DNA from: Prevotella sp.
Lineage (GTDB): Bacteria; Bacteroidota; Bacteroidia; Bacteroidales; Dysgonomonadaceae
Assembly (NCBI GenBank): GCA_031285625.1
Contig: JAITVV010000070.1
Coordinates: 32,001-96,000 of the forward strand
Direction: 5' to 3'
Length of the DNA stretch: 64,000 nucleotides
Shown: one piece after another, positions 1 to 64,000 of the stretch
Numbering within the stretch: the first letter of the stretch is position 1
Layout of the letters: each line of letters opens with the position of its first letter
Made by a program: the position numbers and the translations under genes
Notes under the pieces: generated by a model
Seen by the model: only the letters and a program-made list of their open reading frames with translations
Databases searched by the model: none
What the model was told of the DNA's origin: nothing

Positions 1-1
1 G

Positions 2-517
2 AAATACCCTAAAAAACTTAGCTACAAAAGGACAGAAATTGTAGGATTCAGATTGTATGTCGGCTCCGAAAATGGAGGAAAAGAAGTATCTACCGTAGGG
101 TTAAATCCTACAGAATACTGGTCGTTAGAATGGCTTTCCGAAGATCAGGACTGGGCAAAAGGCTTTTCGGTAGAATTTGTCGACGGTGATAATTTAACAG
201 TAAATAATGAATTCGATTCTGAAAAATTTTCTACAAAATATAAATTTGAAGGAGATAAATTATTCTTGTTTGATAAGGAAGAAAATGAGTGGACTTCTTT
301 TATTGATGGAAATAGAAATACACTTGCCCTTAAATCCGGATTTGCAAAATATAATCAGGTAAGAGCCGATGGTGCAAGTAGCGGAAGTAATTCCGATGAA
401 ACTCATTTTAGTCTGGAAGACATGATTGGTGAGAATAAGATATTTAATTCTTTAAGTGAAATGAAGCATATTGAAGACACAGTAATGTGGTATAATATAA
501 ACTATATATACGAATAA
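2..517 (+). CDS. Hypothetical protein, 5'-truncated by window edge
   Basis: Frame is open from base 2 (KYPKKLSYKRTEIVGFRLYVGSENGG...) to TAA at 515-517; followed by a terminator. Confidence 0.75.
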   Translation, partial: KYPKKLSYKRTEIVGFRLYVGSENGGKEVSTVGLNPTEYWSLEWLSEDQDWAKGFSVEFVDGDNLTVNNEFDSEKFSTKYKFEGDKLFLFDKEENEWTSFIDGNRNTLALKSGFAKYNQVRADGASSGSNSDETHFSLEDMIGENKIFNSLSEMKHIEDTVMWYNINYIYE

Positions 518-532
518 TAGTATATTGTATAA

Positions 533-570
533 GAAAGGAGGGCTATTATTATAATAATAGCCCTCCTTTT
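533..570 (+). terminator. Rho-independent terminator
   Basis: AAAGGAGGGCTATTATT-a-TAATAATAGCCCTCCTTTT inverted repeat followed by T-tract. Confidence 0.85.
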
Positions 571-641
571 TGTTTTTATTCCGCTTTGCCAATAATCATT
601 GGAAGGGTAATTTATCTATATATAAGTTCGCTGTTGAAAAG

Positions 642-697
642 AAAGTAACAGATAAATCAATCAAATACCTGTTACTTTTGTCACTTTTGTCACTTTT
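642..697. repeat. 9-bp tandem GT(C/T)ACTTTT repeats with upstream inverted copy
   Basis: GTTACTTTT GTCACTTTT GTCACTTTT at 671-697; AAAGTAACAG (642-651) pairs with CTGTTACTTT (669-678). Confidence 0.7.
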
Positions 698-816
698 TTA
701 ATTAAACTCTGCTATGCATACAAAACGATCATTTTCTTATTAGGTTAATTAAATAAATATCATATTTTTGTATATTACATGATAAAACTGGATATTTAAT
801 TACATTAACCTATCTA

Positions 817-1395
817 ATGAAAACAAATAAAAGAATTGGCGAGCGAATTAAAGAAATTCGCGAATCGAAATCCATTAGTGTTTCAGAAATGGTAGAACGT
901 TCTGGATTAGAAGAGACACAAGTATTAGCTATTGAGAAAACCGGTGGTATACCATCCTTGGCTCCACTGATCAAAATAGCACGTGTGCTAGGTGTACGTC
1001 TGGGCACTTTTCTTGACGATTATGATGAATCAGGACCTGTAATATCCAGAAAAGGACAACATGAAAAAGGAGTCAGCTTTTCTACAAAAAATACTACATC
1101 TCATAAACATATGGATTACTACTCGTTATCCTCTACTAAATCGGGTAGGCATATGGAACCTTTTATCATACAAATAGAACCTGTTGTGAGAGGAGTAGAT
1201 TTTGTATTGTCAACTCATGAAGGTGAGGAATTTATTTATTGCCTGGAAGGTTTTGTTGAGATTAAATATGGTAATGAAACCTATTGGCTTGAAGAAGGGG
1301 ATAGCATTTATTATGACTCTATTGTTGCCCATCATGTACATGCAGGAGGAGAACAAGGCGCTAAAATTCTGGCTGTAGTTTATACTCCTATGTAA
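817..1395 (+). CDS. XRE-family HTH transcriptional regulator with C-terminal cupin domain
   Basis: N-terminal HTH ([10 protein letters not shown]...[15 protein letters not shown]) and cupin motifs [21 protein letters not shown]. Confidence 0.9.
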
Positions 1396-1412
1396 TTATA
1401 ATATCTTTTACC

Positions 1413-3065
1413 ATGCAACTTTCTGATAAAACACTTGGACAATGGCTTGAATATTGGGCCGAGAAAACTCCGGATAAAGAATATATAGTATATTCGGACA
1501 GGGATCTTCGGTTTACCTGGAAGCAATTTAACGAACGTGTAGACAATATGGCGAAAGGCTTATTGGCTATTGGAGTGAAACCCGGCTCACATTTGGGCAT
1601 CTGGGCTACAAACGTTCCCGACTGGCTTACGTTTCTGTATGCCGGGGCTAAAATCGGGGCTGTCCTTGTAACCATAAATACAAATTACAAGCAGCATGAG
1701 TTGGAATACATCGTTGATAATGCTGATATTGATACAATCTGTATTACAGAGGGGGTTTTTGATGGCAGTTATATAGATATGGTTTATGAAATGGCTCCCG
1801 AGCTAAAGACGATGCAACGGGGCTATCTGAATGTTTCGCGTTTTCCAAAACTTAAAAATGTAGTTTTTATAGGACAGGAGAAGTATAGGGGCATGTATAA
1901 TACTGCTGAAATACTGTTGCTTGGTAAAAACGTTCCGTGTAATGTTTTAGATAAGGCGAAAGCAACTGTGAAGTGTCATGATGTAGTAAATATGCAATAT
2001 ACTTCCGGAACAACAGGTTTCCCAAAAGGAGTAATGCTTACTCATCATAATATTACGAATAATGGCTTTTTTACCGGTGAGGCTATGGCTTTCACCCCTG
2101 ATGATAAACTTTGCATATGTGTGCCTTTATTCCATTGTTTTGGCATCACCCTCGCCACTATGAATTGTTTAACACATGGCTCGACACAAGTCATGGTCGA
2201 ACGGTTTGATCCTCTTATTGTATTGGCCTCTGTACATAAAGAAAGATGTACAGCCCTTTATGGAGTTCCTACTATGTTTATAGCAGAGCTAAATCATCCT
2301 ATGTTCAATTTGTTTGATGTAAGTTCACTACGGACTGGCATTATGGCCGGTGCGCTATGCCCTATAGAACTGATGAGGCAGGTTACAGAAAAACTGCATA
2401 TAACACATATTACCAGTGTATATGGACTTACTGAGTCTTCTCCGGGGATGACCCACTCTACGATAGAAGACTCGTTTGAGGCGCGTTGCACCACAGTAGG
2501 AAAAGAATATCCTTTGACCGAGGTGAAGATTTTGAACCCTGAAACAGGAGAGGAGTGTCCTTCCGGGGAACAGGGCGAAGTTTGCTGTCGCGGATATTTA
2601 GTAATGAAAGGCTATTATAAAAATCCGGAGGCAACAGCTGAGGTTATTGATAAAGATGGATGGTTACATTCTGGAGATCTGGGTGTAAAAGATGAGAATG
2701 GTTATTATCGTATTACGGGGCGCATAAAGGATATGATAATACGTGGTGGTGAAAATATTTATCCACGCGAAATAGAAGAATATTTATACCATCTCAAAGG
2801 TATAAAGGACATTCAGGTCGTTGGCATTCCTTCTGCAAAATACGGAGAAGTTGTCGGGGCTTTTATTATCTTACAAGACGGAGCCACTCTTCTCTCCGAA
2901 GATGTAAAAGACTTTTGCCGAGGACAAATAGCACGTCATAAAATACCAAAATATATTTTCTTTGTGGACTCTTTTCCTCTAACGGGAAGCGGAAAGATAC
3001 AGAAATTCAAACTAAAGGATATTGGTTTGGAAACATTGAAAAAACAAGGAGTGGAAGTAATTTAA
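1413..3065 (+). CDS. AMP-binding acyl-CoA synthetase
   Basis: [48 protein letters not shown] adenylate-forming motifs. Confidence 0.92.
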
Positions 3066-3118
3066 TAAAACTTAAATTACGACAATAGCATTTATTAGGA
3101 AACATAAAAGGTTTATAA

Positions 3119-3126
3119 TAAATTTG
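3119..3126 (+). promoter_or_regulatory. Bacteroidota sigma-ABfr -7 element
   Basis: TAAATTTG (TAnnTTTG) 45 bp upstream of ATG at 3171. Confidence 0.55.
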
Positions 3127-3170
3127 CCCCTCAAATAAAATTATGTTAACACTTTAGATTTCTAATAAAC

Positions 3171-4358
3171 ATGCACTCATCAACTACACTAACTAATAAC
3201 AATCGCATAGAGATTGCAGATGTATTACGTGGTTTTGCTGTAATGGGAATTACCCTTATCCATTTTATCGAACGGTTCAGTCTCAATAGCCACCCGGAAG
3301 AAACCTGCAACTTTCTGATGTTTACAGATAAGATAATCTGGGACAGCGTATTCTTTGCTTTTTCCGGTAAAGCGTATTGCATTTTTGCCTTACTTTTTGG
3401 TTTCAGTTTTTTTATTCAGGATAATAATCAACTTAAGAAAGAAAAAGATTTTCGAGGACGATTTGCCTGGCGGTTAGTATTACTTTTTTTTATCGCCTGC
3501 ATCAATTCCACTTTATTTCCCGGTGAAATATTGGTTCTCTATGCATTGGTTGGTTATGTACTTATTGTAGTTTGCCGTCTTTCCACCCGCACAGTTGCGG
3601 TCATTGCGATTGTTCTTTTGTTACAACCTTTGGAATGGGGACAAATAATTTATGCACTCTTTAATCCTGAGTATGTAGCAAATGCAGCGTTTGATGCTCC
3701 ATACTGGGAAATAGTCAATACAGCCCAGAAAGAAGGCTCCTTCCTCGAAATGAGTAAAACTGCTATATGGACAGGCAACATTGCTAATATGGGATGGATG
3801 TTATTGCATGGAAGGGTTACCCAAACGGCAGCGTTGTTTATGACAGGTATGCTAATAGGACGTGGTAATCTGTTTCCTTATTCAGAAGATAATATAAAAT
3901 TATGGGTTAAAGTATTTATAATAACCACCATTGCCTTTTTCCCGATTTATGGTCTGATAGCTATACTCCCCGATTTTATAAGCCGGGAGGCCTTACTTGT
4001 GCCTTCTGTCCTTATACTTAAATCTCTTTCTAATATTGCATTTACAGGAATCCTGTTTGCCGGGGTAATACTTGTTTATTATCTGACAAGGTTTAAACGT
4101 GTTCTCCATCAATTAGCTCCTTATGGACGCATGAGTTTGACAAATTATTTATCTCAGTCTTTGATAGGAGCATTCCTTTTTTATCATTGGGGACTGGAGC
4201 TCTATAAATACACTGGTATTACAGCCTGTTTCTTAATGGGTATCGGAATGTTTCTTATGCAGTTCTTCTTCTGTCGTTGGTGGCTTCGTTCACATCGTCA
4301 GGGTCCATTAGAATGGTTGTGGAAAAAGGCAACATGGATTAAAATAGGAAAAGGATAA
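3171..4358 (+). CDS. DUF418 (YeiB-like) integral membrane protein
   Basis: RI..ADVLRGFAVMGI, GRMSLTNYLSQS, QGPLEWLW motifs; multiple TM segments. Confidence 0.88.
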   Translation: MHSSTTLTNNNRIEIADVLRGFAVMGITLIHFIERFSLNSHPEETCNFLMFTDKIIWDSVFFAFSGKAYCIFALLFGFSFFIQDNNQLKKEKDFRGRFAWRLVLLFFIACINSTLFPGEILVLYALVGYVLIVVCRLSTRTVAVIAIVLLLQPLEWGQIIYALFNPEYVANAAFDAPYWEIVNTAQKEGSFLEMSKTAIWTGNIANMGWMLLHGRVTQTAALFMTGMLIGRGNLFPYSEDNIKLWVKVFIITTIAFFPIYGLIAILPDFISREALLVPSVLILKSLSNIAFTGILFAGVILVYYLTRFKRVLHQLAPYGRMSLTNYLSQSLIGAFLFYHWGLELYKYTGITACFLMGIGMFLMQFFFCRWWLRSHRQGPLEWLWKKATWIKIGKG

Positions 4359-4380
4359 TTATTGTTTGATTAGATATGTA

Positions 4381-4537
4381 ATAGAAGCTGTGTCAAAAGT
4401 AATTTTCACTTTCTTTTTGTCGTGTTGAACGGAGTGAAACATCTCGTGTATGGAGAGTCGAGATCCTTCGTTACACTCAGGATGACAAAGAGGCTAACAC
4501 TTTGATAGTGCTGTTTTACTTTTGACACACCTTCTAT
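4381..4537. mobile_element. MITE-like element with 22-bp terminal inverted repeats enclosing a palindromic REP-like repeat
   Basis: ATAGAAGCTGTGTCAAAAGTAA (4381-4402) vs TTACTTTTGACACACCTTCTAT (4516-4537), 21/22 complementary; internal TTTGTCGTG...GGATGACAAA palindrome. Confidence 0.6.
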
Positions 4538-4541
4538 ATTG

Positions 4542-6086
4542 TTATTCCGGATGTATTAGCAAATTCGGCTGATCCGAATATACTATATAATCCCATGATC
4601 GTAAGAAGTAATCATTATGAGCATCAACTTCAACTTTTATTTTATGCTTACCCTTAGGTAACTGATATTTCCAAAATAAATCATGCCTCCTGTATTTGAA
4701 ATCCGTTGGAAAAACGGATGTTTCGACTTTTTCCCCATCAATATACAATGAAGCTGTCAATTCTCCCTGTTCAGCACCGTTTCTTTTAATACCGGCATCG
4801 CCTCTCAAAGCAAAACCTGTACCATCTATCTCGAACTCGATAGTCCTGATATCATAATTGTGATAATTTATCCTACTTATAGGGAACATACCTTCAAAAC
4901 TTTGCTCATATTTTACAGTCTGAGGTTTTTGTACCTGAATGATAACGTTATCCCCATCAATCCTACCATTATTTCTTTCTATCATTTTCAGGGCATGTTC
5001 AAAACTAATGTCATATACCTTGTTTAATGACATATTGGTATATTTGAAGTTAATATCTTCTGCTCCGGTCAGTCCTTTTTTCCAATATTCAGGAATGTTA
5101 TCATAACCATACATCACTCCAAGAATACCACCGGCTGATGCCGGATTGCAATCTGAGTCCTGTCCGGCACGGGTTGATATTTCCAATGTGCGGGTATAGT
5201 TTCCTTTTCCGTAGAGTAGGCCTAGCACTACATAGGCCGCATTTATCCGGGCATCGATATTAAGGGCAGTAAAAACTCCCTCCGGGCATCCTATATCATC
5301 ACTATGGCCTTTTTGTAATAAGAGCCATGCCTGATGCCAATCGTCAGGATATTCTTTGTGCCATTTAATCACATCGGCAATACATTTATAAAATTTACTT
5401 TCTGTCGGAATAGTTTTTAAAGCCTCATTAACAATGAATTCAATATCATCCGATATAAAAGCCAGTGTATACATAGCTCCTATGTAAACTCCACCATACC
5501 AACCATCACCATAATTCATGATATGTCCTACTCTGTCACTTATCTCGGAGGCTGAATTTGTCATCCCGGGATTCATAAGTCCTGCAAAATCTGCTTCGAT
5601 CTGATAATCAATGTCATCAGCATGCGGATTGTTTAGCCAATGTCCAGGATCTTTAACACCATGCATTATATTATATCTTGCTGCCTGATTAGCATGCCAT
5701 AAATTGTAATCGGCATATGCAAAAGAATGTGCAAAAGAATCTACCGGAGCATCCATCCCTACTCTATCCAAGACCTCGACAAAGGTCAGGTCCATATAAA
5801 TATCATCAAAAAGATCGGGCCAACTATCCATAAGTTCTTTTACGTAACCTTCATGATAAGGTATAGGTTGAAAATCCTGAATAAATGTCCCATTATATTT
5901 AAACTCGGTATGACTGCCAAATGACACACCTATGGCTTGTCCTGCCCATCCACCTTTTATTTTATCATATAGCTGATTTTTTGAAAACGTTATTTTTTCA
6001 GGTAACAGTATCTCTTTTTTATCTGAATTACACGAATACTGGATAATACAAAACAAGACAATAAATATATTGAGATAATATTTCAT
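4542..6086 (-). CDS. ADP-ribosylglycohydrolase family lipoprotein
   Basis: DKIKGGWAGQAIG, DDIYMD, DDIDYQIE and GQDSDCN motifs. Likely start MKYYLNIF at 6086 gives a lipobox QYS-C (ORF track start 6155 is probably too long). Confidence 0.85.
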   Translation of the reverse strand: MKYYLNIFIVLFCIIQYSCNSDKKEILLPEKITFSKNQLYDKIKGGWAGQAIGVSFGSHTEFKYNGTFIQDFQPIPYHEGYVKELMDSWPDLFDDIYMDLTFVEVLDRVGMDAPVDSFAHSFAYADYNLWHANQAARYNIMHGVKDPGHWLNNPHADDIDYQIEADFAGLMNPGMTNSASEISDRVGHIMNYGDGWYGGVYIGAMYTLAFISDDIEFIVNEALKTIPTESKFYKCIADVIKWHKEYPDDWHQAWLLLQKGHSDDIGCPEGVFTALNIDARINAAYVVLGLLYGKGNYTRTLEISTRAGQDSDCNPASAGGILGVMYGYDNIPEYWKKGLTGAEDINFKYTNMSLNKVYDISFEHALKMIERNNGRIDGDNVIIQVQKPQTVKYEQSFEGMFPISRINYHNYDIRTIEFEIDGTGFALRGDAGIKRNGAEQGELTASLYIDGEKVETSVFPTDFKYRRHDLFWKYQLPKGKHKIKVEVDAHNDYFLRSWDYIVYSDQPNLLIHPE

Positions 6087-6171
6087 TTTATATTCTTTAA
6101 TAAATGGTATACAAAGCATTATGTATTGGCCTGCCCCATATACAGACCAATACATAAAAAATTACAATAAA

Positions 6172-7965
6172 TCAATTTTTAGCACCAGACCATCCCGGGT
6201 TTTGAACAAAGGTGTCTGGGTTTTTATTTACTTCTTCTTGATGGAAAGGCCACAAATAGTGCTTAGGAGCATCAAAAACACGGTTTTCTACCCAAGTCCG
6301 TTTAAAGAAATTATCATCACGTGCATTAATATCCATACCATGAACTGCCTTTACCTGATCGCTTATCTTCCAGCGGTTGCAGTCGAAATAGCGATGTGTT
6401 TCAAGAGCTAATTCTACCTGGCGTTCGTGTCTTATTCTCTCTCTCATTTGATCCTTCGTCAGTCCTGTTTTCAAATTAGGCAAGCCGGCCCGTGTACGGA
6501 TCATATTCATATATTTGTATACATCACTAACCGGCCCCGAAGCCTCGTTCAGTGCTTCCGCATAGTTTAGATATATTTCAGCCATACGGAAATAATTCCA
6601 TGTTTTTTTAACAAATATACCCTTTGGCAGATCTACACCATTCTCATCTAAAAACTTACGCATCAGATAACCGGTGGTTGAGTAGTCCGGGCCGCCCCCA
6701 CGTCCGTCAGGTGCTCCCATGCGGAAGTCGATTTGACGACCACGCCAATGAGAGCCTGTATATGTAACCGTTGCATAAAAGCGCGGCTCGCGTTCAACAA
6801 ACATATTAAATGTATTTTCAGGATAATATCCCTTCGGGTGTGCCTCAGCTTTAAAGCCTTCTTCCAAATATCCTGATTCAGGATTAATGATTGGGCTACC
6901 ATCGGCATTATATCCCAAAATCGGAGTTTTCCCATTAGCCATTTCATATGCATCCACGAGCTCCTGAGTAGGACATAAGCCTGACCAACCGCCTAGGCTG
7001 AGAGGTCCTGCTGCGCGCTCCATTTGATCGTAGAATTCCATATTCTTAGCAAAAATTATTTCCTTATTCCAGTGTTCTGTAAATAAGTAGCGATAGTTAT
7101 CCAATGGGTCGCCCGATTCGGCATAGTATAATCCATAACCGCCAGCCTCCATTTCTTCAATACATTTTTTTGTATAGTCGGCAGCTATTTTCCAACGTTC
7201 GGCATCATAAGCTGTTGGGAACAGGTGATTGCCCTCCTTATCGGTAAAATTTGCATAGTCTGGGTTACCATTCCACAAAGGGCTTGCCCTGTATAGCAAT
7301 AGTCTTGACTTCAGCGCCATAGCGGCAGCCTTAGTTGCACGTCCGTACCTGTCGGATCCCTCTTTCATATTTAGGTAAGTTGTAGCTCTGTCGCACTCAT
7401 TGGCTATAAAATCCACACATTGATCCAGCGGCATACGGATAGTTGTTTCCGCAAAATTGTCGTTGGTCTCGAATACCCTTTCATAGATATGCGTCGGTCC
7501 ATAGATGCGTATCAGTTGGAAGTGAAAAAAAGCGCGTAAAAAAATGGCTTCACCAATCCAACCCTGACGTTTTTGTTCGTCCATTGGTACTTTATCTACA
7601 TTGGCGAGAAATATATTGGTCTTTCTGATTCCCTGATAGGCCATATTAGAAACATCTCTTAATACATTATCCGGAGTCCACGAGCCATTATTCATGAAAT
7701 AGGCAAAACAGTTGGTGTAGGGATAATCCAGTTCATCGGCCGCGCCTACAAATGGGTTTTGACCCCAGTCGTTTGTAAAATTAAGTTCCCACGGAGTGTT
7801 CCAGTAGGTGGATGATAAAAATTGCTCCGCATAATATTCATTTGAAAATACGGCATCAAGATCCAGATCCTCATCGGGTGCTTTCTCCAGATAATCCTCA
7901 CAGGAAGTGCCCATTCCCAGTAATATCATCAGCAAAATGCTGTATAGTATACTATTACGTTTCAT
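6172..7965 (-). CDS. SusD/RagB family nutrient-binding outer membrane lipoprotein
   Basis: Lipobox TS-C-EDYLE; GEAIFLRAFFHF, GRATK, FRMAEIYLNYAEA, ERQVELALE.HRYFD, QNPGW. Confidence 0.95.
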   Translation of the reverse strand: MKRNSILYSILLMILLGMGTSCEDYLEKAPDEDLDLDAVFSNEYYAEQFLSSTYWNTPWELNFTNDWGQNPFVGAADELDYPYTNCFAYFMNNGSWTPDNVLRDVSNMAYQGIRKTNIFLANVDKVPMDEQKRQGWIGEAIFLRAFFHFQLIRIYGPTHIYERVFETNDNFAETTIRMPLDQCVDFIANECDRATTYLNMKEGSDRYGRATKAAAMALKSRLLLYRASPLWNGNPDYANFTDKEGNHLFPTAYDAERWKIAADYTKKCIEEMEAGGYGLYYAESGDPLDNYRYLFTEHWNKEIIFAKNMEFYDQMERAAGPLSLGGWSGLCPTQELVDAYEMANGKTPILGYNADGSPIINPESGYLEEGFKAEAHPKGYYPENTFNMFVEREPRFYATVTYTGSHWRGRQIDFRMGAPDGRGGGPDYSTTGYLMRKFLDENGVDLPKGIFVKKTWNYFRMAEIYLNYAEALNEASGPVSDVYKYMNMIRTRAGLPNLKTGLTKDQMRERIRHERQVELALETHRYFDCNRWKISDQVKAVHGMDINARDDNFFKRTWVENRVFDAPKHYLWPFHQEEVNKNPDTFVQNPGWSGAKN

Positions 7966-7997
7966 ATCTATTATAAGTTTAGTTATTTTTGTTTTTC

Positions 7998-10900
7998 TTA
8001 AAAATCTACTGAAAGCCCGAAGTTGATTGCCCGTTGGATAGGATACCAGTTATCTGATTCCGGATCAATTGTGTTATTTATCTTATCCCAGGTAATAAGG
8101 TTAGTACCATTGGCAAATACCCTGATATTCTTCATTTTCAGTTTGCTCATCACTTTCTTTGGCAGGGTATAGCCTATCTCCATATTTTTCAGGCGAATAA
8201 AGCTGGCATCTTTTTGCCATACAGTCGAACGTCTCATGCTCTGTGGGTTATTTCCGTCTGTAACCACCGGGTACTTAGCCGAAGCAGCCGTTTCAGGTGT
8301 CCATCGGTTGTCGTAAACTTCATTAAATACGTTGAAGAATCCCATCCCCATTTCGAATGGATAAAAAGTGCGGCCTTCAAACCACAAACTTGTACGGGCA
8401 GATCCTGTAAAGAAAACACTGAAGTCGAATCCTTTATACTCAATAGTACCACCAAATCCAAAAACTAATTCCGGGTCACGGGTGTAACCGATCGCTGTCT
8501 GGTCATTACTATCGATAATACCATCACCATTCACATCCTTGTATTTCACATCACCCGGTATAGGACGTCCACCAAGCAAGGTCTGGTCGTACCAGTTGTC
8601 AATATCTTCTTCGGACTGGAAAAATCCTTCAGCTACAAGCCCGAACGGTTGGCCGATAGAATGGCCTATTTCGGATAAATTATCCCAAAGTGGTTTTGCC
8701 TTATCATTCTCTATTACCTCGTTGTGTGCATAGGTTATATTACCTCGGAAAGAATAGAAAAATCCGGAAGACGTACGATCTTTAAATTCCAACTGAGCAT
8801 CAAAACCACTGTTTTTGGCCTCACCCAAGTTACCCCATAAGGAACTTGCAGAAATGAAACCCGCACCAGTTGGCACTGACGAACGCTGCATTAGAATACC
8901 TTTTCTTCTTTCGTGGAAGAAATCGGTCTGCAAAGAGATACGATCTTTCCAAAGCCCGAGATCAAACCCAGCATTTGTTTTGACTGCTGTTTCCCAAGTC
9001 ACATCATTATATCCAATCTTAGTCTCTATTATGCCGGGCCACAAGACTTGCGACTCACCAAAATAAGCTCTCTGATCCGATCCACCATCCAGTTTTGTCA
9101 GATACAAGAAGCGGTCTCCACCAATCTGATCGTTACCAACTTCACCATGTGAAAATCTGAGTTTCAGATTGCTTACCACTTTATCGTTCCAAAACGATTC
9201 GCCGGAAACTAACCAGCCGACAGATATAGCAGGGAAAAAGCCCATCTGTTTTCCTTTCGGAAAGTTTTCAGAACCATTATAGCCAGCATTAAACTCGACG
9301 AAATATTTCAGTCCATAATCATAGGTAGCACGCATCGCAAGTCCCTGGCTACGATATGGCAAATTCAAAAGAGAGGTTCCGGCCGATAAGTCATCATACT
9401 GCCTGCGATTGAAGAGCAACATACCCGAAACGGTATGCATCTTGTTGAACGTGCGTTGGTAATTAGCCGATACATCCCAATAGACAGACTGATTTGTATT
9501 TCGTGTTGCATTGTTGAATCCCATGGCCTGAGCTTCGCGAACAATATTGTACTGGTCTTCACCAGATTCATCTTTTCCCAGATATTGTTTTATTCCGAAC
9601 GTTTTATATCGTAATGCTTTATTTGCATGATAATAATCGAACGAAAAATGTCCTTTTACCGACAAGCCTTTTGTTATCAGGCGCGACAAATCCCATGTAA
9701 GTCCGGCTGTAGACTGTATAGTCGTCAAACGTTCGTCGGAATACCCGGTCTCGGTAGACTGCCCCCATGGATTGGAACCGATATAGGTAGGTATGCCTGC
9801 TATACTGCCGTCGGGATTGGTTTTAGGGAAAATGATAGGGCCTGTATCGCGCAAACCGTCGAAGATACCGGCAGCACCAGCACCAGGATAAGTACGGTCG
9901 TCAATAATACCGCCAACACCTAATTCTACGATTAAATCTCTGCTCAGGTTTATATCCACATTGGAACGATAATTGTATCGCGCTACCCCTGCATTCGTAT
10001 TATGTTCATTAGCGGGATTAGTCCTATATATACCTGTTTGATTAGAATATCCAAGGTTTACATAGTAACGTACGATTTCACTACCGCCGGTTACACTCAG
10101 GTTATTTATCGTTTGAAATGAATTCGGTTTCAGAACTTCGTCTATCCAATCCACATTGGGATAGAGGTAAGGGTCGGATCCTGTGCGGAATTTCTCCAGC
10201 TCTTCGGATGTCCAGCGGGCAGGTTTGCCCACATTTGCCAATCCCTCGTTCATTAATGAGGCATATTGGTAACCGTCTATATAATTCCTTTGAGACAAGC
10301 TAGTAAGAATAGCCATCTCTGTACGGAACGAAACCTGAGGTTTTCCTTGTTTACCTCTCTTGGTGGTAATCAAGATAACCCCATTGGCCCCTTTTACCCC
10401 ATACACAGCTGTCGCTGAGGCATCTTTAAGCACTGATAAGCTTTCTACCTCGTCCGGGTTGACAGTACCTATAGAACGTTCTATACCATCTACCAATACC
10501 AACGGATTTTTTGCACCCCATGTTGCCATACCGCGGATATATATATTTGCAGCATCAAATCCCGGTTCACCGGATGTTTGTCGGGTAATAATCCCCGGCA
10601 TACGCCCCGACAGGGCATTGGGTAATGAAGTAGTTGCAGTTCGTTTAATTTCGGCGGGCGCAATATTCGAAATCGAGCCAACAACACTCACTTTCTTTTG
10701 GGTACCATAACCCACTACAACCACCTCATCCATCAGATTCTGGTCGCTGCTCATTGTTATGTTTATTTCTGTTCTTCCTCTTAATGGTTCTTCCGTCGTT
10801 ACCAATCCGACATAGCTGTAAACTATTATTGCATCGGTAGGCACATCAAACGAATATCGTCCTTCAGCATCGGTAAAAGTACCTACAACGGTACCTTTCA

Positions 10901-11117
10901 CCGTTACGGTCACTCCAGGTAGAATGTCTCCTAAGTCATCCTTTACAATCCCGGATACTTTTATTTTACCTCCATCATTATTCTGAGCATTTACCATTAC
11001 AGGCAATAATGCCAACGAAAATATGATGCAGAATATCACTTTATGCAGATCGTGCATCTTCCATCTTCCAATAAGTACATTGGTTCCGGACTTTCTGTGA
11101 GTAGTTCGTTTTTTCAT
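7998..11117 (-). CDS. SusC/RagA family TonB-dependent transporter
   Basis: DEVVVVGYGTQKK, LKDASATAVYGVKGANGVILITTKRG plug motif, C-terminal F. Confidence 0.96.
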   Translation of the reverse strand: MKKRTTHRKSGTNVLIGRWKMHDLHKVIFCIIFSLALLPVMVNAQNNDGGKIKVSGIVKDDLGDILPGVTVTVKGTVVGTFTDAEGRYSFDVPTDAIIVYSYVGLVTTEEPLRGRTEINITMSSDQNLMDEVVVVGYGTQKKVSVVGSISNIAPAEIKRTATTSLPNALSGRMPGIITRQTSGEPGFDAANIYIRGMATWGAKNPLVLVDGIERSIGTVNPDEVESLSVLKDASATAVYGVKGANGVILITTKRGKQGKPQVSFRTEMAILTSLSQRNYIDGYQYASLMNEGLANVGKPARWTSEELEKFRTGSDPYLYPNVDWIDEVLKPNSFQTINNLSVTGGSEIVRYYVNLGYSNQTGIYRTNPANEHNTNAGVARYNYRSNVDINLSRDLIVELGVGGIIDDRTYPGAGAAGIFDGLRDTGPIIFPKTNPDGSIAGIPTYIGSNPWGQSTETGYSDERLTTIQSTAGLTWDLSRLITKGLSVKGHFSFDYYHANKALRYKTFGIKQYLGKDESGEDQYNIVREAQAMGFNNATRNTNQSVYWDVSANYQRTFNKMHTVSGMLLFNRRQYDDLSAGTSLLNLPYRSQGLAMRATYDYGLKYFVEFNAGYNGSENFPKGKQMGFFPAISVGWLVSGESFWNDKVVSNLKLRFSHGEVGNDQIGGDRFLYLTKLDGGSDQRAYFGESQVLWPGIIETKIGYNDVTWETAVKTNAGFDLGLWKDRISLQTDFFHERRKGILMQRSSVPTGAGFISASSLWGNLGEAKNSGFDAQLEFKDRTSSGFFYSFRGNITYAHNEVIENDKAKPLWDNLSEIGHSIGQPFGLVAEGFFQSEEDIDNWYDQTLLGGRPIPGDVKYKDVNGDGIIDSNDQTAIGYTRDPELVFGFGGTIEYKGFDFSVFFTGSARTSLWFEGRTFYPFEMGMGFFNVFNEVYDNRWTPETAASAKYPVVTDGNNPQSMRRSTVWQKDASFIRLKNMEIGYTLPKKVMSKLKMKNIRVFANGTNLITWDKINNTIDPESDNWYPIQRAINFGLSVDF

Positions 11118-11288
11118 AGATTTTGGTTTTTATACAATGTATTTTTTAATAGATTATAGTTTATTAATTTCTAAACGCAGAGTTGAGTATATCGGATAAC
11201 TTATCTGGGCTTCATTGTATTACTTTAAATCAGGGGTAGGATTTGGGTAAAACAATTGTGAATTCCATGTATAATAGATTATGTAAAT

Positions 11289-11296
11289 CAAAAATA
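11289..11296 (-). promoter_or_regulatory. Candidate -7 element of the susC promoter
   Basis: TATTTTTG on minus strand ~170 bp upstream of susC. Confidence 0.4.
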
Positions 11297-11382
11297 AAAA
11301 CTATCTGATAGTCCTATTTCTCAATTTTATATGGTTTTTATATTTTCAAATAATTATATATAAAGTTCGTTCGTGTTTAAAA

Positions 11383-11409
11383 ATTTGAATAACAGACATT
11401 TATTCAAAT
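11383..11409. promoter_or_regulatory. Candidate operator palindrome in divergent susC/rbsK region
   Basis: ATTTGAATAA-N7-TTATTCAAAT perfect 10-bp inverted repeat (AT-rich, could be chance). Confidence 0.35.
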
Positions 11410-11673
11410 ATTATTATCATGCTTTTATATAAATCAGATAGGAAAACACAAGCTTGGAAATATGCCTAATGAGTAGATCTTTAAAAAAATTAGAATAATT
11501 TTTTGATTCAAAAAATATATGAAGGGAATCAACTTGTTAAAAAAGGGCTTTAATTTGCAACAATATTAAAAACACAAAAAATAGTATCACAGATTTTTTT
11601 AATTAAGAATATTATTCCTTATATTTAGATGTAATCCCAGATAATCTATTAGAGTTTAATAGATATTCTTATA

Positions 11674-12609
11674 ATGAAGACACGTATATCTAACAGTACT
11701 ATGAAAGCACCAAAAATTGTCGTAATCGGTAGTTCCAACACCGATATGATTGTAAAAGCAAAGCAGCTGCCTGTTCCCGGAGAAACTATTTTAGGGGAGA
11801 ATTTCATTATAAACCCCGGAGGTAAAGGTGCCAATCAGGCTATAGCTGCCAAAAGATTGGGGGGAGATATTACCTTTATAACTAAAGTGGGCAATGATCT
11901 TTTTGGGATGCAGGCGTTTGAAATTTATCGTTCAGAATATATAAATACCGGTTATGTATTTAAGGACCCGGATAATCCATCAGGTGTTGCACTTATCTCT
12001 GTAGATTCGATGGGCGAAAATTGTATAATCGTTGCCGGGGGATCAAACATGCGACTTTCACCGGAAGATATAGATAAAGCTGAAGAAGCTATTAAAGAAT
12101 GTGACTTGGTTCTGATACAACTGGAGATTCCATTGGAAACTGTGGAATACGCTGTAGATCTGGCTCATCGCCATGGTAAAAAGGTTATATTGAACCCTGC
12201 ACCTGCAACATCTTTAAGTAATGACCTATTAAAAAAGTTGTATGCCATTCTTCCTAATAGAATAGAGGCACAGATGCTTTCGGGAATCCAGGTTACAGAT
12301 GAAAAATCAGCTTATGAAGCCTCTCATGCTATAAGCAAAAAAGGAATTGATAATGTAGTGATTACACTCGGTAAAGCAGGTGCGTTTGTGAAAGAGGATG
12401 ATAACTATCGGATGATACCTGCAAAAGAAGTTGAAACAATTGATACAACCGGGGCAGGAGATGTTTTCTGTGGCGCTATCAGCGTATATTTATCTGAAGG
12501 ATATTCATTAATGGATTCTGTAGCATTTGCAAATATGGCTGCATCAATATCTGTAACCAGAATAGGTGCGCAAAGTGCGATTCCTTTCAGACGGGAAGTA
12601 TTTTTATAA
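11674..12609 (+). CDS. rbsK: Ribokinase (PfkB family), paralog 1
   Basis: GSSNTD, PGGKGANQA, LNPAPA, DTTGAGDVF; start may be 11701 (MKAPKIVV). Confidence 0.9.
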   Translation: MKTRISNSTMKAPKIVVIGSSNTDMIVKAKQLPVPGETILGENFIINPGGKGANQAIAAKRLGGDITFITKVGNDLFGMQAFEIYRSEYINTGYVFKDPDNPSGVALISVDSMGENCIIVAGGSNMRLSPEDIDKAEEAIKECDLVLIQLEIPLETVEYAVDLAHRHGKKVILNPAPATSLSNDLLKKLYAILPNRIEAQMLSGIQVTDEKSAYEASHAISKKGIDNVVITLGKAGAFVKEDDNYRMIPAKEVETIDTTGAGDVFCGAISVYLSEGYSLMDSVAFANMAASISVTRIGAQSAIPFRREVFL

Positions 12610-12613
12610 AAGT

Positions 12614-13768
12614 CTATGCTGTGGGCTTTTTTATCATAAATCCGCAAAAACATAGATATAAAGCACAAATAGCAATTATAATTACCGAACCTGTTTGGCT
12701 ACCTATCAGTCCGGTACATTTAGCCATCAAAGGAGAGGTAACTGCTCCTCCTGCAACACCAGTAAGTAATAATCCTGAAATCTCATTGTTTTTTTGCGGT
12801 TCGGTTTGTAATGCAATTGAAAAAAGAATGGAAAAGACACAAGAACATGTAAAGGCAATAATGACTACCAAGGCTATTATAGAAAAATAAGAATCAGCAA
12901 ATAGTAAACCGGTAACAGCCAATATAGCGATGATTATATTGATACGGTAATATTTTATTTCGGATACCCGGACTAACAAAAACATACCTAAAAACGATCC
13001 GAGACTTCTTGCTCCAAAATACCAACTGGTACCATACCCTGCCACCTCTTTATTTAGCCCAACTCTTTCCATCAAAATTTTAGGCGTTGCAATGTTCATT
13101 CCTACATCCAGCCCTACGATGCATAATATTCCCAGAAAGAGAAGTATGATTTTTTTATTCTTTAATAATTGCAATGATGGACCGATAGAGGTAACTTGTT
13201 CTTGAACAACTTCTTTATCAATCTGTGTGAAATAGAGCCAGACAAAAGAGATTAAAGAAATAACAGCATATACAGGGAATAATATTTCCCAAGTGCCGAA
13301 CTTTAAAGAAAAAAATCCGGCTAGCAAAGGTCCCATAAATGCTGAAAGTGCTTTTATCAACTGACCCGCTGTTAGTGTACTTGTAAGCATCTTACCCTGA
13401 ACAATATTCGATAGCAAAGGATTTAATGATACCTGCATAAAAGTATTTCCGATACCCAGCATAGCAAAGGCTATATAACATGTAACTGGTGTAAAACGGA
13501 CAAAGGGAATCACCATACCAATAAAAGTAACTACCATACTGATAAGTACAATGTTCTTACGTCCTATTTTATTCATAAATATGGCTGTTGGAATAGAAAA
13601 AATCAGGAACCAGAAGAAAACCATGGTTGGTAAAAATCCGGCCTGTGTCTCTGTCCAATCAAACTGTACTTTTGCATACGTAACCGATATTCCAATGATG
13701 TCGGCAAAGCCCATTACAAAAAAGCCAAAAAGCAACGGTATAAGTTTTACAGTAGTCTTGCTATCCAT
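12614..13768 (-). CDS. MFS sugar permease (FucP/GluP-like)
   Basis: ~12 hydrophobic segments; MNKIGRK MFS loop, GNTFMQVSLNPL. Confidence 0.85.
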   Translation of the reverse strand: MDSKTTVKLIPLLFGFFVMGFADIIGISVTYAKVQFDWTETQAGFLPTMVFFWFLIFSIPTAIFMNKIGRKNIVLISMVVTFIGMVIPFVRFTPVTCYIAFAMLGIGNTFMQVSLNPLLSNIVQGKMLTSTLTAGQLIKALSAFMGPLLAGFFSLKFGTWEILFPVYAVISLISFVWLYFTQIDKEVVQEQVTSIGPSLQLLKNKKIILLFLGILCIVGLDVGMNIATPKILMERVGLNKEVAGYGTSWYFGARSLGSFLGMFLLVRVSEIKYYRINIIIAILAVTGLLFADSYFSIIALVVIIAFTCSCVFSILFSIALQTEPQKNNEISGLLLTGVAGGAVTSPLMAKCTGLIGSQTGSVIIIAICALYLCFCGFMIKKPTA

Positions 13769-13782
13769 TATAATTAAAGGTA

Positions 13783-14487
13783 TTATTTCCGTTTTTTTCT
13801 ATATATGCACATCTCCAATTCGCAAAGCTGACATCCATATGCAGTATATTTTACATTTTTTCCACAACCAATGACTCCACTGATCGACTTCGATGGAATC
13901 ATTAACGATGATGGTGTTAATTTTACACCGCAAGGATTGTCTGGAAGCATAGAAAATACCTTAGCTTGTTCGTTTGTATTCCAATTACAATAACCCGGGC
14001 TATAGCGATTTGTTATGTTCATTCCTCTTGTTTTCATTTCTTCAGAAATATGTTCCTGTATGATATCCATTGCTTTTTCTACAATAATATTTCCGAGTAT
14101 ATCTACGAAGTAAGCTTTAACAAGTTCATTGGTGTTGATATATTCCTTATACTGTTGGGTAATGCCATGGCCCGATGTACAGACGAAAACAATAAGTTGT
14201 TCCGCATTTCTTAATTGACGGGCAATTTTACTTCCACAATTAAATTCTAAGCTATCCGCAGAAAATTCTTTTTTTCCGATGGATACTGTATCTAAGATTC
14301 TGTACAGAGCACTGGCTTTTGAAATGTTTTTCCCGATAGAAATTACTTCTTCCATTTCGGAAAGGAATGGTTCATAAGAAGGCACGGAAGCGTCTGACGT
14401 CTCAAAAAAATCTTCGGGATTTATTTGAAGGCGTTCATATGAAATCTCACTTTCATAAATTTCTATGCTACTAATGTTTCCAGCCAT
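13783..14487 (-). CDS. Stand-alone B12-dependent methionine synthase activation (reactivation) domain protein
   Basis: FVCTSG, RYSPGYCNW, GVKLT.S.LM.PSKSISGVIG and C-terminal CxxC...C; overlaps the corrinoid gene stop by 25 bp. Confidence 0.85.
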   Translation of the reverse strand: MAGNISSIEIYESEISYERLQINPEDFFETSDASVPSYEPFLSEMEEVISIGKNISKASALYRILDTVSIGKKEFSADSLEFNCGSKIARQLRNAEQLIVFVCTSGHGITQQYKEYINTNELVKAYFVDILGNIIVEKAMDIIQEHISEEMKTRGMNITNRYSPGYCNWNTNEQAKVFSMLPDNPCGVKLTPSSLMIPSKSISGVIGCGKNVKYTAYGCQLCELEMCIYRKKRK

Positions 14488-15134
14488 TTTACAGATTCTT
14501 GCGGATCACGGCCAAAGCCATCTGCCCCGATCGAGGATGCATATTCGGCGCTTACGGGAGCTCCTCCTACTATGACTTTTGTTTGAGGTGATATTTCTTT
14601 GATTTTCTGAATAGCAGGGCCCATATTACTCATAGTGGTTGTTAACAGAGCAGAGATTCCAATAACGGCATCAGGATATTTTTGCAGTGTATCAATAAAC
14701 TTCTCACTGGAAACATCTACACCAAGGTCGATAACTTCCCATCCTGCACCCTCAATCATCATTCCGCATAAGTTTTTACCAATGTCGTGAAGGTCTCCCA
14801 GGATTGTCCCTAGAATGAAAGTTCCTTTACGCTTCACCTCTCCTGATACGAAATAAGGTTTAAGATGTGCCATAGAGGCATTCATCGCTCTTGCAGATAT
14901 TAGCATCTGAGGAACGAAAATTTTATTCTCAGTGAAACGTTGTCCTACAATATCCATTCCCGGCACTAAGGCCTCATTCATAATATCAGACGGACTGATT
15001 CCTGTATCTAAAGCCTCTTTTGTCAGTTCGTCGGCACCAGGCATCCCTTTCATTTCGGGAGGAAAAGGAGTTGCTGCATTGATCTTTCCGGCTACAATGC
15101 AACTTTTCAATTGGTTTAATATTTCATTATTCAT
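14463..15134 (-). CDS. Corrinoid (cobalamin-binding) protein, MtaC/MttC-like
   Basis: Cap domain FVPQML; GDLHDIGKN (DxHxxG), SALLTTTM, GGAPV B12-binding motifs. Confidence 0.93.
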   Translation of the reverse strand: MNNEILNQLKSCIVAGKINAATPFPPEMKGMPGADELTKEALDTGISPSDIMNEALVPGMDIVGQRFTENKIFVPQMLISARAMNASMAHLKPYFVSGEVKRKGTFILGTILGDLHDIGKNLCGMMIEGAGWEVIDLGVDVSSEKFIDTLQKYPDAVIGISALLTTTMSNMGPAIQKIKEISPQTKVIVGGAPVSAEYASSIGADGFGRDPQESVKWLETLVA

Positions 15135-15156
15135 ATCATTCTGTTTTTGTTAGTTC

Positions 15157-16218
15157 TTATTGTCTTTCTCTTCTTCTTATTTCTTTTACAGCATCGGTCA
15201 TTGCTTTAAAACCTTCAATACTCATATAGTCAGGAATCGAATTGCCGGATCCCAACCCATATCCATTTGCGTTTTTCCTGAAGCGTACACCGTCCTCTAA
15301 TACTTTCTCGAAAACAACATCATAAGGATTAAGAATCAGGTAATTCATATCGAATCCACCAAAGAGGCCTATTTGATCAGAATATTTTTCAATCCATGTA
15401 TCAAAAGGACAAATCTGATCTTCATTAGAATGTTTGGCATCGATACCAAGTGCAAGGATATCGGGCATAATTTCGAAAATATTACCACAACAATGCAGGA
15501 GAAACTTTTTATTCACACTGTGGGCAACATCAACTACCCGTTTGTGTTGGGGCAGAACGAACTTCCTGAATGTATCAGGTTCGAGCATAGTAGCAGTTTT
15601 ATGCCCCATATCGTCACCCATTCTGTAAAAGACAAAAATGTCATCATACTCTTTTACCATCTTAGACCATAGTTCAACAAACAAATCTCCGATCCGAATA
15701 AAAAGATCGGCAAATAAGTCCGGATCGATATATTGCATTACACATAAATTCTCGTACCCTACCAGATCCTGTGATGTTTCAAATATACCATAACCACAAC
15801 CACCGTACGCTTTCATCCCTTTTGGCATAACTTTTCGTATAGCCTCTAAACGGGGAGTGTATGTCTCCCAGAATATGCGGGGGATATCTCCGAATGGATA
15901 CTTATTGAAATCGTCGCGCGTTTGAATAGGTCCAAGCATTCCACCCAGAATAGCTCCATGCCCCGGTAAAATCTCGCATATAGCTGCTTCATAGCTGAAA
16001 GCATCATATCCGTGATCTTTCCAAAAACCGATATATTTCCTGAAATAATCTTCAAGTTCAGAAGAGTTATTTGAACTGATTTCTATTTTTTCACCTAAGT
16101 ATTTTGAAACAAAGGGAGCATCAATGTTGTGTTCGTACAATGGCAGATAATCTGGTCTTTGGTTGTACATCACTTTCAGTATATTTGTATAGTCCGGCTG
16201 GAATTTTTGCTGACTCAT
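15157..16218 (-). CDS. Uroporphyrinogen decarboxylase-fold (URO-D/MtaA superfamily) protein
   Basis: GDDMG, LHCCGN, GLFGGFD, GSGNSIP motifs. Confidence 0.82.
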   Translation of the reverse strand: MSQQKFQPDYTNILKVMYNQRPDYLPLYEHNIDAPFVSKYLGEKIEISSNNSSELEDYFRKYIGFWKDHGYDAFSYEAAICEILPGHGAILGGMLGPIQTRDDFNKYPFGDIPRIFWETYTPRLEAIRKVMPKGMKAYGGCGYGIFETSQDLVGYENLCVMQYIDPDLFADLFIRIGDLFVELWSKMVKEYDDIFVFYRMGDDMGHKTATMLEPDTFRKFVLPQHKRVVDVAHSVNKKFLLHCCGNIFEIMPDILALGIDAKHSNEDQICPFDTWIEKYSDQIGLFGGFDMNYLILNPYDVVFEKVLEDGVRFRKNANGYGLGSGNSIPDYMSIEGFKAMTDAVKEIRRRERQ

Positions 16219-16269
16219 TATGATAAAATATTAGTGTATTAATTAAGGTCACAGACCTATTTATTACTT

Positions 16270-17274
16270 TTACCTACTATGTGATTGGTTGTACTTCTTC
16301 ACTGCATCAAAAAAAGCCAAAATATTTTCTTCAGGAATAAAAGGTGGAATGTCACACCCCGATGAAATAACAAAGTTTTTGTATAAGGATGTTTTCTCCA
16401 GTAATTCACTTGTGATACTTTGTACCTGCTCTCTGGAACCTTGTTTGAAAGTTACTACCGGGTCGATATTACCCATAACCAAAATATCGGAAGGACATTC
16501 TTTCAGCACCTGTAATATGTCTATTTTATTACCAAAATGAAGTGCCTTCGCTCCACTTTTTATCATAGCATCCGTACATTGGCCTGTATTTCCGCAATTA
16601 TGCAGAATAACCATGAAGTCTTCGTCTTGTACCGCTTCTACGATTTTTTTTACAAATTCGGTGGAATAAGCCTGACAATCGTCATTTTGTAAAAGACCGG
16701 CTGCCGGTTCGGCTATTATTACCCCTGCTGTACCTGTATCTTTCAGTGTCTGGCAATATTGAATAAGGAAAGATGTGCATTTTTCCAAAAGTAACAGTAT
16801 TGTTTCAGGTTCGAGATAAATTGCCATCATTATTTCCGACATATCGAATAACCTTCCTGCAAGCGAGTATGGCCCTATACAGCCCGACAAAACAGGTTTG
16901 TCCTTTATGTTTTCGGCGGCTAGCTTATTTGCCGAGAGATATGCAGGGATCCTGGCTGCTGAAAGTCCGGGTACCTGAAGATTCTCTACATCATTCATAT
17001 TTGCCACTAAGCGGCCTATGACAGATGGAACGTCGTCCTCAGGAAAAATAATTTCGGCACCGAATGCCTCTGCTTCAACAGTCAGATCCATTATAACTGT
17101 ACATGCCGATGAATCATATTTCTCCGAAAGTGCTTTTATGGCTTTGTAATGTACGGTTCCATCCGTTACTGCATTCTTTACACTTTCTCCGATTATTTCC
17201 ATCCCGGGATTTGTCATTATGGGTATAGCTAACCGTGCCGTACTTTCTATTATATCATTTACGGATAATTTCAT
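16270..17274 (-). CDS. MtaA/CmuA family methylcobamide-dependent methyltransferase
   Basis: DLTVEAEAFG, GPYSLAG, EPAAGLL, Zn ligands HNCG and SSGCDIP, GNIDP. Confidence 0.88.
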   Translation of the reverse strand: MKLSVNDIIESTARLAIPIMTNPGMEIIGESVKNAVTDGTVHYKAIKALSEKYDSSACTVIMDLTVEAEAFGAEIIFPEDDVPSVIGRLVANMNDVENLQVPGLSAARIPAYLSANKLAAENIKDKPVLSGCIGPYSLAGRLFDMSEIMMAIYLEPETILLLLEKCTSFLIQYCQTLKDTGTAGVIIAEPAAGLLQNDDCQAYSTEFVKKIVEAVQDEDFMVILHNCGNTGQCTDAMIKSGAKALHFGNKIDILQVLKECPSDILVMGNIDPVVTFKQGSREQVQSITSELLEKTSLYKNFVISSGCDIPPFIPEENILAFFDAVKKYNQSHSR

Positions 17275-17310
17275 ATATAATCTATTTTATTATGGTTTCA
17301 GGTTGTTTAA

Positions 17311-17350
17311 AGAAGTTTTGCAATTTATTGCGGTTCATTGCAAAACTTCT
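17311..17350. terminator. Intergenic 14-bp perfect hairpin (terminator or mRNA stabiliser)
   Basis: AGAAGTTTTGCAAT-N12-ATTGCAAAACTTCT between co-oriented genes; only a weak U-tract on the minus strand. Confidence 0.55.
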
Positions 17351-17359
17351 TATGGTCAA

Positions 17360-19912
17360 TTAATAACTACCTGTTAACCTCTGAGGAGTATTCAAATATT
17401 TATTTACAATAGCATCTTCCCTTGCTTTAGGATTATTCATAATTGGCATAGGGATGTAATATGAATCGGTAATATCCCTTACTTTTTCTACCGATGGTTT
17501 TCCTTTGTCGAAGGTCAGGTCAAATTCAAAAGTCATTTCACCTGGTGAGTCTACACAGAAGTTAACCACCCATAAATTATTATATAACATGCCGAATAAT
17601 TCATTCACATTTTCAGGTGCATTTTGCAATTTTTTACCCATGCTATGTCCGCCAAAGTTGACTATTGGAATATCACCCGACGACCAGATACGTGTACCGT
17701 CCTGTGAGTCATATTTTACCCAGCTATCTATTACAAAGAAGTCTTTACATGAGTTCGGAATCTGGTCTTTATATAATTCGTAAGGCATACCACCATTTGT
17801 TGCAACAGGTTGCTTGCATCCTTTTGGGAAAGGGAACCTGGCATAAAATACTTCCGGTGCGATAGAAGAAATCCTGTCAAAGAAAACATTTACTTTTGCC
17901 CGTGGTATTTCCTTAAATATTTCAACTTCCCTGCGCATGCTTTTCAGTCGTGGATGTTCCATATCCTGAGAAATAATCCATGAATACGGTGTTTCCCTTA
18001 CCTTGGCTTTATTTTGGGGTTTAGCCCAATTGATTTCTGTTATATCTTCCCATTTTTTGAGCCGCTTCTCGTCTTCCCAATGCATATAAACATCACCTTG
18101 CGAGTAGCGATCCATATCATTTACATTGACTACCATAAAGTCTGCCAGTCCTTCTGTAAAGAGAGGTTCGTCCATACCTTTCCATTTCGCAGAAGTTATC
18201 CAGTTGTTCTTATCGAATGTAAGTTCAGGCAAATCAGTTTTTACTTCTGTTGCTTTTACTTCAGATGTTTCCAGCATAAAGTGGGTATATGAATTAGCAG
18301 GCATATTATTTATCCAGAACCATGCCTGAGTGCCGCCCGGAACGGCTTCGCGGCTTGTATTTAAGTTCTCATCCACTACCCAACGCCAAACATAATCGCC
18401 TTCTTTGAATAAAGGATATGTTTCATTGGTTTTTACATCTCGTACCGATTTGTAGTCCACTTCCCTGAAACCAACTACATCCAGTTTTACCCAGCCTGTA
18501 TAAGAAGCATTGGATACATTTGAAACATACAGGCCTTCGTCCATATCGGTAAATTTATTACGAACTAACTGGCCCAGTAAGTATTTACTCCTTTCCCATG
18601 GACGATAGGCAAAACTGCCTTTTTCGTTCAATTGTCCCAGGGTATATAAACTGTAAGGGTAATCAGATGTTTCGTTAGAACCATATGTATGTTCAAAATA
18701 ACGGCATAATAAACGGTTGATATCTTTCAATTCTGTTTTAGCTCCATCATTCAATGTGCCCCATAACGGCGATTTTATGGCTTTGGTATTATATACTCCA
18801 CGACGGGCCACTTGCATTTCGCGTGGCATGGATGCACCTCCAAACGCCCACCAGTCCTGCCATTCACCTTCATAGGTTTCCAATTTGTCTCCAACTTCTT
18901 TTTCGATATTCTTCATGGCTTCGCCTGCTGTTTTCATTCTAAGCACCGGCTTAAGTCCCATTTCATTCCATTTGTTGATAAATGTAAGTAGCTGAGGCAT
19001 AGGGCCATCATTATCGCATCGCCATTCGTTAGTAAATGTCAGCGTAAGGAATGGATAGTCATAACCTTTATCACGCAAATCCTTCAGCCTTTTGATACAT
19101 ACTTCGTGCGATTCACGCATCGATGCTTCGTCGGTAAGAAGTATATTTCCGTTTCGTGGCCATGTTGTTTGTGTATTGGCATATTCACGTTGCTGTAAAC
19201 GCCACTCACGTTCGGCAAAAAAGAGGTAACCTTGCCAGTATGGATATCCAGACCAAACCAATAGTTTACGGCTATCAGGCATTTTCCACCAGAATGCGCC
19301 TGGCTGCTCTACCGGAGAACCTCCCCAATGCTGATTGATTCCCATCCACACATAGTTTATATCCCTGTCCAGCAGTTTTGTTGCTGCTATGCGGGGAAAA
19401 CCATTTACATCATGTTGCATTCCCACTTTTATATCCAGCTGGGTACGTATTTCTTCAGGTATCCAGTTCAGCATCTCATCCCATTGCTCCGAACTGGCAT
19501 AAGGATGTATATGGAAAGGCATGGCATTGATACCGATCTGCTTATTTTTTATCATTTTCAGCATATCATTTCTACGCTTTTCAGTAGTCTCTACCCACCA
19601 AGAATAAAATGGGTCGAGTGCTTCAACTGTCCATACAAAACGACTTTCAGGTTTTTCGTTTTGTGACTGTAAGGCTAAATCCAAAGCTACATCTATAAAC
19701 CTTTTATGCAAGTCGATATCAACAAGCGCATGATCGGTATAACCATAGTCGGTATGTGTTACATGCACAATATCTATGTATTTAAAATCCAGAGTATCTT
19801 TTCCTTCAATGCTGCTATCGCTTTCGGCTATATTCTCAGTTTTAGTGTTACAACTGAAGAATAGAAATAGAAATAATAAGCCGCTCAGCAGTTTACTAAT
19901 AGTAGATTTCAT
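17360..19912 (-). CDS. GH38 N-terminal-domain-like glycoside hydrolase, lipoprotein
   Basis: Lipobox FFS-C; HTDYGYTD metal motif, DVNG nucleophile-like motif, FWWKMPD, DNDGP, GEWQDWW, EHTYG. Confidence 0.72.
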   Translation of the reverse strand: MKSTISKLLSGLLFLFLFFSCNTKTENIAESDSSIEGKDTLDFKYIDIVHVTHTDYGYTDHALVDIDLHKRFIDVALDLALQSQNEKPESRFVWTVEALDPFYSWWVETTEKRRNDMLKMIKNKQIGINAMPFHIHPYASSEQWDEMLNWIPEEIRTQLDIKVGMQHDVNGFPRIAATKLLDRDINYVWMGINQHWGGSPVEQPGAFWWKMPDSRKLLVWSGYPYWQGYLFFAEREWRLQQREYANTQTTWPRNGNILLTDEASMRESHEVCIKRLKDLRDKGYDYPFLTLTFTNEWRCDNDGPMPQLLTFINKWNEMGLKPVLRMKTAGEAMKNIEKEVGDKLETYEGEWQDWWAFGGASMPREMQVARRGVYNTKAIKSPLWGTLNDGAKTELKDINRLLCRYFEHTYGSNETSDYPYSLYTLGQLNEKGSFAYRPWERSKYLLGQLVRNKFTDMDEGLYVSNVSNASYTGWVKLDVVGFREVDYKSVRDVKTNETYPLFKEGDYVWRWVVDENLNTSREAVPGGTQAWFWINNMPANSYTHFMLETSEVKATEVKTDLPELTFDKNNWITSAKWKGMDEPLFTEGLADFMVVNVNDMDRYSQGDVYMHWEDEKRLKKWEDITEINWAKPQNKAKVRETPYSWIISQDMEHPRLKSMRREVEIFKEIPRAKVNVFFDRISSIAPEVFYARFPFPKGCKQPVATNGGMPYELYKDQIPNSCKDFFVIDSWVKYDSQDGTRIWSSGDIPIVNFGGHSMGKKLQNAPENVNELFGMLYNNLWVVNFCVDSPGEMTFEFDLTFDKGKPSVEKVRDITDSYYIPMPIMNNPKAREDAIVNKYLNTPQRLTGSY

Positions 19913-19955
19913 CGTATTTTAATTTAAGTTATTATTAAGCTAAAATTTTCAAAAT

Positions 19956-21011
19956 TCAGTACACGCCATATTGCTTGACAGTTTCAATAAGGCAAAGCAC
20001 ATTTTCAGTCGGAATATTATCGTGGATACTGTGATCGGTGGAAATGATATATCCGCCACCGGATGCAGCCTCATTCAGACATTCCAAAACTTCATTCTTC
20101 ACATCATCGCTGTTAGCCGATTCCATTGTCACCTTGTTGTTCACATTCCCTATCGGGGTGATTCTTCCTTTGTATGTATCTTTCACTTTCTTCAAATCCA
20201 TACCTGCAGCCCTTTCTACAGGGTGTAAGGCATTAATGCCGCAATCAGCCAGATCGTCGATCACGTCCCATATCTGTCCGTCGTTATGCATAATAAAAGG
20301 TAATCCATATGCTTTTACAGCTTGTACCAGACGTTTGAAATAAGGTATGAAAAATTCCCTGAATTGTTCGGGTGCTATCAATAATCCATTTGTCCCACCC
20401 CAATCGTCAGATATCTGTACACAATCTACACCGCCTTCTTTGACAGCCAGTTCTAAAGCCTCCAGTGCCCATTTCAGGTATGCTTCATTGATTTCGTGAA
20501 TAAGGTCAGGATCGGTAAACATGTTTATTGAAAAAGTTTCCATATCCATAATATACCATGAAAGCATTGTAAAAGGTCCTAATAAACCAAGAACAACAGC
20601 TAAATCTGATTCGTTAGCAGCCAGTACATCTTTCAAGATACGTGTCCGGTATGGTGTATCTACTTCAGGTAATTTGTAATTTTCCCAATCTTCGCGGCAT
20701 TTTACCGGGGCACCGATCTGAGCAATAATAGGCCAGCCGTTTTTCCGGTATGTTACTTCCCATTCATCCTTATAGATCTCATCCTTTTCGTGCGGAGTTT
20801 CTTCTATTCCACAAAAACCGTTTATAGGAGTCCATATAGTATCGATACCCAATTTTGCAGCCAGTTCTACCTGAGCTTTTCCATCATACAATATGGTATT
20901 ATATCCCAATAATTCTTTTTGTAGTTTCAGGCTAAATAAATGTTCGTGAATAGGAACCCTGTCTGGTGTTCCCCCGGTGAGGGCAGTTAAAAATCTTTCA
21001 CGTGATGTCAT
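19956..21011 (-). CDS. URO-D-fold protein
   Basis: MTSRERF...PDRVP N-terminus (likely start 21011), DEWEV, SDDWG, MHNDG, GNVN, STDHSI. Confidence 0.85.
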   Translation of the reverse strand: MTSRERFLTALTGGTPDRVPIHEHLFSLKLQKELLGYNTILYDGKAQVELAAKLGIDTIWTPINGFCGIEETPHEKDEIYKDEWEVTYRKNGWPIIAQIGAPVKCREDWENYKLPEVDTPYRTRILKDVLAANESDLAVVLGLLGPFTMLSWYIMDMETFSINMFTDPDLIHEINEAYLKWALEALELAVKEGGVDCVQISDDWGGTNGLLIAPEQFREFFIPYFKRLVQAVKAYGLPFIMHNDGQIWDVIDDLADCGINALHPVERAAGMDLKKVKDTYKGRITPIGNVNNKVTMESANSDDVKNEVLECLNEAASGGGYIISTDHSIHDNIPTENVLCLIETVKQYGVY

Positions 21012-21127
21012 GGTGTTCCGATTAATTTGGTTACAATTTATAGGTATCAAATCTTAAGTTCAGCTAGCATTTTTATAAGATTTTCCGGTAGTGTATTTCA
21101 TTAGCTAGCCAGCAAAAAAACTCTAAG

Positions 21128-21135
21128 CAAATATA
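21128..21135 (-). promoter_or_regulatory. -7 element for the corrinoid methyltransferase cassette
   Basis: TATATTTG on minus strand ~117 bp upstream of 21011. Confidence 0.5.
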
Positions 21136-21372
21136 AATTCTTTACTACCCTTAAATTCACCAAATATTACCTAAAACAATAATCTCAAACTATTAAAAAA
21201 TCATATATAATGTTTTTAATACCTAATTATCAATTAGTTATATTTTGTTTTTTTATTCATTATTATAATTATTAAGAAAATGGCCAGTAGATAAGTAATT
21301 ATTTTATTTTCTACTTTTACAAAAAGCAAAGAACGCTCCCCATCATTTTTTCCAACAATAAATTTTTATAAA

Positions 21373-22926
21373 ATGAAAAAGATAGATTCTGTTATTTCAT
21401 TGTTGCATTCGTTATCCAAATCGGAGAAGAAGCATATTACTTTACATGTCTTGAGTGGAAATGAAAACAAAGATTATTTGATTATTTACGATCTTATAAT
21501 CAATCAGAAAATATATGATACACAGAGTATCAAAATGGAATTTACGAAATCAAAACCAACCGGTTCTTTTGAGATTGCAGTTCATTATTTATATGATAAA
21601 ATACTCAATTCTCTATTGATGCTTCGTAAAAAGAAGGACATAGTGTATGATTTGTTTCAAATAATAAGTAAAGTGAGGATGTTGTACGAGCGTTCCTTAT
21701 TTCATGAATGCTTCGAGCTGCTTTCCGAAGCGATTGAAATGGCCCGGAAATACCAATATTACGAAATATTGATAATTGCCTTAAGGCTTGAGTTGGAATA
21801 TTTGTTCCGCCTCAATTTTCCGGACATATCGGAACAGGAACTATATCATAGGCATTATGAGCTGGGTGATGCTATAAAAAACATTCGAAATATCACGGAA
21901 CAATCTTCTCTTCATGATACATTGAAATACCGGTTGATATATAAAGGAAGCATTCGTACAGATAAACAAAAGCGAGAAATGAATGACCTGATGGTTAGCG
22001 AATTTTATATTGCCGCATCTACAGAAAGTAAAAACAATTTTGAAATAAAAAAGAACCACCAGTTGTTTCAATCAAGCTATTTGATGGGTGTCGGTGATTT
22101 CAATTCAGCTTTAGAAACTCTGAAAGAACTAAATAGGGTCTTCGAAAATAATCCGGAGCACTGGGCAAATCCTCCAATCTACTATATGTCGGTATTGGAA
22201 GGTATATTGAGTAGCTTACGCTTCTATGGCAACTATGAAGAAATGGGATATTATGTCGAAAAACTGAAAATTTTAGCTGAATCGTCATCGGTAGAATTTA
22301 AAGTAAATACCTTATGTCTGGTTTTCCAATATGAATTGTTTCCTTGGCTAGATAAAGGTGATTATGAGAAATGTAAGGAGATTATAGAAGAGTATGATGA
22401 ACGTTTGTTCAGTAAAGAAAGCTGGTTAAATCCTATCCGGCTCAGTGAATTAATATTGTATACCTCGATAGTACATATTGGAATGAAAGAATTTTCTAAG
22501 GCAAAGAAACGTTTGAATAGTCTTTTATTTGATCGGTTTATGGATTATTTACCTATTAAAAAGATAATCCGCCTCATGCGTCTGATTGTTTATTATGAAT
22601 TGGGTGATTTTGATTTGATCAGATTTGAAACACGTTCTATCAAAAGAGGGATGACCAATAAAAAAGAGCCACATTACAGAACAGAGCATATGTTGCTTTG
22701 GTTTCTTAATAATGAAAATCTGCCTGTCTTTAACAAAGACAAAGATGATTTGTGGAAAAAAATTTCTAATCAACTTACCGAATGGCAGGATAACCGTTAT
22801 GAGCGCCAGATATTATATTTATTTGATTTTACTGCATGGATAGAAGCTAAAATCTTTAAGAAGCCACTTTCTACAATAATGGAAAAAAATTTTGAAGAAA
22901 AAATGAAAAATAATACACAGCATTAA
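21373..22926 (+). CDS. Hypothetical alpha-helical protein, probable RusR-like transcriptional regulator
   Basis: Soluble 517-aa helical-repeat-like protein (LLHSLSKSEKK start) directly upstream of a ribokinase. Size and context match my recollection of B. thetaiotaomicron RusR (BT2802); homology not verified. Confidence 0.55.
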   Translation: MKKIDSVISLLHSLSKSEKKHITLHVLSGNENKDYLIIYDLIINQKIYDTQSIKMEFTKSKPTGSFEIAVHYLYDKILNSLLMLRKKKDIVYDLFQIISKVRMLYERSLFHECFELLSEAIEMARKYQYYEILIIALRLELEYLFRLNFPDISEQELYHRHYELGDAIKNIRNITEQSSLHDTLKYRLIYKGSIRTDKQKREMNDLMVSEFYIAASTESKNNFEIKKNHQLFQSSYLMGVGDFNSALETLKELNRVFENNPEHWANPPIYYMSVLEGILSSLRFYGNYEEMGYYVEKLKILAESSSVEFKVNTLCLVFQYELFPWLDKGDYEKCKEIIEEYDERLFSKESWLNPIRLSELILYTSIVHIGMKEFSKAKKRLNSLLFDRFMDYLPIKKIIRLMRLIVYYELGDFDLIRFETRSIKRGMTNKKEPHYRTEHMLLWFLNNENLPVFNKDKDDLWKKISNQLTEWQDNRYERQILYLFDFTAWIEAKIFKKPLSTIMEKNFEEKMKNNTQH

Positions 22927-23095
22927 TTCTCATCTTTTTAGTTGAATTTACAAAATGTAGATTTATATAAAAATGCAGATCAACGTATATATATAAAATT
23001 AATATTCAATTAATTACAAATAATTTTTATAATAAAACCAAATTTGAATTATATAAATAGCAATTTTTTAGTCATTATCTAGTAAATACTCACTA

Positions 23096-23103
23096 TATAT
23101 TTG
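23096..23103 (+). promoter_or_regulatory. -7 element for the rbsK2 operon
   Basis: TATATTTG 93 bp upstream of ATG 23196. Confidence 0.5.
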
Positions 23104-23195
23104 ATATTAATTAAATCAATATATGAAAATGCGATGAAAAATCCACATAAAAATCGCAATACTCATCATTAAGAAACATAATTATTTACTAATAC

Positions 23196-24092
23196 ATGAA
23201 AAAAATAGTTGTTATAGGAAGTAGTAATACAGATATGGTAATAAAGTCTGATAAATTGCCAAACCCGGGCGAAACAATCCTGGGTGGAGAATTTTTGCTA
23301 AATCCCGGAGGTAAAGGGGCTAATCAGGCAGTAACTGCTGCAAGACTTGGTGGAAAAGTCACATTTATTGCAAAAATAGGCAGTGATGCATTTGGCAAAA
23401 ATTCAATAAATCTATATTCGTCCGAAGGTATAAATACCGAATTTATTTTTTCTGATCCGGAAAAGCCGTCAGGTGTAGCATTAATAAATGTAAATGAAAG
23501 TGGTGAGAATTGTATTGTAGTAGCTCCGGGTGCTAATGGCTTATTATCGGTAGAAGATATAGAAAAAGCGAAATATGAGATTGAATCTGCCGATATCTTA
23601 TTAATGCAACTGGAAATCCCTCTATCTGTGGTTGAGTATTCCGCTAAGCTGGCATACGAAAAAGGTATAAAGGTTATTCTGAATCCGGCTCCGGCCAATG
23701 AACTTTCTAACTCCTTACTAAAATGTCTGTATATTATAACACCAAATAAGAATGAAGCGGAGGCACTCTCGGGAATAAAAATAACTGATATCGAAAGTGC
23801 AAAAAGTGCAGCTGCAGTAATAAGAGAAAAAGGAGTTGACACAGTAATAATTACGATGGGCGAATTAGGCGCTATCATTTGTGATGACCAACTTCATCAA
23901 ATCCCTGCCGTAAACGTAAAAACAGTGGATACAACAGCTGCGGGTGATGTATTTAATGGAGCTTTATCAGTGGCGCTGGCTGAAGATAAAAGCATAGTGG
24001 ATGCAGTAATATTTGCCTGTAAATGTGCTGCGCTGTCGGTGACCAAACTAGGTGCCCAGTCATCTATTCCCTACCGGAACAATATTGTTTGA
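23196..24092 (+). CDS. rbsK: Ribokinase (PfkB family), paralog 2
   Basis: GSSNTD, PGGKGANQA, TPNKNEA, DTTAAGDVFNG. Confidence 0.92.
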   Translation: MKKIVVIGSSNTDMVIKSDKLPNPGETILGGEFLLNPGGKGANQAVTAARLGGKVTFIAKIGSDAFGKNSINLYSSEGINTEFIFSDPEKPSGVALINVNESGENCIVVAPGANGLLSVEDIEKAKYEIESADILLMQLEIPLSVVEYSAKLAYEKGIKVILNPAPANELSNSLLKCLYIITPNKNEAEALSGIKITDIESAKSAAAVIREKGVDTVIITMGELGAIICDDQLHQIPAVNVKTVDTTAAGDVFNGALSVALAEDKSIVDAVIFACKCAALSVTKLGAQSSIPYRNNIV

Positions 24093-24127
24093 AATAATAT
24101 AAACCTATAAATCAAATACAAAATTAT

Positions 24128-26764
24128 ATGCGTAGTTTTTTATTTTTTATTTTAGTCATACTGGTTTCAATGAAGCCATTTGCTGTATTCCCAGGAGAGC
24201 AAAACCAAAATCTGTCTCTGTCCGGAATGGTAACGGCATCATCTAATGCCGGAAAGCAATATCATGAGAAGAATGTTGCCGATAATAACATGGAAACTTT
24301 ATGGAAGGCAAAAAAGTCAAATGCAGAACAATGGTTGCTTATCGATCTGAAGAGTAATTATGCATTAAATAAGATAAGCCAGACTTTTGGAAATACGGCT
24401 GTCTGGAAATTCAAGATTGAAGGTTCTGTAGATAAACAGAATTGGACAATGCTGGTTGATAAAACAAAGGGCGCCTCAGGAATATCATTTGCCGAAAGTG
24501 TGTCCGGGGTTTACCGTTATGTACGGTTAACAATATCCGGATCCGGTAACAATGATATTGCTTCATCAGCCGAATTTGCAATCTATGGAACCGATAAGGG
24601 TACTAATATTGCCTTGGGTAAATATTTTAACACTCATGTGCGACAAGAAGGCTTCGAACCGGAAAAAGCACTTGATGGCGATATTGCGACATATTGGAGA
24701 GCATCGAATACCTATCCGCAGACGTTGACTTTAGATTTGAGAAGAATGTGCATGATTACCGGGGTAAGACAGGTGTTTAAGCAGCATGACATATGGAAAT
24801 TTAAAATAGAAGGATCAAAGGACAACCAGCAATGGGATAGCCTGTTAGATAACTCACAAGGCGATAGGGGATTCGATTTCTCTACTTCTGTTTCGGGTGA
24901 CTACCATTTTATCCGGTTAACCATTCTGGAATCTTCATCAGGGTATATTGCCAATAGTTGCGAATTTTGTGTCTACGGATTCGAATCGGACAATAATGAA
25001 GTAAAGCCGCTCCGTAAGAATCTGGCTTATAATACAGCAGCATCTACTTCTTCATTCGACCGGAACGACTATTCGCAATATAAAGCTTTGGATGGTAATG
25101 AGCATACATTCTGGCGCGCCGACGATACATCAATGCCGCAATGGCTATTGGTTGATTTAGGAAACTCATGCCAAATCGATGAAATAAGCCAGGTATTTAC
25201 AAATGAGGATACATGGAAGTTTAAAATTGAGGCTTCGAACGATAAAGATAACTGGACAGAAATAGCTGATGAAACGGCCGGTTATACAGGTTCCCGTTAC
25301 TCAAAGGCTATGAATGGCTATTATCGTTACGTAAAGATTACTATAACAGATGCTGAAAATAAAAACCGGGCCGGAAGTAAGGAATTAGCTATATATGGTA
25401 CGGGATCTCCCAAGACAGCAAAATGGTGGGAAGATAAGTCCGGAATGTCACGCTATTATCCAAAATTCTATAAGCAGACTTTTCCATCCATTATCGACAG
25501 TTTAGATATTATTCAGGCACAGGGATATAATATTCTCGAATTCTCAGCTCCTTACGAGGGCGATCCTGAAGTATGGGGAGGTTTGGGAGCTACCAACAAT
25601 TATGCTATCGATCCTTCGATAGGCACAATGGAAGATTTTGAACGCTTACTCAGGGAAGCTCACGCCCGTGACATGAAGGTTATCTTCTTCGGAAATGTAG
25701 GTTATTGCTGGCATGAAGCTCCTTTTTTCCAAAAAGCATGTGACGATGAGAGGAATAAAGTAAACAGCAAAGAACGCAAATGGTTCCATTTTAGCCAGAC
25801 AAAACATAGCGACAGTTGGTTCTGGAGCGAGAGAGCCCAGGCATATTACTATTCATTCTGGGGTAATTCTGATGGTGCAGAAGGGCGTATACCTAATTAT
25901 AATTTCAACAATCAGGAATGGCGCGATGAATGTGTGAACTATCTTAATTTTTGGTCGAATAAAGGTGTTGACGGACTATTGCTTGATGCTCCCGGAGCCT
26001 ATGATGGTATCAATGATGCCATTATAGAAGAAAATATAGTGAAGGTTCTTAACCGTCATGGTATAGTTACTAATGCTGAAGGTTCAGGGGATGTATATCA
26101 TTGGATGCACCGTTTCGGATTCAACAGTATACAGGGATTTGATGTATATGGCTGGGGTGGAGGTAAGCGAAGTGATATACTTGCCGGGCGAAAGACAAAT
26201 ACCCCTCAGGGACTGGATAAAAAACTAAAGGAGTACAGAGACATGGCAAATGCTTTTAATGGTGTTACCATAACTCCTCCGATGTGGGAAATACCTGCTA
26301 CTGAAGATGAACGGATATTTGAAGTTGCTTATCTGACAACTTTAGGAACCATCTTTGTAAATCATTACGGGGATCATCACCGTGACTATATCGCACAATT
26401 TATTATGAGCAAATGGCCTCTTGAAAAGCAAAAAGAATTCTATGATCTTGTTCGCACCCAGAATAGCTATATTGGACTGGCTCCTTACGGACAACGCATG
26501 TGTTTGCCTACAAATGACGATGAAAAATATACGGCATTCAAGAGAACCAATAAGGATGGAAAAGTTTCGGCACTCGTTATCTTCAACTTTCAGGATGCAG
26601 AAAGTACTATATCTGTCGATCTTAGAAACTCTGGGATAGACCATTCACACACACCTATCGATTTGTTGACAGGGAAAGCGGCCAAACCGATCACTTCCGA
26701 TAAATATGCAGTTTCTGTACCTGCCTATGGATATCTGATTTTGGGTGTGGAAAACGAAATGTAA
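24128..26764 (+). CDS. Secreted protein: three F5/8 type C (CBM32-like) domains plus atypical GH13-like TIM barrel
   Basis: Three repeats of W...DL...Q.F...WKFKIE.S.D...W...G.Y..V..TI; then IDPSIGTMEDFERLLREAHARDMKVI, GVDGLLLDAP, NAEG. Confidence 0.8.
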   Translation: MRSFLFFILVILVSMKPFAVFPGEQNQNLSLSGMVTASSNAGKQYHEKNVADNNMETLWKAKKSNAEQWLLIDLKSNYALNKISQTFGNTAVWKFKIEGSVDKQNWTMLVDKTKGASGISFAESVSGVYRYVRLTISGSGNNDIASSAEFAIYGTDKGTNIALGKYFNTHVRQEGFEPEKALDGDIATYWRASNTYPQTLTLDLRRMCMITGVRQVFKQHDIWKFKIEGSKDNQQWDSLLDNSQGDRGFDFSTSVSGDYHFIRLTILESSSGYIANSCEFCVYGFESDNNEVKPLRKNLAYNTAASTSSFDRNDYSQYKALDGNEHTFWRADDTSMPQWLLVDLGNSCQIDEISQVFTNEDTWKFKIEASNDKDNWTEIADETAGYTGSRYSKAMNGYYRYVKITITDAENKNRAGSKELAIYGTGSPKTAKWWEDKSGMSRYYPKFYKQTFPSIIDSLDIIQAQGYNILEFSAPYEGDPEVWGGLGATNNYAIDPSIGTMEDFERLLREAHARDMKVIFFGNVGYCWHEAPFFQKACDDERNKVNSKERKWFHFSQTKHSDSWFWSERAQAYYYSFWGNSDGAEGRIPNYNFNNQEWRDECVNYLNFWSNKGVDGLLLDAPGAYDGINDAIIEENIVKVLNRHGIVTNAEGSGDVYHWMHRFGFNSIQGFDVYGWGGGKRSDILAGRKTNTPQGLDKKLKEYRDMANAFNGVTITPPMWEIPATEDERIFEVAYLTTLGTIFVNHYGDHHRDYIAQFIMSKWPLEKQKEFYDLVRTQNSYIGLAPYGQRMCLPTNDDEKYTAFKRTNKDGKVSALVIFNFQDAESTISVDLRNSGIDHSHTPIDLLTGKAAKPITSDKYAVSVPAYGYLILGVENEM

Positions 26765-26776
26765 AGACTTTAATAA

Positions 26777-26952
26777 TGAAGTCGTCTCGACTTTTTAAAC
26801 ACAGAGTAAAAGGAGTAACACGGAGTTTTTAGACTTTATAGCAGGAAACAGATGTATTTTAAAGATAAATATTCACTTTTTTGTCATGTAGTGTACATTT
26901 TTTACTCCGTGGAACTCTGTGAGACTCCGTGTTAAAAGTCAAGATGAATTCA
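26777..26952. repeat. Palindromic dispersed repeat with ACACRGAG/CTCYGTG subrepeats
   Basis: TGAAGTCGTCTCGACTTTTTAAACACAGAGT...ACACGGAGT on the left; ACTCCGTGGAACTCTGTGAGACTCCGTGTTAAAAGTCAAGATGAATTCA on the right. Confidence 0.65.
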
Positions 26953-27013
26953 ATAGAATATCTAATTGAAGTAAAACACTATCTATATTGTTAACAATTA
27001 AATAGAATAGAAT

Positions 27014-28024
27014 ATGTTTATTGTAGAAAGCTACCCTTTAGCAATATTATTTTGTGTAATAACAATGCTGTGTTGGGGTTCATGGGGAAATACACAAAAG
27101 TTAGCCGCTAAAACATGGCGATACGAGCTGTTTTATTGGGACTACGTGATTGGCATTGTAATTTTATCCGTAATACTTGGCTTCACACTTGGAAGTTTTG
27201 GTGAAGAGGGTAGAAGCTTTATCGAAGACCTGAAGCAAGTAAGCGGATCTATGGTTTTAAGTGCCATTATCGGAGGTATTGTGTTCAATGCTGCTAATAT
27301 ATTATTGTCTGCGTCTATTTCGCTGGCAGGTATGTCTGTCGCATTCCCATTAGGAGTAGGGCTGGCTTTGGTTTTGGGCGTATTCATTAATTATTTAAAT
27401 ACACCAAAAGGAGATCCGGTTATTTTATTTCTGGGTGTAGCTCTGATTGTAATTGCCATAATATTTAACGGCATTGCTTCCGGGAAAATGACTAAAAGCA
27501 GCGAAGAGATGAAAACTAGGAAAAAAGGAATAATCATCGCTGTTTGTGCAGGTATCCTTATGTCATTCTTCTACAGATTTGTGGCACGTGCTATGGATTT
27601 GGATAATTTCGAAAATCCTACTCCGGGCATGATGACTCCTTATTCTGCATTTTTTGTATTCTCGCTTGGAATATTAGCAAGTAACTTCCTGTTTAATACA
27701 TTGGTTATGAAGAAACCATTTGTTGGTGGCCCTGTCACTTATTCCGAATATTTCAAAGGTAATGCTAAAACACACATGGTAGGAATATTGGGCGGTTTGA
27801 TATGGGGGTTGGGTACCGCTTTCAGTTATATAGCAGCAGGCAAGGCCGGAGCTCCCATATCATATGCATTAGGTCAGGGAGCACCTATGATCGCCGCACT
27901 GTGGGGAGTCTTTGTCTGGAACGAATTTAAAGGAGCTAATAAGACAGTTAATATATTACTTACATGCATGTTTATTCTGTTTATATCGGGACTGGGACTT
28001 ATTGTGGTTTCAGGAGGAAATTAG
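27014..28024 (+). CDS. DMT-superfamily (GRP/ureide permease-like) sugar transporter, RusT-like
   Basis: TMLCWGSWGNTQKL, RYELFYWDY, SYALGQGAPMIAALWGVFVW.EF; ~10 TM segments. Confidence 0.85.
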   Translation: MFIVESYPLAILFCVITMLCWGSWGNTQKLAAKTWRYELFYWDYVIGIVILSVILGFTLGSFGEEGRSFIEDLKQVSGSMVLSAIIGGIVFNAANILLSASISLAGMSVAFPLGVGLALVLGVFINYLNTPKGDPVILFLGVALIVIAIIFNGIASGKMTKSSEEMKTRKKGIIIAVCAGILMSFFYRFVARAMDLDNFENPTPGMMTPYSAFFVFSLGILASNFLFNTLVMKKPFVGGPVTYSEYFKGNAKTHMVGILGGLIWGLGTAFSYIAAGKAGAPISYALGQGAPMIAALWGVFVWNEFKGANKTVNILLTCMFILFISGLGLIVVSGGN

Positions 28025-28064
28025 TTAATCTATAGGATTAGGATTTGAATTAGGTGTTTAAAGT

Positions 28065-28123
28065 AAAAGGTGACAAAGTGAAAATGCAAAGAGGGGTTAA
28101 AGCTGTAACTTTTGTCACCTTTT
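28065..28123. repeat. Inverted repeat built from the GTCACTTTT-like motif
   Basis: AAAAGGTGACAAA (28065-28077) / TTTGTCACCTTTT (28111-28123). Confidence 0.6.
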
Positions 28124-28163
28124 CGATTATCGATCGAAGTCTAATATTTTAAAAATATTAATT

Positions 28164-29342
28164 ATGAAAAGAAAAATTCTTACGCATCTCTTTCTTATCA
28201 TATTTTTATTGGTAGGCAACTCTGTTTTTTCTCAAGATTTTGCTGGGGATCTCAGTAGCCTGATCACTATAAAAAAAGATATGAAAAGCCGCCGTATCAG
28301 CACGGCAGACCCAACAGGTAACAATCATGACAATACAGGGTTAATCAAGATTGGAGATAAGAAGGTAATCGAGATTGAAGGATCTGGAATCATCAATCAT
28401 ATCTGGATGACGATTGCTCCCTGGGATATGAGGCGAAATGATATTATTTTACGCATATATTGGGATGGAAATGACTATCCTTCAGTTGAATCACCGCTGG
28501 CTGCATTCTTTGGAAACGGCTGGGACGAAAAATATAATTATGCATCTTTGCCGCTGGCAGTAGGACCTGCCGACGGAACAGGTATGGTATCTTATTTTCA
28601 GATGCCATTTAAAAACGGAGCTAAAATAGAAATTGAAAATCAGGCAGATCGAAATATCGACTGTATATATTTCTATATAGATTATGTGGAAATGAATGAG
28701 CTACCTGATTATATAGGTCGTTTCCATGCATGGTACAATCATAAATTAACAGAAGCATTGCCAGAAGGCGAGACCGAATGGGGGGTTGTCGGCACAATGG
28801 AAAACAATGTAGATGGTGCCAGAAATTATGTTTTCATCGATACTAAGGGAAAAGGACATTTTGTAGGTATCAACTATTATGTACATTGCCCTTCTCCGAT
28901 GTGGTATGGCGAAGGAGACGATATGTTTTTTATAGATGGTGAAAAACGGGCATCGATTTTAGGTACGGGAACCGAAGACTTTTTCAATACCTCGTGGTGT
29001 CCCAAAACACTTTTCGCTCATCCTTATTACGGGTATGCCAGAGTAAATAATGAGATTGGCTGGCTGGGAAGGACACATGTATACAGGTTTTTTGTTTCAG
29101 ATCCAATATATTTTGACAAATCGCTAAAAGGTACTATCGAGCATGGTCATAACAATAATCTGACACTCGATATCGGTACTGTAGCATACTGGTACCAAAG
29201 TGAAGCGGGCATATTACCTCCGGCACCAACGAAAGAACAACGTGCTCCTAAAGCATTCATTATCGATCGTGATATACATAAGTGGCGTCATGAATGGAGA
29301 AAGAGTAAAGGAAATAGTTCTACATTGTGGGGTAATGAATAA
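28164..29342 (+). CDS. GH172 (DUF2961) glycoside hydrolase, signal peptide
   Basis: G.G.INHIWMT, LRIYWDG, PSVESPL..FFG, WYGEGDD and GTGTEDFFN (catalytic Glu motifs), IEHGHNN. Confidence 0.9.
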   Translation: MKRKILTHLFLIIFLLVGNSVFSQDFAGDLSSLITIKKDMKSRRISTADPTGNNHDNTGLIKIGDKKVIEIEGSGIINHIWMTIAPWDMRRNDIILRIYWDGNDYPSVESPLAAFFGNGWDEKYNYASLPLAVGPADGTGMVSYFQMPFKNGAKIEIENQADRNIDCIYFYIDYVEMNELPDYIGRFHAWYNHKLTEALPEGETEWGVVGTMENNVDGARNYVFIDTKGKGHFVGINYYVHCPSPMWYGEGDDMFFIDGEKRASILGTGTEDFFNTSWCPKTLFAHPYYGYARVNNEIGWLGRTHVYRFFVSDPIYFDKSLKGTIEHGHNNNLTLDIGTVAYWYQSEAGILPPAPTKEQRAPKAFIIDRDIHKWRHEWRKSKGNSSTLWGNE

Positions 29343-29383
29343 TTAAAGCTAATCATTAGTATAACTTAGATATTGGTTACTTC

Positions 29384-29469
29384 TTGTCATTCTGAACATA
29401 GTGAAGAATCTCTTCTCTTCTATCTATGAAAAATGGGTTGGGATGTTTCACTCCGTTCAACATGACAAA
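29384..29469. repeat. REP-like palindromic repeat, second (inverted) copy of the 4416-4489 element
   Basis: GATGTTTCACTCCGTTCAACA (29442-29462) is the exact reverse complement of 4423-4443; ends TTGTCAT...ATGACAA. Confidence 0.75.
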
Positions 29470-29507
29470 GAGAATTGAACGTAAAATAACTATATCAAAT
29501 TTTAAAG

Positions 29508-31598
29508 ATGAAATATCGGTTTGCAGTCAGTCTGTCTATTGTCTTAATCACTTTATTTTCATTATCCTGTGATAATGAAAATAAAGAAATAACCTTTCTT
29601 TCCTTATTGCATGAGATGACTGATAGAGAGTCTACCAGCAAATATCCCGATCCGTACTATACAGCTAAGCAGTTTAGCAGCTATGATCGTGCTTCGGATA
29701 CTGCCAGAATAGGATCTTTCTACTGGTTTGCAAACTGGGATTTTAGCCAGTTTTTACGTACGGAAGAAAATAATGGACGAAGGGAATTTGTATTGTTCGA
29801 TGCGGAGGGTCCGGGAGCTGTTGTAAGATTCTGGATAACTGTAGCCCATTATAATGACAATGGTATACTACGGTTCTATCTGGATAAGTCGGAAAAACCT
29901 GTGATAGAAGGTGAAGTACTATCTCTTATTAGTGGTGGAAAACTGGTAGGTGATCCTTTGTCGGTATCTGTTTCCGAAACAACACCCTACAAACAGAGAG
30001 GGCATAATTTGTACCTGCCCATTCCTTATTCACGACATTGTAAGATAACATATGAAACGCCCGGAATTATTGAAGCAGGAAGAAAACCTCCAGGTGAAAA
30101 TTTTTTCTATAGTGTTGCATATAGGACTTATGAAGAAGGTACTGACGTAAAAAGCTTTACAATGGAAGATCTGTTGCTCTATTCCGAAGATATAAAACTA
30201 ACGCAGCAAAAACTTAAATCGGAACCTGATTTTTCCAATTTTACCAAAACAGAATCTGAAACTAAAAATATAAAAAGCAAGGATTCTGAAAATATGGTTT
30301 CTTTAGCAGGTACAAAAGCAATCAAAGGTATCTCTGTTAAACTCACTGCCGAAGATTACGAACAAGCTTTGCGTTCGACAATACTTAAGATATCGTTTGA
30401 TGGAAACCAGTCGGTATGGGCACCGGTAGGTGACTTTTTTGCAACAGGAAACCGTCTTTCTCCTTACCGTTCTTTTTATACTACTGTAACAGGAGATTCG
30501 ATATTAGACTGTTATTGGGTGATGCCATTTAAAGACAAATGTGAAATTTCTCTGGAAAACTTAAACGGTAAACCTGTACAGGCATCACTTACAGTCTATT
30601 CATCGAATACCAAATGGGATAAAAACAGTATGTATTTCGGTGCCGGATGGACAGAATATAACCGTAAGCACACGGGCGAAAAAAGGAGTATAGATGGATC
30701 GTATGGAGCCAGTGATATTAATTTTGTTACACTTAATGGCAAAGGTATTTATGTGGGAGATGCTGTAACCATCTTCAACCCGATAGGTGACTGGTGGGGC
30801 GAAGGTGATGAGAAAGTATATGTGGATGGTGAAAGTTTTCCCTCGTTTTTCGGAACAGGGACAGAAGACTATTATGGTTATGCATGGTGTCTGCCAAACT
30901 TTTTTGAGCATCCGTTTATTGGCCAACCTGATGGGCAGGGTGCATACCAACCCGGCCATGTCTCGAACCTGCGCTATAGGGGATTGGATGGGATCACTTT
31001 TGATAAATCCATTATATTTGATATGGAATTCTGGCATCAGGGTGGTACATATATAAACTATGCTGTGACGACTTATTGGTACATGTTGCCCGGAGGTAAA
31101 ACCAACCGAAAGGAAGAGACTGCATTAGCTTCCTTGCCTATTGTAAAACATAAAAATGAACTGGTTAGCAATGTTCCTGACGAAAATGGGATCATTGAAG
31201 GCGAATACCTGAATATTAAAGTTCAGGGCGGTATGGAAAGAACCCAAAGCCTTATTGACTTTGAATGGCGCAACGGTACTCAATTCATCTGGCGCGAAGC
31301 TAATACGGGCGATATTGCATGGCTCGGGTTTGTAGCAAAAGATGAAGGTGTATATCAAATTAACTTTGAAATGACAACTGCTACAGACTATGGAAGGTTT
31401 GCACTTTACATTAACGATAAATTGGTAGAACAGTCATTTAATGCATATAGCTCTGTATTGCAGATGAAAACCCTTATTTTGAAAAATATACAGCTTAGAA
31501 AAGGAGAGAATATATTAAAGGTGGTACAATTACAGAGAGATCCGAAGGCTGTAAATACATTATTCGGACTGGATTATATGACTCTTATTAAAAAATAA
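29508..31598 (+). CDS. GH172 (DUF2961) lipoprotein with C-terminal CBM-like domain
   Basis: Lipobox SLS-C; SSYDR, GPGAVVRFWIT, WWGEGDE, GTGTEDYYG; C-terminal EGE...DYG...FGLDY beta-sandwich. Confidence 0.85.
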   Translation: MKYRFAVSLSIVLITLFSLSCDNENKEITFLSLLHEMTDRESTSKYPDPYYTAKQFSSYDRASDTARIGSFYWFANWDFSQFLRTEENNGRREFVLFDAEGPGAVVRFWITVAHYNDNGILRFYLDKSEKPVIEGEVLSLISGGKLVGDPLSVSVSETTPYKQRGHNLYLPIPYSRHCKITYETPGIIEAGRKPPGENFFYSVAYRTYEEGTDVKSFTMEDLLLYSEDIKLTQQKLKSEPDFSNFTKTESETKNIKSKDSENMVSLAGTKAIKGISVKLTAEDYEQALRSTILKISFDGNQSVWAPVGDFFATGNRLSPYRSFYTTVTGDSILDCYWVMPFKDKCEISLENLNGKPVQASLTVYSSNTKWDKNSMYFGAGWTEYNRKHTGEKRSIDGSYGASDINFVTLNGKGIYVGDAVTIFNPIGDWWGEGDEKVYVDGESFPSFFGTGTEDYYGYAWCLPNFFEHPFIGQPDGQGAYQPGHVSNLRYRGLDGITFDKSIIFDMEFWHQGGTYINYAVTTYWYMLPGGKTNRKEETALASLPIVKHKNELVSNVPDENGIIEGEYLNIKVQGGMERTQSLIDFEWRNGTQFIWREANTGDIAWLGFVAKDEGVYQINFEMTTATDYGRFALYINDKLVEQSFNAYSSVLQMKTLILKNIQLRKGENILKVVQLQRDPKAVNTLFGLDYMTLIKK

Positions 31599-31725
31599 TA
31601 TCTGTCGAACTGGATGTCTTGCCAAGTAATTATACAGGTTTAGCCTCTGCAACGGAGCAATGAAATAGCAGGTTTTTTATTGTTTTTATCTGTTACTTTC
31701 AATGATGAACTTGTATATAGACAAT

Positions 31726-31760
31726 TTTATCCTGCCAACATTCATTATTGGCAGGATAAA
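31726..31760. terminator. Hairpin between convergent genes (bidirectional terminator)
   Basis: TTTATCCTGCCAA-N9-TTGGCAGGATAAA. Confidence 0.65.
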
Positions 31761-31786
31761 TATCATTTTGGGATATTGACGAAATC

Positions 31787-32536
31787 TTACAGTTTCAGAT
31801 CAAAGTGGCTTAATATTATAAAAGCGGCAGCTATAATAACAAGCATTAGTATCAATGCCAAAAACAGACCTAATATTACCTTACTAATGGCGGTTAACCA
31901 TGAAGAAGTCTTAAAAAATTGCACTAATCCCCATATAACATATATTTCAGACAAAACAAATACAAGCTTATATATTAAGATTGACTTTGTAAAATAGATT
32001 ATGGGATAAAAGATCAGCAAAATAAGAATTCTGGCACCACTTATATAAGAAAAAAGAACAAGGTGTTCTATATAATTATAACGTTGTTTATGAAATAACA
32101 AATAGGTAAAAAAAGCGTAAAACGGTATAAGTACCAATAAGACTAAAGAGTAGTGTTCGAAATACCAATTATAGACAGGAATATACTCTAAGACAATATT
32201 CCCGTCATGTTTATTCATTTCCTCTAATGGGAAGAAGTGAAAAAAATGAAATATGAGGCTATAAATAACTCCCCAGACAATAAGGAATAAGAATGGCTTG
32301 GTGTATTTCACCCTTTTTCCTGCCAGATAGTTTTTTATGGTCATACCCGGTCTTAGCAACAGTTCTTTTGTAGTATATAGCAAGCCCTTATTGATATGTA
32401 ATAATCCATATTGTAACTCTTCCGCCAAATGTTTAGCATTTACGCGAGAAGTACGGGCAGATTGTCCGCATTTACTACAGAAATTATCATTTAGTACATT
32501 ATTACAATTCAAACAATGGCGAACATTCTTATGCAT
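31787..32536 (-). CDS. DUF3667 domain membrane protein
   Basis: N-terminal CLNC...FCSKCGQ zinc ribbon, T.KELLLRPG...YLAGKRVKY..P, YNYIEHLV. Confidence 0.85.
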   Translation of the reverse strand: MHKNVRHCLNCNNVLNDNFCSKCGQSARTSRVNAKHLAEELQYGLLHINKGLLYTTKELLLRPGMTIKNYLAGKRVKYTKPFLFLIVWGVIYSLIFHFFHFFPLEEMNKHDGNIVLEYIPVYNWYFEHYSLVLLVLIPFYAFFTYLLFHKQRYNYIEHLVLFSYISGARILILLIFYPIIYFTKSILIYKLVFVLSEIYVIWGLVQFFKTSSWLTAISKVILGLFLALILMLVIIAAAFIILSHFDLKL

Positions 32537-32659
32537 CCGTTATGAAAATTATTTAATATATAAAACAGTATTCCATTAAATTGGTTTAACACGATTTCTA
32601 ATTCTCATATGAATGATATAATTTAGTACTCTGTGATTGTCTCATACATGTTTTTTTAA

Positions 32660-32667
32660 TACATTTG
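32660..32667 (+). promoter_or_regulatory. -7 element of prfB promoter
   Basis: TACATTTG 38 bp upstream of ATG 32705. Confidence 0.6.
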
Positions 32668-32704
32668 CACCTCAAAATATTTTGAATAACTAAATTATAA
32701 TCTT

Positions 32705-33818
32705 ATGATTACTGCAGACCAACTCAAAGAAGTGTTGGAGCGCGAGGACGCGCTGAGGAGGCATCTTTGACGTCGATGCGAAAAAAATACAACTTGAAGA
32801 AGAAGAATTAAGGACCCAGGCTCCGGGATTTTGGGATGATGCAAAAACAGCTGAAGCCCAAATGAAAATTATCCGCGGATTGAAAGGCTGGATACAAGGA
32901 TATACCGAAGTAAAAGGAGCTACCGAAGAGCTACAACTCGCTTTTGACTTTCTTAAAGAAGGAATAACTTCTGAGGAAGAGGTTGATGAAGCATATAAAA
33001 AAGCATTGGAACTGGTTGAAAATCTTGAGTTAAAGAACATGCTTCGCCGCGAAGAGGATAAACTCGGAGCCGTACTAAAGGTGAATAGTGGCGCAGGAGG
33101 AACCGAAGGGCAGGATTGGGCATCCATGCTATTCCGCATGTATCAGCGCTGGTGCGAAGCTAAAGGTTATAAAATCACTATAACAAACTGGCAGGATGGA
33201 GATGAAGCCGGTATAAAAACAGCCACTTTGCAAGTAGAAGGTGAATATGCCTATGGATATTTAAAATCCGAAAACGGAGTTCATCGCCTTGTACGGGTAT
33301 CGCCCTACAACGCACAGGGGAAACGCATGACATCTTTTGCATCGGTATATGTGGTTCCATTAGTAGATGACACTATCGAAATTGAAGTTAATCAGTCCGA
33401 TATTACCTGGGATACATTCCGCTCAAGCGGTGCAGGAGGACAAAATGTAAATAAAGTAGAAACAGGAGTCCGTCTACACTACAAATACAAAGATCCTGAT
33501 ACCGGGGAAGATAAAGAGATTGTAATAGAAAATACCGAAAGCCGTTCCCAATTTGGAAATAAGGATAATGCAATACGACTATTGAAGTCGCAGCTTTACG
33601 AAATGGAGCTGGAAAGACGTAGCCGTGAGCAATCGAAAATAGAAGCCGGGAAGAAAAAAATAGAGTGGGGATCACAAATCCGCAGCTATGTTTTTGATGA
33701 CAGGCGGGTTAAAGATCACCGCACAAATTACCAAACATCTAATGTAAACGCTGTGATGGACGGGGACTTAGATGATTTTATAAAAGCATACTTAATGGAG
33801 TACGGCGAAGAAGCCTGA
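32705..33818 (+). CDS. prfB: Peptide chain release factor 2, programmed +1 frameshift
   Basis: ORF0 MITADQLKEVLEREDALRRHL ends CTT TGA C (32765-32771); the +1 frame continues DVDAKKIQ... into SPY and GGQ motifs. Confidence 0.96.
32756..32771 (+). promoter_or_regulatory. prfB frameshift cassette
   Basis: AGGAGG-CAT-CTTTGAC: internal SD-like element 3 nt before the slippery CTT TGA C. Confidence 0.92.
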
Positions 33819-33842
33819 TCCACTCACTAAAAAACCTTAATT

Positions 33843-36614
33843 ATGACCAGGAAGACATATCTGAAATGTGTCTTTCTTGGTATTGCATTTTTATTATTGG
33901 CAATACCGGGAAATGCACAAAAAAAAGTATTGGACCATACGGTTTACGACTCATGGAAGAGTATCTCTAACACAGGAATAACAAATGATGGTAGTTTCTC
34001 AGTTTGTGTGGTGAAAGAGCAGGAAGGAGACGAATATTTGTTAATTAACAACCTGAAAACGAATAAAAGTTTTATTGTTCCACGTGCATACACTTTCTCC
34101 ATATCTCCCGACCAGAAATCTGTTATAGCTAAGATAAAAGCGCCTTTCGCAGACATACGTCAGGCTAAAATAAAAAAAACAGCTGATGAGAAAATGCCTA
34201 AAGATTCACTGGCTATCATTATACTTAAAGATTTCTCAGTGACTAAAATACCTAATGTAAAAGATTATCGGACGGGGAAAGATTTTTCTGAATATATTGC
34301 CTATACTATCGATGATTCGGCCAAAGTAAAAGATAAAAAAGAGATCAAAGCGCGAACTTTGGTTCTTCGTAATCTACACACTGCAAAAGAAGATACAATA
34401 AAACATACTACAGAATACCTGTTTAGCCGCAATGGAAAAAGCTTTTCTACAATACTAAAGCCAAGTGAAAAAGACTCGATTAACAAACCTGCGGTTTTGT
34501 TTGTAAATTTATCTAACCTTTCAAAGGATACTGTATCTCTGGGGAAAACAATCTATAAAAGTATTTCTTTATCCGAGTCGGGAAGTAAGCTAATATTCCT
34601 TGCAACGACTGACAGCCTGAAAAAAGAAATAAAAGAGTACAATCTCTTCTATTTCGATTCAAGTATGGATTCGGCAAAATTAATAGCTGATAAGAATAAA
34701 AATGGGATACCCGATAAATGGTCCATTAGTGATAACTACAGACCAACATTTAGTAAAAACGAGAAGCGTTTACTAATGGGTATTGCTCCTATAGTATTAC
34801 CTAAAGACACGACTATCCCTGACTTTGAAAAAGCACAGCTGGACCTATGGCATTGGCAAGAACCGCAAATCCAGCCGATGCAACTGGTACAAAAAGAAAA
34901 AAAGCTAAAGCAAACATATCTTTCCTATATAGACTTAAACAATGAGCAGTTCTATCAACTGGGCACTGAAGAGATTCCTGAAATAACCATTTCTGATGAG
35001 AATAATGGTAGATATGCATGGGGAACTTCGAATTTAAGATATCAGTTGGAATCACAATGGGATGTTTGGGCCAATTCAACAAATGATATATGGTTATTTG
35101 ACTTAGAGAATAACACAAAGAAGCAAATAAAGACAGGGCTGAGATCAGTATTATATTTTTCACCTCAAGGAAATTATCTGGCTTGGTATAATCCTGAGGA
35201 TAGAAAATATTATGCTTATTCTTCAGAAACAGGAAAAGAAACCTGCCTGACAGATAAGTTAAATATAAACTTCTGGAATGAAAAAACTGATACTCCTATG
35301 TTACCATATCCTTATGGCATTGCAGCATGGATGGATGGTGATAAATACATACTTGCTTATGACAAATATGATATATGGAAACTTGATCCTAGAGGTATAC
35401 AGAAACCCGAAAACTTGACGAAAAATATTGGGCGTGAAAAGAAGGTCAGGCTTCGTTATATCAAAACCGATCCGGAAAGCCGATTTATAAAACCAGATGA
35501 GAAGCTATTGTTGAGAGCTTTTGATGAAACAACTAAGGAGACAGGCCTCTATGAACTCTACAAATCGAAGCTGATCTCTCTGAAAATGGACAAATACACC
35601 TATTCCATACCGGTAAAAGCAAAAGACAAAGAAGTATATTGTTTCACAAAAGGCAACTTCAATACATCGCCCGACTTGTACATAACCTATGATTTATGGA
35701 AAACAGAAACAAAATTGTCTGACATTAATCCTCAAATGAAAGAATATAACTGGGGGACAGCTGAATTAATGTCATGGACTATGTTTGATGGTAAGCCGAC
35801 TCAAGGTATCATATATAAGCCTGAAAATTTTGATCCTACAAAAAAATATCCGGTAATGGTTTATTTTTATGAACAACATACCGATAATCTTTATCAACAC
35901 TTTCCTCCTGCGCCAAGTCGTTCTATCATCAACATTCCATTCTATTGCAGCAGAGGATATATTGTATTCACCCCTGATATTGTATACACAACAGGACATC
36001 CTGGAGAGAATGCCTACAATGCGATTGTTTCAGGAGCACAGGAGCTTGCCAAGAATCCGTGGGTAGATAAAGACAACATGGCCCTCCAAGGCCAGAGCTG
36101 GGGTGGATACCAGACTGCATATCTGATAACACGTACAAATATGTTTAAAGCAGCTGGAGCAGGAGCTCCTGTTTCCAATATGTTCAGTGCCTATGGTGGA
36201 ATCAGGTGGGATACGGGAATGAGCCGCCAATTCCAGTATGAGCAAACACAATCCCGCATCGGTGCTACCATGTGGGAAGCACCCGAGTTATATAAGGAAA
36301 ACTCTCCTATATTTTTTGCAGACAAAGTACAAACACCATTATTGATCATGCACAATGACAAAGATGGAGCCGTGCCATGGTATCAGGGAATAGAATATTT
36401 TATGGCTCTTCGCCGTTTGGGAAAACCGGTCTGGATGCTGCAATACAACAATGAGGCCCATAACCTGAAAGAAAGAAGAAATTGCAAAGACTTATCAATA
36501 CGCCTGCAACAATTCTTTGATCACTACCTGAAAGGTGATCCCATGCCCGTTTGGATGAAAACCGGAGTTCCGGCCATAGAAAAAGGCAAAACATATGGAT
36601 TTGAATTGGAATAA
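33843..36614 (+). CDS. S9 prolyl oligopeptidase family peptidase, secreted
   Basis: Signal peptide, beta-propeller region, GQSWGG nucleophile, DGAVP and EAHNL triad motifs. Confidence 0.92.
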   Translation: MTRKTYLKCVFLGIAFLLLAIPGNAQKKVLDHTVYDSWKSISNTGITNDGSFSVCVVKEQEGDEYLLINNLKTNKSFIVPRAYTFSISPDQKSVIAKIKAPFADIRQAKIKKTADEKMPKDSLAIIILKDFSVTKIPNVKDYRTGKDFSEYIAYTIDDSAKVKDKKEIKARTLVLRNLHTAKEDTIKHTTEYLFSRNGKSFSTILKPSEKDSINKPAVLFVNLSNLSKDTVSLGKTIYKSISLSESGSKLIFLATTDSLKKEIKEYNLFYFDSSMDSAKLIADKNKNGIPDKWSISDNYRPTFSKNEKRLLMGIAPIVLPKDTTIPDFEKAQLDLWHWQEPQIQPMQLVQKEKKLKQTYLSYIDLNNEQFYQLGTEEIPEITISDENNGRYAWGTSNLRYQLESQWDVWANSTNDIWLFDLENNTKKQIKTGLRSVLYFSPQGNYLAWYNPEDRKYYAYSSETGKETCLTDKLNINFWNEKTDTPMLPYPYGIAAWMDGDKYILAYDKYDIWKLDPRGIQKPENLTKNIGREKKVRLRYIKTDPESRFIKPDEKLLLRAFDETTKETGLYELYKSKLISLKMDKYTYSIPVKAKDKEVYCFTKGNFNTSPDLYITYDLWKTETKLSDINPQMKEYNWGTAELMSWTMFDGKPTQGIIYKPENFDPTKKYPVMVYFYEQHTDNLYQHFPPAPSRSIINIPFYCSRGYIVFTPDIVYTTGHPGENAYNAIVSGAQELAKNPWVDKDNMALQGQSWGGYQTAYLITRTNMFKAAGAGAPVSNMFSAYGGIRWDTGMSRQFQYEQTQSRIGATMWEAPELYKENSPIFFADKVQTPLLIMHNDKDGAVPWYQGIEYFMALRRLGKPVWMLQYNNEAHNLKERRNCKDLSIRLQQFFDHYLKGDPMPVWMKTGVPAIEKGKTYGFELE

Positions 36615-36631
36615 AATGGTATTAAATTAGT

Positions 36632-36639
36632 TATATTTG
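36632..36639 (+). promoter_or_regulatory. -7 element upstream of lolA-like gene
   Basis: TATATTTG. Confidence 0.45.
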
Positions 36640-36781
36640 TAATTAATATACAGGACCTTATTTTCGTCAATGAGTGACTTTATCAAGTATATGAACAATC
36701 TGATATAGAAGGTAGTTATAAGAGACTATTAAACTTTTAATTAATTTACATGTCTAAGTATTTAAAACATACAAAACAAAT

Positions 36782-37420
36782 ATGAAAACAAGACTATTTA
36801 CACTGATAACTCTTTTTACCTTTATACTTTCTGCGTCTGCTCAGGATGCCCGTTCAATTCTGGATAAGGCTTCAGAAGCATATAGTAAAGCCGGTGCGGT
36901 AACTGTTACATTTACACTAGACTCTAAAGACACCAAAGCGAAAACAACTTATAGCTATGATGGTAAAGCATTTATGAAGGGTGATAAATTTAAACTGGAG
37001 ATACCTGATGCCGTTACCTGGTTTGATGGAACAACACAATGGGTATATGTAAAAGATACTGAAGAGGTAAACATAAGCAATCCTACCGGAGAGGAGCTTC
37101 AGGGTATCAGTCCATCTGTACTTTTCAGTATATATAAGAAAGGATATAATCTGACATATAAAGGAGAAAAAAAATTAGGAGGGAAAACTGTACAGGAGGT
37201 TGAGCTTACCCCTCAGAAGAAAAATGCTGATATAGCAAAGATCGTAGTACAAATAGATAAAGCCAACAATACCTTTCATAAAATAAGCCTGACAGATAAA
37301 GTTGGTATGCTGAATTCATTGACTATAAATAGCTATCAAACAGGTGGTAATATACCTGATTCTACATTCTCATTTAATAAAAAAGAATATCCTAGAGCGG
37401 AAATTGTAGACCTCAGGTAA
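36782..37420 (+). CDS. lolA: LolA-like outer membrane lipoprotein carrier
   Basis: Signal peptide; KGDKF.L, WFDGTTQW, EVNIS, C-terminal EIVDLR; adjacent to trxB as usual in Bacteroidales. Confidence 0.82.
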   Translation: MKTRLFTLITLFTFILSASAQDARSILDKASEAYSKAGAVTVTFTLDSKDTKAKTTYSYDGKAFMKGDKFKLEIPDAVTWFDGTTQWVYVKDTEEVNISNPTGEELQGISPSVLFSIYKKGYNLTYKGEKKLGGKTVQEVELTPQKKNADIAKIVVQIDKANNTFHKISLTDKVGMLNSLTINSYQTGGNIPDSTFSFNKKEYPRAEIVDLR

Positions 37421-37528
37421 AATAGATTGTATTTATCTATCCATAAAAAAATAGAAATGGATAAATTTTGATCACATAAATTTATTCTATATCTTTACAT
37501 AAAATATAAACAAAACATATAAAACAGC

Positions 37529-38470
37529 ATGAACGAAAAAGTACGTTGCCTTATTATCGGCTCAGGTCCTGCAGGTTATACTGCTGCGATCTATGCATCG
37601 AGAGCAAACTTATCACCCGTGTTATATGAAGGGATACAACCCGGAGGGCAGTTAACGACCACTACAGAAGTGGAAAACTTTCCCGGATATCCTGAAGGTA
37701 TTACTGGTCCCGAATTGATGGAGGACTTGAAAAAACAAGCTAGCCGTTTTGGGGCAGATATTCGTTTTGGAATTGCTACTGCTGTAGACTTCACAAGTTA
37801 TCCCAGAAAAGTAACAATTGATGGGGAGAAAGTAATCGAAACAGATACTGTTATAATTGCCACGGGAGCCAGTGCTAAATACTTAGGTCTTCCTGATGAA
37901 TCAAAATATGCAGGAATGGGAGTCTCTGCCTGTGCAACCTGTGATGGCTTTTTCTATCGTAAGAAAACTGTAGCCGTTGTTGGAGGTGGCGATACCGCTT
38001 GTGAAGAAGCGATCTATCTGGCAGGTCTTGCAGAAAAGGTATATCTAATTGTTCGTAAGCCATTTCTTCGTGCATCGAAGGTAATGCAAGACAGAGCTAT
38101 GCAAAATCCAAAGATTGAGATTCTATTTGAATGTAATGCAGTAGGCTTATTCGGTGATAACGGGGTTGAAGGAGCCCACATCGTAAAACATCAGGGAGAA
38201 GCTAACGAAGAAAAATTCGATATTAAAATTGATGGATTCTTCCTTGCAATAGGACATAAACCAAATACAGATATATTTAAAGATCAGATTAATCTGGATT
38301 CGGTAGGATATATTATTACAACTCCAGGAACGCCTAAGACATGCGTTGAAGGTATTTTTGCTGCAGGAGATGTGGCAGACCCTACTTATCGACAGGCTAT
38401 AACTGCAGCAGGTAGTGGTTGTCAGGCAGCTATAGAAGCAGAAAGATATTTAAGCGAAAGAGGATTATAA
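37529..38470 (+). CDS. trxB: Thioredoxin-disulfide reductase
   Basis: GSGPAG, CATCDG, GGGDTA, FAAGDV. Confidence 0.96.
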   Translation: MNEKVRCLIIGSGPAGYTAAIYASRANLSPVLYEGIQPGGQLTTTTEVENFPGYPEGITGPELMEDLKKQASRFGADIRFGIATAVDFTSYPRKVTIDGEKVIETDTVIIATGASAKYLGLPDESKYAGMGVSACATCDGFFYRKKTVAVVGGGDTACEEAIYLAGLAEKVYLIVRKPFLRASKVMQDRAMQNPKIEILFECNAVGLFGDNGVEGAHIVKHQGEANEEKFDIKIDGFFLAIGHKPNTDIFKDQINLDSVGYIITTPGTPKTCVEGIFAAGDVADPTYRQAITAAGSGCQAAIEAERYLSERGL

Positions 38471-38488
38471 CTCTATATTGTGTGATAG

Positions 38489-38523
38489 AAAAGAGCCGGA
38501 TTATAGTATAATCCGGCTCTTTT
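38489..38523. terminator. Bidirectional terminator between trxB and ffh
   Basis: AAAAGAGCCGGATTATA-g-TATAATCCGGCTCTTTT. Confidence 0.9.
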
Positions 38524-38544
38524 AATTTAATATATTTATCCTTA

Positions 38545-39864
38545 TTATCGTCTCATTTTTGGCATATTGCCACCTTTCATCTGAGTCATCATTTTCATCA
38601 TTTTACGGGTCTGATCAAATTGCTTGATCAATTTATTTACCTCTTGTATAGATGTTCCGCTACCACTGGCAATGCGTTGACGGCGGCTACCATTCAATAT
38701 CTCAGGGTTTGAACGTTCTTTTGGCGTCATCGAATAGATAATAGCTTCAATGCTTTTGAATGCATCATCGTCAATGTCAAGATCTTTAATAGCTTTACCA
38801 ACCCCCGGTATCATAGATGCCAGATCTTTCAGGTTACCCATTTTCTTGATCTGCTGTATTTGTCCGATGAAATCGTTAAAGTCAAACTGATTTTTTGCTA
38901 TCTTCTTTTGCAGACGGCGTGCTTCTTCCTCATCATATTGTTCCTGTGCTCTTTCTACAAGTGAAACAATATCACCCATACCGAGGATACGGTCAGCCAT
39001 ACGTTCAGGATGGAAAACATCAAGTGCATCCATTTTTTCACCTGTACCTACAAATTTAATAGGCTTATCAACAACTGAGCGTATAGAAAGTGCAGCACCA
39101 CCACGGGTATCACCATCAAGCTTTGTTAATACAACACCATTAAAATTTAATCTGTCATTGAATTCTTTAGCTGTATTCACAGCATCCTGGCCTGTCATTG
39201 AGTCTACAACAAAGAGAATTTCGTCGGGTTTTACAGCATCTTTGATAGCTGTAATTTCTTTCATCATCTCTTCGTCGATAGCTAAACGACCTGCAGTATC
39301 TATAATAACAAGATCGTTACCATTCTGTTTAGCTTGCTTGATACCATTCTGGGCAATCTGCACAGGATTTTTATTACCTTCTTCGAAGTATACAGGAACA
39401 CCTATTTGTTCTCCGAGTATCTTTAACTGCTCAATAGCTGCAGGACGATAAACGTCACCGGCAACTAGTAATGGATTTTTACCTTTTTTCGATTTGAGCA
39501 TTTTGGCCAGCTTTCCCGAGAAAGTTGTCTTTCCCGAGCCTTGTAAACCGGACATTAAAATAATGGCAGGGTTTCCTTTCAGATTTACGTCTGCGGCTGT
39601 ACCTCCCATTAATGCAGCTAGTTCATCATGAACTATTTTTACCATCAACTGCTCCGGTTTAACGGCTGTAAGTACATTTTGTCCTAAAGCCTTTTCTTTT
39701 ACAGTTTCAGTAAATTGTTTTGCTGTTTTATAGTTGACGTCGGCATCCAATAGCGCACGACGTACATCTTTTAGCGTTTCTGCTACATTTATCTCGGTGA
39801 TTTTACCTTCACCTTTCAGAATTTTAAACGAACGTTCTAATCTACTACTTAGACTTTCAAACAT
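38545..39864 (-). CDS. ffh: Signal recognition particle protein
   Basis: [27 protein letters not shown], Met-rich M domain. Confidence 0.97.
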
Positions 39865-39994
39865 ATTGTATGGTTGTTATTTATATTCAAAATTAAGGAC
39901 TCGTACCTATTTGTTATCCATCCAAGTATAACTATGGATGACAGTGATAACTATGAATGTGAGTTTTAATAATTAACGCCTACTTATAGGTGCA

Positions 39995-40002
39995 CAAAGA
40001 TA
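39995..40002 (-). promoter_or_regulatory. -7 element of ffh promoter
   Basis: TATCTTTG on minus strand. Confidence 0.55.
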
Positions 40003-40108
40003 TAAACTTTTGGTATAAAGTAAAAAACTCATTATAGTTTTCTTATATATGAAGTTACAAACTATATAATAACTTTGATGTGGACTAGAATTATATCATC
40101 GCAAAATA

Positions 40109-40141
40109 GAAAAGCTGCCTAAATATGTTAGGCAGCTTTTC
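40109..40141 (-). terminator. Terminator downstream of ino1
   Basis: GAAAAGCTGCCTAA-N5-TTAGGCAGCTTTTC. Confidence 0.85.
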
Positions 40142-40160
40142 ATTATTATAAGATTATTGT

Positions 40161-41456
40161 TTAATCAATAAAATCTACTGTTTCTTCTCCAATCATTTTG
40201 CGAAGTGTATTTTTTAGCTTCACGTATTGGATAAACAGGTCATGTTCTGCTATCTTGCTTGGTTCATGCATTGGGCTCTTGAAGTAGAATGACAGCCAAT
40301 CCTGGATTCCACTCATACCTGCACGCTTAGCTAAGTCTGAGAATAACACAAGGTCAAGGCAAAGAGGTGCAGCAAGAATTGAGTCTTTACAAAGGAAGTC
40401 TACTTTCATTTGCATTTTATAGCCTAACCAGCCGAAAAGGTCGATATTATCCCATCCTTCTTTATCGTCATTGCGAGGAGGGTAATAATTGATACGAACC
40501 TTGTGGTAAACATTACCGTAAAGTTCCGGATATAATTCTGGCTGAAGAATATTATCAATAACCGAAAGTTTTGATTCTTCTTTAGTTTTGAATGAACCCG
40601 GATCGTCAAGTACTTCTCCGTCACGATTACCAAGAATATTGGTAGAGAACCATCCGTTAAGACCAAGCATACGAGTCTTGAACATAGGAGACAGTACTGT
40701 CTTCAACATTGTCTGGCCTGTTTTGAAGTCTTTTCCGCAAATCGGAGTCTGAGTTTTAGCAGCAAGTTCCCACATAGCAGGAATATCAACTGTCAGGTTA
40801 GGTGCGCCATTGATATATGGGATACCCATAGATACCACTGCATATGCATAAACGTTTGAAGGAGCGATATCTTTATGATTTTCCTTCATACCCTTTTCTA
40901 AGGCAGCAAGCGACTTGTGAACTTCTCCAAGTGGTGTAAATACTTCTGTACTACCGCACCAGATAACCACGATACGGTCGCAATTATTTTCTTTCTTGAA
41001 ATTTTCGATGTCTTGTTTTACCTGTTCCATCAAATCCCATTTTGTAGGAGCCGATTTCACCCATGTGCCATGAAGACGCTTAACAAAGTCCTGATCGAAA
41101 ACAGCTTTCATTGGCTTGATAGCTTCCATTTCGTCTTTTACTTTGTCCAAATCATCTCTTGTTAAAACATCAGCATGTTTTGCAGCTTCGTAAGCATTTT
41201 CTTCAAAGATATCCCATCCTCCGAAAACAACATCCTTTAGATCTGCTAAAGGCACTGCATCCTTAATTTTAGGGAAGCGGTTTTCTTCTCTTTTCCCTAA
41301 ACGCATTGTAGCCAATTGAGTAATTGACCCTACAGGAACCCCTTGTCCTTTACGTGTTAATAACGTTCCTGCCATGAATGTTGTAGCAACCGCTCCAACA
41401 CCAATTGTTAGAATACCAAGTTTACCCTTGGCTTCTTTCACTTGTACTTTTTCCAT
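40161..41456 (-). CDS. ino1: Myo-inositol-1-phosphate synthase
   Basis: GGWD, WCGSTE, NGAPN, GKDFKTGQT, STNILGNRDG, DSILAAP, SFYFKSP. Confidence 0.95.
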   Translation of the reverse strand: MEKVQVKEAKGKLGILTIGVGAVATTFMAGTLLTRKGQGVPVGSITQLATMRLGKREENRFPKIKDAVPLADLKDVVFGGWDIFEENAYEAAKHADVLTRDDLDKVKDEMEAIKPMKAVFDQDFVKRLHGTWVKSAPTKWDLMEQVKQDIENFKKENNCDRIVVIWCGSTEVFTPLGEVHKSLAALEKGMKENHKDIAPSNVYAYAVVSMGIPYINGAPNLTVDIPAMWELAAKTQTPICGKDFKTGQTMLKTVLSPMFKTRMLGLNGWFSTNILGNRDGEVLDDPGSFKTKEESKLSVIDNILQPELYPELYGNVYHKVRINYYPPRNDDKEGWDNIDLFGWLGYKMQMKVDFLCKDSILAAPLCLDLVLFSDLAKRAGMSGIQDWLSFYFKSPMHEPSKIAEHDLFIQYVKLKNTLRKMIGEETVDFID

Positions 41457-41721
41457 TTTGTTAATTTAATTTTAAAATACACTGCAACCCGCAGCAATCC
41501 TTTAAACTGGAGATCTTACTTCATCGGGATATTATCTCCTTCATCCATAAAACCCTATATAATAGTATAGCTTCAGTGAAAATCTGTTTTATTTTATTCT
41601 CCCAACCCGGGCTTTTCTACCATACAAACGGCATCCATTATTAAAACAAATAGTCATTCTGACTCTACAATATTATCAAAGTATCCAAGTAAGGTCGTTA
41701 GACCTTTTCATTACTTTTCTT

Positions 41722-42447
41722 TCAATCTAATTGAAAGGCAGCCTTCAACTCCATGAAGTCTGTTATGATCAGATCCGCAGTCGCATCTTCATCGTCGTCG
41801 CCCCATCCGAGCCCTTTAAGCCAGATAGTCTGACAACCATTCTTCGATGCAGGAACAATGTCCTTTGTATAAGAATCTCCAATAACCACTATTGAAGAAC
41901 CTGGTAAGCCCAGCTTATCCACTCCTAATCCAAATATAGCAGGATCAGGCTTTCTTACACCCACAACGGCTGACTCTATAATATCATCAAAGTATTCAAG
42001 TAATCCAAAATCGCTAATCACAGCTTGTACATTTCCGTAGAAATTTGAAACCAATACCATTGGATAACGATTTTTAAGTGCAGTAAGCAAACTTTTCTCC
42101 TTACTTATCAAATTCCTGACAAAGTTATAACATTGATCGGAAATAGCAATACTAAAATTAATTGATATGTCGTTTTTAGTTAAAAAGCCTTTCTCTATCA
42201 AGTAATTGATTTGTAAATCGACTTTCTTTTTGAGTAGAATATGAAAATTGTCTTCCGGAAGTATGACAAGATTTGTTGCCAGATAACGCTCTGCATATAC
42301 ATAAGCTTCGCGAAACTGCTCTTTGGTCACTGGCACTTTCTGATCTTGGTATGATTCCCACAATACTTCAGCCCAGTGTTTACCATTACTGTCAATGGTT
42401 CCTCCGTAGTCGAAGATTATACCCTTTACTTTTGCTAAGTCAAACAT
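41722..42447 (-). CDS. HAD family hydrolase
   Basis: FDYGGTID, VSN, RKPDP, IGDSYTKD. Confidence 0.88.
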   Translation of the reverse strand: MFDLAKVKGIIFDYGGTIDSNGKHWAEVLWESYQDQKVPVTKEQFREAYVYAERYLATNLVILPEDNFHILLKKKVDLQINYLIEKGFLTKNDISINFSIAISDQCYNFVRNLISKEKSLLTALKNRYPMVLVSNFYGNVQAVISDFGLLEYFDDIIESAVVGVRKPDPAIFGLGVDKLGLPGSSIVVIGDSYTKDIVPASKNGCQTIWLKGLGWGDDDEDATADLIITDFMELKAAFQLD

Positions 42448-42470
42448 AATAATTATTTAGTTTCAGTTGG

Positions 42471-42478
42471 CAAAACTA
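42471..42478 (-). promoter_or_regulatory. Possible internal -7 element upstream of HAD gene
   Basis: TAGTTTTG on minus strand 24 bp upstream of the start. Confidence 0.4.
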
Positions 42479-42513
42479 TTACTTTTTATTGAAATGCCAT
42501 ATTGGATTTGAAA

Positions 42514-42999
42514 TTATATATACTTTTCCATCATACAAACCTGAAAGGGCAGATGTTCAAAAGTTTTTATAGCGGATGTCTTATAACCTTGTTTGCTATA
42601 CCATTCTTTGAGTCTGGTATTAGATTCGATCAATCCTATAGATATACGTTTCCCATCGAGTTCTTTTATTCTATTTGATGCAAAATCCATTAATTCCAGG
42701 CCAATACCTAAATGCCTCTGAGTAGGAATTACAGCCAGTTTTTCGATATAGAATGTACCCAGTGTGCTTAATGATCTTTCTATTGCAATGAATCCCAGAC
42801 TTTCATTATTATCTTCATAAACATAAAACTCTCTGTTCTCAGTTAATTGGGATTTGAGTTCATCGCAGGTAATAAAAGCATTATTGGTTGGACTGTTTTC
42901 TTTTGTTAACCCAAACTCTTGTGCTATTGTAGCGAAAGCATTATTCAATAGATGTGTTAACGCTGCAAAATCATCAGATATATCAATTTTCCTAATCAT
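42514..42999 (-). CDS. GNAT N-acetyltransferase
   Basis: KLAVIPTQRHLGIG acetyl-CoA motif, WYSKQGY; likely start MIRKID at 42999 overlapping upstream stop. Confidence 0.85.
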   Translation of the reverse strand: MIRKIDISDDFAALTHLLNNAFATIAQEFGLTKENSPTNNAFITCDELKSQLTENREFYVYEDNNESLGFIAIERSLSTLGTFYIEKLAVIPTQRHLGIGLELMDFASNRIKELDGKRISIGLIESNTRLKEWYSKQGYKTSAIKTFEHLPFQVCMMEKYI

Positions 43000-43915
43000 T
43001 ATCGTATTTACCACCTTTGATATCAATAATGAACTGTTTACAGATCTTCTCATGTCTGGTTACCATGTAGACAAGTAAAATATTCAGAACAGTCAACTCG
43101 AATACAAAGTATAACCATGGCCAGCCGATCAGTATTGATATAAAGAGTGCAATAGCTCTGGTATTAAACGAAAGAATATTGGTATATTTCATCAAAGGAA
43201 GGCTTTTCACTCTAAAGTCTTTTCTAAATGACTCTGGCGCTACCTCTCCAAATTTCTCTTTGAGTATCTTGAATAATATCTGAAGCTTTGGTGATCTGTT
43301 TTCCTGATCAGTAGTGTAATTCCGGTAAAAGAATACAACTAATTTCCCCCAGAAATTCTTTTTCCATGACAGCTCTTTGAATTTAACAGTCAATTCTACA
43401 GAATTGTCTAGTTCACTGCCTGATTTTCCTTTCAGAAACAATAAATGTACATTCCGGTAATAATCGGCCATTTCAGCCTGCTTAGAGTGAAAATAACCTG
43501 TTACGCAAGCCAGAACCCAAATCCAACCTCCCCATTCAGGATAGAGACGAAGACAAATAGCTATATAAATAGCACCAAACCATAAATTCCCAGCAAAGCC
43601 GTCTAATACACGCCCCAATGCCGAAAATTGCTTGGTCATACGAGCAAGCTGTCCGTCAGCACTGTCATAGGAATTAGCCCAAACTAATAGGAATATACCT
43701 AAGATAGAGATCCAGATATTATCAAAATAAAAACAAACTCCGGCACCGATTCCTAAGAATATGCTGGCTATTGTCACAGTATTAGGTGTAACACCCAGTT
43801 TCTGGAATAAGAGTGCCCAACGATATCCAATCGGCCGGTAGAAATGTATGTCTATAAATTCCTCTGTATCTGTAGATTTAAGTGTAGACTCAAGTGAGGG
43901 TTGCTTATTCTCCAT
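42992..43915 (-). CDS. CDP-alcohol phosphatidyltransferase
   Basis: TPNTVT and DSADGQLARMTKQFSALGRVLDG signature. Confidence 0.92.
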   Translation of the reverse strand: MENKQPSLESTLKSTDTEEFIDIHFYRPIGYRWALLFQKLGVTPNTVTIASIFLGIGAGVCFYFDNIWISILGIFLLVWANSYDSADGQLARMTKQFSALGRVLDGFAGNLWFGAIYIAICLRLYPEWGGWIWVLACVTGYFHSKQAEMADYYRNVHLLFLKGKSGSELDNSVELTVKFKELSWKKNFWGKLVVFFYRNYTTDQENRSPKLQILFKILKEKFGEVAPESFRKDFRVKSLPLMKYTNILSFNTRAIALFISILIGWPWLYFVFELTVLNILLVYMVTRHEKICKQFIIDIKGGKYDND

Positions 43916-43935
43916 TTATTACCTGATTACAAATC

Positions 43936-44799
43936 TTATTTATCCTTTATAATTTGTTTATGAATGCATTCTGCAATTTTCGGGGCTGCTTCGTCTCTGC
44001 ACGGAGCAAAGCTGGGCCAGTCATTGAAGTCGATAATCTTAAAAGAACCATCTTCTGCAACAACACAGTCTCCACCATAGACTTTCACATCCAGTATTTC
44101 CCCTGCTTTATCACAAGCTTTCTTCAAGCTTTCCACATCGAAGGGAAACTGGTGTGCCTCACCATTGATCTTTTCAAGACCAAATTTACTATGGCTTAAA
44201 TCAAAAGGGTAGAACCAATAAAAAAAGTCGGTATCAGCTACACCATAGAATTTTACTAAATCGCCAACCAGGTGTTCGTTGATAACTGCATTTGGAATAT
44301 CACGCAGTGAGAATTCTTTCAATATCGATTTTACTTCAGGAATATTACGTGCATAGGTTACATCTTCGCGATGAATTGCATGAGAGTCTCCCCTCTTAAT
44401 CCAGAATGCTTCTGCACCCATCTCTATTAAGCCTTGTGTAGGATCATCAGCTACATCGATAATGATACTAGCCGGATATGGTATATTGTTTTCAAGCAAC
44501 ATACGTGTCATTGCTTCGCGTGTGCAGTTTTCGATACCTGTTCCCGGATTAATTATTATAGCCCCTTCTTTTTCGCGTTGTTTCAATCGCTTAATGGTCG
44601 TTTTATCACGAGCCATATTGAAAATATACTTTTCTTTCTCTTCACTTAAAACAAATTCCGCTTCGGTATATTCTCTTACTTCATAATCCATATTTCTAAG
44701 GCATTCAGCTGTAAGGCTGAATATCATGCCATCATTACCAATATGGTTGGGAGAATACTTTGTTTTTCTCTTTATTCCTGCAACTTTTATTTTCGACAT
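43936..44799 (-). CDS. ATP-grasp fold protein (ITPK1-like motifs), unknown function
   Basis: IINP, NIPYP, WIKRGD, NEHLVG..VKFY, YGGDCVV, IDFNDWPSF correspond to ATP-grasp motifs. Confidence 0.7.
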   Translation of the reverse strand: MSKIKVAGIKRKTKYSPNHIGNDGMIFSLTAECLRNMDYEVREYTEAEFVLSEEKEKYIFNMARDKTTIKRLKQREKEGAIIINPGTGIENCTREAMTRMLLENNIPYPASIIIDVADDPTQGLIEMGAEAFWIKRGDSHAIHREDVTYARNIPEVKSILKEFSLRDIPNAVINEHLVGDLVKFYGVADTDFFYWFYPFDLSHSKFGLEKINGEAHQFPFDVESLKKACDKAGEILDVKVYGGDCVVAEDGSFKIIDFNDWPSFAPCRDEAAPKIAECIHKQIIKDK

Positions 44800-44825
44800 A
44801 TTGTTTAGAGATCCCCTTCTCCTAT

Positions 44826-45521
44826 TTAGTTATTTATAAAATATTCTGCCTTCTTTATATCTTCTGCATGGTCCACATCTACTATTTTTGCAAATGGATA
44901 TGCCTTTAATTGCAGTTTATCTGCAACTAGTTGACGTTGGAAATTCCGCATTCGAGATTGTCCTGATTCCAAACAGGATTCTAAAGTATCAATTGCTTTA
45001 GGTGTTAATCCATAAATTCCGCCCGAAATATATTTACTGTTTTCCGACTGATCTAGAAAACCTGTTATCGTCATCGTTTCATCAACGTCAACATATAATG
45101 GTTTCTCATCATCTATAAAGTCTGTGACAGCCATCATACCGTCACTTTCCGAATCATTTATGAATGATTGGATATATCTTGAAAATTCCTCTTCTTTAAA
45201 AATTGTGTCTACCGTTGTCAAGCAAAATTTACCATCTCTGAGAAAATTGCGAAGTTCAAAAAAGCTATGCATAGAACTGGGGGTGGACTTTACCACAACA
45301 TTAAATGGCACATCCAGTTTCAGATTAGATATGTAGTCTTGTACCTGTACCATTTCTTCATTTACAATAATACTGATCGAAGTAGCATCATTTTTCAGAA
45401 AAATATCTATCAACCGGCGAATCATTTCTGTACCGTTAAGCTTCACCAAAGGCTTTGGCAAAGTAACACCTTCTTGAGCAAGTCTGGACCCTTCTCCGGC
45501 TGCTATAATAGCATAATTCAT
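44826..45521 (-). CDS. Nucleotidyltransferase (NTP transferase; candidate CTP:inositol-1-phosphate cytidylyltransferase)
   Basis: IIAAGEGSRL...PKPLV, TTVD, DVDHAED. Confidence 0.85.
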   Translation of the reverse strand: MNYAIIAAGEGSRLAQEGVTLPKPLVKLNGTEMIRRLIDIFLKNDATSISIIVNEEMVQVQDYISNLKLDVPFNVVVKSTPSSMHSFFELRNFLRDGKFCLTTVDTIFKEEEFSRYIQSFINDSESDGMMAVTDFIDDEKPLYVDVDETMTITGFLDQSENSKYISGGIYGLTPKAIDTLESCLESGQSRMRNFQRQLVADKLQLKAYPFAKIVDVDHAEDIKKAEYFINN

Positions 45522-45554
45522 ATATTTTAACTATTTTTTAACTAAATAAAGCGA

Positions 45555-46637
45555 CTACTCATCTTCTTTAGTTAGATCTATATTTTCATCCCCACCTCTT
45601 TCCACATATAACTTCTTCAATGGATTGGCAAACGCTTTATCATATTCTTTCCTGTTCTCGAAAGTATCGATAGCCATATATATAGCTTGGCGAAACGATT
45701 CTTCAGAAGCTTTATTTTGTCCTGCTATATCGTATGCGGTACCGTGTGCAGGAGATGTGCGTATAATAGGCAATCCGGCTGTAAAGTTTACCCCGTCTTC
45801 CATTGCCAGTGTTTTGAATGGAGCCAGCCCCTGATCGTGATACATTGCCAAAATACCATCAAACCGGGAGAATTCACCTGAACCAAAGAATCCATCGGCA
45901 GAATAAGGTCCGAAACAAAGGATTTTTTTATCCTGTAATTCCCTAAGGGCCGGAGTAATAATCTCGTTCTCCTCATTTCCCAACAATCCGTTTTCACCGG
46001 CATGAGGATTTAAGGATAAAACGGCAATACGTGGTTTCCCTATCCGGAAATCACGTTTGAGGCTTTTTTCAAAACGTATTGCTGTCTCTATAATTTTTTC
46101 TTTTGTTAAAGACTTTGGCACTTCGGATAAAGGAATATGTCCCGTGACCAGTGCAATGCGTAACGAATCTTTCACAAGAATCATCAGGCTTTTGTCACCA
46201 TCTTTGCCAAAACGTTCCTCCAAATATTCGGTATGTCCCGGAAAGTGAAAATCTTCGCGTTGGATATTATGTTTATTTATAGGAGCTGTAACAAGTACAT
46301 CTATAATTTCATTTTTGAGGTCTGCAACAGCTTTTTCTAAAGACTGATAAGCAGCCTCACCCGCAACAGGTGTAGACTGTCCAAGTTCAACCTTAGTTTC
46401 CTCATTAATGCAATTTACAATGTTTACTTTATTTATTGTCGCATCTTTTGCATTACTTATCTGGTTGAAAACTACGGTTTGTAGTTCCATTGCTTTACGA
46501 TGGTAGGCAGCAACTTTTGCTGAACCATATATAACAGGAATACATATTTCAGCCATGCGGATATCCGCAAAGGTTTTAAGGATAACTTCGTATCCTATAC
46601 CGTTTATATCACCTTGTGTAATTCCTACTTTTATCAT
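45555..46637 (-). CDS. pdxA: 4-hydroxythreonine-4-phosphate dehydrogenase
   Basis: GDINGIG, TAPINK, GHTE, LNPHAGE, MYHDQGL, RTSPAHGTAYDIAG. Confidence 0.95.
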   Translation of the reverse strand: MIKVGITQGDINGIGYEVILKTFADIRMAEICIPVIYGSAKVAAYHRKAMELQTVVFNQISNAKDATINKVNIVNCINEETKVELGQSTPVAGEAAYQSLEKAVADLKNEIIDVLVTAPINKHNIQREDFHFPGHTEYLEERFGKDGDKSLMILVKDSLRIALVTGHIPLSEVPKSLTKEKIIETAIRFEKSLKRDFRIGKPRIAVLSLNPHAGENGLLGNEENEIITPALRELQDKKILCFGPYSADGFFGSGEFSRFDGILAMYHDQGLAPFKTLAMEDGVNFTAGLPIIRTSPAHGTAYDIAGQNKASEESFRQAIYMAIDTFENRKEYDKAFANPLKKLYVERGGDENIDLTKEDE

Positions 46638-46655
46638 AGTCTTTTGTTTCTTATA

Positions 46656-47690
46656 TCAATCCTTTACTTCCTTACTTTTCATTGTCGACAACATGCCACA
46701 TGCTGCAAAAATATCTTCTCCCCGTGAAGCACGTATCGTACTGGTAACACCTTTACTAGTCAGATAATCACGGAAAGCTTCCATTTTTTCCTTCGTTGAT
46801 GTTTTCAGATCAACATTAGGGATTGCATGAAAACGGATAAGGTTTACCCTACACTCGATTCCCCGAAGCATCTGTGCTAATTCTTTAGCATGCACCAAAG
46901 AATCATTAAAATTATCAAACATTATATATTCGAAAGACAACCGCCGTTGCTTTGTCCAGTCATATTGTCTTAGTAAATCCATCACCCCGAGTATTGGGAA
47001 TGCCTTTTCGGCAGGCATAATAGATAGACGCTGTTCTTTTTCGGGGCTGTGGATACTGATTGCCAGATGTGCATTACTCTCATCCAAAAAACGTTTCAAT
47101 TTAGGGGTAACCCCTGTTGTCGAAACTGTTATCCGTTTTGGACTCCATGCCATGCCATAGTCGGCAGTCATTATATCGAGTGTCTTTTTTAGTTCTTCGT
47201 AATTATCCAGAGGCTCACCCATTCCCATGAAAACTACATTGGTCAACTTCTCGGCCTCACGAACCGAATAGAGCTGATTTAAAATTTCATTGGCTGTCAG
47301 ATTTCCATTAAATCCTTGCTTTCCTGTCATACAGAACAAACAATTCATTTTACAGCCCACTTGTGAAGACACACAAAGCGTTGCCCTGTCATCTTCAGGT
47401 ATCATAACGGCTTCGATAAGTTTATCTTTTTCCGTTTTGAATAAGTATTTTACTGTACCATCTACCGATTGTTGAAACTCAAGTGGATTATATCTGCCCA
47501 CATCATATTTCTCGGCTAACAGTGCTCTGTTAGCTACAGAAATATTTGTCATTTCATCAATTGATGATACACCCTTTTTATATACCCAATCAGCAATCTG
47601 CTTTGCAGCAAATCTGGGTAAACCACACTCACCTGTAACACCATAGAACTCATCTATAGTCATTCCGAGTAAGTGCTTTTTCTCTGTCAT
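46656..47690 (-). CDS. rlmN: 23S rRNA/tRNA A C2-methyltransferase, radical SAM
   Basis: CVSSQVGCKMNCLFC, MGMGEP, AACGML. Confidence 0.96.
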   Translation of the reverse strand: MTEKKHLLGMTIDEFYGVTGECGLPRFAAKQIADWVYKKGVSSIDEMTNISVANRALLAEKYDVGRYNPLEFQQSVDGTVKYLFKTEKDKLIEAVMIPEDDRATLCVSSQVGCKMNCLFCMTGKQGFNGNLTANEILNQLYSVREAEKLTNVVFMGMGEPLDNYEELKKTLDIMTADYGMAWSPKRITVSTTGVTPKLKRFLDESNAHLAISIHSPEKEQRLSIMPAEKAFPILGVMDLLRQYDWTKQRRLSFEYIMFDNFNDSLVHAKELAQMLRGIECRVNLIRFHAIPNVDLKTSTKEKMEAFRDYLTSKGVTSTIRASRGEDIFAACGMLSTMKSKEVKD

Positions 47691-47699
47691 ATGTTGTAA

Positions 47700-47744
47700 T
47701 AGCTATTAGCTGATAGCCGCTAGAAACTAACGGCTAAAAGCTAA
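47700..47744. repeat. 7-bp-period repeat forming a hairpin
   Basis: TAGCTAT TAGCTGA TAGCCGC TAGAAAC TAACGGC TAAAAGC TAA; arms TTAGCTgaTAGCCG / CGGCTAaaAGCTAA. Confidence 0.6.
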
Positions 47745-47751
47745 TGGTTTA

Positions 47752-49098
47752 TTATATTCTTTTCTTAATCTCTGCACTCTCTTTTTCAAAACCCGGTTTA
47801 TCAAGAAGAGCAAACATATTTTTCTTATAAGCTTCTACTCCCGGTTGATCGAATGGATTTACATTCAATATATATCCACTGATACCACACGCTTTTTCGA
47901 AGAAATAAAGCAACTGACCAATGCTATACTCATCCAGTTTAGGAAGCTCTACTTTAATATTAGGAACACCACCATCTACGTGAGCAATCTGAGTACCAAG
48001 TTCCGCCATTTTGTTTACGAAATCGATACGCTTTCCTGCCAGGAAGTTCAATCCGTCAAGATTTTCCTCATCTGTTGGAACTGTCAATGTCTCATTCGGT
48101 TGAGCCACAGAAACTACTGTTTCGAAAATTGAACGCTCACCTTCCTGTATCCATTGCCCCATAGAATGCAGGTCGGCAGTAAAATCTACAGCAGCATTAA
48201 AGATGCCTTTGTTTTCTTTACCTTCGCTTTCACCATAAAGCTGTTTCCACCATTCTGCTATATAGTGCAATTTAGGGTTGAAGTTAGCTAGGATTTCTAT
48301 TTTCTTTCCTTTTTTGTATAATTCGTTACGTGTAACAGCATATATTTCTGCAATGTTTTTTTCGAAAGGAACAGACGGAGCAGTTTCTTTCTCCATATAT
48401 GCAGCTCCTGCCACCAACTGTTTGATATCAATGCCTGCCAAAGCGATAGGAAGTAATCCTACCGGAGTGAGAACTGAATAACGACCACCAACATTATCAG
48501 GAATTACATATTTCTTATATCCCTCTTTTGTAGCTAAAGTAAACAAAGCTCCACGCGCTGCATCTGTAATAGCTACAATACGATGTTTTGCTTCATCCTT
48601 CCCAACCGTTTTTTCAAGTTCTGCTTTAAGGATACGGAAAGCCAAAGCCGGTTCAGTAGTTGTTCCTGATTTGGATATATTGATAATACCGAAAGATTTG
48701 CCTTTTAGGTAAGCTAATAATTCTACAATATAATCTTCACCTATATTATTTCCTGCATATAAAATCACAGGATTTTTGCGGTCTTTTTGTAACCAGTCAA
48801 ATGCATTTGATAATGAATCTATCACTGCTCTTGAACCAAGATAGCTACCTCCGATACCGACAAGAACGATTACTTCGCATTTTGCCTTCAGTGCAGCAGC
48901 TGTATCTTCAATATCTTTAAGTTGTGCATCAGTAATTGAAGAAGGAAGATTTAACCACCCTAAGAAATCGTTTCCTTTTCCTGAACCATTGTGCAATGCT
49001 TCGTTGCTTTTTTTTGCAAGTGCAGCATGATTATTAATATCAGTCTGGCTTATAAAGCCTAGTGTTTTGCTAATGTCTAATTTGATAACCTTATCCAT
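47752..49098 (-). CDS. pgi: Glucose-6-phosphate isomerase
   Basis: [42 protein letters not shown]. Confidence 0.96.
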
Positions 49099-49129
49099 AA
49101 CCTTTATTTATTTTAATATTTACTCAATT

Positions 49130-49495
49130 CTAATCCCATTCTATATCATCCCCTTCTTCTCTTACGATACGATATAATTCATCCTCGTTTTCGATAAGAG
49201 ATTTGATAATTTCAATAAATTTATCAGCACGAACTTCATTTTCGGGAGTCAGCTCATAATGTGCAACATACGAACCCGATTCAGGATCACTATCCAGACC
49301 TGTTAGTACATCCGGATGATGTTTTGTGAGATAATAGTTAAAAAAAGCATCCCAATTATAACCATTCATATAAGCCTCGTCATTAATCTCTTCCATTTTT
49401 TGACCTATGGCAAATACTTTATCTGTTTCATTCTCAAACCAGACACTTATAGAATTGTATTCTTTACTTATGTTTTTTCTAACGTATTCCTTCAT
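49130..49495 (-). CDS. Immunity protein 51 (Imm51)-like
   Basis: Acidic 121-aa protein with NGYNWD.F...L...P..L...DSDPE.GSY pattern typical of Imm51. Confidence 0.7.
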   Translation of the reverse strand: MKEYVRKNISKEYNSISVWFENETDKVFAIGQKMEEINDEAYMNGYNWDAFFNYYLTKHHPDVLTGLDSDPESGSYVAHYELTPENEVRADKFIEIIKSLIENEDELYRIVREEGDDIEWD

Positions 49496-49497
49496 GC

Positions 49498-50496
49498 TTA
49501 TTTAAGTATTTGTTCTCTTAATATCTTTATTTCTTCACGTGCAGGAGAATTTTCATACAGAACGCGATAAACCATATCGGCAATAGGGATATTGATGTTA
49601 TACTTTTCATTAATTTCCATAATGCATTTGATACCGAAATAGCCTTCTGCTATCATTTGCATTTCAATCTGCGCTGCCTTTACTGAATATCCTTTTCCGA
49701 TCATGGATCCGAATGTACGGTTACGGCTGAAGCTTGAATAGCTTGTTACAAGGAGGTCCCCAAGATAGGCAGAATCCTGTATACGCCTTTCTATCGGAGA
49801 AACAATATCCACGAAACGCTCCATTTCTGATATTGCATTACAAACCAAAACAGCCTGAAAGTTATCGCCATACTTTAATCCATGACAAATACCGGAAGCT
49901 ATGGCATATACATTTTTCAATACTGCTGCGAGCTCTATACCTGCAACATCTTCGGATACCGATGCACGTACAAACCTGTTGTTGAAAACCTGTGCAATTG
50001 CCTGTGCTTTTTCAATATCTGTGCATGCAATAGTGGGGTATGTCAGTCGTTCCAAAGCTATTTCTTCTGCGTGGCAAGGGCCACCTACAATAGCCATATT
50101 CTCAGCCGGAACATTATAATATTGACTTAAATAATCGGTAACTAATAAATTTTCAGGAGGGATAATTCCTTTTATTGCAGAAATTATAAATTTATCACTG
50201 ATTCCTGTTTTGAGTTTTTCGAGATGTCCTTTGAGGAAAGGGGAAGGAACTGCCAGAACCAATGTATCGGATTCTTCTACGACCTGAGTAATATCTGAGT
50301 AAAATGTAATTCTGTCCAAATTAAATTCGACATTTGATAAATAAGACGGATTATGTCCCGTTTTCTTAAAATCAACTATCTGTTCGGGGCGACGTATGTA
50401 CCAGTTGATATGCTTTTCGTGATTAAGCATAATTTTGGCTAGCGCAGTAGCCCATGTACCACCTCCTAAAATTGCAATTTTCCCTGGAAAACTCAT
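49498..50496 (-). CDS. gpsA: NAD(P)H-dependent glycerol-3-phosphate dehydrogenase
   Basis: GGGTWAT, AIKG, GPCHAEE, LKNVYAI, GDLLVT, SRNR, AEG. Confidence 0.95.
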   Translation of the reverse strand: MSFPGKIAILGGGTWATALAKIMLNHEKHINWYIRRPEQIVDFKKTGHNPSYLSNVEFNLDRITFYSDITQVVEESDTLVLAVPSPFLKGHLEKLKTGISDKFIISAIKGIIPPENLLVTDYLSQYYNVPAENMAIVGGPCHAEEIALERLTYPTIACTDIEKAQAIAQVFNNRFVRASVSEDVAGIELAAVLKNVYAIASGICHGLKYGDNFQAVLVCNAISEMERFVDIVSPIERRIQDSAYLGDLLVTSYSSFSRNRTFGSMIGKGYSVKAAQIEMQMIAEGYFGIKCIMEINEKYNINIPIADMVYRVLYENSPAREEIKILREQILK

Positions 50497-50529
50497 GTAT
50501 TTACAATTTAGTGAAACAATTCCGGGTGA

Positions 50530-52257
50530 TTAATTAATCTTTTTCACCCAGCCTTCAACAACATCTACTGATGGTAAAGCCAAATCCAATTTGAATTTTT
50601 TATTAACATCCCCGATATCCTGCCTTACTTTCTGAGGATTTACATCCTTCATACTTTCAACAGTGAAATAACCTGCTTTCTGGATAACAGGAACTAATTC
50701 TTCAGGGATTCCTAACTCTATATATTTAGATGGAACATCTTTTTTAGGTGCTTTTTCAGGACGCATCTGAGGGAAGAACATTACCTCCTGTATACTTTCC
50801 TGCCCTGTCATAAACATTACCAGACGATCCATACCGATACCGATACCGCTTGTAGGAGGCATACCATATTCCAAAGCGCGCAGGAAGTCCTGATCGATAA
50901 ACATGGCTTCGTCATCTCCCTTTTCAGACAATTTCAGCTGATCTTCAAACCGTGCACGTTGGTCGATAGGGTCATTCAGCTCCGAATAAGCATTTGCAAG
51001 CTCTTTACCATTCACCATCAATTCGAAGCGCTCTGTCAGGTCCGGATTGTTGCGGTGTTTTTTGGTAAGAGGAGACATTTCTACCGGATAATCTATGATA
51101 AAGGTTGGCTGAATATAATTGCCTTCGCATTTTTCGCCGAAAATGGCATCTATCAGTTTCCCCTTACCCATAGTTTCATCCTGCTCTATATCTAGCTGCT
51201 TACAAACATCACGCAGCTGGTCTTCATTCATAGCGCTTATATCGATGCCTGTAAAATGTTTGATAGAATCAATCATTGTCACACGTGGATAAGGCGCTTT
51301 GTAATCAATTTCATTATTGCCCATTTTCACTTTAGTAGTGCCATGGACATCTACACAGATTTTCTCCAACATGCGCTCGGTAAAATCCATCATCCAGTTG
51401 TAGTCTTTATATGCAGCATAAAATTCCATAACGGTAAATTCAGGATTATGAGTCCTGTCCATACCTTCGTTACGGAAGTTACGTGAAAATTCATATACGC
51501 CATCGAATCCACCAACAATAAGACGTTTCAGATAAAGTTCGTTTGCAATACGCAGATACAAAGGAATATCCAAAGCATTATGGTGTGTGATAAACGGACG
51601 CGCTGTAGCACCGCCGGGGATACTTTGCAGTACCGGAGTATCAACTTCTATGTATCCGTGCCCGTTAAGGAACTCACGCATAGAGTTAAATACCTTTGTT
51701 CTTTTAATGAATACATCTTTTACATCATCGTTGACGATAAGATCGACATAGCGTTGACGGTAGCGTTGCTCCGGATCGGAGAATCCATCATAAGTAACAC
51801 CATCTTTTACTTTAACAACAGGAAGCGGACGAAGCGATTTACCCAGTACAGTCATTTCTTCTGCATGTACAGATATTTCTCCCATCTGTGTACGGAAAAC
51901 AAAACCTTTGATTCCCACAAAATCGCCTATATCAAGTAGTTTCTTAAAGACAGTATTGTAAAGATCCTTGTTCTCAGTCGGACAAAGGTCGTCACGGGAA
52001 ATATATACTTGTATACGTCCTTCTGAATCTTGTAATTCCATAAAAGACGCCTTACCCATGATGCGGCGACTCATAATTCTACCGGCTATTGATACATAAC
52101 GTTTTTCCGCTTCATCCTTAAAACTATTCAGAATTTCAGTAGAATATGCGTTGACTTCATACAATGCTGCCGGATATGGTTCAATACCTAATGCCCTTAA
52201 TTCATCTAAACTTTGTCTGCGAATAATTTCCTGTTCGCTTAATTCTAATATATTCAT
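50530..52257 (-). CDS. lysS: Lysine--tRNA ligase (class II) with Bacteroidales C-terminal extension
   Basis: [39 protein letters not shown]. Confidence 0.97.
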
Positions 52258-52321
52258 TATTAATCTATCTTCAGATTTTGTATTTCGATATAAAAACTCT
52301 TTACGTATGAGAATAACCCCG

Positions 52322-52329
52322 CAAAGTTA
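52322..52329 (-). promoter_or_regulatory. -7 element of lysS promoter
   Basis: TAACTTTG on minus strand. Confidence 0.6.
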
Positions 52330-52520
52330 AAAAATTTAATTACAAATCATCATTTTATATTTTACTTAAATTGATGATACTGTATTATAATTTATTTTTA
52401 ACAAGAAATAAGAGAAAGAATATATTAGAAAGAATTTATCCTTTAAGAACTCTTCAGCCGTAAATCTATATTAAGATATTCCGGAAATTCATGATCCATC
52501 CTGAAATATGAAGATAAAAA

Positions 52521-53789
52521 CTAGTTGCGTGCCTTAACACACCTTACGGTTTGCAATTGCCATATTGCTTGCGCTCCTCTGGCTATCTTATTTCCATTGG
52601 GCGTATCAGCCGAAGAGAATCCGCGTCCCCAAACAGATCTATCACTTACCGTCCCCCTCAACTTCACGTTTGAGCTAGTCCAAAAAGACGCAAATGATCC
52701 GTAATAAGACTGGGGTTGGGGTATGGTTCCGGTAGGAGATCCCATATAACCGACTTCAAGGACATTAAACCCTGTAAACTTTGAGAATCCTTTGTAAGTT
52801 GTTCCCGATGGCAATGTATAACCCACCGGTGTGCATTGTGACTCAAACAAGTGTCCGGCAGTTCCTCTGAAATAATCATCCAGTTCTCCAGAATTTGTTT
52901 CATAACTATTATCCCACACACCAGGTGTTGTCTGTGTAGTATATAATTCAGGATGTTCCAGTATTTGCTTTTCCAGATCAAGCCAGTCGCGATCGCTTGG
53001 CAAACGCCAGCCATTGGGACAAATCCCCTGAACTGTACTATATTGATCAGGGCCTGGAGCCACGCCTGACTCCACTATATCAGAGTATACCCCGGCACTT
53101 GCTGCTGCCCATGAATAATAGAGACCTATGCCATAATCTTTGTATTTATCGTAAAATATCCGGTCGTGAGCAATAACTCCTGTATGTGCTCCATAATCTA
53201 CAGGGTTTGTTGGGAAATAATATACTTTTTCCAAAGTAATGGTAGTGCTAGTGATATTTGAGGCGCCAACTCTTCCTGTCGGTATTGTCCCCTGAACTTC
53301 AGCCTGGGTATCATATGTCGTTTCTTCCAGATTCTCTATCATCCATTCTCCGGCAGTGCCAAAAGTAGCTGTTTTATACACTCTGCCACTTATCCCTTTT
53401 ACAGTACTCCCTGTCCATTTATTTAGTTTAATCCATTTATTTCCATTCCATGTATGCACACCTTTACTATCTCCTGTATACCCCAGACATTGATTCATAT
53501 TATACACAACCAATCCAGTATGCAAAGCATCCTGCTCACTCTTTTTTTCGGGAGTATCATATTTGTTATCTGGATCCGGAGAGAACATTGGATACAGATT
53601 ATTAATATCAGTTAGCTGTACCCGGGGCAAAACGAGCCCTTTAGCTGAATTTTCTCCACTTAAATTCTCCTCTTTCAATTGCAAAAGAGCACCTGTTTCC
53701 GGGGCCTCTTCCAAACCAATAGTAACTTGTGAATAAAGTATAGCTGTATTTAAAAATATAAGTAACGATAATATGAATAATGATTTCAT
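52521..53789 (-). CDS. FISUMP (Fibrobacter succinogenes major paralogous) domain secreted protein
   Basis: Signal peptide; QVTIG...GALLQLKE...KGLVLPRV N-module; WMIENL, GLYYSW, QGICPNGWRLPS..DW..L, FWTSS, VRCVK. Confidence 0.85.
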   Translation of the reverse strand: MKSLFILSLLIFLNTAILYSQVTIGLEEAPETGALLQLKEENLSGENSAKGLVLPRVQLTDINNLYPMFSPDPDNKYDTPEKKSEQDALHTGLVVYNMNQCLGYTGDSKGVHTWNGNKWIKLNKWTGSTVKGISGRVYKTATFGTAGEWMIENLEETTYDTQAEVQGTIPTGRVGASNITSTTITLEKVYYFPTNPVDYGAHTGVIAHDRIFYDKYKDYGIGLYYSWAAASAGVYSDIVESGVAPGPDQYSTVQGICPNGWRLPSDRDWLDLEKQILEHPELYTTQTTPGVWDNSYETNSGELDDYFRGTAGHLFESQCTPVGYTLPSGTTYKGFSKFTGFNVLEVGYMGSPTGTIPQPQSYYGSFASFWTSSNVKLRGTVSDRSVWGRGFSSADTPNGNKIARGAQAIWQLQTVRCVKARN

Positions 53790-53897
53790 TCCTGTAGTTT
53801 GTTGATATTATTTTTCAAACAATCGACTCAGGTTAATGTTCACTAAAAATGATAATTTATTTTATAGAAAAAGATTTAATAGCAGCGGGTGTTTTTG

Positions 53898-53905
53898 TAC
53901 CTTTG
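53898..53905 (+). promoter_or_regulatory. -7 element for MATE-tldD operon
   Basis: TACCTTTG 49 bp upstream of ATG. Confidence 0.6.
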
Positions 53906-53953
53906 CACCCTCAAAGATGGGAGTGCGCTCCTTAATTTAAAAGTATTTTTTAG

Positions 53954-55324
53954 ATGTTGAAAACAGCAAATATTGAGGAACTACAGAATAAAAAAATAAG
54001 CAAACTACTTTGGCAATATGCTTTGCCCGCTATCGTGGGAACGATGGTAAATGCATTGTACAATATTATCGACCGTATCTATATCGGGCATGGCCCTAAC
54101 CTGGGAGACCATGCAATCGGTGGTTTGGGGATCGTTTTGCCAATAATGAATCTGACTGCTGCAGTAGGTATGCTGGTCGGTGCAGGTTCAGCCAGCCGTA
54201 TATCCATTTGTCTGGGGCGTGGTGATAAAGAAACGGCAGAAAAGATTATCGGAAACTCATTTCTACTGACTATATTATTAACAGGAACATTAGTAACCGG
54301 GCTTTTTATGTTTCTTGACCCCATACTGATGCGGATCGGAGCTACAGAAGAGACATTTCCTTATGCAAAGGAATTTTTGCTTTATTATCTGCCTGGTAAC
54401 ATCTTTTTAACGATGTGCTTTAACTTTAATAGTATGATGCGTGCATCGGGCTATCCTACCAAAGCTATGTATACAATGCTGATTGGGGTGATCGCTAATA
54501 TTATTATAGCTCCAATTTTTATTTTCTGGCTCGAGTGGGGTATAAAGGGCGCTGCCATAGCTACTATTATTTCCATGTTTATAGGGTTGTGCTTTGTGAT
54601 GTACCACTTTATGAACAAAAACAGCATGTTGCGACTACGGAAAAAGAATATAGGACTGAATCCAAAGATTGTATGGGCTATTGCCAGTATAGGTATGTCT
54701 CCTTTTTTTATACAGATTGCTGCGTCTATTGTGGTATTCTTCATCAATCACAATCTGAAAACTTATGGCGGAAATATAGCTATAGAAGCTTATGCCATCG
54801 CTAATACCCTGGTGATGATAATCATAATGATTATGGTAGGACTTACTCAGGGAATGCAGCCTATTGTCGGTTACAATTATGGTGCTAAGCGAATCGAAAG
54901 GGTAAAAGAAACATTATTTTATACCATCAAGGTGGGTGTTGTAGTCGGATGTGTAGGACTGGTAATAGGCATGTTATTGCCCGATCTGGTAGTTAAACCA
55001 TTTAATCCGTCTGCACCTCTGGCTGCAGAGACAGCAAAGGCTTTACGCATTGTGACTATTATGTTACCTTTAGTCGGATACCAGATAGTGGTTACAAATT
55101 TTTTCCAGTGTATCGGTATGGCCGGGAAATCTATATTCCTAAGTCTTACCCGTCAATTCCTGTTGCTACTACCGGCATTATTTATTTTACCCAAAATTTT
55201 TGGAATAGATGGAGTATGGTATTCTCTACCCACAGCGGATTTTCTCGCAACCGTACTGACTGCAATATTGTTTATATGGCAGGTAAAATCATTTAAGAAG
55301 ATGGAAGCATCCGATAGATTATAA
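53954..55324 (+). CDS. MATE family efflux transporter (MepA-like)
   Basis: LYNIIDRIYIG, GIKGAAIAT, QGMQPIVGYNYGA, GVWYSLP. Confidence 0.93.
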   Translation: MLKTANIEELQNKKISKLLWQYALPAIVGTMVNALYNIIDRIYIGHGPNLGDHAIGGLGIVLPIMNLTAAVGMLVGAGSASRISICLGRGDKETAEKIIGNSFLLTILLTGTLVTGLFMFLDPILMRIGATEETFPYAKEFLLYYLPGNIFLTMCFNFNSMMRASGYPTKAMYTMLIGVIANIIIAPIFIFWLEWGIKGAAIATIISMFIGLCFVMYHFMNKNSMLRLRKKNIGLNPKIVWAIASIGMSPFFIQIAASIVVFFINHNLKTYGGNIAIEAYAIANTLVMIIIMIMVGLTQGMQPIVGYNYGAKRIERVKETLFYTIKVGVVVGCVGLVIGMLLPDLVVKPFNPSAPLAAETAKALRIVTIMLPLVGYQIVVTNFFQCIGMAGKSIFLSLTRQFLLLLPALFILPKIFGIDGVWYSLPTADFLATVLTAILFIWQVKSFKKMEASDRL

Positions 55325-55325
55325 T

Positions 55326-56750
55326 ATGATAGATCTAAATAGACAAAATATACTTCAACATTTTTCAGTAAATGAAAATGATTTGATAAGAGTGATAAAT
55401 GAAGCCCTTGATAAGGGAGGTGATTATGCCGATTTGTTTTTTGAGCATACATTCAGCAACAACATTTCATTACGCGACGGTGAGGTTAACAGAGCCTCTT
55501 CCAATATCGACTTTGGAGTGGGAGTAAGGGTCATATCAGGTGATCAGACCGGATATGCCTATGTAGAAAATACTGAAATTAAAGATTTGCTTAAAGCGGC
55601 ACAAACAGCAGCCAGCATAGCTTCTGCACCACTTAAGGTTAATCCGATAGAAATAAAAGAAACTCATTTCAAGAATTATTATAAAATCCAGCGTTCATGG
55701 CTCGATGTATCCGTTGCTGATAAAAAATCTTTTGTGCAAAAGCTGAATGACCGCATATTTGAATTGGACGCACGGGTGATTAAAGCATCGGTAAGCCTGA
55801 ATGATTCTACATCATATATTCTTTTCTTTAATTCCGAAGGTATCCTCACATGGGATTACCGCCCGATGAGTATTATGTACGGATCGTGTACTATGGATCA
55901 AGAGGGAAGAATAGAGAATGGCTATGCATCCCGGGCGTATCGTAAAGGATTTGAATTTCTGAATAATGATCTGATCGAAACACTGGCAAAAGAGGCAGTA
56001 GAGCAAACATCTCTTATGTTTGAAGCAATAAAGCCCAAAGGCGGTGAAATGCCGGTAGTTATGGGTGCGGGTAGTTCAGGTATTCTCTTGCATGAGGCTA
56101 TCGGGCATACTTTTGAGGCTGATTTTAACCGGAAAAATGTTTCTATTTTTTCAGACCAATTGGGAAAACAGATATGTTCAGCTAATATCAATGTCGTTGA
56201 TGACGGCACAATAGATAATACACGTGGTGCTATCAACTTTGACGACGAGGGAGTTGAAAGCCAGAAAACGTACATAGTAAAGAATGGTATTCTGGAAAGC
56301 TATCTGCATGACAGGATCAGCGCCAAACACTATAATGTATCACCTACAGGAAACGGACGTCGTCAGTCATTCCGTTATGCTCCGTTACCACGTATGAGGG
56401 TAACATATATGGAAGAGGGAAATACTTCCGAGGCAGATATTATTGCATCTGTAAAACAAGGCGTATATGTAGATAATTTTACTAACGGGCAGGTGCAGAT
56501 AGGAGCAGGTGATTTTACGTTCTTTGTAAAGACCGGCTACCTGATTGAAAACGGAAAACTTACACAACCAATAAAGGATATCAATATAATCGGCAATGGC
56601 CCCAAAGCCCTTGCGGATATTACAATGGTGGGCAATAACCTGAAGATAGATGAAGGTGCATGGACCTGCGGAAAAGATGGGCAGGGAGTTCCTGTAGGGC
56701 AGGGTTTGCCCTCGGTTTTAGTCAGTAGGTTAACAGTTGGGGGAGAATAA
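55326..56750 (+). CDS. tldD: TldD metalloprotease subunit
   Basis: LLHEAIGH (HExxxH), DDEG, TGNGRR, PRM, CGKDGQ. Confidence 0.93.
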   Translation: MIDLNRQNILQHFSVNENDLIRVINEALDKGGDYADLFFEHTFSNNISLRDGEVNRASSNIDFGVGVRVISGDQTGYAYVENTEIKDLLKAAQTAASIASAPLKVNPIEIKETHFKNYYKIQRSWLDVSVADKKSFVQKLNDRIFELDARVIKASVSLNDSTSYILFFNSEGILTWDYRPMSIMYGSCTMDQEGRIENGYASRAYRKGFEFLNNDLIETLAKEAVEQTSLMFEAIKPKGGEMPVVMGAGSSGILLHEAIGHTFEADFNRKNVSIFSDQLGKQICSANINVVDDGTIDNTRGAINFDDEGVESQKTYIVKNGILESYLHDRISAKHYNVSPTGNGRRQSFRYAPLPRMRVTYMEEGNTSEADIIASVKQGVYVDNFTNGQVQIGAGDFTFFVKTGYLIENGKLTQPIKDINIIGNGPKALADITMVGNNLKIDEGAWTCGKDGQGVPVGQGLPSVLVSRLTVGGE

Positions 56751-56769
56751 TCCTTAATACACTTCATTT

Positions 56770-57324
56770 ATGATCTATATTGAGACTTCTCATTTATTAT
56801 TACGGGATTGGAAAGAGGAAGATATAGAACCTTTTGCTAAAATGAATTGCGACCCGCATGTGATGAAATATTTCCTTAAACCACTGACAGAACGTGAATC
56901 TTTCGATTTTTATAAGAGGATACAGGACGAGTTCAATCAGTACAAATATGGGTTATATGCAATAGAAAAAAAGGAAAATGGTGCTTTTATAGGATATACC
57001 GGCTTTCATAGATTTGATTTTGATACAGATTTTGCACCGGGCGTTGAAATAGGCTGGCGTATAAGATATGAGGACTGGAATAAAGGTTATGCTACTGAAG
57101 CTGCAAAAGGCTGCCTGTCATACGCGAAAGATAATCTGCCGTTTGATACAATATATTCCTTCACCTCTCTTCATAACAAAAGTTCGGAAAAGGTGATGCA
57201 AAAAATCGGCATGGAGAAAATAAGAACATTCCTCCATCCGGCAGTACCGGATAATCATCCATTGAAAGAACATATTCTTTATAAAATAAAATTACCTCTC
57301 CGGATATCACATCCAAAGAGGTAA
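56770..57324 (+). CDS. GNAT (RimJ/RimL-like) acetyltransferase
   Basis: IET..LLLRDW, VEIGWR, WNKGYATEAA, S.KVMQKIGM; C-terminus runs into repeat A. Confidence 0.88.
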   Translation: MIYIETSHLLLRDWKEEDIEPFAKMNCDPHVMKYFLKPLTERESFDFYKRIQDEFNQYKYGLYAIEKKENGAFIGYTGFHRFDFDTDFAPGVEIGWRIRYEDWNKGYATEAAKGCLSYAKDNLPFDTIYSFTSLHNKSSEKVMQKIGMEKIRTFLHPAVPDNHPLKEHILYKIKLPLRISHPKR

Positions 57325-57349
57325 CAAATCTGTGAACACAATTACTAAG
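57292..57349. repeat. Repeat A, copy 1 (hairpin-forming)
   Basis: TTACCTCTCCGGATATCACATCCAAAGAGGTAACAA (36 bp) identical to 59842-59877, plus AACACAATTACTAAG. Confidence 0.9.
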
Positions 57350-57366
57350 TTTCTATAAGAAAAAAT

Positions 57367-59670
57367 CTATAGTATTCCTTTATCTGAATCAGCATTATCG
57401 AGGCTCTTCTTTCCAGCCTCATGTTTCCTCCCGAAAGACATATTCCAAGAAAAGCGAAGATAGAACATATGCCCGTTTTCTTTAATATAGCTCCATGACT
57501 TGGAAGGTTTTATGTCTGAGATATTTTTACTTCCTGCACTCCAGTAGTCACCGAATGGTAAACTCATCCCCAGCGAAAGCTTTGCTTCCTTATATTTATA
57601 TCCGGTTTCTATATAACTCCACTCTTCCCCATACCAAATAGTCTCGCCCCACAGCTCCTTATACCTGGTATTCATTCCTGCTACTAAGTGGTAGTTTTTA
57701 TATTGTAAGTTAGAACGTATACCGCCATATATCATATTGTAAGTATGAGCCTTACCTTTATAGGACTTAAAAATGGAACGTTGAGGTTGAACCCATCCAC
57801 TTAATGTCCATATGTCTTTTATCAGTCTTACTGTAAGATTTGTACTCCATGATAAATATTCCTGACTTTTTTGATTATCTGAAAATGAGATTATCTTGTC
57901 ATCTTCTATACTAAAGGTACTGATTATAGGTTTATGATATCTAATGTAATTCAGACTGGTATTCAAGTCAAAGATACCTTTACTGTAATTCAGGGTTAGC
58001 CTGTTCCGGTAGCTGTTGTAAGGCTTCAATCCAGGATTTCCTCTATTTATCTGATAAGTGTCTGTCTGTTGTTCTACATCACTTAATTGACCTAGTGACG
58101 GGGTACGGGTGTCTACAATAAATGAATATTTAAGAGATAAATTATCATTCATAGAATAGCTTAGTTGTACAGAAGGCCTGAACGTATGATAAGTAGCACT
58201 CTCGTCACCTTCTTTATACCAGATACGCGAACCTCCAATACCTAAAGTATATCCCAGTTTTTTGGCAATTTTCCCCTGTATTTGCGCAAATAGGTAAGAT
58301 TCCGCATTTTTCATTTTAGTTTGAGTATCCGTATCACCTTCATAGGTATTGTCTGCAACCCCTTGTGTATGTTTTACTCCTGAAACAAAAGACAGGTTTT
58401 CAAACTGTTTTTCATAAACGGCCTCACCTATAACCGAATACTTATTTCCATTTATTTTATTGAAAATATCAGATAGCGCTTCAGTTCCTTCAGTCTCTTT
58501 GTACTTACGCTCACTATCTGAATTGATATACGTCCCCACAAGATTCACGGCCAGTGATTGTTTGTTTTTCAATTCGTGACGGTAGTATATATCAAGAACA
58601 GGAGTATAGTCGTTCCCTTTATTCCTTCCCGTAGCAAATGTCTGACCTATATCATTCGAATACATTATATTATATGAATTGGCATTCTTATAATTATAAA
58701 ACTGATTCTTAAACAATACATTAAAGACATACTTATCCGGTTTGGTCAGATTATATGAAAAATTCAGATACTGATATTCATAGTTCATCGGCGCATATAC
58801 TCCCTTCTGATCCCTTATTATTTGGTTATCAGTAAAATTAAGAGTTTCAGTCTGGTCAGACCATCTCTTATCATACGACCTGTAACTAATGTAATAATTA
58901 AGACCAAACTCAGATGCTTTATAGTTTGTCTTAAATGCAAGATTATCATCTCCAAAACCTATATAAGGTGAGTTTCTTCCATCTACTGACACGTAGCCTC
59001 CATAGTTTTTTTGCCTGTCTACAATCAGATTCAAAACTGCACCTACGTTTTCATTCCCGAAACGGACTCCCGGTTCTTCAAAAAATTCGATACGCAAGAT
59101 ATCCTGTGGTCTCAGGGCAACTACCTCCTGTACTGAAGCCCTGACTCCATTGATACGCAATTGTACTTCTTCGTTTCCAATTTTTATTGTCCGGTTGACA
59201 GGATCGATATTTAGCCTGGGTATCGACATATTACTCATCAGATCAAATGCATTTACAGATGTTTTTATTTGCATCGAATCCGGCATAATAATCTGGCGGT
59301 CTACTCTATTTATAATACGGTTACCTGTAACTGTAACTTCTCCCAATGCCTTCGATTCTTCCTGTAGCTCTATATCTCCCAGATCAATATTTGAGATCAG
59401 ATTACTAATCTTTATGAAAGCAGTTTTATATCCTATAAATGAAGCTTTTATCATATAGTCTTGTTTGGGGAATTGTCCTGCAATGAGAAATACTCCAGTT
59501 GTATCTGTCTGGCAGCCACTTACATAAGAAGAATCTGCTTTGAGTAATACGGCTGTAACGAACTCTACAGGCTTTTTTGTGTTTATATCTATAATACGCC
59601 CTTTTATATCAATTGCCTGGGCAGATATGCAAATGATAGTAAATAAAAATAAGGATAACGTGACTTTCAT
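57367..59670 (-). CDS. Outer membrane beta-barrel / TonB-dependent receptor-like protein
   Basis: Signal peptide, carboxypeptidase-regulatory-like N-domain (SFIGYK...LGEVTV), plug (INGVR...DILRIE), GNPGLKP, Y/W-rich strands. Confidence 0.85.
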   Translation of the reverse strand: MKVTLSLFLFTIICISAQAIDIKGRIIDINTKKPVEFVTAVLLKADSSYVSGCQTDTTGVFLIAGQFPKQDYMIKASFIGYKTAFIKISNLISNIDLGDIELQEESKALGEVTVTGNRIINRVDRQIIMPDSMQIKTSVNAFDLMSNMSIPRLNIDPVNRTIKIGNEEVQLRINGVRASVQEVVALRPQDILRIEFFEEPGVRFGNENVGAVLNLIVDRQKNYGGYVSVDGRNSPYIGFGDDNLAFKTNYKASEFGLNYYISYRSYDKRWSDQTETLNFTDNQIIRDQKGVYAPMNYEYQYLNFSYNLTKPDKYVFNVLFKNQFYNYKNANSYNIMYSNDIGQTFATGRNKGNDYTPVLDIYYRHELKNKQSLAVNLVGTYINSDSERKYKETEGTEALSDIFNKINGNKYSVIGEAVYEKQFENLSFVSGVKHTQGVADNTYEGDTDTQTKMKNAESYLFAQIQGKIAKKLGYTLGIGGSRIWYKEGDESATYHTFRPSVQLSYSMNDNLSLKYSFIVDTRTPSLGQLSDVEQQTDTYQINRGNPGLKPYNSYRNRLTLNYSKGIFDLNTSLNYIRYHKPIISTFSIEDDKIISFSDNQKSQEYLSWSTNLTVRLIKDIWTLSGWVQPQRSIFKSYKGKAHTYNMIYGGIRSNLQYKNYHLVAGMNTRYKELWGETIWYGEEWSYIETGYKYKEAKLSLGMSLPFGDYWSAGSKNISDIKPSKSWSYIKENGHMFYLRFSWNMSFGRKHEAGKKSLDNADSDKGIL

Positions 59671-59700
59671 TTTTTTTAATTGATTGTATTTAACTATTAT

Positions 59701-59726
59701 AACGAAGAAGAAAATGAAGTGTTACA
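59701..59726 (-). promoter_or_regulatory. ECF sigma-type promoter of the OMP gene
   Basis: Minus strand TGTAAC-N16-CGTT, 31 bp upstream of the ATG; matches the AAC-N16/17-CGT ECF consensus. Confidence 0.6.
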
Positions 59727-59741
59727 ATGGATCTCTTTTCC

Positions 59742-59831
59742 GGTTAAAAATTGTCTAATAGAAAGATTATATAATGTTGGATGAGTTACATTTATAAGAG
59801 AGTAAAAAAGATGTCACTTTTGTCACTTTTT
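59742..59831. repeat. Repeat B, copy 1
   Basis: GGTTAAAAATTGTCTAATAGAAAGATTATA...AGTTACATT...TGTCACTTTTGTCACTTTTT, similar to 60063-60151. Confidence 0.8.
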
Positions 59832-59841
59832 ATAATTGAGG

Positions 59842-59895
59842 TTACCTCTCCGGATATCACATCCAAAGAGGTAACAAGTAAACACAATTACTAAG
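59842..59895. repeat. Repeat A, copy 2
   Basis: 36-bp identity to 57292-57327 plus AACACAATTACTAAG. Confidence 0.9.
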
Positions 59896-60062
59896 CTCTA
59901 CTAAACTTAGTATTACCATTTCTTTGACATAGATAAAATATCATGCCCTTACAAAGCTAAGGGATGTTTTTCCAGCCGGACAATAAGTTAAATCTTATGT
60001 CGTATATGTGTCATAGATAGGGATATATTTGTCATAATAAGATATTGGGTATATCAACAGAG

Positions 60063-60151
60063 GGTTAGAAATTGTTTAATAGAAAGATTATAACACCTAA
60101 GAAAGTTACATTGAAAAAATAATGCAAAAAGTGTCACTTTTGTCACTTTTT
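60063..60151. repeat. Repeat B, copy 2
   Basis: First 30 bp 28/30 identical to copy 1; ends in the same TGTCACTTTTGTCACTTTTT. Confidence 0.8.
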
Positions 60152-60266
60152 TATCATAATGCGTTATTTACAAACCATTTAACCCGTTGGAGTCAGATCC
60201 ATATGTGTTACTTTTTTTGAAGTGCAAGATTTAGAGCTTTTTAGCTGCATTTAGAGTAAATCTGTG

Positions 60267-60274
60267 TACTTTTG
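60267..60274 (+). promoter_or_regulatory. -7 element for tldE operon
   Basis: TACTTTTG 19 bp upstream of ATG. Confidence 0.5.
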
Positions 60275-60292
60275 CAGACATAATAAAAAAAG

Positions 60293-61612
60293 ATGATTGA
60301 TAAACAATATAAAGATACAGCACAATGGGCTATGGAACTGGCTTTAAAAAATGGATGCCATGCCGCCCGGGTATCAATTATAACAGCAAACAACAACTCG
60401 TTTGAGTATAGGAATACACAGCTTGACAGGCTGCATCAGAGTTCAGAAAACAAGCTATATATAGAGCTATTCATAGATGGACGATATGCATCGTTTTCAA
60501 CAAACAGAATAGAAAAAGGGGAGCTGGAATCATTTATCAAAGAGGGAATTATTTCTACAAAATATCTGGCTGAAGACACTTGCCGTCAACTACCTGATAC
60601 TGGTAGATATTATATAAATAATGGCAATGACCTCGATTTGTATGATGCTTCTTTCGATAAGATAACTACTGACTGTAAACTGGATATAGCCAAGCAGGCT
60701 GTAGAAGAAATTTATCAGTCGGATGGCCGTATAATATCTGTTTCCTCATCTTATGATGATGGTGTAGGAGCAGAATATATGATAGCCAGCAATGGTTTTG
60801 AAGGAGAGAGTATTGATTCTGCTTTTAATCTGTCAGTTGAAGTATCTTTAAAAACAGAAGGTGACGCCAGGGCTGAATCTTTCTGGTACGATAATGCTGT
60901 ATATTGGGATGACCTGAAAAAAACGGGCATAGGTAAAACAGCTCTCGAACGTGCTCTCCGGAAAATAGGACAACGAAAAATCCAATCCGGAAAATATGAT
61001 ATGCTTCTGGATAATACGACAGCCTCACGTCTGTTGTCACCTCTGATCAATGCTATGTTTGGCGCTGCATTACAACAGAAAAACTCATTCCTGATAGATA
61101 AGCTTGGAGAACAGATCACGTCTGATAAGTTAACACTTAAAGACACTCCCCATCTTCAGCGTTCATTCGGGTCAAGGTGGTTTGATGGAGAAGGAGTAGC
61201 TACAAAAGATATGCTGATCTTAGATAAAGGAGTTTTGCAAACCTATTTTATAGATACTTATAATTCTCTCAAAATGAACGTCTCCCCTACTATCGCTTCA
61301 CCCTCTATAATTCAAACTAAATTAGGGGCTAAAGGTTTTGATGATATTCTCAGGACTGTACAAAAAGGAATTTGGGTAACGGGATTTAATGGTGGTAACA
61401 GTAATCCTACTACGGGTGATTTTTCATTCGGGGTCGAAGGATTTTTCGTTGAAAACGGTATTCCATCTACACCTGTCAGTGAAATGAATATTACAGGCAA
61501 CATTCTTTCTCTTTGGAAGAATCTTGCTGAGGTAGGAAATGATCCTCGTCCTACTTCTTCATGGCGTATGCCTTCATTATTGTTTAATGATGTAAATTTT
61601 AGCGGTCTGTAA
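60293..61612 (+). CDS. tldE: TldE/PmbA family protein
   Basis: FDGEGV, TTGDFS.G, EMNITGN; lacks HExxxH, consistent with the non-catalytic subunit. Confidence 0.9.
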   Translation: MIDKQYKDTAQWAMELALKNGCHAARVSIITANNNSFEYRNTQLDRLHQSSENKLYIELFIDGRYASFSTNRIEKGELESFIKEGIISTKYLAEDTCRQLPDTGRYYINNGNDLDLYDASFDKITTDCKLDIAKQAVEEIYQSDGRIISVSSSYDDGVGAEYMIASNGFEGESIDSAFNLSVEVSLKTEGDARAESFWYDNAVYWDDLKKTGIGKTALERALRKIGQRKIQSGKYDMLLDNTTASRLLSPLINAMFGAALQQKNSFLIDKLGEQITSDKLTLKDTPHLQRSFGSRWFDGEGVATKDMLILDKGVLQTYFIDTYNSLKMNVSPTIASPSIIQTKLGAKGFDDILRTVQKGIWVTGFNGGNSNPTTGDFSFGVEGFFVENGIPSTPVSEMNITGNILSLWKNLAEVGNDPRPTSSWRMPSLLFNDVNFSGL

Positions 61613-61613
61613 C

Positions 61614-63065
61614 ATGAAACTATTGCGGTTAATACTTATTTTCATCATATTCCCCTCATTATTATTTGCTCAAATTCCGGCAACGGAAGTCAGGGCAGTA
61701 TGGTTGACAACCAACTGGGGGCTCGACTGGCCTGCACAGGGCACCAGTGTACAATCCCAGAAAGAACAGTTATGCAGGATACTGGATCAGTTACAGGAGG
61801 CAAACTTCAATACAGTACTTTTTCAGACAAGAGCTCAGGGACGTGTATTTTATAAATCGAAAATAGAGCCGCTGAGCCCGTTTTTTAATCATGGCAACAA
61901 TTTTGACCCTTTGGCTTTTGCCGTAGAAGAGTGTCACAAAAGAGGAATAGAGTGTCATGCATGGGTTATAGCCTTTCCCATGGAGAAAGCAACAGTAAAA
62001 TATACAGGAAAGGGTAAGCGAAAAAAGAGTACAGTAGTACAGGACAAGCCTTCATATTATAAAAGTGTAGGGAACACGTGGTATCTTGATCCCGGAAGGC
62101 CTGAAACAAGAAATCTTATTGTCTCCTTAGTTAAGGAGATTGTCTCCAATTATGATGTGGATGGCATTCATTTCGACTATATCCGATACCCTAGTAATAC
62201 ACGAAAATTTCCTGATGAAGATACATACCAGAAATATGGTAATGGACAAAATATCTATGACTGGCGACGCGACAATATAAATACATTGATATCAGAAACG
62301 TATGATGCTATAAAATCCATAAAGAAATGGGTGCAGGTAAGTAGTTCTCCTTTAGGACGATACAAAGTGCTGCCTGATGTCTCCCCAAATGATGGATGGA
62401 CTGCCTATGAGACTGTCTTTCAGGATGCAGGCTATTGGATGAAAAACGATAAACATGATCTTGTTTTTCCCATGATGTATTATCGCGAACATAATTTTTA
62501 TCCTTTTCTCGATGATTGGGTTTCAAATTCGAACGGACGGATTGTAGTACCCGGACTAGGAGTTTACCAGATGGATGAGCAAAGCTGGCCATTGCAGGAC
62601 ATTACAGACCAGATGAAGTACATCCGCGACAAGAATGTGAAAGGGGCAGCCTATTTCAGGACAGGTAATATATTGAGCAACCTTAAAGGAGTAATGGATT
62701 CTATACGGGCATATTATGCTACTCCGGCTAAATTACCTCCATTAACATGGCTGAATAATGTAGCTCCAAATTCTCCTGTTAATCTGCAAGTATATAAGGA
62801 TAACCACCATCTTAATATCAAATGGGATGCACCTGATGAGGAGGAGGATTTTACCTATACCATATACGCCTCACCGATAGAATCTGTAGATACGGATAAG
62901 GGTGGCAATATTCTGGTAACAGGCTTACGTACCAATAGCTATTCTTTTCCTGTGAGGGATGGAGAGTTCGGTTATTACTATACTGTTACTGCATCAGATA
63001 GGTATCACAACGAAAGTGTTATTGCTTTCCCAGCATTTTTCTCACATTCGTTGAATGAACAATAA
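61614..63065 (+). CDS. GHL10 (YddW/DigH-like) glycosyl hydrolase with Fn3-like C-terminus
   Basis: EVRAVWLTT...DWP, NFNTVLFQ, DPL...VEECHKRGIECHAW, YDVDGIHFDY.RYP. Confidence 0.9.
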   Translation: MKLLRLILIFIIFPSLLFAQIPATEVRAVWLTTNWGLDWPAQGTSVQSQKEQLCRILDQLQEANFNTVLFQTRAQGRVFYKSKIEPLSPFFNHGNNFDPLAFAVEECHKRGIECHAWVIAFPMEKATVKYTGKGKRKKSTVVQDKPSYYKSVGNTWYLDPGRPETRNLIVSLVKEIVSNYDVDGIHFDYIRYPSNTRKFPDEDTYQKYGNGQNIYDWRRDNINTLISETYDAIKSIKKWVQVSSSPLGRYKVLPDVSPNDGWTAYETVFQDAGYWMKNDKHDLVFPMMYYREHNFYPFLDDWVSNSNGRIVVPGLGVYQMDEQSWPLQDITDQMKYIRDKNVKGAAYFRTGNILSNLKGVMDSIRAYYATPAKLPPLTWLNNVAPNSPVNLQVYKDNHHLNIKWDAPDEEEDFTYTIYASPIESVDTDKGGNILVTGLRTNSYSFPVRDGEFGYYYTVTASDRYHNESVIAFPAFFSHSLNEQ

Positions 63066-63548
63066 TTATTTCAACTCAGATTTTAACTGATCGATTGTCT
63101 TATGCAGAACCGGATGTACATAATCCCCAGCTATCTCAGCCAGAGGTAACAGTACGAAGGCTCTTTCGTGAAGATGCGGGTGAGGTAAAATAAGCTGAGG
63201 ATATTCAACTATCTCATAGTCAAACAGGAGCAAGTCAATATCAATAATCCTGTCTGCATAGATTTTATCATGGGATTTTACGTTTCGTCCCATCTCTTTT
63301 TCTATAGTTTGCGTTGCCTGCAATAGCTCTAGTGGGAGTAGTTTTGTTTCTACTTTGCATGCGGCATTTAGAAACTGATTTTCAGAGTCGAATCCTACAG
63401 GGTCAGTTATATAAAAAGCGGAAGTGGCAATCACTTTGCCAATCCGCTCCTCTATCTTATTTATTGCATGATCGAGATTCTCTCCTCTGTCTCCCAAGTT
63501 GGAACCGAGTCCTAAAAATACATCATGCATATTCTCTTTGTTATGCAT
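63066..63548 (-). CDS. folK: 2-amino-4-hydroxy-6-hydroxymethyldihydropteridine diphosphokinase
   Basis: LGLGSNLGD, FLNA, RIIDIDLL, LPHP.LHER.FVL.PL; start may be 63530. Confidence 0.95.
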   Translation of the reverse strand: MHNKENMHDVFLGLGSNLGDRGENLDHAINKIEERIGKVIATSAFYITDPVGFDSENQFLNAACKVETKLLPLELLQATQTIEKEMGRNVKSHDKIYADRIIDIDLLLFDYEIVEYPQLILPHPHLHERAFVLLPLAEIAGDYVHPVLHKTIDQLKSELK

Positions 63549-64000
63549 TAAACTATAAGCATTGCATCACCATATGTACCGAACTTGTATTTCTCCTTTA
63601 CAGCCAGTTCGTATATATCCATGATGCGGTCATAACCACCAAAGGCAGCTGTCATCATTAATAGTGTCGATTGAGGCAAATGGAAGTTGGTTACCATGGA
63701 ATCAGCTATACCAAAATCATATGGAGGGAATATAAACTTATTTGTCCATCCTTCATTTGTTTTCAGATGCCCGTCTGTACTTACGATTGTCTCTATAGCT
63801 CGCATTACAGATGTGCCCACTGCACATACACGATGATTGTTATCCTTCGCATTGTTAACAATGTCGGCCGCATCCTGAGTGATCTGTAATTGCTCAGAAT
63901 CCATCTTATGTTTAGTTAGATCTTCAACATCGATATCACGGTAGTTACCCAATCCTGAATGTAAAGTTATATAAGCGAAGTCCACACCCTTTATCTCCAG
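63548..64000 (-). CDS. queA: S-adenosylmethionine:tRNA ribosyltransferase-isomerase, 5'-truncated by window edge
   Basis: [35 protein letters not shown]. Confidence 0.95.

Follow-up and report, generated by a model that had tools for sequence, protein, structure and literature searches.

Within the window, the 64,000-nt stretch of DNA analysed here, we found a gut-type Bacteroidales PUL of the Rus type (positions 4542-31598) that carries one additional operon, whose components and sequence motifs are those of a corrinoid methyl-transfer system. We tentatively read this operon as a B12-dependent system that demethylates a glycan-derived sugar, which is the best of the explanations considered, although our confidence in it falls a little short of even. 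We prefer this reading because orthologues of two of the operon's proteins, UD1 and UD3, have GH38-type enzymes, sugar transporters and LacI regulators as neighbors elsewhere but, outside of three rus-linked loci, never rus genes (0/24 metagenome loci and 0/8 genome loci). The narrower proposal of an earlier, sequence-only reading, that the substrate is a methylated pentofuranoside, is not specifically supported by these neighborhoods. If demethylation of a glycan-derived sugar is correct, the operon would provide an oxygen-free removal of methyl groups from sugars, a reaction so far undescribed for carbohydrates.

All 17 genes named by the sequence-only reading were recovered in place from the listing of open reading frames and by family profiles (Pfam and NCBIfam, applied with the families' cut-offs). 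On the minus strand are an ADP-ribosylglycohydrolase-family gene (ARH, 4542-6155; PF03747, E 1.7e-34), whose product is likely a lipoprotein if an internal Met (…IIQYSC) is the translation start, and genes for a SusD-like outer-membrane lipoprotein (6172-7965; PF07980 and PF14322) and a SusC-like TonB-dependent transporter (7998-11117; Plug and CarbopepD_reg_2 domains). The plus strand carries two ribokinases, the rusK-like K1 (11674-12609) and K2 (23196-24092), which score 381.3 and 369.3 bits against TIGR02152 (cut-off 299.65), and a RusR-like protein of the BT2802 family (21373-22926; NF058569, 625.5 bits, cut-off 550), a putative regulator with no match in a Pfam profile search. Further along the same strand are a GH13-like enzyme with a signal peptide and three F5/8-type-C domains (24128-26764; PF00754, PF22633, PF00128 and PF16657), a RusT-like permease of the RhaT/GlcU type (27014-28024; PF07168, PF06800 and TIGR00776) and two GH172 (DUF2961) enzymes matching PF11175, the secreted GH172a (28164-29342; E 8.9e-81) and the lipoprotein GH172b (29508-31598; E 1.3e-62; N-terminus …LFSLSC). 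Orthologues of ARH (63-68% identity; L200, L201, L003, L004 and L006) and of the permease (72-78%; L200, L201 and L004) also reside in rus-like loci. As had been noted from the sequence, a nucleoside hydrolase is missing; no Pfam family of the IU type was matched within positions 4542-31598.

The additional operon spans 8.4 kb between rusR and rusK1, with all seven genes on the minus strand and separated by 15-86 nt or, in one case, overlapping by 25 nt. It is transcribed divergently from rusR, as the sequence-only reading had described, across a gap of 322 bp; a search for a shared operator found none. In order of transcription, the genes encode UD1 (19956-21050; PF01208, the URO-D family, E 3e-38), GH38L (17360-19912; PF01074, 36 bits, cut-off 25), UD2 (16270-17274; PF01208, E 2.4e-54), UD3 (15157-16218; PF01208, E 1.9e-19), the corrinoid carrier CoP (14463-15134; B12-binding PF02310 and B12-binding_2 PF02607), the stand-alone MetH-activation-domain-like protein RAM (13783-14487; PF02965, Met_synt_B12, 42.5 bits, cut-off 25) and an MFS transporter (12614-13768; PF07690). 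RNA-library contigs contain the cassette sequence, which demonstrates its presence and says nothing about its expression.

Signal peptides divide these products between compartments: GH38L has one, as do ARH, both GH172 enzymes and the GH13-like enzyme, while UD1, UD2, UD3, CoP and RAM do not. GH38L had been counted as part of the methyltransferase cassette; its gene does lie inside the operon, but it encodes a secreted lipoprotein (signal sequence ending in …LFLFFSC) and not a member of the cytoplasmic methyltransferase set. Its closest ESM-Atlas clusters are all GH38N, and a profile built on 18 sequences had no PDB match. The MFS transporter weakly matches the sugar-type (gluP/fucP/TsgA) group, with an E-value of 7e-13 to TIGR01272 (gluP) and a score far below that model's cut-off, and has orthologues in loci L002 (66% identity) and L219 (40%).

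The motifs of the cytoplasmic proteins agree with the corrinoid system that had been proposed. CoP scores 164.6 bits against TIGR02370, under the cut-off of 215.3, and its DLHDIGK (DxHxxG) motif is invariant across 13 sequences. RAM has the motif RYSPGY and, in its C-terminal part, CxxCx4C, and its homologues adjoin corrinoid-protein genes in 15/20 loci; it is presumed to be a SAM-dependent reactivator of Co(II). The three URO-D-family proteins, presumed to be cytoplasmic methyltransferases, are closest to the NCBIfam models MtaA, CmuA and MtbA, all under cut-off (for UD2 and TIGR01463, 139 bits versus 235). UD2 keeps the zinc triad H-x-C…C, its HNCGN…SGCD aligning with HICGN…PGCG of the MtaA structure 4ay7, and presumably unloads CH3-Co(III). 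This triad is typical of thiol/selenol chemistry, a property that counts against sugar demethylation.

UD1 and UD3 each belong to a widespread clade of their own in which the metal ligands are altered (support of 100 for each, with 11 and 13 rows, respectively). UD1 reads H255-N-D257 … D339-H340, invariant in 11 orthologues, and has relatives in 405 clusters at E<=1e-40. UD3, from a family with 3300 matches, reads H242-x-C244 … N326; the second Cys is lost and N326 is invariant in 17 sequences. In a quickly built tree, 58 URO-D proteins fall into two groups (SH-aLRT 97 on each side), with UD2 in the MtaA-like group and UD1 and UD3 in the other, together with the ~415-aa proteins that adjoin corrinoid proteins. 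Both are presumed to be substrate-side methyltransferases.

Comparison with relatives locates the insertion. In four loci from the same genus (L198-L201), whose RusR proteins are 54-60% identical to that of the window, rusR directly abuts a K1 orthologue (72-73% identity) and there are neither methyltransferase genes nor GH38L; the 8.4 kb operon fills exactly this gap. The linkage to rus genes is not unique to the window, as the methyltransferase set adjoins rus-like/GH38L PULs in two other Bacteroidales MAGs with different gene orders: UD1-CoP2-GH38L-GH13L-UD2-UD3-CoP-RAM-MFS-RusR-K1 in L002, and UD2-CoP-UD1-UD3-MFS in G424, divergent from SusC-SusD-GH172-GH13L-GH38L-GH13L-K2-ARH-RusT. In favor of the demethylation reading, UD1 and UD3 behave as a pair across the five genomes reached from loci L001-L004 and L006, with both in G424 and G428 and neither found in G425-G427. 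The cassette is nevertheless rare and patchy, and no orthologue-level match to UD3 was obtained among 24 same-genus genomes. Among 80 loci with GH38L relatives, the cassette is present in one, and in a second after the flank was extended; in most, the sequence retrieved around the gene shows no methyltransferase genes. Counting against the demethylation reading, GH38L also occurs in rus-like PULs (L003 and L006) from genomes without detected UD1 or UD3.

Outside of the rus-linked loci, UD1 orthologues have GH38-type genes nearby in 7/18 loci longer than 4 kb, together with transporters of the Sugar_tr, SSF and MFS families, a LacI regulator and an epimerase of the AGE family, and UD3 orthologues adjoin GH92, GH172, GH29, GH123 and GH95-like genes. 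In the 4.84 Mb host genome, which has only three GH38N genes, all five URO-D genes adjoin its only two stand-alone corrinoid proteins; therefore, the grouping of these genes is not due to chance.

From the observed gene content, motifs, compartments, insertion site and recurrence, we infer the following scheme, which assigns parts to UD1, UD2 and UD3 and a direction and an acceptor to the methyl group; its most inferential element is the substrate. A Rus-type PUL would have gained, between rusR and rusK1, one operon that combines a secreted glycosidase-like lipoprotein, a sugar-type importer and a cytoplasmic three-component corrinoid system. The secreted enzymes (GH38L, the GH13-like enzyme, the two GH172s and ARH) would act on the target glycan and free a methylated sugar, which the MFS transporter would import. 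UD1 and/or UD3 would then transfer the sugar's methyl group to Co(I) of CoP, and the MtaA-like zinc enzyme UD2 would unload CH3-Co(III), with a thiol or perhaps tetrahydrofolate as the acceptor. Cobalt oxidised to Co(II) would be repaired by RAM with SAM and a reductant, and the demethylated sugar would enter the kinase-fed catabolism of the PUL. The characterised methyl donors of URO-D-type enzymes are thioethers, chloromethane and aryl ethers, and we know of no precedent for the cleavage of a sugar (alkyl) methyl ether by a corrinoid methyltransferase.

Several other mechanisms could account for a corrinoid operon at this position. The system could remove S- or Se-methyl groups from 5-methylthioribose, methylthioadenosine, other methylthio-sugars or small methyl sulfides and selenides, leaving the thiol and salvaging the methyl group, as modelled on methylthiol:CoM systems and on the role proposed for type 1 mlp gene clusters. 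UD2's zinc site is the one that MtaA uses in thiol activation, the nearest profile models of all three URO-D proteins belong to the MtaA/CmuA/MtbA group, the nearby ribokinases and ARH would suit a ribose-based donor, and a homocysteine S-methyltransferase gene sits beside the corrinoid protein in 10/20 other Bacteroidales loci that have one. The Cys ligands, however, are replaced in UD1 and incomplete in UD3, the neighbors of their orthologues are the glycosidase, Sugar_tr and LacI genes described above with no sulfur- or selenium-metabolism gene among those scanned, and the RACE-type activase that defines type 1 clusters was not found in the host genome. Removal of S- or Se-methyl groups would also give the operon's secreted GH38L no role, and we consider it unlikely.

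A second explanation is that the cassette is an independent accessory module, a chance neighbor of the PUL that takes its methyl groups from some free small molecule, to supply methionine synthesis, for instance. Its rarity would fit, as would the many non-PUL contexts in which corrinoid-protein/URO-D/RAM modules occur with their own transporters and regulators, including a compact LacI-UD3-CoP-UD1 unit with an MFS gene in a Parabacteroides-type locus (L159) flanked by LPS genes. It is hard to reconcile with a PUL-type glycosidase inside the operon, with adjacency to rus-like/GH38L PULs in three lineages and three gene orders, with occupation of the rusR-adjacent position held by rusK1 in relatives, or with the host's second corrinoid module, which also lies within a SusC/D locus. 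Independence from the PUL is accordingly improbable.

It is slightly more doubtful still that the operon encodes an aryl O-demethylase, like Odm, Vdm and Mtv of acetogens, acting on methoxylated phenolic aglycones or feruloylated sugars freed by the PUL's glycosidases. Phenolate is a good leaving group and this chemistry is well precedented, and a CoP-UD2-RAM set among GH78 rhamnosidases, GH31 and GH141 in a same-genus genome (L137) would suit flavonoid rhamnoglucosides. Against it, the operon's transporter resembles sugar transporters, UD1/UD3 orthologues neighbor Sugar_tr, LacI and GH38-, GH92- and GH29-type genes, Pfam revealed no aromatic-catabolism genes in the window locus, and the genome has neither a RACE activase nor a pterin-binding MT2 beyond the MetH module. 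Finally, it is very improbable that UD1 and UD3 are URO-D-fold enzymes with another sugar activity, such as a decarboxylase, leaving UD2, CoP and RAM as the whole corrinoid system: UD3's URO-D match is weak (residues 100-346 only; PDB match E 0.0013) and its orthologues lie distant from any corrinoid protein in 8/8 sampled genomes, which also counts against demethylation, but a corrinoid-protein gene lies immediately beside UD1 or UD3 in the window, L002, L159, L174 and L219, both group with corrinoid-adjacent proteins in the tree, and a stand-alone corrinoid protein is present in 7/8 genomes with a UD3 orthologue versus 66/392 others, related genomes not being independent in this count.

Demethylation of a glycan-derived sugar would set the locus apart from each known system that it resembles, and, in agreement with the sequence-only reading, searches of the literature turned up no account of such a system in Bacteroidota. 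As described in the main text of Glowacki et al. (bioRxiv 10.1101/574913), the Bacteroides thetaiotaomicron rus PUL and its variants share with the window rusC/rusD homologues, an upstream RusR, two ribokinases, a RusT-like permease and a variable enzyme set that includes an ADP-ribosylglycohydrolase. Compared to the B. thetaiotaomicron PUL, the window locus lacks the nucleoside hydrolase, has GH38-like, GH13-like and GH172 enzymes, and adds the corrinoid operon; the terms corrinoid, cobalamin, uroporphyrinogen and methyltransferase do not occur in that main text.

The three-component systems of methanogens (MtaABC and MtsAB) and acetogens (Odm/Vdm/Mtv) likewise use URO-D-fold enzymes and group the gene of a DxHxxG corrinoid protein with those of two methyltransferases, one acting on the substrate and one of the MtaA zinc type. 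Unlike them, the window's operon belongs to a fermentative Bacteroidales, lies inside a PUL, itself encodes a sugar-type transporter and a secreted glycosidase, has non-Cys metal ligands in UD1 and UD3, lacks a dedicated folate methyltransferase, and would be reactivated by a MetH-activation-like protein instead of a RACE/RamA ATPase. The type 1 mlp clusters, compared by their description in the main text of Kountz & Balskus (PMC10418091), also combine several MtaA-like URO-D paralogues with one corrinoid protein and no folate methylase in anaerobic hosts; they carry a Ram/RACE activase, are 73% Firmicutes, and are tied to selenium/sulfur traits, with proposed roles in methyl-S/Se metabolism that include a methylthioadenosine-dismantling route. 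That main text has no occurrence of Bacteroid-, sugar, glycoside or carbohydrate.

MetH and its split or rewired versions, such as the one coupling glycine betaine demethylation to methionine synthesis (PMC12478193), share with the cassette both a module that binds B12 and an activation domain of the MetH type. The window's cassette has URO-D proteins in place of the folate and homocysteine modules, which in the host genome are found only in MetH, FolP aside; the stand-alone homocysteine S-methyltransferases in relatives' corrinoid loci are a MetH-like trait. A parallel in proposed purpose comes from marine bacteria, where, according to PMC6292453 and PMC10033563, cytochrome P450 demethylases encoded among glycan-degrading genes act on the 6-O-methyl-D-galactose of porphyran and clear a methyl ether that blocks catabolism. 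Their reaction is oxidative, depends on oxygen and releases formaldehyde, whereas the operon described here would transfer the methyl group to cobalamin without oxygen.

On its minus strand, the Rus-type PUL encodes ARH, an ADP-ribosylglycohydrolase-family protein (4542-6155, from the ORF and Pfam calls), SusD (6172-7965, with SusD_RagB and SusD-like_3 domains) and SusC (7998-11117, with Plug and CarbopepD_reg_2 domains), followed on the plus strand by ribokinase K1 (11674-12609), which matches TIGR02152 with 381.3 bits against a cut-off of 299.65. The BT2802/RusR-family protein (21373-22926, plus strand) matches NF058569 over residues 1-503 with 625.5 bits against a cut-off of 550. Further plus-strand genes encode ribokinase K2 (TIGR02152, 369.3 bits against 299.65), a GH13-like enzyme, GH13L, with three F5/8-C domains (Pfam), a RhaT/GlcU-type permease that is the RusT candidate (Pfam and NCBIfam) and two DUF2961/GH172 proteins, GH172a and GH172b (Pfam). 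The RusT candidate has orthologues in other rus-like loci that are 72-78% identical. The sequence-only reading had named the genes of this locus, and the ORF listing, Pfam and NCBIfam place all of them where it did; it had also reported that a nucleoside hydrolase is absent, in agreement with a Pfam scan of the locus that matched no such family. A D-arabinan PUL was considered and rejected, as the region has two GH172s but no Pfam match to DUF4185 or to an isomerase family; PUL42 of Dysgonomonas gadei is described as combining GH172 and DUF4185 genes with a fucose isomerase (PMC10115798).

The gap between rusR and rusK1 is occupied exactly by an 8.4 kb minus-strand operon, UD1-GH38L-UD2-UD3-CoP-RAM-MFS (12614-21050), whose genes are spaced by 15-86 nt or overlap by 25 nt in the ORF listing, and which is separated from the oppositely oriented RusR gene by 322 nt. 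It encodes three URO-D-family proteins, UD1 (19956-21050), UD2 (16270-17274) and UD3 (15157-16218); a GH38N-like lipoprotein, GH38L (17360-19912; PF01074 over residues 49-347, 36 bits against a cut-off of 25); a corrinoid protein, CoP (14463-15134; PF02310, 85.8 bits, and PF02607, 74.5 bits); a MetH-activation-like protein, RAM (13783-14487; PF02965, 42.5 bits against a cut-off of 25); and an MFS transporter (12614-13768) with weak NCBIfam matches to the sugar transporters gluP, fucP and TsgA. RusR-family proteins were found in 10 of 24 same-genus genomes. In the four of these whose RusR is 54-60% identical (L198-L201), rusR directly adjoins rusK1, either in the order RusR-K1-K2-SusC or with RusR divergent from K1-RusT-K2-ARH-SusC-SusD…GH172, and none of the four contains methyltransferase genes or GH38L. 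A search of 24 same-genus genomes yielded no UD3 match at orthologue level, the best match being 25% identical.

The adjacency of the cassette to a rus-like PUL recurs in three lineages with three gene orders. Among 80 loci kept out of 266 GH38L relatives, one alone, from a Bacteroidales MAG (L002), carries the whole set within the fetched flank, in the order UD1-CoP2-GH38L-GH13L-UD2-UD3-CoP-RAM-MFS-RusR-K1 and with proteins 54%-85% identical to those of the window. The genome of L004 carries UD2-CoP-UD1-UD3-MFS (40-72% identical to the window proteins), divergent from SusC-SusD-GH172-GH13L-GH38L-GH13L-K2-ARH-RusT, with a hybrid two-component regulator beyond and with its RAM homologues located elsewhere in the genome. 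Two further rus-like loci (L003 and L006) contain GH38L without UD1 or UD3; searches of their genomes and of that of L001, all of which may be incomplete, recovered neither protein.

In a corrinoid relay, a first methyltransferase (MT1) loads a corrinoid protein and a second (MT2) unloads it, with a reactivator in support. Judged by their motifs, the parts of the cassette fit this textbook relay. The DLHDIGK motif of CoP (DxHxxG) is invariant in 13 homologues. In an alignment with 4ay7, a solved structure of MtaA (E 1.8e-16), UD2 keeps HNCGN…SGCD opposite HICGN…PGCG, the H-x-C…C residues being the zinc ligands of MtaA; its score lies below the curated MtaA model cut-offs (139 vs 235). At the same site, UD1 has H255-N-D257 and D339-H340…H343-D344, invariant in 11 orthologues at 57-79% identity, and UD3 keeps H242-x-C244 with N326 at the position of the second Cys, invariant in 17 sequences. 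RAM bears RYSPGY, which fits the RxxxGY SAM motif of MetH, and a C-terminal CxxCx4C. We assign UD2 the putative role of the zinc enzyme that unloads the corrinoid protein, with UD1 and UD3 as putative enzymes of the substrate side. None of UD1, UD2, UD3, CoP and RAM has a signal peptide; GH38L (…LFLFFSC), ARH and GH172b are lipoprotein-like, and GH172a and GH13L have signal peptides.

The window's own genome (4.84 Mb, 94% complete) contains five URO-D genes, three in the cassette and two on contig C95 beside the only other stand-alone corrinoid protein; because all five lie beside the genome's two stand-alone corrinoid proteins, their clustering is not a matter of chance. The homocysteine-binding and pterin-binding methyltransferase modules of the genome are those of MetH, FolP aside, and PF00809 matches only MetH and FolP. 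No RACE/RamA-type activase (PF14574) was found in this 94% complete genome, while the control matched in Methanosarcina acetivorans; the MetH-type activation domain of RAM stands in place of such an activase. The second module (L156, G000:C95:62000-81999) comprises a 416-aa URO-D protein, a corrinoid protein 37-39% identical to CoP, a RAM and a UD2-type protein 59% identical to UD2, and lies 3′ of a SusC/SusD pair and an MFS gene of the same cluster, after which comes a GFO/IDH/MocA oxidoreductase.

We then compared 20 corrinoid loci, namely the 20 kb around 19 orthologues from other genomes and the own genome's second module. Of these, 17 contain URO-D genes and 15 contain RAM. A stand-alone homocysteine S-methyltransferase (PF02574) accompanies the corrinoid protein, URO-D and RAM in half of the loci (10/20; L138, L140-L143, L145, L148, L149, L154 and L155, all from other Bacteroidales genomes), an arrangement resembling a methionine synthase in which a URO-D enzyme has taken over from the folate module. 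Three further loci have a pterin-binding methyltransferase and MTHFR instead of PF02574. Many of the 20 loci have transporters and regulators of the AraC or LacI type, and some include glycoside hydrolases or SusC/D. In two of them, L137 (same-genus genome G181) and L138, genes for a corrinoid protein, UD2 (68% identical), RAM and an SSF transporter are surrounded by two GH78-type rhamnosidases, GH31, GH141 and a rhamnose-mutarotase-like gene. In L153-L155, genes for CobW-type GTPases, a metal chaperone family, directly adjoin the URO-D methyltransferase genes, which fits metal-dependent methyltransferases.

The UD3 family has 3300 matches at E<=0.001. Sampling 400 other genomes of the order gave UD3 orthologues of 59-80% identity in 8. 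Neither a corrinoid protein nor RAM or UD2 is encoded in the 4.6-20 kb fetched around these orthologues, which adjoin genes for GH92, GH172, DUF6786, Sugar_tr, a BNR protein, GH29, GH123, a GH95-like protein, a sulfatase and further URO-D paralogues. A stand-alone corrinoid protein is encoded elsewhere in 7 of these 8 genomes, compared with 66 of the 392 others, related genomes not being independent in this count. The UD1 family comprises 405 clusters at E<=1e-40, one of them named by its source as Parabacteroides sp. No rus gene is present in any of 24 metagenome loci with a UD1 orthologue; a UD3 orthologue accompanies UD1 in 7 of them, a corrinoid protein in 2 and RAM in 1. GH38-type genes were seen in 7 of the 18 UD1 loci that exceed 4 kb, the own genome having, for comparison, three GH38N genes in its 4.84 Mb. 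The genes around UD1 orthologues further include those for Sugar_tr, SSF and MFS transporters, a LacI regulator, an AGE-family epimerase and a GH127 protein.

The nearest ESM-Atlas clusters to GH38L all carry PF01074, and the Pfam scan gave no match in GH38L to the middle and C-terminal domains of GH38 (PF09261 and PF07748). A PDB profile search with 18 GH38L-family sequences yielded no match, leaving this family of ~800-850 aa proteins without a structural or biochemical description. Invariant His and Asp residues (H50, D55 and D60) lie close to its N-terminus. Its 266 relatives in genome_contigs span Bacteroidota, Planctomycetota, Verrucomicrobiota and Acidobacteriota, mostly the latter three, and weak UD1-like matches (22-29% identity) occur near GH38L in five distant loci (L038, L041, L043, L069 and L079).

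An Rfam gathering scan of the whole window gave 0 matches and hence no B12 riboswitch, and a search for a shared operator among 9-mers of 13 intergenic regions, from the window and related rus loci, recovered only uninformative AT-rich words. Within 11000-23500, promoter-like sites number 48 (shuffles, 51.8±7.4) and terminator-like sites 12 (shuffles, 7.3±2.6); those terminator-like sites that fall in the cassette are all inside ORFs except for one plus-strand hairpin in the UD3-UD2 spacer, and the scan gave no callable operon boundary. In that spacer, at 16237-16272, lies a ~31-nt element with the hairpin AGGTCACAGACCT, single-copy in the window, and short matches to it occur on many unrelated contigs in all four sequencing runs compared; it may be a dispersed intergenic repeat. 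Two RNA-seq libraries from one study (X2 and X3) and a run whose RNA origin is only guessed (X1) contain contigs 90-99% identical over the locus, a single 16.6 kb contig of X1 spanning 4542-20974 and contigs of X2 tiling nearly all of 4542-24092. As these matches are contigs, one of them running across convergent genes, neither transcription nor co-expression can be claimed from them. Elsewhere in the window, at 32706-33818 (plus strand), lies a release factor 2 gene with the classic programmed +1 frameshift site, an ordinary known feature consisting of AGGAGG and then CTT TGA C at ~32766-32772; because of the frameshift, the annotated ORF (32862-33818) lacks the N-terminus of the protein.

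We regard it as not far from an even prospect that the cassette is a functional PUL extension serving to demethylate a sugar derived from a glycan, because its operon includes a secreted glycosidase together with an importer of the sugar type, it is proximal to rusR, and its adjacency to rus-like PULs has survived rearrangement in three lineages. By comparison with MtaB and its zinc site, the His and Asp residues of UD1, which are hard ligands, would be apt for activating an ether oxygen through Lewis-acid chemistry. The sequence-only reading was right in kind when it tied B12-dependent demethylation to a Rus-type PUL, but the pentofuranose substrate that it proposed is without support: outside the three rus-linked loci, rus genes never accompany the methyltransferase genes, which have GH38-type enzymes and hexose-type transporters as their neighbours. 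We put forward more tentatively a joint reading in which UD1 and UD3 would be the first carbohydrate O-demethylases to depend on cobalamin, doing without oxygen what the P450 sugar demethylases do with it, and would belong to clades that are widespread in anaerobic and sediment Bacteroidota and also occur in human-gut Parabacteroides. With GH38-type partners they would make methylated glycans accessible, the methyl group would travel through the corrinoid protein to a thiol (homocysteine in related loci), and foraging would feed methionine and one-carbon metabolism in a B12-dependent manner.

Among the alternatives, S- or Se-methyl donors are unlikely substrates, with the zinc site of UD2 and the precedent of mlp clusters in their favor. 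It is doubtful that the cassette is a methyl-harvesting module that merely neighbors the PUL and is functionally unrelated to it. We consider aryl methyl ethers a slim prospect as substrates; the dedicated pterin-binding methylcorrinoid:tetrahydrofolate MT2 of the aromatic O-demethylases (Odm/Vdm/Mtv) is absent from the own genome. That UD1 and UD3 are not methyltransferases at all is very improbable, and their fold, the adjacency of corrinoid-protein genes in five loci and their tree position make them candidate substrate-specific MT1 enzymes; a quick tree of 58 URO-D proteins resolves two groups (SH-aLRT 97 on each side), one MtaA-like and including UD2, the other uniting the UD1 clade, the UD3 clade and corrinoid-adjacent proteins of ~415 aa.

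Sugar methyl ethers block catabolism, and the locus bears on how strict anaerobes in guts and sediments handle methylated sugars. If the cassette does demethylate glycan-derived sugars, it would define a new substrate class for B12-dependent methyltransferases, couple glycan foraging to methionine and one-carbon metabolism, and constitute a previously unrecognised B12-dependent trait in Bacteroidota, with relevance to gut corrinoid competition. Both clades, UD1 with 405 clusters and UD3 with 3300 matches, are large, and the locus offers a compact, testable entry point of seven genes, whose soluble proteins could be purified and followed in a simple UV-visible assay.

Full-text literature searches returned no description of a corrinoid methyltransferase encoded in a PUL of Bacteroidota or using a sugar methyl ether as substrate. 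The only enzymatic removal of sugar methyl ethers that they returned is by oxygen-dependent P450 enzymes of marine aerobes, and a 2026 paper on gut O-demethylation covers acetogen systems only, with no occurrence of 'Bacteroid'. The window locus has the RusR-family protein, two ribokinases and SusC/SusD pair of a Rus-type PUL. At least 70 rus configurations are reported, with 22 GH families and ADP-ribosylglycohydrolases, in a preprint whose main text makes no mention of cassette-type genes (bioRxiv 10.1101/574913). The nearest type of gene cluster, the type 1 mlp cluster, is described as mainly from Firmicutes, with RACE activases and proposed S or Se substrates (PMC10418091); the Ram/RACE protein of such clusters is absent from the window (Pfam) and from the own genome. 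Compared with a three-component corrinoid system, the cassette has the DxHxxG corrinoid protein and the MtaA-type H-x-C…C enzyme, but instead of the RACE/RamA activase it has a MetH-type domain.
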